A stretch of DNA of 32,325 bases from Octopus bimaculoides (Eukaryota). Positions within the stretch are counted from its first letter, which is position 1, and each line of letters opens with the position of its first letter. The notes beneath the pieces were generated by a model, which searched no databases, had not been told where the DNA came from, and saw nothing but the letters and a program-made list of their open reading frames with translations. A program made the translations under genes and the position numbers. Location of the stretch: assembly GCF_001194135.2 (NCBI RefSeq), contig NC_068993.1, positions 17,848,809 through 17,881,133 on the forward strand. The letters are read 5' to 3'. Shown here piece after piece: positions 1 through 32,325 of this stretch.

Positions 1-209
1 CAATTTGATTTTATTTATGTTTCTTAATCAAAATCTTTTAATTGACAATAAACCTATTTGTTAAATACTGTTAAATAAATAAATGTAAAAATATATGTTA
101 TTTTAAGCAAATATTTATGTATAAATTTCATAAGCGTTTATAATGGGGTCCCTAAGGTAAAGCCTGAAATATAAAGGGGTCTGCAAGTCAAAAAGTTTGA
201 AAACCCCTG
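1..209. mobile_element. Right end of a hAT-type MITE
   Basis: Ends ...aaaaagtttgaaaacccctg followed by ctctatag, a typical hAT TIR/8-bp target-site context. The left end is outside the window. Confidence 0.5.
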
Positions 210-218
210 CTCTATAGT

Positions 219-585
219 ATTCTTTTATTTGTTTAAGTCATTTGACTGCAGCCATGGTGGAGCACCACCTTAGAAGGTTTTAGTTGATGAAATCAACCCC
301 AGGACTTATTCTTTGAAACCTAGTACTTATACTATCAGTCTCTTTTGCTGAACCATTAAGTTATGGGGACATAAACACACCAACATTGATTATCAGGTGA
401 TGGTGGGGAAACACACACATATAAGGGGCTTCTTTCAGTTTCCATCTACCAAGTCGTCTCACAAGGCTTTGATTGGCCCGAGGTTATATTAAAAGACACT
501 TGCCCAAGGTGCCCCGCAGCGAGACTAAACCCAGAACCATGTGGTCGGGAAGCAAGCTACTTACCACACAGCCATGCATGCGCCT
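219..585 (-). mobile_element. tRNA-derived SINE (main family), near full length
   Basis: Colinear with the 25396-25803 copy; head, conserved middle and aagtaaaagag-type tail. Confidence 0.8.
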
Positions 586-1284
586 ATATCAAGAATTTAC
601 ATATAATGTAAAAGATAGAATGTGTTTTGAGGGAGATTGGTTGTTATTGCTCTCACATCAAAATACTATATAAAAGCCCTACACCCCTCCCTTTTGGACT
701 CAATTAATTAAGGCAATCTCTTGATTATGAACACCTTTATATCCAACTTACAAACATACAAAATTCTAAAATTGAATTTTATAAAAGCCTACTGCATTAA
801 AAATTATCCTGTAACAATTTTTTTTTTTGTCTTTGGTCAGTAAGTGCTATTTGCTAGTTGCTTCTATCTAAAAATTTTAAAAAATGATTTCTATTCCCTT
901 CAAAATTTGCTTTTTTGACATGGACATTAATGTTTTAAAATTTTCCATTACATTTCAAACGGATTCAGTGCTTGGTTGCTGAAGCAGAAACATCATTATG
1001 GCAAATATTTTGCTCAACACCACAGACTTGCCTGTCAGTTGCTTGACCATAACCCTTAGTGGCTGACAATATGTGCATCGCTGATCATGAGCAGTGGGGG
1101 AGCATCATAACCACTTGTTGAGAGGGATTCTTCAGGATTCTAATAAATGTAGCAAAAGCAAAGTTTGAAAGAAATATTGGCCATTTTTCATACTTTTTAA
1201 GAGTAAGCAACTAGGAAATAACAGTTGCTACCCAAGGACAAAAACACTGTTACTCAGTGTTACATATATTGTTTGTGAATAAAG

Positions 1285-1435
1285 GTTTCAAATTTTGGCA
1301 CAAGGCCTACAAGTTCATGGGAGGGGATCAGTCAATTACATTGACCCCATTGTTCAACTGGTACTTTATCGACCTTAAAAGAATGGAAGGCAAAGTTGAC
1401 CTTGGAAGAATTTGAACTCAGAATGTAAAGACAAC
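1285..1435 (+). mobile_element. Interspersed SINE-like fragment (second family)
   Basis: gaatggaaggcaaagttgaccttggaagaatttgaactcag recurs at about 28660-28800 and 29620-29840. Confidence 0.55.
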
Positions 1436-1439
1436 CACC

Positions 1440-1950
1440 ACTCCCGAGTACTCAATCTCAGGGCTTCTTCCATCAATATTGGAACAAGGAAAAGAAGGAG
1501 TGGGGAGATTATTGAAATGTTGGAGCAATGCCATGTTGATGTGTGTGGTTTGCAAGAAGTAGGATGGAGGAGAGCCTCAGCTAGATTCCTCACAGGTAAG
1601 AGACAGAGATTCAAATTCTTCTGGGTCGGCAGGAGGGATGGAGTAGGTGATGTAGGAATGAAGTGCAGTAAAGTGGGTAGATGAGATAATTGAGGTAGTC
1701 AGAGTATGTGATAGGGTAATTAAGATGAGACTTATCATAGATAAATTAACAGTTACATTTATCTCTACCTATGCTCCTCAGTCTGGGCTGACTGTTGAGC
1801 AGAATGACTAATTCTATCCGATCCTTTTGCAGACCACCTCAACAACAAATGACAGAGACTTTGTTATTGTGGCTGGTGACTTCAATGGACATTTTTGGAC
1901 AGCATCCCCATGGATTCCAGAGAGTGCATGGAAGCTATGGCTTTGTATAT
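1440..1950 (+). mobile_element. RTE-clade LINE, AP-endonuclease domain fragment (frameshifted)
   Basis: INIGT..., VDVCGLQEVGW, TYAPQ and VIVAGDFNGH motifs across frames; runs into an N-gap. Confidence 0.85.
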
Positions 1951-2174
1951 NNNNNNNNNNNNNNNNNNNNNNNNNNNNNNNNNNNNNNNNNNNNNNNNNN
2001 NNNNNNNNNNNNNNNNNNNNNNNNNNNNNNNNNNNNNNNNNNNNNNNNNNCCACACAGTGGGACTGAACCCGCAACCATGTGGTTGGTAAGCAAGCTACT
2101 CATCACACAGCCACTCCTGCGCCTATACCTACTTTGTTTGAACAATTCCAGTTTTTTTTTTAGTGTCCTTGGGT

Positions 2175-2731
2175 AAGGATCATGCAACATGGTAGATGTC
2201 GACAACCACTATATGATATTTCTCAATGATCTCCCGAAAACCAACAACTCTCTAGAAGAGTGGCACTATGCCTTTAGTAGAAGAGTTAACGTCCATCACC
2301 ATAACATCCAAATTAATTGAGAAGCTTAGGGTAGAACATTTACACACCGAAATGGTAAAAGAACAGGCCATATCAGGGGTTGAAGTGGCAAGGAAAAGCA
2401 AAAAGTACATTTGCCTTTAGGAAAGACTTAAATTACTGTTCTGAATTACGACAATGAAGCTGGGCTGGAATTTTTAAGGGATGTGCCCATAACTATATAT
2501 ATATCTTTATTTCTATTTGTAAAACTAACAAAACTTTTTGTGCTTTTTTTATATCAATCTATTGAACGTAATATCTTTTTATACATAAATTGTTTTTATT
2601 TGTAAGTTTAATAAAACTTTTTCATAATTTTTACTTTGTTTTTAAAAAATGTTGATATGTCCTTTCGGCAAATTATCCAATCAGTCAATTGTCCTGTTTG
2701 TAAGTTGACTATCGGCGAATTGTCTGTCTAC
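2175..2731 (+). mobile_element. Mutator-like (MULE) transposon 3' relic
   Basis: LPKTNNSLEEWHYAF...SKLIEKLRVEH...KSKKY..L*ERLK...NYDN..GLEFLR resembles a MULE transposase C-terminus. The end has cggcaaattatcc/cggcgaattgtc TIR sub-repeats. Confidence 0.7.
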
Positions 2732-2867
2732 TACATAAACAGCCAAATTCATTTTCTATGTTTAGATTATTGACAAATGTCTCATGACTTGCAGTCTTCT
2801 CAACAATTTATTTTCTGAAACTCTAAGTATTATATATTATATAATACTGTATCTTCATTAATATATA

Positions 2868-3226
2868 AGTGCAGGCATGGCTGTGTGGTAAGAAGTTTGC
2901 TTCCCAACCACATGGCTCTGGGTTCAGTTCCACTGCATGGCACGTTGGGCAAGTGTCTTCAACTATAGCCTCAGGCCAACCAAAGCCTTGTGAGTGGATT
3001 TGGTAAATGGAAACTGGAAGAAGTGTGTGTGTGTGTGTAGATGTTCCTCACCACCATTTGACAACTGGTGGTGTGTTTATGCCCCCTGTAACTTAGCAGT
3101 TTGGCAAAAATGACTGATAGAATAAGTATCAGTCTTAAAAAAAAATAAGTACTAGGGTTGATTCATTTGGCAGTGCCCCAGCATGGCTGTAGTCTAATGA
3201 CTGAAACAAGTAAAAGATAAAAGAAG
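2868..3226 (+). mobile_element. tRNA-derived SINE (main family), full length
   Basis: A-box tggctgtgtgg, B-box ggttcagttcc, internal (GT)n, 3' aagtaaaagataaaag. Confidence 0.85.
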
Positions 3227-4034
3227 AATATATTAATCATGCACTTAACCCCCCCCCCCCAAAAAAAACATGTTTTTTTAAAACAAATGTAGAGATGTAA
3301 GATGGCCAAGTGCTCAAAGTACTGGACTATTTGTTTCATGGGTTGTGAGTCTAAATCTCTTGCAATCATTTCGTAGTCTCTCAACTTGTTTCACTTCACC
3401 TAGCAAATGCAAATAAATCTTAGATCATTTAAGACTGTTTTTTTTTTTTATGATTCATTCAAAGAATGAAGAACAGAATGCATGGCTATTGATCTCTGTA
3501 AGGTCTCAGAGAGAGAGGGGGGAGAGGTGGAGAAGGGGAGAGAGAGAAGTAGCACCTCAAGATACTGCATTATCTATTCTCAGACCAGTTCTCTTGTCTA
3601 AATCCTACTAAAGGTTTAGCGAAGGGATGGTGTTAAAACAAACAATGAGCCAAGAATATTCATCAAGAAATATACTTTGGGATAGACTGATACCCTACAT
3701 AGAGAGGCTTCTATTCTTGTTCCTGAAACACCATGAAACTAGAGCAAAACACGAATCTTGAGATATATTTTTGTATGTTAGCTGACACTTATATTTGCAT
3801 TACTCCTTTATATTATAGAGAAATACTTCCTGGTCATCTTAATCATTCATTTCATTTCTAGTTATTGGAAATAATAATAAGTCTTTGATTTTCTTCTTAG
3901 ATTAACATTCAGAAACTTCTGTCTGCACTCCCATAGACATTAAAATCCAAAGTAATGATTAAATAACTTATAATTATATAGCAGCAGCAGCAGCAAATAA
4001 AAAAGTACAGGAAAGTAAAAGTAAATTAACTTAC

Positions 4035-4074
4035 AGGATATTCAAATGGCATCTTATCAACAGACTTTTTGGAC
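4035..4074 (-). CDS. 40-nt juxtamembrane exon ([14 protein letters not shown]), phase 2->0, Box1-like position
   Basis: Acceptor ctttctggttttcag|G and donor CCT|gtaagt. The phase continues the TM exon (CG|G = Arg). Confidence 0.8.
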
Positions 4075-5217
4075 CTGAAAACCAGAAAGTGATAAGTTTA
4101 ATGAATTAAAAAGCTGAAAGTAAGTAGACTAATGTTTCAACTGGAATTAAATACTTTTAGACAAGTTGCTAGCATTAATATATAAATACTAGTTGGGTAT
4201 TTCACTGCTGGGCAATTTTCTTAATAGAATACTTATTACAATTTTTTGTTCTGTGTTAGACCATATCTTCTCCAGTGGATAGGATTCTTGATCAGGAGAG
4301 ATCTCTGCATTATTTGGGACAATTTATAACGTATTGATGAAATATGTTTTTGCTTTTTCTATTTGGTGCAAAGATGTAAAGATTTTTCTTAGCTTGCTAC
4401 TAATGCATTGTGAGGGTCTTTTGACTCTGTTGCCCTAATGAAATTCCTTATAGACATGCACACACACATACCGTGTGAGCGATGTAAAATTTATCTGATG
4501 CAAATTATGGACACATAAGAGGTGCAGCAATATCTAAGGAAGGTTAAGAGAGCAGATGTATAGGTACAATAAGCACTAGAAATATACAGAAAATAGATTG
4601 CATCAAATACTAGATGGGGGGGGGGGGTATGCCTAGAAATAGTTGTTAAATGATGATGTGTATATGTATATATATGTATGCATGTATGTCTCACTCTCTC
4701 TACACACACATATATATATATATATATATANNNNNNNNNNTAAAAAAGGGTTTTGTATGATCGTGTATAGAGGAATATATTATTTAAAAGAGTTCCAACT
4801 CTGTCTGTTTTTTATGTTTTATTTATATTCTTATAAAATTAATGCGGGATATAGAATATGGAATATATAATATAAATAGTAAAATGAAATGAAGTATTGA
4901 ATGTCTTATTGAATATAAGAAATATTGAGTATTAAATATATAAGGACTAGTATACTTTCATGCCTCATGGCATTCATCAAGGTCCCGTCTGACAGATGTA
5001 CTGTCAGTACATCTGACTTGTATACTTTCATGAGGCATGAAAGTATACTAGTCCTTATATATTTAATACTCAATATTTCATATTTTCAATAAGACATTCA
5101 ATACTTCATTTCATTTTACTATTTATATTATATATTCCATATTCTATATCCCGCATTAATTTTATAAGAATATAAATAAAGCATAAAAAACAGACAAAGT
5201 TGGAATACTTTTAAATA

Positions 5218-5265
<48 letters not shown>

Positions 5266-8200
5266 ACACACATACACGACAGGCTTCTTTCAGGTTCAAA
5301 TCCACTCATAAGGCTTTAGTTGGCCCAGGACTATAATAGAACACACTTGCCCAAGGTGTAACACAGTGGGACTGAGTTCAGAACCTTGTAGTTGGAAAGA
5401 AAACTTCTCACCTCACAGTCATGCCCACATCTATATGATAATGATGATGATGCTGATTTTCAAGAGCACTACAAAAAAAAAATCTACAACAGTTGTCACT
5501 CACAAGTGAGTATGACTTGTAGAATGTATCATGCTTTTGATAATCATTTTATGTGCCTTCACAGCTGCAAGCAGCCATGGACATTCTCTTGGCTCTCTCA
5601 CCGTGTAACCTAGCAGAACATCCAGGATGTGACAGCTGAAGGATATGATAACTGTGCCAGCACTTGGCTTGTACTCATTTAGTTAAGTGAGGTGGAGCTA
5701 CATGAAGTGAAGTGTCTTACTGAAGGACACAATGCATCATGTTCTAGGAATCGGATCCATGACTTTATAATTGTGAACATAATGCCCAAACCATTTGGCC
5801 AAGGGTCTTACGAGAGCAATCATTACTGTAAATAAAGTATGTGTCTGACTTCAATACCTCGAATCATTCATGGTGAGCTCAGAGAAAAACAAAGGGCATA
5901 GAGGCCTTGCTTGAAAAGCATTCAGTGATATGAAGAATATCAAAATATCCAGCCTTTTTAGACATAAATCTCTATGAGTATGAAACTTGGAATTTTACTA
6001 GTCCCTCAATGGCTATTGTTTTCAGATGCTCCAGATAACCTTCAGTGTTTGCTGGATGCAGAAAGTGACCAATGAAGAATCTATGCTGATCTTCCCCAGT
6101 TTATAGCAGGAAGATTTAAGAAGGTGACAGTAACTTGCTGAGTATTGTCTGAGACACCTAAAGTGTGTTGCCTGCCAGCCAAGACATTATCAGGAAATGC
6201 TCAACTCATGTGATGATGGATCATCAAGTCTTCTAAGACTCTGGTGGAGTACATTGGTACTATGATAGCTGAACACAAGACACTGATGATGGAATGGGAT
6301 ATGTGGCATATCTGTCATCATGATCAATACAAATGGAAGTTGTAGTTGACAGAGGATGTGGATAAATGATGAAATATCTTAGATGATTAAACAATAAACC
6401 CACATGCATCTCTATCAAAGCATCAGTGTTAAAATTTCTCTGTAAATTTCATTTAGCTAACCATAAAATGTACATTTATAACATATTTCTCTTAAAGAGG
6501 TTAAAGTAGCTGACCACACTAAGAAATTATTTACTAGTTGATTTCAGTTATCTGTTATTTAAAAAAAAAAAAACATAAGTAAGAGAAACAAAAAATATTG
6601 ATTCCATACCGTTTCACATAGGAAAACACAACCACCAAAATAATCAGTATAATAACTAGAGAGCCGATAATGCTCAAAACGACACCTGGAAAAAAAATGG
6701 TAAAGAAATTAATAAAATCACAATGGCGAAAGTGTGAATGAATGAACGAGCCCATTCATCTTTCTACTCACCTATCCATCCATCCATCCACTCATTCAAC
6801 TAACCATTTAATCAATCAGTTATCATTTAATGTCCATTTTTATGCTACATCAAGTGGACAGTTCAGCAGGATCCATCTAGCCTGAGAGATGTGTTTACCT
6901 CCAGTGCTTGCCTTGGCTAGGTTTCTGTGACTGGATGTCCTTCCTCACACCAGCTACTTTACAGAGTGTATTGGGTGCATATTTTGTGACACCAGCACCA
7001 GTGGGATTATTGAGAAATATGCAAGACAAGACCCCTTCATAGAGAGACAGGCTGAACTGGAAATAGTGTCTTGCTATAGAAAAGATACATTCTTTTTCTT
7101 TGTTGTGTATCCAGCAGGAAAGAAAGGATGGTGGAAATAAGGCAGCAGAATGTACTTGCAAGGTAAAAGAAGGTGGATAAAGAGAGTAGGAGTAGAGAAT
7201 CAGGGATGGAAGTATGGGGAGGTAGAGGGGATTAGGTAAAGTGTGTGTGGAAGTGAGGGACACAGACCAAATGTACACAGAGCTAGATATAGTGAGTTAC
7301 AAGAATGGGTGTTGATAGCAGAGGTGACAGAATGTTTAGTGGGACTGAGTTTAGTTATATATATATATATGTAAATATATAAAAACAAAAGGATAAAGAG
7401 AGCAAAGGCAAGGTTGAAGAATTTTATGGATAGAGTCTTACAGCTGTTTCTGGGAAGATCCAGTACTTCCCTTCATCGGAGACAGAAAAAATAAAGTTAT
7501 CTATTATTATATCCATAGGCGGATATTTTTAGTATGAAGTGGTNNNNNNNNNNGGGATTAGGTAAAGTGTGTGTGGAAGTGAGGGACACAGACCAAATGT
7601 ACACAGAGCTAGATATAGTGAGTTACAAGAATGGGTGTTGATAGCAGAGGTGACAGAATGTTTAGTGGGACTGAGTTTAGTTATATATATATATATAAAT
7701 AAATATAATGAAAATGAAAAAATACATATTAAGTACAAGACATCACCAACGAGTAAAAAATACGTAAAAACACAAGAGAAGGGAGAAGGAAAGAAAGAGA
7801 GTGAAAGACAGACAGATGGGGTACAGCAAAGGAGAGGGAGAAACAGAAATATAAAGGATTATAGTGGGATAGAGAGAGAGAGAGAGAGAGAGAGAAAGAA
7901 AACAGGCAGAGAACAGAGTCACAGAAATTATATATAAATGTAAAAACTTACTGCTGGCAAAGGCTGTGTGGTGTTCAATTATTAAATAGAAATGAAAAAA
8001 TACACATTAAGTACATGATATCACCAACAAGCCAAAAAAATGTAAACACAATGAGAAGACAAGTACAGGACAAAATACCACACAGGGTGCAGTGAACAAA
8101 TTGTCTGAATTAAGGAAAAATCAAAATAACATCTCATTTTAATGGATATATTTACCGAAATTATATAAACATATCTTGAAATATTAGAGTAAATTTATTC

Positions 8201-9447
8201 CTTAAAATTGCTACTGACTTCAACCATGGCCTCCAAATGACTTTGGAATCTCCTGTAACTCTTCTAGATGGTCTTCTTGTTTAACTTGGTGAACACTGCC
8301 ATAATCCTTGCCTTCAGGTCATCTTTGGTGTTACAAGGAGCTTTATTGGTCTCTTGCTCAACTGCACCCCACACATAATAATCAAGGGGGTTGCAGTGTT
8401 GGGAGTTAGGTAGTCAGATGTTAGGGGTGATATGGTCACAGAAATTATCTGACAACCATGACTGGGTTCTCCTGCTTGTGTGGCATGGCGCAGAGTCCTG
8501 TTGCCAGACATAGGGTCTTCCAGCAGCCACTCACTTGACCCAGGGCAGTACTACCTCCTCCAGGCACTTGATGTAGGCCGCCATGTTGAGTCTGAGGCCA
8601 TGTAGGAAGATGGATGGAAGCATGACATCGTCATCACTAGTGATCACTCCAAACACCATGATGTTGACTGGATGTTTGATTTTTATCACTCTTGCTACAT
8701 GTTTTGGGGACACAACAAGCCAACAGTTGTTCTGTGTGTTCACCATCTGTTCGTATTGTAGCTTCTGGTGCAAATAAATGCTAGGCAGTACAGCATGTTG
8801 CTTCTGAATCTCTGGCAGAGTGGATTGCGTCATGGTGCTGTTTTTCTCACAGATGGTGCCCAACTGACCCTATTATACATGGAAGTCAGTCAAGCGGCAC
8901 TGGCAACAACCATGCTCGAATGGTGCTTTTTACATGTCACTGGCACGAGAGCCAGCCAGGCAGCATTGGCATCAACCATGACAATGATTTAACTTGACTC
9001 AGCAGGTTTTCTCAAGCACAGTATATTGCCCCATGATTGAAGGGTATTCTTAAATGGGGCCAGTTATGCGACACTGGCATAAGCTACAGTTATAGTCTCA
9101 CCTGACTTGGCAGGTCTTCACATGCACAGCATATCTCCAAAGGTCTCGGTCACCTGTCATTGCCTCTGTGAGGCCCAATGTTCAGAGCTTCACCATCTCA
9201 TCCCAGGTCTACCTCTTCCACAGGTTCCCTCCACTGTTAGGGTGTGACACTTTTTTTTCACACAGCTGTCCTTATCCATATGCAACCCATGACTATACCA
9301 GCACAGTCATTTCTCTTGCACACCACATCTGATGCGTCTTATGTCTAACTTTTCTCTCAGAGTGCTTACACTCTGTTGTGTATACACACTGACATTACAC
9401 ATCCAGTAGAGCATACTAGCTTCATTTCTTGCAAGCTTACGCATATC

Positions 9448-9491
<44 letters not shown>

Positions 9492-9912
9492 GTGAGAATT
9501 TACAAAAAAAAAACAAAAGATGAAGACGGGTGTGTAAACAGCAAACAGATGTATTAGTTTAATGTTCAGGAAGTGAAAAACCCTTTTACATTTTGAGCCT
9601 ATGCTATTCGACAGAAAGGAACACAGAAATAGACAGGAAGAGAAAGTAAAAATGGTTTAGTGGCTAGCAATCTATCATGGCGAATGCCGGGCAGAGGGGT
9701 CACACATACACACACACAGATATATATATATATATATATAAATATATCAGGAGATAGATAGGTCCAGTCTTTGGGGTTACCCTGGATTCCACGTCCATAA
9801 AGTGCTTAGCTTCACAGCATTTCTTCAGACCCTCCCTAGGCTTATATACTCTACTACTATGTAACTTAGAGTGTGCTTCTTTTTGGGACTTATAATTTAC
9901 TGATGATGATGA

Positions 9913-9971
<59 letters not shown>

Positions 9972-12900
9972 TACTTAATAGTGTAGGTTATGGGCTAGTC
10001 ACTCATACAGTTAACCAGGCATTGCATGAAGGAGTCATATCCAATGACTGGTGCAGCATCACCATAGTCAACTGCTACAAAGGTAAAGGCGATGCCTTAG
10101 AAAGAAATAATTACACCGGTATCAAATTGTTGGATCAGATGATGAAAATCCTGAAGAGAGCCATAGCACAACTAATTAAGGAGAGAGTTAATCTACATAA
10201 GATGTAGTTTGGTTTTGTGCCAGGGAGAAGAATCACTGATGCTATATTTCTGGTAAAGCAGTGGCAGGAGAAATACATTGACAAAGATAAATCACTGTAT
10301 TTGGCTTTTGTTGGCATGGAGAAAGCCTTTGACAGGGTCCCTGGTACCTTATCTGGTAGTCAATGTGGAAACTAGGGATAGATGAGTGGTTAGTGAGAGC
10401 TGTACAAGCCATGTACAGGGATGCTGTCAGTAAGGTGAGGGTTGGCAATGAGTATAGAGAAGAATTTAGGGTACAAGTAGGGGTTCACCAAGGATCAGTC
10501 CTCAGTCCCCTCTTGTTCATTGTAGTCCTCCAGGCAAAAACAGAGGAATTCAAGATAGGCTGGGAGCTCCTCTGTGCTGATGACCTTGTTCTTATAGCTG
10601 AATTACCAGAACTAGAGAAGAAGTTTCAGGTGTGGAAGCAAGGTCTAGAATTGAAGGGTCTTATAGTTAATCTAGCAAAAACCAAAGTTTTAGTAAGTAG
10701 GAAAGCAGACAAATTACAAATATGGGTGTGGACAGTTGTGTGAAGAAGTGCCAATCTCTACCAGTGGAAGGAAGCTGTGGAAGAGCTAGACAAGGTGGTG
10801 AAGCATGATCTTTAAATGTTGGGCCTCACAGTGGCAATGACTAGTGACCAGGATCTTTGGTGATATGCTGCGCTTGAGAAGACTCGTCAAGTCAAGTGAA
10901 ATCATAGTTGTGGTCAATTTTGGTGTCATGTAACTGGCACCTGTGCTGGTGGCATGTAAAAATCACCCTTCAAACGTTGAGCCTCATGGAGGCAATGTGG
11001 CCATTGCTAATGTCACGTAACTAGAACCCATGCCAGTGGCACCTAGAAAGCACCTTTTGAGTACTGGGCCTCATGGAGGCAATAACAAATGACCAAGACC
11101 TTTGTCAAACCATCCAACTCATGCCAGCATGGACAACAGATGCTAAATGATGATGATAAATATTTTATATATATATATATATATATATACACTGGGCAAA
11201 GTTTAGAGAGCTCTTACCCCTGCTGGCGACAAAGGGACTCTCACTCAGAGTAAAAGGCAGACTGTATGACGCATGCGTACGAACAACCATGCTACATGGC
11301 AGTGAAACATGGGCTGTAACTGCTGAGGACATACGTAAGCTCGCAAGGAATGAAGCCAGTATGCTCCGTTGGATGTGTAATGTCAATGTGAATACCCGTC
11401 AGAGTGTAAGTATCTTNNNNNNNNNNNNNNNNNNNNNNNNNNNNNNNNNNNNNNNNNNNNNNNNNNNNNNNNNNNNNNNNNNNNNNNNNNNNNNNNNNNN
11501 NNNNNNNNNNNNNNNNNNNNNNNNNNNNNNNNNNNNNNNNNNNNNNNNNNNNNNNNNNNNNNNNNNNNNNNNNNNNNNNNNNNNNNNNNNNNNNNNNNNN
11601 NNNNNNNNNNNNNNNNNNNNNNNNNNNNNNNNNNNNNNNNNNNNNNNNNNNNNNNNNNNNNNNNNNNNNNNNNNNNNNNNNNNNNNNNNNNNNNNNNNNN
11701 NNNNNNNNNNNNNNNNNNNNNNNNNNNNNNNNNNNNNNNNNNNNNNNNNNNNNNNNNNNNNNNNNNNNNNNNNNNNNNNNNNNNNNNNNNNNNNNNNNNN
11801 NNNNNNNNNNNNNNNNNNNNNNNNNNNNNNNNNNNNNNCGAGCGTGGCCGTTTTCGTGCGGGTGACACGTAAAAGCACCCACTACACTCTCTGAGTGGTT
11901 GGCGTTAGGAAGGGCATCCAGCTGTAGAAACTCTGCCAAATCAGACTGGAGCCTGGTGTTGCCATCCGGTTTCACCAGTCCTCAGTCAAATCGTCCAACC
12001 CATGCTAGCATGGAAAGCGGACGTTAAACGATGATGATGATGATGATGATGATGAAAAGCAGATCTGGAGAAATGTTAGGACAGAAGCTAGGAGATGTGA
12101 ACTATGCAGTAAGAGGGAGAGACACTCAACCAGACCTTGCACATCCAAGGGTAAGGAACGCAAGTACAGATTCTGAGTGAGTAACAGCACTGGAGTTTGA
12201 TGAAGCAATCATATTGTTAGCAGAGAAATGGATAAAATAATGCTATCAGTACAAACAGATCAGCAAAATGACCATTTCCATGAGATACTAATGCAGACTA
12301 CCTCAATATTAATCATCAACCTCATTATCATTAGTGATAACTTTATGAGCAAGTTGGTTGATACTATGATGGTTAATCTAATGTTTATGATGAATATGTT
12401 CATGGCACATGAATGAAGATGAATCAAAACTGTTATAGCTCTGCAATGCAAACGGCTTCAGGAAACTGGCCAACCACCAGAGTACCTATGAACCAGGTGC
12501 ATGTGCTAGTCAGATAGACTCCACACACACCAGGGAACAAAGCAGACAGTTCTGCATACTAAATATTTCCTTGGAGAGATGTTGACATTCTTTGTTGGCA
12601 TTACAAGAAGTTGCACTGCAATTCCAAAGATGTTTGTATAAAAGAAAATCTCTCACTTGAAAAACGAGTAAAAGTTGGTGACACAAAGACCACCCAATTG
12701 CAAAATTTTCCTTAAATAACTCCCAGTCCAAATCTATACTAGCATGGAAAAATAGACATTAAATAAAGTGTATCAAAGTCCTAAATAACTAATGTTTCTT
12801 TTCAACTTTTATTTTTAACCCTTGAGCATTCACATTACTCTATAATATTGTAGCTTTGAGATTTCAATTATTTATAGAATGACATTGTAGGTTAGGTGTG

Positions 12901-15502
12901 AAAAGCGAGATCTGACCATTTGAACATAAAACAGGTAAAATATTTGGGCTAGATAGGGCTGCTTTAAATGCTAAAGAGCTATATAAGTAGTGTGATTTGA
13001 AAGAAATTTGATTATTAGTTCTAGCGAGTTTGGTGAGCATAAATTAAAATGGTAGTCTTAATATTAATGAAGTTATAGGTTAGTTAATAACTGCTGATTG
13101 CTCTCTAATTAATGAATGAACGTAGATGTACACTTACTTTTTCCATCCACTTGGATTTCCTGAGTCATCACAGGACCATCACCTATACTTGTCGAAGATT
13201 TCACCCATACTAAATATTTATTTTTGGATAAATCATCAATTACGTATTTCTTTTCCTTCTTTGATATATGCTTCTCTTGGATTTTACCTGAAAAAAATGA
13301 AAGGAAACAAAAATAATAAAAAAAAGACAATGACAATGCCACCACCACAATTATTATTACTTTGTTTTAAACTGGAGCCATGTACCAAAAGATATTTCAA
13401 TCTTCAGCCTTCAGATTTAGCCTGAGAACAATTGTCAAGAGGGATGAAATATTGGTATTTAACACAAGCACAAAGTCCTGCATTTTAACTCTTTTCATAT
13501 CAATTCATCTAAGACTGCCTCTGGTTGTGTAATGCAAAATCATTTGATTTTAAAGTATCATCATCATAATGTTCGTTTTCCATGCTGGCATGGGTTAGAC
13601 AGTTTGACATGCAGCTGGCCAGCCGGGGGACTGTCCAGACTCCAATCATTTGTTGTGGCTTGGCTTCTACAGCTGGATGCCCTTCCTAATGCCAACCACT
13701 TTACAGAGTGTGCTGGGTGCATTTATGCAGCAGTTGCATGAGTGCATTTTATGTGGCAAGAGTACCAGTAAAGGACAAGCCTGTATGTTATTTAAATTCT
13801 ACCTTTCTATCATAATTCTAAGACAAAAGAAACTATTGCTAAAATTGTGTTCTAAACACTTTCTTAATAAGGGGAAAATTACATGTTATACTAAAGCCTT
13901 TCAAAGTCTAGATTACTTTGGAAATTACACAAAACATTTTGGTAGTGGATAGGCAGGGGCAAGGTTGTATGGTTAAGAAGTTCCACTTCACAAGGTTCTG
14001 AGTTCAGTTCCACTGTGAGGTACCTTGGGAAAGCATCTTCTCTCGTTAGCCTAGGTCAACCAACACATTCTGAATGAATTTGGTAGATGGAAACTGTTGA
14101 AACTCATGAATGCATGTGAAAGCATTTTTGTGTTTATTTCTCACCAGGCATGGCTGAGTGGTAAGAAGCTTGCTTCCCAACTACATGGTTCTGAGTTCAG
14201 TCCCACTTCATGGCACCTTAGGCAAGTGCCATCTACTATAGCCCTGGGCTGACCAAAGCCTTGTGAGTGGATATGGTAGACTGAAAGAAGCCCGTCATGT
14301 GTGTGTGTGTATATATCATCATCCTCGTCATCATCATCATCATTTAACATCCGTTGTCCATGCTGGCATGGGTTGGATGGTTTGACCAGGGCTGGTAAGC
14401 TGGAAAGCTGCACCAGGCTCCGGTCTGATTCGGCATGGTTTCTATAGCTGGATGTCCTTCCTAACACCAACCACTCTGAGAGTGTAATGGGTGCTTTTAT
14501 GTGCCACCGGCACAGATGGCATTCACGTGACCCCAGTATTTGCTATGACTGCTATTTTACTTGACTTGATGGGTCTTCTTGAGCAGGATATATGCCAAAG
14601 GTCTCAGTCATTGCATCTGAGAGGCCCAACACTAGAAAGGTGCTTTTTAGGTGCCAGTTACGTGACACCAGCATCAGCCACAACTATATTTTCACTTGGC
14701 TTGAAAGCACAGCATACTGCCAAAGGTCTTGGTCACTAGCTATTACCACTGTGAAGCCCAAAGTTTGAAGATCCTGCTTCACCACCTCGTCCCATGTCTT
14801 CCTGGGTCTACCTCTTCCACAGCTTCTCTCCACAGGGCACTTCTTTATACAGCTGTCCTCGTCCATGTGCATCACATGACCATACCAGTGCAGTCATCTC
14901 TCTTGCATACCACATGATGCCTCTTATGCCAAACTTTTCTCTGAAGATGCTTATGCTCAGTCGAACATGCACACTGACATTGCACATCCAGTGAAGCATA
15001 CTGGCTTCATTTCTTTCAAGCCCATGCATGTCCTTGGCTTTCATAGATCATGTTTCACTACCATGTAGCATAGCTGTTTGCACACAGGTATCATACAATC
15101 TGCTCTTTAGTCTGAGGGAGAGGGTCTTTGTTGCCAGAAGAGGTAGGAACTCTCTGAACTTTGCCCAGCCTAAACTTATTCTCACAGCTATGCTTTGGAG
15201 CACCCACCTCCACTACTAACTTGGTCACCTAGATAATGGAAGCTATCTACTACCTCTACCTTACCCACTGGCAGTTGATGGAGTCTATTTTCTATTGTAT
15301 CTGTGCATCTGCTACACACAAAAACTATCTTCCCAGTAACCTTCCTTTGATATTGCTGCACCTCTTATGTGTCCATAGCTTACAGTGGATACATCTTATG
15401 GAGTTTTTATCTATGCCTTTTTTACAGATCAAGCAGGGCCATTTACCTGAAGGGATTTGTGATTTGTCAGCCTTCCTACTTGCAAAGAGTTTGGTTATGT
15501 AC

Positions 15503-15546
<44 letters not shown>

Positions 15547-18470
15547 CATCTTTTTTCTTTTTTCTTTCCTCTGATGATATTGTGCTCATGTCACATAAAT
15601 GTAAATTTAATGTTTATTGTATTGAAACAGCTGTAAGTGAAGATGACCAATTTGCTGTTAATAATAAACAATTATTAACTTAACAATCTCCATTCTCTTC
15701 TTTTAAATATATATAGATGTGTGTGTTTGTGTGTGTTTTCATGTATGTGTTTGTCTCCCACCACTGTTTGACAACCAGTGTAAGTGTTTATGGCCATGTA
15801 ACTTAGCAGTTCAGCAAAAGAGACTGATAGAATAAGTACCAGGCTCAACAAAAACATAAGTACTGTAGTTGATTTATTCAACTAAAAATTCTTCAAGGCA
15901 GTGCCCCAGCATGGCCGCAGTCTAATGACTGAAGCAAGTAAAAGAAGATAAAAAAAAATGAAGCTGACAACCAGTGTTGATCTATTTACTTAACAGTTTG
16001 GCAGAAAGAGACTGATGGAGTGAGTATCAAACTTTAAACAAACAAGTCCTGGTGCTTGGGAATTCAATTTGATTGTCTAAACTGGTGGTTCTCAACATGG
16101 GACATTTGCCCCACCAGTGGGGCCGGAGAAAACAATGGTGTGTGTGTGTGGGTAGGGGGTGTCCAAAATTATTTTCTTTCTGTTTTTTTTTTCTTTTTAG
16201 TGGGATATGGAATTNNNNNNNNNNNNNNNNNNNNNNNNNNNNNNNNNNNNNNNNNNNNNNNNNNNNNNNNNNNNNNNNNNNNNNNNNNNNNNNNNNNNNN
16301 NNNNNNNNNNNNNNNNNNNNNNNNNNNNNNNNNNNNNNNNNNNNNNNNNNNNNNNNNNNNNNNNNNNNNNNNNNNNNNNNNNNNNNNNNNNNNNNNNNNN
16401 NNNNNNNNNNNNNNNNNNNNNNNNNNNNNNNNNNNNNNNNNNNNNNNNNNNNNNNNNNNNNNNNNNNNNNNNNNNNNNNNNNNNNNNNNNNNNNNNNNNN
16501 NNNNNNNNNNNNNCGAGGTGTTGTGTGTGTTTATTGAGCGAAAACACCTAAAGCTCCACAAGGTTCTGGCAGGGGATGGTGGCAAACCCTGCTGTACTCT
16601 TTCACCACAACTTTCTCTTTCTCTTACTTCCTGTTTCTGTTGTGCCTGTAATTCAAAGGGTCAGCCTTGTCGCACTGTGTCACGCTGAATATCCCCGAGA
16701 AATACGTTAAGGGTACACGTGTCTGTGGAGTGCTCAGCCACTTGCACGTTAATTTCACGAGCAGGCTATTCCGTTGATCGGATCAACTGGAACCCTCGAC
16801 GTCGTAAGCGACGGAGTGCCAGGAAGTGCTACTCTAATGTCCTAGTGTGGATATTTCTCTAAGGAAAGTATATAATTATGAGAAGTCAATACTCAGCACT
16901 TAATAAAAGAGTTACCAATAGATTCAAATAATTGAGATAATATATTTACCACTGGTGGGGCATACATTTTTCTGGAAAGTTATAGTAAGGACCAGAGGGA
17001 AAATAGGTTGGGAAACATTGGTTTAAACCTCTGAAAGCAGTTCCCTAGCATGGCCATAGTTCAATGACAGAGACCAGTAAAAGAATCAAAAGGAGTCAGA
17101 GTGTAACACATTAAAAATATTGTCAAATGTAATGTTTATATGCTTCGGGCCAGGCCGAGTTCGCAACTGCTAGGGAGTTGATCAAGATATAGCAGAGACT
17201 CCATCTAAGAAGATCTGAAGAAGGAATTGTATTCCGAAATATCATCGGACTATAGATAACTAAATTACAACAGGTATATAGTCCATTTTTTGTATTATAG
17301 TGCATTGTTGTACCATTCAAAACTTTTTATTCTTTACAAACAATACACAATGCTTTAAGCGAACTACAATACTCTCCTATATTTATATTGTTTTGAATTT
17401 ATCATGCATTATCTTGTAGTTTAGAGATGTGAATGATATGATTGCTTAGTTTTAGAATGATATTGTAAGGATGGCATGAGAGGCCAGATCTAGCCAGTTT
17501 CAATACAAAACAGTTTAAATATTTTGGCCAGACAAGGTCGGTTTGAATGCTAAAGGGTCAAAGGAGGAGAGTTAAAAAATCATTCCCAGCAATTGATGGA
17601 AGATGGAATAAAAAAGAATTGAAATATGGTTCTGAAACTAATCCTTTTGTTACCATATTTATGTTAAAACATACTGCCTTTGTTTCAATTAATTTCAAAA
17701 TACTTACTTGTATTCAGTACTACTCTACTTCTAACTAAGTATTGAATTACATAGTGTTTATATCCATTATTGGCTAAAGGTCAACTTAGCCATTCAATAA
17801 TTACAGATTGATAAAGATGCATCAGACCAAGAACTGAGATCAATGTCATGTGATCACATAACCAAGCAAGCTATCAGATGTTGTTACACATCGCTGGTCA
17901 CAATGCATTTTTTCTTTTTGCATTGTTTTAGTCTTCAAATGACACCACCCCAGTGGCTCGGTGAGCAGACCAACATTCCCCCACTGACTGAAAGGGGAAC
18001 TGGAGCAACATGAAATGAAGTGTTTTGCTCGAGAACACAATGTGCCACCCAATCAGGGAATGGAACCTATGATCTAGCAATTGTGAGTGCAACAGCCTAA
18101 TCACTGGGCCACATGCCTAGAGATCAATGTAACTGACTAAAACCCCGGCAAATGGTACCTAAGCATGGCAACAAACCAAATAAACCAAATGCTAAAACTC
18201 ATAAATAAAATTAGAATATGTACTTACCTTCACATTTTGTTTTATTAAAAGAAACACAGTAAGATACTACATAATTAGTAACATAGGCTTTCTCAATGTA
18301 GCAGTTATAATGGTCCCATTCTACAATAAGAGTGCTGTCTTTAGCATTAAGTCTAAACTCTACAGGGTTTTCAGGTTCTGAAATTAAAGAAAGAAAAAAA
18401 ATGGTGAATTCTTTTAATGAAAACAGGGAAAATGAAATAGTAAATTATTTGGTACTGGTGAAGTAAACAA

Positions 18471-18512
<42 letters not shown>

Positions 18513-18825
18513 TAGTTTTATTTTGATAACGTGCTTTCACTTCACTACCGAGCGCAGCTCTGTGTGCCTTGGGTATGTGCTGTGGTTCGCTGTGATGCTC
18601 TTATGGCTACTGTATTGCGTAGGATGTGTGCAGTGCCCAGTAGTGCAATAAGTCCTGGTGTTTTTGTTATGTATTTGTCTGAATATTTTTTTATTATACC
18701 TAAGGTGTCTACTATGATAGGAATTGTTTCTGTTTTTAGATTCCACATTCGAGTTACCTCTATTTCCAGGTCTTTGTATTTTGAAAGTTTCTCCATTTCT
18801 TTTAGGGAAACGTTGTCATCTGCTG

Positions 18826-18862
<37 letters not shown>

Positions 18863-21800
18863 GGTGGCAATCTGGCAGAATCATTGGCACACTGAGCAAA
18901 ATGCTTCATAGCATTTTGTTCATGTTTATATTCTGACTGTGCCTTTCTTCTTTCAAGGCCGATAAACTAAGCATCAGTCAGACTGGAGCCTGGTGTAGCC
19001 ATCTGGTTTCACCAGTCCTCAGTCAAATCGTCCAACCCATGCTAGCATGGAAAGCGGATGTTAAACGATGATATATCTATATATATGTATATATATAATA
19101 GCTGATGATATATAATAGCTGGTAGTTCTGGTATTTAGAGGTGTGCTTAGTCACATGAAGGCATGAAGCATTTCTCTCCTTAAGAGAATTAACAAGTGGA
19201 AGGTCAGCTTTAATCATGATTGAAGCTGTTATAAATTTTAAATGTCATTTGTGCTTACTTTGCATACTTATGCCACACTAAGGACCAACCCCAGAGTCAA
19301 ATCAATGGTTAGAAATTGCATTTGGTATTTGCATATCTACAGTACCATACCAAGGCTTGATACCTTGGATGTTGCTTACCTCTTGTTTTTGTACTTATCC
19401 ATTTCTAGCATACTACATATTTATGTGCCTAGATTCCAATGAATCCATATAACTAAATCATGTGTGTGTGTGTGTATTAGTATATATGTGTGTGTTTGTG
19501 TGTTAGTATATATGTGTGTTTGTGCACGTGTATATTTAGTGTGTATCCTTGTCTTGACATCATGTGATGGTTGTAAACAAACATTGCTGTCATACAAATG
19601 ATGTTGCTTGCTTTCAGTCTCTCACAGAAAACATGTCTGGCTATTTGAAGTGTTACTGTGCTTGGATACAGGTGAAGGCTGGCAACAAGAAGGGCATCTA
19701 ACTGTAGAAAATCTGCCTCATCACAAATCCATCTGACCAGTGCACGCATGAAAAAGTGGGTGTTAAACAATGATAATGATAATTTCATACCTCATTTTCC
19801 AAGCTGATGTGAATTGTGTATACTTACCATGTGTACATATGTACTTGTGCATACAATAAAAAAAAAACAAAAAAAACAAAACAGGTAGACAAACAGACAA
19901 GAAAAAAGGAATCACAAAAATGACAGAAAATGTAGAAAAAGTTGGGGTGAAATATACTTTTTAAAATGAATAGACATGGCGACCAAATCAATCCACTAGA
20001 TCCTTCTTCATTTTCTGCTGACACAGCAAAACTGTATGAATTAACATTTGTATTCACTGATAGATTCTTTGATGTTTCATTACCATTCACGTAATTCCAT
20101 GTGCAGTTTCTCTGAATGAAGGAGAAATGGAGAAGAACATCATTTGTCTGTTCAAGAAAAAATTAATTTGCTCATAAAAGAAACTTTCATTCTTACCTTA
20201 CTCTTTACTCTTTTACTTGTTTCAGTCATGTGACTGAGGCCATGCTGGAGCACNNNNNNNNNNNNNNNNNNNNNNNNNNNNNNNNNNNNNNNNNNNNNNN
20301 NNNNNNNNNNNNNNNNNNNNNNNNNNNNNNNNNNNNNNNNNNNNNNNNNNNNNATTTTTAAGTGATCTCATATGAGATCACTGGTAGGTAATGGGTTAAA
20401 TTTTACTCAGGAAGTGTTGTTCATCCTGAGGCTATAGTAGAAAATCCATCCTTGCCCAAGCAAAGTGCCTTTCTTTCAGATCAAGCCCCAAATCTTGTGG
20501 TTGTGAAGTATACTTCTTAACCCTAAAGCCATACCTGCATCTTCTCATAATACCCACACATACACTTATGCATGCACATGTGACAATGAAAATGCACAAT
20601 TTATAAAAATAGGAAATATGTTGCTAACCTTTTGATTTATCACAAATGCGTATAGATGATGGTGGTTTTGAAAATCCAATAGAATTCTTAGCCCATATTC
20701 TTATATTTTCACAACTGGTATTGTTTAGTGATAATTTGAGTAACAATTTGTTTCGAAAGGCTGTTATATTTGAATTTTTATTCTGAATAAGATATTCAAC
20801 ATTTTCATCCCCAAATTCTTTTCTCGTTAAGCTCTGTGGAGAGAGAAGTAAATAAATCAAAATAAATTATTTGTTACATAGAGATAGACACTCCACAATA
20901 ATACAAACAAAAGTATACAATTAACTCTGGAAATAGGTAATATGTTTAAAAGAACAACTGAGCTATCATACTGCATTCCAGTATGATTTTCCAGTTATGA
21001 AAAAATCTTGAATAGATAGCATGTGGGTAAATGGATTTTACCCTGTAGTACTGTTACTACTTACTTCTCAGTCAGAGATTTAAAACTAATTGCTTTCCTC
21101 TTTATATNNNNNNNNNNNNNNNNNNNNNNNNNNNNNNNNNNNNNNNNNNNNNNNNNNNNNNNNNNNNNNNNNNNNNNNNNNNNNNNNNNNNNNNNNNNNN
21201 NNNNNNNNNNNNNNNNNNNNNNNNNNNNNNNNNNNNNNNNNNNNNNNNNNNNNNNNNNNNNNNNNNNNNNNNNNNNNNNNNNNNNNNNNNNNNNNNNNNN
21301 NNNNNNNNNNNNNNNNNNNNNNNNNNNNNNNNNNNNNNNNNNNNNNNNNNNNNNNNNNNNNNNNNNNNNNNNNNNNNNNNNNNNNNNNNNNNNNNNNNNN
21401 NNNNNNNNNNNNNNNNNNNNNNNNNNNNNNNNNNNNNNNNNNNNNNNNNNNNNNNNNNNNNNNNNNNNNNNNNNNNNNNNNNNNNNNNNNNNNNNNNNNN
21501 NNNNNNNNNNNNNNNNNNNNNNNNNNNNNNNNNNNNNNNNNNNNNNNNNNNNNNNNNNNNNNNNNNNNNNNNNNNNNNNNNNNNNNNNNNNNNNNNNNNN
21601 NNNNNNNNNNNNNNNNNNNNNNNNNNNNNNNNNNNNNNNNNNNNNNNNNNNNNNNNNNNNNNNNNNNNNNNNNNNNNNNNNNNNNNNNNNNNNNNNNNNN
21701 NNNNNNNNNNNNNNNNNNNNNNNNNNNNNNNNNNNNNNNNNNNNNNNNNNNNNNNNNNNNNNNNNNNNNNNNNNNNNNNNNNNNNNNNNNNNNNNNNNNN

Positions 21801-21898
21801 NNNNNNNNNNNNNNNNNNNNNNNNNNNNNNNNNNNNNNNNNNNNNNNNNNNNNNNNNNNNNNNNNNNNNNNNNNNNNNNNNNNNNNNNNNNNNNNNNN

Positions 21899-21940
<42 letters not shown>

Positions 21941-22633
21941 AACATTCATACATGCATACATATATACATATAGGTTTACCTTCCAGAATACTGTGACAAA
22001 ATGAACATCTGAAATATCTCTTTTGAAACTGCCATCTGTAATTCTTGGTGAGTGTAGAGGAACTGCAAAGAAGACAACATTAAGGCAAAATAATTTAAAA
22101 TGTTAAATGATGACCCATACTGGACTTATTTTACACATTTTCCCCTCTAATTCAATAGTAGTAGTAGTAATGGTAGTAGTTCTTTCATTATATTTGTCCC
22201 CAAAACACGTTCATACATATAATGAAAGGTATACTAGAAATTAATCATGATAACCATAGTTATATGTCTGGCTTTCCATGCTGGCAAGAGTTGGGCAGAT
22301 CTTTTGAGAGATGCAGTGTACTTGTTTTAAAATTGGGATACACACAATAACAAAGGTGGACACAATATATTGAGACATTATTAATTTTTAAAAATTTGAA
22401 ACGACAAAAGATGCCTAAAATTAATACATAAAAACAAAGCTATAATTAAAGCAAAACACAACCTCTTGGGTCTAATCACAATGACTGGCCCTTCTCTCAG
22501 GGCTAGGAGACACTTCAACCTCCAACAATTATTGGTACTCTACAAAGAGCAGGTCATTTCAATTGTGTCATTTTGCACTCTTTGCAGCCACTTGATGTTG
22601 AGTTTTTTTTCCTCAAGCATGTGAATTGGAAGC

Positions 22634-22677
<44 letters not shown>

Positions 22678-22688
22678 CATACATATAC

Positions 22689-22752
<64 letters not shown>

Positions 22753-22913
22753 CAATGAGCTTCTTTTAATTTCTGTCTACCAAATCCACTCACAAGACGT
22801 TGATAGACACAAGGCTATAGTAGAAGACATTTGTCCAAAGTATCATGGAATAGGACTGAACCCAGAACCATGTGGTTGAGAAGCAAGCTTCTTACCACAC
22901 AGCCATGCTTGCA

Positions 22914-22953
<40 letters not shown>

Positions 22954-25900
22954 CACACGAAAGGCTTCTTTTAGTTTCCATCTACCAAATCCACTCACAA
23001 AGCCTTGGTTGGTCTAGGGCTTTAGTAGAAGACATTTATCCAAAGTGTCATGCAATGAGACTGAACCTGAAACCAAGTAGTTGGTAGGCAAATCTCTTAA
23101 CTATGCAGTCATGCGTTATAAATTTTTGCTTATACCATTTATAATATTCAAATGATAATACTTACCACTTTTATTGGAAATGAATGATTTAACATAAGGT
23201 TCACTATATATACCGTTTCGCTTGGGTAATGCATAAATCTTAAGTTCATATTTCATAAAAGGATTGAGTTTACAGAAGTCAAACTTATTTCCTTCGACTG
23301 AAAAATTCAACTGAAAATATACACATAAAATAATATTTGACATTATCAGTACCAATTTAAGAGCAAAATGTCAAACAACCTCTATAGGACTCAGCTTTCT
23401 CTTCAATTTATATGTGTGTGTGTGTGTGTGTGTGTAATGTATATATACATTTGTGTGTTAATATATATGTATGTATATATATAATTCAAAATATTCTACC
23501 TCAGTTTATCTAATTGCATATATTTATCATTACTTTTCCTCAAAAAGCCTTAAACTTTTTGATATTCAATGTACCTTTTCACTTTTTTTCTTCTTACTTT
23601 TCCACATGTAGTTTCTATTTTCTTTTTGAAACATATTTCTATTATTAGTTTGTCAAGAAAGTTCTTTCATCCTGCATTCTAGTAGCGACGAAGTCGTTGA
23701 AGGCATGTTTGGCTTCGTCTTGCCTACCGACTACCACTTTTTCAAGCATCTTGACAACTTCCTGCATGAGAAATGCTTCAAAAACCAAGACGAAGCCAAA
23801 CATGCCTTCAACGACTTCGTCGCTACTAGAATGCAGGATTTTTTACACTACTGGCATAAGTAAACTTGTTTCGCGTTGGCAAAAGTGTATTGATTCTGAT
23901 GGTGTTTATTTCAATTAATAAAGTTTTGTTTGAGCCGAGATATGTGCATCTGAATTTAAACGTTAAAAACCGCAAGAACTTTCTTGACAACCTAATACAT
24001 ATATATATATATATAAATGAGTAACTAGAGTCAAGAAGAAGGAGTGTTTAGACAGCTATTTAATAAATACTACACATGTTTCGATACAACATAGATCCAC
24101 AGATATACAGGATTTAGATTTAAATTAACCAACGGTTTACCTGTATAATGGGACCCAGTTGTATCTCCTCAGGGGATACATAATCACTGTCCTCATAAGT
24201 AAATCTTCAACTTTGATGCTATCACATACAAACAATTATAAAGAATGTAGAGACAAGTACATCATCAACATATTTTTTCTTTTAATTTTATAGTTGGTCA
24301 TACAGCATAATCATTTGGTTACAATGACCGATATGTGTTTCATCATCATCATCATTTAACGTCTGCTTTCCATGCTCGCATGGGTTGGACGGTTTGACTG
24401 AGGACTGGTGAGCCAGAGGCTGCACCGTCTATGATTAATTTATGGAATGAAGTTCTACAAATCCAATCATATTTGTCTAAAATGGAGGAGATAAGATGTT
24501 AAAAAGTTGTAAGAAGTTTATTGATGCATACAATCGTTTTGTACATAGATATAAATTCATTTTAGAATTTGTAAATAACATAGTACTCATCAGTGCAGAG
24601 AAAAAATAATAGGAACTTAAAAAAAGAGCAGAGAAGTTGGATCTATGAGTTTCATGTTTATCTGTTCCTATCTATGTGTGATAGTGATGAGAGTCATGTC
24701 AATTATTAAACCACAACTAACGAATGAACGGTTAAGGGATGATACAGAGATATCGATAACTCTCTCTCTATAGATTAGTATAGATCTGCTAACTAAATCT
24801 CCATATATGCAGCATAGGGTGAGTTAGTTAGAGAAATGTCCAATGAGAAAACATTACCCAATGTAAATTAAATCTAACCAATGAAAACAATACTTGGTAT
24901 ATTTTTATAAAAAATCATAAACAGATGAAGAAAGTTTAGCGTAAATAAATTATGTTTGTAAAGCTTATACTAGAAAGTTAATGTAGTCATTTAGAGAAAT
25001 ATAGGGGGAGGGGGAGGAGGAGGAAATAAAAAGAATAAAGGGAATGTGTATTAAGGATTCTTGTTTATTCAAGATTCGTATTAAGGAAACATGGAAGAAT
25101 AATAAAGGAGAAAATGAGAAAAAGTGCTAATCCAAATGCAAATATGATGATTAAGGTTGTATTACACTTGCAAAGTCTATTGTTAAGGAGAGAGATAAGA
25201 GAACATAGGAGATGTATTAAGAAGAGAAATATAACAGCAATATCATCATAAATTTGAAGGATGAAAAGGAAACGAAATTATACTAGTGTAGGAGAGATAA
25301 ATAAGAAACAAAAAATAATGATCAAATATGGGATGTAATGAGAGAAGTGAATGTAAAAAATAAAAGAAAGAGAGATTACTGATAAAGGTACTGAATACTC
25401 TCTTTTACTTGTTTCAGTCATTTGACTGTGGCCATGCTGGAGCACCACCTTTAGTCGAGCAAATCGACCCCAGGACTTATTCTTTGGAAGCCTAGTACTT
25501 ATTCTATCGGGGTCTTTTGCCGAACCGCTAAGTTACGGGGACGTAAACACACCAGCATCGGTTGTCAAGCGATGTTAGGGGGACAAATACAGACACGCAA
25601 ACATATACATATACATACATAAATATATATACATATATGCGATGGCCTTCTTTCAGTTTCCATCTACCAAATCCACTCACAAGGCTTTGGTTGGCCCGAG
25701 GCTATAGTAGAAGACACTTGCCCAAGGTGCCTCGCAGTGGGACTGAACCCGGAACCATGTGGTTGGTAAGCAAACTACTTACCACACAGCCACTCCTACG
25801 CCTAGGAATGTGTAGGATAATGTTATACAAAAGGAATATTTTGTATATATATATATAAAAAGTTATGTCAAAAGTATTATTCTTGCTAAGTATGAGGGGA

Positions 25901-28900
25901 GAAGGATAGGGTATGGCTATATATGATCATAATGGATAAAAATACATGTTATATAGGTTCAGTGCATGAATATATATTAAAATATAATTATTATTATCTA
26001 CGAGTAGATAGATACATGTAGGAGTACATAAAAAGTTACAAAATCATAGGATAAATGCTAATCACATATGGAGTAGAGCATTTGTATATGCATTCACATA
26101 TGTATATATGTGATTGCATATTTAACATACATGTGATTGCATATTTAACATACATGTGATTGCATACATATTTAAGCATATAGATAGACAAATATATATA
26201 CATATATATACAGTGAAATTTAATATTAAAATATGATGTGCATGTTTTTACTGCTTAAACTTGAATTACAGATGAGGCTCTTTAAAAAACTGTAGCTTCC
26301 ATTTTAAACATCAGAAGTTCGAAATGCATAGTTACAATTTACTTCCAAGAAATGGAAATTATTTATGACTTGACCCAATGCATACACATACACACACACA
26401 CACACACATATATATCAGTATCCTCATCATTTAGCTTCCATTTTCCATGCTGACATGGGTTAGATAGTTTGACTGGGACTGGCAAGCCAGAGAGCTGCAC
26501 CAGCTGCCAGTCCGATTTTGGCCTGGTTTCTACAGCTGGATGTCCATCCTAATGCCAACCACTCCAAGAGTGTAAGCAGTGCCTTAAATGAGTGACTGAC
26601 ATGGTAGCTTTCATGTGTCACTGACACAGGTACTTTTACATGTCACTGGACATCAGCCCTGATTATGGTTTCACTTGATGGGTCTTCTTAAACACAACAA
26701 ACCACCAAAAGTCTCACACACTCGCCATCACCTCTTTGAGACACAACTTTCAAAGGTCATGCTTCACCACCTCATTCCATGTCTTCCTGGGTCTACCTCT
26801 TCCACAGGTTCCCTCCACAGTTAGAGACTGACACTTCTTTACACAGCCGTCCTCATCCATATGCATCATACCAGCACAGTCATCTCTTGATACTTCTTAT
26901 CAAATACCCTAACTCTCGTGAGGATTTAACCCTTTAGTATTTAAACTGGCTGTATACAGCCCAAATATTCCTTTTGTTTTATGGTGAAAGTGACTAGATT
27001 TTGCCTCTCAATGTCATTCTAAAAATAAAGAATCACTTCACTGAAATCTCAAAGCTACAAGATAATGCATGATTAATTCAAAACAATGCAAATAAACAAG
27101 CATTACATTTGACAGTAATCTGAATGCTTAAGGGTTACATGATGTATTTTAAAATTAACCTAGTGCAATTATTGACATCAGGAGCATCTCATAAATGAAT
27201 GTCCATTAATTTAAGAATATTTAGGTCATTATTTCTGATCAACAAAATAGAATGCATGCTCCATTTTTAATGATTGAACTGAATAAAACCATGTAACACT
27301 AATACTTGTTTGGGGACCTGAAATTTCTCAAAACAAAATCACATCTGTGAGGAACTGACTCTTCCTCCTCCTCCTCCTCATTCGCCGCCACTGCCACTGC
27401 CACCACTACCACCATTTAATGTTTTCCATGCTGGCTTGGATTGAATAGTTTGACAGAAACCGGTAAGGCGAGGAACCACACCAGGTTCCATAGTCTGTTT
27501 TGGTTTGGTTTCTGTGACTGATGATGATAATGGTGATGGTGAGCATGAATGAATAAGCATTATATTTGTCAGAGTAATCTGGATGCTAAAGATTTCAAGA
27601 GAAAAGTACATTTCCTCATGTGAAACATATCTCGCAAATCCAAAGGTACCATGGAAGTACCTTTGGACTTGCTCAATATAGTATGTTAGCGAGTCTTGAA
27701 GATGATAAGCATAGTGGTCGGCCATCGGATGTTGACAACGATCAACTAAGAGCCTTAGTCGAAGCCAATCCACGCACAACTGTTCGAGAGCTTGCTTCTG
27801 AATTAGACATAATGTATATGACAATTTCCAGCCACTTGAAAGAGATTGGAAAGTAGAGTCAAACCACAAAATGAAGATTTTAACCACACTGCCACACCTG
27901 CAATTAGTAACTGCAACTTGACACCCTGTCTCAGGAAAAGCATTGTAGTATCTATGCAAATCAGGATCAGGCAGGTTGAGCAGAAAAAAGAAGCCAGATC
28001 TATCCAATATGCAACACGCAGAATGTTTTGTACCCATACTAGACTTGTCAGCCACTCTTAGACACAATGTTTGAGTTCTTTGGACCCAAAAGTGACATCA
28101 TGGTCATCATTTATATGAAAGATCTAAAGCAGGGGTTCTCAACCATTTTTCCTCTATGGACCCTTGTAATTACTGTTTTATTCTGGTGGACCCCCATAAC
28201 CATTTGATGTTTGAAAACTAGTTTTATAGAAACTTCTTTCGTAATTCCTATTTTGTTATTTCACACATTAGCTTGTGTAGGTTGAACTATGTAAAATGTT
28301 AGAGAAAGAAACTTAGTTGTTTCTTGCAATGCATACCAATACATATGTTTAACACAACATTTTTTTCTGAAGCCCTTAAAATACTAATATGGATCCCCAA
28401 TTTACTATTTTGTGGTGTGGACCCCCAAAAATCATATGGAACCACTGGTCTAAAGTATCTCATAAAACAAAAACAGCACAAAAAGAAAACAGAAATATTA
28501 TACTTTGAACCCTCGATTTCTGATTGCATTAAAAGAGTCCATATTGAGATATGATATTTCTTGGGCAATTTAAACAAGATGAAGCCTATCACTCTACAGT
28601 GAGTGAGTCAGTGAGTGCATGCGTATGCATGAGAGAGAGAGAGAGAAGGGACATCAACTTTAATACTGAACTGGTATTTTATTTACTGACCCTAAAAGGA
28701 TGAAAGGCAAAATTGACCATAGAAGGATTTGAACCCACTACACAGAGCTAGACTGAATACTACAAGGCATTCTACTCAACCATCTAACAAGCCTGCCCAA
28801 CTCACTGTCTATTACTGCCTAATTTATCATAGGCATATCAGATACTAATGAAAACCAAGTTAGTTCATTTTCAAAATTTACATAAGTTGTAGCATGTCAA

Positions 28901-29134
28901 GAATTCTAACATGTCAACAAGAGTTCCACAGGATTGTGATGATAAAATATTATGTTCAACAGGATTCTAATTACAAGAATTTGAAAACATTTTGAACACT
29001 TACCAATTTTTTAGAGTCCACTTCTTTTAAGAAAATATGAAAGACTAGCTTATAGATATAGCGATGTTTCCATCTTATAGTCACACAAGTGTCATTAATA
29101 TTCAAATCGACGTTCTTCACAGGTGATGGTTGGG
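4035..29134 (-). CDS. dome: Partial multi-exon gene: Domeless/gp130-like tall class I cytokine receptor (4 FN3 + TM + juxtamembrane)
   Basis: Nine exons with AG/GT boundaries and phases that chain in frame, except for one junction that spans an N-gap. FN3 Trp/Tyr patterns, many N-x-S/T sequons, a single TM helix. Motifs [49 protein letters not shown] and YVVSYC recall invertebrate Domeless. The symbol is a homolog-family name from motif recognition, not a database hit. Confidence 0.8.
4775..5223. repeat. Long inverted repeat / foldback element (195-bp arms, about 97% identical, 59-bp spacer)
   Basis: 4775-4969 is the reverse complement of 5029-5223 with about 6 mismatches by manual comparison. 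There are internal hairpins at 4993-5015 and 5020-5048. Confidence 0.95.
5262..5425 (-). mobile_element. tRNA-SINE 5' half
   Basis: Matches the main family head and middle; adjoins (GT)n at 5225-5262. Confidence 0.75.
5850..6380 (+). mobile_element. Degenerate RTE-clade LINE 3' ORF region (different family)
   Basis: Decayed KVTNEE.Y.DLP...HC.RH...ASQ-type C-terminal RT pattern with many stops; read by eye. Confidence 0.45.
6610..6685 (-). CDS. Transmembrane exon ([26 protein letters not shown]), phase 1->2
   Basis: Acceptor ttttttccag|GT and donor AAA CG|gtatgg. 76 nt. About 21 hydrophobic residues followed by KR stop-transfer. Confidence 0.9.
7228..7696. repeat. Exact 143-bp direct duplication (7228-7370 = 7554-7696) across a 10-N gap
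   Basis: Direct comparison; the second copy starts at the first base after the gap. Confidence 0.9.
7435..7483 (-). ncRNA. Minimal type I hammerhead ribozyme motif (U4C core variant), Penelope-type
   Basis: Minus strand: GTCT-CCGATGA-A-GGGAAG[tactggat]CTTCCC-A-GAAACAGCTGTA^AGAC. Stem I 4 bp, stem II 6 bp, palindromic stem III ACAGCTGT, GUA cleavage triplet. Confidence 0.72.
8083..8745 (-). mobile_element. Tc1/mariner DD37D (maT-type) transposase relic with terminal repeat
   Basis: [12 protein letters not shown]...WQQDSAPCH...[15 protein letters not shown], with 37 residues between the 2nd and 3rd Asp. Two in-frame TGA stops in the core. End CAGGGTG at 8083. Confidence 0.88.
8880..9450 (-). 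mobile_element. RTE LINE 3' fragment
   Basis: [22 protein letters not shown]...LREKLDIR matches the plus-strand RTE at 11190-11416. Confidence 0.85.
9515..9700 (-). mobile_element. Penelope-like terminal fragment with a decayed hammerhead-like motif (9583-9618)
   Basis: CTTT-CTGTCGA-A-TAGC[atag]GCTC-AAAATGT-A-AAAG has hammerhead topology with a degenerate core. Confidence 0.4.
9985..11155 (+). mobile_element. RTE LINE reverse transcriptase region + 3' UTR, internally deleted
   Basis: [51 protein letters not shown] and (Y>C)ADD motifs; (GAT)n tail near 11150. Confidence 0.92.
11190..12055 (+). mobile_element. Young 5'-truncated RTE LINE (interrupted by a 422-N gap), (GAT)n tail
   Basis: [11 protein letters not shown]...[10 protein letters not shown]...; CpG-rich; 3' end catgctagcatggaaagcggacgttaaacg(atg)n. 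Confidence 0.9.
12060..12735 (+). mobile_element. Old degenerate RTE endonuclease-region fragment
   Basis: Traces of EML..R..D....Q and LAEKWIK.I parallel to the 1440-1950 copy. Confidence 0.4.
13138..13287 (-). CDS. Exon, FN3-D second half ([50 protein letters not shown]), phase 1->1
   Basis: Acceptor tttttttcag|GT and donor AAA A|gtaagt. 150 nt. Y.I..L....Y.V.V...T..G.GP is an FN3 pattern. Confidence 0.9.
13555..13745 (-). mobile_element. RTE 3' UTR fragment
   Basis: catcatcat...ttttccatgctggcatgggtt...cagctggatgcccttcctaatgccaac, shared with the other RTE tails. Confidence 0.8.
13953..14315 (+). mobile_element. Two adjacent tRNA-SINE 5' halves (about 13953-14135 and 14145-14315)
   Basis: Both have ggttctgagttcagt(t)ccact and the ttgggaaag/ttaggcaag middle of the main family. 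Confidence 0.8.
14316..15502 (-). mobile_element. 5'-truncated RTE LINE inserted at the SINE internal microsatellite
   Basis: (CAT)n tail, full 3' [24 protein letters not shown] and SGKWPC.IC.KG..NSI.C..CK.W.HK.CS zinc-finger-like segment; (TA)n at the 5' end. Confidence 0.9.
15715..15950 (+). mobile_element. tRNA-SINE 3' half
   Basis: ttgacaaccagtg...gtaacttagcagttcagcaaaagagactgatagaataagtac...gcagtctaatgactgaa. Confidence 0.8.
16083..17020. mobile_element. hAT-type MITE with 8-bp TSD, interrupted by a gap and a younger insertion
   Basis: Ends (t)ggtggttctcaac ... gttgggaaacattg; flanks gtctaaac (16075-82) and gtttaaac (17021-28). Confidence 0.65.
16514..16822 (+). mobile_element. CpG-rich young interspersed element (probable SINE body), 5' end in the gap
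   Basis: GC and CpG content far above the flanks; no ORF; nested in the hAT MITE. Confidence 0.5.
17212..17246 (+). ncRNA. Minimal hammerhead-like motif (antisense to the receptor gene)
   Basis: GAT-CTGAAGA-A-GGAAT[tgt]ATTCC-GAAATAT-C^ATC. Canonical core, 5-bp stem II, palindromic ATAT stem III, AUC triplet, 3-bp stem I. Confidence 0.55.
17815..18118 (-). mobile_element. tRNA-derived SINE (third family); related copy at about 5620-5800
   Basis: Minus-strand head tggcccagtgattagg...ggttccattccc, then gagcaaaacacttcatttcatgttgctccag. Confidence 0.65.
18228..18377 (-). CDS. Exon, FN3-D first half ([50 protein letters not shown]), phase 1->1
   Basis: Acceptor ttctttaatttcag|AA and donor GAA G|gtaagt. 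150 nt, open. Not in the ORF track. Confidence 0.9.
18510..18827 (-). mobile_element. 5'-truncated RLE-type non-LTR retrotransposon (R4/Dong-like) 3' end
   Basis: [28 protein letters not shown]...IPII...LG...LLGTAHILR is a restriction-like endonuclease C-terminus. Flanked on both sides by (TAA)n. Confidence 0.8.
18975..19072 (+). mobile_element. RTE 3' terminal fragment
   Basis: Nearly identical to 11941-12030. Confidence 0.85.
19535..19785 (+). mobile_element. Non-autonomous element ending in an RTE-like tail; second copy at about 31185-31435
   Basis: Both copies start ccttgtcttgaca... and end ...gggcatc...gtagaaaatctgcc...gcatg(g)aaaag...(atg)n. Confidence 0.6.
19958..20111 (-). CDS. Exon, FN3-C second half ([51 protein letters not shown]), ends phase 1
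   Basis: Acceptor ccttcattcag|AGA; an alternative AG 2 nt downstream is possible. Weak donor AAA A|gtatat. Domeless-type GSSG.IW..C motif. Confidence 0.85.
20254..20353. other. 100-N assembly gap (other gaps: 1951-2050, 4731-4740, 7544-7553, 11417-11838, 16215-16513, 21108-21898)
   Basis: Runs of N. An exact 100 N usually denotes unknown gap size. Confidence 0.95.
20629..20833 (-). CDS. Exon, FN3-B second half ([14 protein letters not shown]...[25 protein letters not shown]), phase 0->1
   Basis: Acceptor tctctccacag|AGC and donor AAA G|gttagc. 205 nt = 68 codons + 1. I.A.N..G.S motif. Confidence 0.88.
21980..22062 (-). CDS. Exon, FN3-B first half ([28 protein letters not shown]), phase 1->0
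   Basis: Acceptor cttctttgcag|TT and donor TGG AAG|gtaaac. 83 nt. Not shown in the ORF track. P..P.I..GSF...VTVFW motif. Confidence 0.88.
22745..23112 (-). mobile_element. Two tandem tRNA-SINE 5' halves separated by (TA)n
   Basis: Both match the main family head and middle in reverse orientation. Confidence 0.8.
23166..23310 (-). CDS. Exon, FN3-A second half ([48 protein letters not shown]), phase 0->1
   Basis: Acceptor tattttcag|TTG and donor AGT G|gtaagt. 145 nt. L.P...Y.L.I.A......YSEP is an FN3 C-terminal pattern. Confidence 0.9.
23645..23995 (+). mobile_element. Internally deleted mariner (MITE-like), both TIRs, TA TSD
   Basis: Left tattagtttgtcaagaaagttctt against right aagaactttcttgacaacctaata (1 mismatch). 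The interior encodes only [14 protein letters not shown]...[17 protein letters not shown]. Confidence 0.9.
24074..24172 (-). ncRNA. Hammerhead-like core with extended stem II, probably inactive
   Basis: CTGAGGA-GATACAAC...GTTGTATC-GAAACATGT(G). 8-bp stem II with an internal 8-bp helix TATACAGG/CCTGTATA. G at the cleavage position and no stem I. Confidence 0.5.
24430..25390 (-). mobile_element. Possible highly decayed Penelope-like RT relic
   Basis: Only faint motif traces with many stops. It lies upstream of the hammerhead-like motif on the same strand and is separated from it by an RTE tail at about 24339-24428. Confidence 0.25.
25396..25803 (-). mobile_element. tRNA-derived SINE (main family), best preserved full-length copy
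   Basis: Minus strand: aggcgtaggagtggctgtgtggtaag...ggttccgggttcagtccc (A/B boxes), internal microsatellite, CpGs retained. Confidence 0.9.
26108..26166. repeat. 23-bp tandem repeat x2.5 (atgtgattgcatatttaacatac)
   Basis: Direct reading. Confidence 0.9.
26420..26890 (-). mobile_element. RTE 3' UTR / C-terminal fragment
   Basis: Colinear with 14330-14900. Confidence 0.85.
27690..27856 (+). mobile_element. Mariner transposase HTH fragment
   Basis: [38 protein letters not shown]...[10 protein letters not shown] is a mariner N-terminal/HTH signature. Confidence 0.88.
28130..28447. mobile_element. hAT-type MITE (318 bp) with 8-bp TSD
   Basis: caggggttctcaac ... ggaaccactg; flanks atctaaag (28122-29) and gtctaaag (28448-55). 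Confidence 0.8.
29004..29134 (-). CDS. Exon, FN3-A first half ([43 protein letters not shown]), phase 1->0
   Basis: Acceptor ttttacag|CC and donor TTG|gtaagt. 131 nt = 2 + 43 codons. P.PV.N..L......V.I.W is an FN3 N-terminal pattern. Confidence 0.88.
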
Positions 29135-29214
29135 CTGTAAAATTACAAGTAAATATCAAATAAATATTTTATAAAATTTATGTCAAAAAATAATCTTTCT
29201 TTTCATTTTTCAGA

Positions 29215-29585
29215 CATAGGCATGACTGAGCGGTTTCCAGCCACATGGTTGTAGGTTCAGTCCCACTACATGACACCTTGGGCAAGTGTCTTCTACTATA
29301 GCCTTGGACCAACAAAGACCTTGTGAGTGGATTTGATAGGCAGAAACTGAACGAAGCCAGTCATATGTGAGTGTGTGTGTTTGTGTCTGTGTTTGTCCCT
29401 CACTACTACTTGACAACCAGTGTTGGTTTATTTACATCCCTGTAACTTAGTGGTTCAGCATAAGTGACTGACAGAATAAGTACTAAGCTTTAAAAATAAA
29501 TAAATACTAGGGTTGATTTATATGACTAAACTTCTTCTAGGTGCCCCAGCATGGCTACAGTCTAATGACTGAAACAAATCAAAAA
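29215..29585 (+). mobile_element. tRNA-derived SINE (main family), full length, about 80 bp from the 29134 acceptor
   Basis: ggttgtaggttcagtcccact...ccttgggcaagtgtcttctactatagcc...gtctaatgactgaaacaa. Confidence 0.85.
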
Positions 29586-30084
29586 TATGCTTTAGTCATA
29601 TTTCTTAATTTGATAATCCGTTCTATCAAAGGCACAAGGCCTGAAATTTTGGGGACTAGTTGATCACATTGACCTCAGTGTTACACTGGTACTTAATTGA
29701 TAAGTCCCCCCAGCACACACACACAAAAGAATGAAAGGCAAAGTCAACCTTGGTGGAATTTGAACTCAGTACTTAGACAAATGAAATTCCGCTAAGCATT
29801 TTGCCTGGCAAGCTAACGATTCTACCAGCTTGCTGCCTTTATTTCTTAATTTAACCCATATATACCCCTGGTTGCATTTTCGCAATGCAAAACCTGCTCC
29901 TACCTATTTGGATATGAACTTGCAGGGAAGCATGTGACTAAACATATGAAATGCTTAGTAGGTAGTCAACACCCATAGCTAGCAGTTGCATACTGTCCTT
30001 CTCTTCCAGATCGTGAAAGCTTACCATAACATTTAATCTAAATATAGAGAAATTTTTTATGGGTATATATGGGTTAATAATGTT

Positions 30085-30330
30085 TTAGGCATAGAACTGA
30101 TGCCATGCTGGGGCACTGCCTTGAAGGGTTTAGCTGAATGAATCAATTCCAGTATTTTTTTTTTTTTAGATCTGCTAATTATTCTATCAGGTCTCTTTCT
30201 GAACTGCTATGCTATGGGAATGTAAAAAGATCAACACCAGTTGTCAGAAGTGGGGTGGAGGGGACAAACACAAAGATGTACATACACACACACACACATA
30301 TGCATATATATGTGTGAATGTATATATGTG
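30085..30330 (-). mobile_element. tRNA-SINE 3' half
   Basis: gccatgctggggcactgcc...attctatcaggtctc...caacaccagttgtca. Confidence 0.7.
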
Positions 30331-30380
30331 TGTGTGTGTGCATGTGTATGCATACATACATACATATACATGTGTATATA

Positions 30381-31135
30381 CAGGGTCTTCCAGATAAAGT
30401 GAGACAATTTTTACGATACATAAAACTGGTTATAAATGCTAAAATTATGGTCGTAGATGAAATGTTTTCTGCAGCTGCTACAACCTCTGCCTTTTTGATT
30501 TTGTGTGTCGCACACATGATGCAGGTCTTTGAAACTGCTGACACTCAAATGTGGTGAAGCATTTGTCCTTGCTTGAAGTATGCCCTATAAGAGTTCTTCA
30601 GGATGTCCAGATACTCCTTTGTGCCAATCTTCAAGCCAGACTCAATAAAGTGTGAATCCATGACACTTCCATCAAATGCCATGGCTCCAAATACCATCAC
30701 AGAGACAGGATTCTTAATCTCAAACACAGTGTGGACATCAGAAGGGATGTATGCAATCACTCAAAAATTTCTGCGATTCACCTCAGCATCCACAGTGAAC
30801 TTCTCATCCACAAACATAGGAGTTTTTCCTGCACCTTAATGCTTGATGAATGACAGAAGCTTTGGGCATCTCTCAACTTTGATTGCTTTGGCCTTGGCTG
30901 TTAGGAAGTGATGGTGTCGACAAACATATCTAGTCGTGTCAAGATTCTTGTTCACAGCGCTGTGGAAAGGGACACATTGTATTTCTTTGCAAGAATTGTC
31001 ATGGATGTGAGATGGTTTGGCTTCAATCAAGCATTTAAGGCCAGTGAGAAACTTTGGATTGTGCTTGGAATCACTTTGAGTCTTGTGTTCTTTTCTATCA
31101 ATCTTTCACTCTTCTTTAAATTGTTTATACACACT
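30381..31135 (-). mobile_element. Second maT/Tc1-like transposase relic, internally deleted
   Basis: KNPVSVMVFGAMAFDG.VM..HF.E.GLKI....YLDILK parallels the 8.6-kb copy. The catalytic C-terminal Asp region is missing. End ta|CAGGGT at 30381. Confidence 0.75.
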
Positions 31136-31854
31136 TCATATATCTATCTACATAGATAGCAGTGCGTGTGTGTGTGCATGTGTGTTTGTGTCGCCTTGTC
31201 TTGACAGACATTGAGTGATAGTTATAAACGAATGTCACTATCATAATATAAGCAGTGTAATTCGTTTCCATATTATCCTGTGAGAACAGGTTAATGGTGG
31301 AAATGATACCTTGCCTGGAAACAGATGAAGATTAGCAACAGGAAAGGCATCTGGACGTAGAAAATCTGCCTGAACGCACCTGGTCCAATTGATGCAAAAT
31401 ATGGAAAAGTTAATATTGAAATGATGATGATGATACACTGTCTCATCAGCCAAGGTTAAGCTTACTATTACTACTGTTGCTCTCTTTTGTGCATAAATGT
31501 TGTATGCTGCTCAAATGAACTCAACCTAGCTGTATATATATTCCAACTTCATTCTCGTCAATCTAGTGCCAGTTAGATATCAGTGCCAGGGTTATTCAAT
31601 TCTAGATTAATTTAATCTACAAAGTATTCTTTGGATGTCTCTTCCATTAGTAAGTCATTCTTATTTACATCCTTGAAGGTAATGAAATTCAGAGCTTTCT
31701 TGATCTGACAACCTCCTTGATGTATTGACATTGACTCTTCACTTAAACAAAAGGTTTAATTTCTGGTGAAGACTCTTAGAGAGCAGCTGCAACTAATTAT
31801 GGCATTTTGCTTTCATGCAATGAAGTGCAAACATTTCACACTTAAAACACAAGA

Positions 31855-32232
31855 GAGGTAAGGGAAGAGAGGGGGAGAGAGAGAGAGACAGACAGACAGA
31901 CAAAAATAGATGGGGGGAAAGAGAGAGAGAGGGGGAGAGACAGAGACAGGAGGGAGAGGGTGAGATAGGGACAGAGAAAGAGAGCAAGAGAGAGAGGGGG
32001 GATAGAGGAGAGAGAAAGAGAGAGGGAGGGACAGGGGGAGAGAGAGTGGGAGGAGGGAGGGACAGGGGAGAGAGAGTGGGAGGAGGGAGGGAAAGAGAGA
32101 TAGAGAGGAGGGATAGAGAGAGTGAGAGAGGGAGGGACAGAGAAAGAGAGCAAGACAGGAGAGAGGAGAGATAGAAAGAGAAGGGGAGGGACAGTGGGAG
32201 GAGGGATGGAGAGAGAGAGAAAGAGAGAGAGG
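31855..32232. repeat. Long GA-rich polypurine tract with about 30-bp internal repeats
   Basis: Almost only G/A on the + strand; gagggagggacagggg(g)agagagagtgggag is repeated. Confidence 0.9.
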
Positions 32233-32325
32233 ATTTCAGACTAGAATGACTAATCTCTCACAGACTTTTGAATTTTTACATTGAAAAATATTTGTGGTAC
32301 CCCATTGTTGCATAACCCCACCCCG

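Follow-up and report, generated by a model that had tools for sequence, protein, structure and literature searches.

The receptor gene and its assembly gaps

The window, by which we mean the whole stretch of 32,325 nucleotides of Octopus bimaculoides DNA analysed here, is 100% identical to chromosome CM046613.1 of this species. It holds most of a gp130/Domeless-type cytokine receptor gene, interrupted by assembly gaps. Exons 5 to 14 of this minus-strand gene lie inside it (Table 1), the upstream parts, which encode the Ig domain and the first CHR domain, fall outside, and positions 198-1379 are already downstream of the gene. NCBI splits this single gene into two "uncharacterized" models, LOC106880493 and LOC106882248, because a 46-codon exon and the tail exons are lost in runs of N. 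The translations of the window exons match NCBI and metaclust proteins of O. bimaculoides at 100%. The gene is real and of an already known type: its O. vulgaris orthologue, 822 aa long and 85% identical, carries the name 'cytokine receptor isoform X1' and corresponds to O. sinensis LOC115218375.

Table 1. Exons of the receptor gene and the coding gaps in the window (phases given as start -> end).
Feature	Position	Strand	Content	Phase	Remarks
Exon E1	29004..29134	-	N-terminal half of second CHR domain (gp130 D3 equivalent)	1 -> 0	AG/GT sites; 100% match to P0002 aa 206-248; same length and sites in O. vulgaris
Exon E2	23166..23310	-	C-terminal half of second CHR domain	0 -> 1	Holds the degenerate WSXWS position, NGIYSEPYV
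Exon E2b	21980..22062	-	First half of membrane-proximal FN3 number 1	1 -> 0	82 nt from a 791-N gap
Exon E3	20629..20833	-	Second half of FN3 number 1	0 -> 1	Donor read through by NCBI model P0002 (..KSK G stop)
100-N gap	20254..20353	.	Conceals 46-codon exon VPDYPRNIEAIVLNSTTVWIKWESPKDNHTRVTRYTVYRCDKENHF		About 5 kb in reality
Exon E4	19958..20111	-	Second half of FN3 number 2	0 -> 1	Acceptor 20111 (RNCTW...)
Exon E5	18228..18377	-	First half of FN3 number 3	1 -> 1	Same length and sites in O. vulgaris
Exon E6	13138..13287	-	Second half of FN3 number 3	1 -> 1	Same length and sites in O. vulgaris
12-nt micro-exon	7952..7963	-	CCTTTGCCAGCA between AG and GT		Between E6 and E7; supplies ..TFAS.. 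to the stalk ahead of the TM segment
Exon E7	6610..6685	-	Single transmembrane helix	1 -> 2	
Exon E8	4035..4074	-	Juxtamembrane segment, minimal box-1-like motif	2 -> 1	Donor G/GTAAGT, read through by NCBI model P0003 (PVS stop)
100-N gap	1951..2050	.	Last two coding exons lost		Spans about 13.5 kb in O. vulgaris

The nine exons that an earlier note had picked out are real, far beyond chance: all were found on the minus strand, each with AG...GT boundaries, and the outer coordinates of that list, the first base of E1 at 29134 and the last base of E8 at 4035, were exact. The list missed the micro-exon at 7963-7952, which is used by NCBI model P0003 and is the sole match in the window to CNTTYGCNWSNA between AG and GT. 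It also placed the E4 acceptor wrongly, at 20147, as does NCBI. We rejected this position, which adds intron sequence, O. vulgaris supporting 20111; the 12 residues attributed upstream are therefore intron. All ten assembled exons have open frames, AG/GT sites, and the lengths and splice sites of their O. vulgaris counterparts, and they line up colinearly with the O. vulgaris locus (L003), which has no gaps.

The claim that the nine exons splice into one open reading frame failed. Exon phases are compatible throughout except across the 20254-20353 gap, where the phase-1 end of E3 faces the phase-0 start of E4 and joining them directly gives an immediate stop. By colinearity, the gap conceals the exon that in O. 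vulgaris encodes aa 393-438 (FN3 number 2, first half): its position there, L003 38497-38634, falls between the two blocks matching either side of the gap. Searches by tblastn and blastn found no copy of it in the window. The gap at 1951-2050, outside the range of the earlier note, has taken the exons for aa 633-654 and 655-822, that is, the cytoplasmic tail. In O. vulgaris these lie at L003 61460-61519 and 67028-67531, and the colinear blocks here are window 2878-3464 with L003 59726-60317 and window 1054-1379 with L003 73868-74197. Searches for the tail by tblastn and blastn gave no match in the window or in the 6 kb past it. The gene itself runs on past E8. The gaps at 4731, 7544, 11417, 16215 and 21108 are intronic, no O. 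vulgaris exon mapping there. Because the assembly lacks the tail exons and an exon of the ectodomain, we infer the intactness of the O. bimaculoides gene from its sister species.

Homology and predicted fold

From its N-terminus the protein has a signal peptide and an Ig-like domain, then the two-domain CHR and three FN3 domains next to the membrane; a single TM helix leads into a cytoplasmic tail that is disordered, about 200 aa long and devoid of any enzyme domain. Four FN3 domains had been read from the exons; three of them are indeed the membrane-proximal ones, whereas the first belongs to the cytokine-binding module, of which it forms the second half. When a family profile built from the protein and its relatives was compared with the PDB, gp130 came out at 1.2e-63 in a single end-to-end stretch that spans the Ig domain, the CHR, the three FN3 domains, the TM segment and box 1, followed by OSMR (1e-43), LIFR (5e-41), IL12RB2 (1e-36) and LEPR (5e-24). 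A phmmer search of the PDB with P0002 returned mostly CHRs of class I cytokine receptors, the five best matches included. Pfam yielded only generic fn3 above or near threshold, and its sub-threshold matches on CHR D1 of the protein and its relatives were mainly to cytokine-receptor families (LIFR_N, IL6Ra-bind, EpoR_lig-bind, LIFR_D4, CRLF2_D1 and TSLPR_D1).

Predicted structures gave the same ranking. For the P0002 AF2 model (pLDDT 89.8), the top nine Foldseek matches are gp130, OSMR and LIFR, at TM 0.59-0.68 across four domains. For the orthologue, AF2 predicts six beta-sandwich domains, a helix at 593-620, in agreement with the TM exon E7, and a disordered tail; the top 11 matches of this second model are full ectodomains of gp130, IL12RB2, OSMR and LIFR, with TM mostly 0.47-0.64 (OSMR 0.39). 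No catalytic domain is present in the 822-aa orthologue or in the 1000-1300-aa molluscan relatives examined. Relatives are annotated at source as 'cytokine receptor', 'cytokine receptor domeless', 'DOME' and 'LIFR/OSMR/IL6ST-like'. By sequence and modelled fold, the window protein is thus a tall gp130-type class I cytokine receptor, as had been proposed, and not an RPTP, RTK, ROBO/DSCAM or usherin. Since homology search and structure prediction both put gp130 kin on top and no catalytic domain was seen, the outcome that the earlier note had named as contrary to its reading (best matches to PTPRs, RTKs, ROBO/DSCAM or usherin, with a catalytic domain) did not arise.

The octopus protein shares with gp130 (IL6ST), OSMR, LIFR and IL12RB2 the order Ig, CHR, three FN3 domains and one TM helix, a non-catalytic tail with a putative membrane-proximal JAK-binding position, and the first Cys pair and C-x-W of CHR D1. 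It differs from them in sequence, identity being only about 15-17%, in its degenerate WSXWS (YSEPY), in box 1, which reads K-[IM]-P-F-E-Y-P instead of I-W-P-x-V-P-x-P, and in the tail, where the O. vulgaris orthologue has none of the gp130-type YxxQ STAT3 docking sites. Going by the NCBI and UniProt names of the orthologue, of a long octopus paralogue and of Mytilus relatives, the best named match is Drosophila Domeless, called 'Cytokine receptor' in UniProt and about 1280 aa long; the octopus window gene is much shorter. As is generally known, Domeless of Drosophila and other arthropods is a single-pass protein in which an N-terminal cytokine-binding module is followed by FN3 domains, and it signals via one JAK and one STAT (PMC3296744). 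JAK and STAT have been reported in Mollusca, where 'IL6R' homologues group with Domeless and no IL-6-family cytokine is known (PMC13203501).

A short and a long paralogue

The window gene is one of at least two gp130/Domeless-type genes in octopus. The long paralogue, LOC106881088 (1244 aa), lies on the same chromosome and is 24% identical to it, and O. vulgaris annotators have given the name 'cytokine receptor domeless' to this long gene, not to the window gene. Calling the latter 'the JAK/STAT receptor of an octopus' was therefore an over-claim, a longer and far better conserved paralogue being present. Between O. bimaculoides and O. vulgaris the long paralogue is 96.5% identical, against the 85% given above, so that the window protein evolves about four times faster; its cytoplasmic tail has about 207 aa versus 556 aa. 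In the phylogeny that we built, the window gene falls, with 100% bootstrap, into a distinct long-branch clade of cephalopod sequences (from O. bimaculoides, O. vulgaris and Argonauta, plus a 943-aa transcript), apart from the long paralogue. Over 372 codons, dN/dS between the two Octopus species is 0.56, with no frameshift and no stop. Short and fast-evolving, the window gene is a cephalopod paralogue and not the sole or canonical Domeless orthologue. Of the initial reading, the exons and the family are retained, the continuous frame and the sole-receptor status are not, and JAK/STAT coupling stays conjectural.

Mytilus 'DOME', Pecten/Mizuhopecten and Patella 'LIFR', Lingula 'cytokine receptor' and LOC106881088 all have the architecture of the window gene. 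The motifs CxVYNW-x-MxCxWDLG and G-x-W-S are listed as common to these receptors and the window gene, as is SSG-x-x-W-x-x-C, with which the second membrane-proximal FN3 ends; the 'GSSG.IW..C' motif that had first drawn attention typifies the mollusc/brachiopod family, in which it is conserved. Moreover, C-x9-C-x-W of CHR D1 shows no variation among 22 relatives, and the window gene keeps the conserved Cys, Trp and Pro positions. The canonical WSXWS is absent: the window gene has YSEPY at this position, and other molluscs have only G-x-W-S. Its juxtamembrane segment carries only K[IM]PFEYPG in place of the proline-rich box 1 of long-type molluscan receptors, and its tail is without PAH[FY][YF]...T[ED]L, which is common to the long octopus paralogue and bivalve receptors. 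YxxQ is absent from the tail of the O. vulgaris orthologue, as it is from the long paralogue. We count these differences, together with the faster evolution, against the signalling mechanism proposed below.

Proposed signalling and competing readings

The window gene probably encodes a type I membrane receptor of gp130 type, a short paralogue that would act through JAK/STAT. A secreted ligand would be bound by the Ig and CHR domains; to our knowledge, no ligand for such receptors is known in molluscs. Binding would drive homo- or hetero-dimerisation, possibly with LOC106881088, and would bring the FN3 'legs' and juxtamembrane segments together. A JAK sitting at the membrane-proximal box-1-like segment could then trans-activate and phosphorylate tail tyrosines, and the phosphotyrosines would recruit STAT.

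It is possible, though rather unlikely, that the product is instead a non-signalling, short modulatory or decoy co-receptor which pairs with LOC106881088 and tunes or damps its signalling, as do soluble or short gp130 forms and, on Domeless, Drosophila Eye transformer/Latran. The latter is reported to be a short paralogue with a reduced tail which, alongside the long signalling receptor, heterodimerises with Dome and blocks signalling (PMC2914635 and PMC4751595). The likeness is functional only. The octopus short paralogue keeps the whole of Ig and CHR and a tyrosine-rich tail. The presence of a long, highly conserved paralogue on the same chromosome fits such a role, as do the short tail with its minimal box 1 and neither C-terminal motif nor YxxQ, and the roughly fourfold faster evolution with its dN/dS. 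A 393-aa NCBI model, if real, would even be a secreted Ig-CHR-FN3 form, but the simplest explanation is that the missing exon has produced it as an artefact. YxxQ is missing from the long octopus paralogue too and therefore does not discriminate between the two. Furthermore, 10 tyrosines are still found in the tail and an I/M-P-x-x-x-P element at the box 1 position, and nothing is missing from the ligand-binding module of Ig and CHR, which is modelled at high confidence.

A signalling receptor remains our preferred reading, and we consider it improbable that the O. bimaculoides copy is a broken or decaying one, in which the missing exon and tail would be real deletions and the NCBI models a pseudogene. 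E3 and E4 are out of frame in the assembly, searches of the window and the next 6 kb turned up neither the aa 393-438 exon nor E9 nor the terminal exon, and dN/dS is fairly high. Yet both missing segments map exactly onto N runs of placeholder length between colinear flanks, all ten assembled exons are open and correctly bordered, the conserved residues persist, and synonymous differences per site exceed non-synonymous ones (13.5% vs 7.8%). The protein collection gave no full-length, transcript-derived O. bimaculoides protein, but its word index is lossy and missed known 85%-identical proteins, so that this carries little weight. Very improbable, finally, is an FN3/Ig adhesion molecule or the ectodomain of a receptor phosphatase or kinase, the gp130 likeness then being that of generic FN3 repeats. 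Pfam's fn3 matches would agree with it, and PTPRF, contactins, titin and DSCAM do occur in the profile and fold match lists. Such matches cover FN3 stretches only, with PTPRF at 2e-28 by profile against 1e-63 for gp130, and in Foldseek Ig-CAMs and RPTPs reach TM 0.1-0.4 with rmsd 12-50 Å against global TM 0.55-0.68 and rmsd 5-8 Å for gp130, OSMR, LIFR and IL12RB2. Full-length orthologue and examined relatives are alike non-catalytic, CHR D1 bears the C-x9-C-x-W signature, and the gp130 match is one colinear alignment through six domains, TM segment and box 1.

One gene behind two annotated loci

The window, eukaryotic in character, has 37% GC and seven runs of N and matches chromosome CM046613.1 of Octopus bimaculoides (assembly GCA_001194135.2) at 100% identity. 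An earlier note had described nine exons as a Domeless/gp130-like JAK/STAT receptor. Using stop-to-stop ORFs combined with splice-site inspection, we recovered all nine on the minus strand with canonical AG...GT boundaries, and the limits then proposed (29134 and 4035) coincide to the base with the start of the first exon and the end of the last. The exon translations match two O. bimaculoides database proteins at 100%. The splicing of these exons into one ORF did not hold, as direct joining of E3 to E4 creates an immediate stop with either candidate acceptor. The list also lacked a 12-nt micro-exon, which is used in the NCBI model. Introns follow a regular scheme, with phase 1 at domain borders and phase 0 within most FN3 domains. 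Only the E3/E4 junction departs from it, E3 ending in phase 1 and E4 beginning in phase 0. Since the donor of E8 is in phase 1, the gene extends past this exon.

Exons of the studied receptor gene (window coordinates; CHR, two-domain cytokine-binding module)
Feature	Coordinates	Strand	Remarks
E1	29134-29004	-	AG...GT; half of second CHR domain
E2	23310-23166	-	AG...GT; with E1, second CHR domain
E2b	22062-21980	-	AG...GT; with E3, one FN3 domain
E3	20833-20629	-	AG...GT; ends in phase 1
E4	20111-19958	-	AG...GT; starts in phase 0 (RNCTW...); with lost exon, one FN3 domain
E5	18377-18228	-	AG...GT; with E6, one FN3 domain
E6	13287-13138	-	AG...GT; with E5, one FN3 domain
12-nt micro-exon	7963-7952	-	AG/CCTTTGCCAGCA/GT; between E6 and E7
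E7	6685-6610	-	AG...GT; TM helix
E8	4074-4035	-	juxtamembrane segment; donor G/GTAAGT, phase 1

The two matching proteins are P0002 (XP_052828325, LOC106880493, 393 aa), which covers E1 to E3, and P0001/P0003 (XP_052828530, LOC106882248, 208/210 aa), which covers E4 to E8; both are named 'uncharacterized', and the gene is annotated in O. bimaculoides solely as these two fragments. Both models are patched where the gaps fall: P0002 ends in KG* by read-through of the E3 donor (20627-20629) and P0003 in PVS* by read-through of the E8 donor (4026-4035). P0003 starts with a 6-nt exon, 'ATGCAG', encoding 'MQ' (20535-20540), inside a microsatellite-like ORF. Taken as the missing phase 1 to phase 0 exon between E3 and E4, this 'MQ' exon (20540-20535) is an artefact and not half of an FN3 domain.

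The gapless O. vulgaris locus (L003) contains counterparts of all nine exons, with identical lengths and AG/GT sites, and one additional exon (aa 393-438, L003 38497-38634). The sequences flanking the latter align to window positions 20417-20572 and 19838-20199. Between these lies the 100-N gap 20254-20353, which therefore represents about 5 kb and conceals the exon for the first half of the second membrane-proximal FN3 domain. The same comparison places the start of E4 at 20111 (RNCTW...); the upstream start used by NCBI, and presumably in the earlier note, adds 12 residues that are intronic. At the other end, E8 of O. vulgaris is followed 3.2 and 8.7 kb further on by the last two coding exons, and the flanks of this stretch align to window positions 2878-3464 and 1054-1379. 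The tail exons (aa 633-822) are therefore located in or around the 100-N gap 1951-2050, and it is because of this gap that they are missing from the window, whose positions 198-1379 are already past the gene end. Searches by tblastn and blastn with the O. vulgaris tail exons, including the first of them (E9), gave no match in the window or in 6 kb beyond it, and a splice-aware ORF scan of positions 1-4034 for cytoplasmic exons downstream of E8 returned repeat-like ORFs only. The gaps at 4731, 7544, 11417, 16215 and 21108 are intronic, no O. vulgaris exon mapping into them.

LOC106880493 and LOC106882248 are one gene, divided by assembly gaps. The corrected model joins what NCBI lists as two 'uncharacterized' loci in the reference octopus genome to form a single gp130-type receptor gene and shows which assembly gaps conceal coding exons.

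Membership of the gp130/Domeless-type family

The protein has an Ig domain, a CHR, three membrane-proximal FN3 domains and a single TM helix, as seen by profile alignment, in the AF2 model of the orthologue and by Foldseek; within the window, half of one FN3 domain is lost in a gap. The N-terminal 205 residues of P0002 come mostly from sequence beyond the window (L001 10001-17604, L001 being an O. bimaculoides stretch on which the window ends at 20958). They make up the signal peptide, the Ig-like domain and the first of the two CHR domains (L001 14764-17604); the second CHR domain lies within the window (E1, E2).

The class I signature C-x9-10-C-x-W is present in the first CHR domain as C115-x9-C125-S-W127 of P0002 and is invariant in 22 relatives. 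The second Cys pair of this domain, C142/C152, is shifted with respect to the C-P-x-x-T-x-T-S-C-x-W of other molluscs; in the protein alignment, the Argonauta hians orthologue has no such pair (P0089, residues 140-160). WSXWS was not found in the second CHR domain, where O. bimaculoides and O. vulgaris have G-I-Y-S-E-P-Y. At this position other molluscs carry G-[FY]-W-S-[DK], so that the family has only half of the motif, with W replaced by Y in the window gene. An incomplete WSXWS motif has been described for Drosophila Domeless. The 'GSSG.IW..C' motif pointed out in the earlier note is real and belongs to SSG-x-x-W-x-x-C, conserved across the mollusc and brachiopod family.

Pfam recognized in P0002 nothing but a weak fn3 and a sub-threshold LIFR_N match. 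On its own, this would have pointed no further than an 'fn3 protein', all cytokine-receptor-specific Pfam matches being below threshold. The family was revealed by an exhaustive HMMER search of 1.84 billion representatives, which found 86 relatives. Among them are the O. vulgaris 'cytokine receptor isoform X1' (822 aa, corresponding to O. sinensis LOC115218375), a 947-aa protein of Argonauta hians, and Mytilus proteins named 'cytokine receptor domeless', 'DOME', 'LIFR-like', 'OSMR-beta-like' and 'IL6ST-like'; others are called 'LIFR' (Mizuhopecten, Patella), 'LIFR-like' (Liolophura) or 'cytokine receptor' (Lingula). In the first CHR domain of relatives, the sub-threshold Pfam matches are mainly IL6Ra-bind, EpoR_lig-bind, LIFR_D4, CRLF2_D1 and TSLPR_D1. 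Pfam detected catalytic domains in neither the orthologue nor the relatives. Word-indexed protein searches proved lossy, missing known proteins with 85% identity, and their silence on O. bimaculoides transcripts is therefore uninformative.

A profile of 22 family members, P0002 being the first, gave a single colinear alignment with full-length gp130 (E = 1.2e-63; profile 9-790, gp130 9-773), covering the Ig, the CHR, the three FN3 domains, the TM segment and box 1. Next came OSMR (1e-43), LIFR (5e-41), IL12RB2 (1e-36) and LEPR (5e-24); PTPRF reached 2e-28, and the PTPRF and contactin matches, at 2e-28 or worse, concern FN3 stretches only. Among PDB sequences, phmmer matches were mostly CHRs of class I cytokine receptors, including the five best (GM-CSFR-alpha, 0.008; common gamma chain, 0.02-0.7), and all those over aa 107-275 of P0002 were CHRs of these two receptors.

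Predicted structures agree. The AF2 model of P0002 (mean pLDDT 89.8, pTM 0.75) has as its nine best Foldseek PDB matches chains of gp130, OSMR and LIFR, over all four domains (TM 0.59-0.68, rmsd 5-7 A), whereas TM falls to 0.2-0.4 and rmsd rises to 12-17 A with contactin, NCAM and PTP-delta. In the AF2 model of the O. vulgaris orthologue, 85% identical, six beta-sandwich domains (pLDDT about 90) are followed by a helix at 593-620, and the tail is disordered. Its 11 best matches are complete ectodomains of gp130, IL12RB2, OSMR and LIFR, with TMt 0.47-0.64 over about 610 columns except for OSMR (0.39); the full gp130 ectodomain gives 0.54-0.64. The protein does not fall among RPTPs, RTKs or Ig-CAMs (ROBO, DSCAM, contactin, usherin); the RPTP and Ig-CAM matches have fold TM 0.1-0.4 as against 0.55-0.68 for gp130-type receptors. 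One outcome that the earlier note had set against its family claim, a best match to an RPTP, RTK, ROBO, DSCAM or usherin with a catalytic domain, was not seen.

Automated annotation already contains molluscan gp130/Domeless-like receptors, and a 2026 survey traced 'IL6R' homologues with the organization SP-Ig-IL6R-FN3-TM to Mollusca and grouped them with Domeless, cephalopods being unmentioned (PMC13203501). Our literature searches yielded no publication on such a receptor in cephalopods. Given these database and literature entries, nothing in the finding is categorically new.

A short and a long octopus receptor

The earlier note had called the product 'the JAK/STAT receptor of an octopus'. 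This designation is too exclusive, as O. bimaculoides has a second, long paralogue, LOC106881088 (P0129, 1244 aa), on the same chromosome in a gene of about 111 kb. Its counterparts are O. sinensis LOC115218400 and an O. vulgaris protein named 'cytokine receptor domeless'; annotators give the name 'domeless' to the long paralogue and use 'cytokine receptor' for the orthologue of the window gene. Judged by accession numbers, the two genes are about 10-15 gene models apart in all three Octopus annotations. With at least two paralogues, one-to-one orthology with Domeless is unlikely for the window gene.

The two differ in their rate of evolution. Between O. bimaculoides and O. vulgaris the window gene is 85% identical versus 96.5% for the long paralogue; it shares 49% identity with its Argonauta orthologue and 24% with its own long paralogue. 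Over 372 window-encoded codons of the two Octopus species, dN is 0.083, dS 0.149 and omega 0.56, indicating constraint, though a loose one. In an NJ tree of lophotrochozoan ectodomains, the short cephalopod sequences, including a 943-aa protein met with solely among transcript-like Logan contigs, form a long-branch clade with 100% support. Bootstrap values at deep nodes are 4-56%. Octopuses thus have at least two gp130-type receptors, one conserved and long, the other fast-evolving and short, and this pair is the sole mildly unexpected aspect of the finding. Work on cephalopod JAK/STAT in haemocytes, white body or regeneration must consider both paralogues when choosing a receptor.

They also differ in their cytoplasmic part. 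Box 1, the proline-rich element to which JAK binds in class I receptors of this type, is placed within about 20 residues of the membrane. Where the profile aligns IWPNVPDP of gp130, E8 of the window gene encodes K[IM]PFEYPG, that is [IM]-P-x-x-x-P. Long-type molluscan receptors have clear P-x-x-P-x-P runs in the box 1 region, absent from the short paralogue, and the long octopus protein keeps a proline-rich box 1 (IDNLPSLPDEP). The long octopus paralogue and bivalves share a C-terminal motif, PAHYF...TDL in octopus versus PAHFYGSLSLLD...TEL in bivalves, and the extreme C-terminus [PA]H[FY][YF]...L...T[ED]L is conserved in long-type mollusc receptors (P0007, P0008, P0010, P0019, P0129). This motif is absent from the short cephalopod paralogue. 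The T-E/D-L end of the long type resembles a PDZ-binding tail. The tail of the window gene has about 207 aa; in the orthologue, aa 620-822 are disordered and contain 10 Tyr. In receptors of the gp130 type, STATs dock at tyrosines of the tail, which in gp130 itself lie in YxxQ; this motif occurs in neither octopus paralogue.

Classical signalling motifs of the window gene are thus weak (YSEPY for WSXWS, no YxxQ), so that we infer JAK/STAT coupling from family membership and from the pathway reported in Mollusca. JAK and STAT exist in this phylum (PMC13203501), with one of each in Aplysia (PMC9334734); no molluscan ligand is known for such receptors (PMC13203501).

We consider that the window gene probably encodes a receptor-complex subunit of the gp130/Domeless type that binds ligand and associates with JAK; it would signal as a homodimer or jointly with the long paralogue. 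It is possible, if rather doubtful, that it instead serves the long receptor as a short partner, modulatory or decoy, by analogy with Drosophila Et/Lat (PMC2914635, PMC4751595). Such a role is favoured by its reduced tail, its minimal box 1 and its rapid evolution; the intact Ig/CHR module and a tail rich in tyrosines argue against it. That the gene is a pseudogene in O. bimaculoides is improbable, since each of the two missing segments falls on an N run with colinear flanks, and all assembled exons are intact. As for a generic FN3 adhesion protein or an RPTP, to which the FN3 stretches align, the end-to-end alignment with gp130 and the global fold match contradict it and leave it hardly credible.

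Beyond the subunit reading that we favour, we suggest, very tentatively, that coleoid cephalopods have evolved a second, short and rapidly diverging gp130/Domeless-type receptor acting as partner or antagonist of the conserved long one, through heterodimers or as a decoy. A co-evolving ligand, or pressure from pathogens, might lie behind its rapid change. If true, this would regulate JAK/STAT at receptor level by a route independent of both Drosophila Et/Lat and the gp130 partner system of vertebrates.

Repeats and insertions around the exons

Two intronic repeats adjoin 10-N gaps: an inverted repeat (4775-4969 / 5029-5223, 195 nt, 97%) next to the gap 4731-4740 and a direct repeat (7228-7382 / 7554-7708, 155 nt, 97%) whose second copy starts right after the gap 7544-7553. 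They look like gap-closing or haplotype-duplication artefacts, or transposon ends. Window positions 15088-16959, including the gap 16215-16513, have no counterpart in O. vulgaris, which is contiguous there (L003 44856/44857); on this alignment, they appear to be an insertion specific to O. bimaculoides, within the E5-E6 intron. Three fragments of transposon debris lie on the plus strand, in introns or just downstream of the window gene (10363-10743, 1412-1684 and 27620-27856), and include an RVT_1 reverse transcriptase (2.7e-8), an Exo_endo_phos endonuclease (2.8e-4, below the Pfam cut-off) and a sub-threshold Tc1/mariner-type HTH. A SINE-like peptide is repeated in many short ORFs on both strands of the window.
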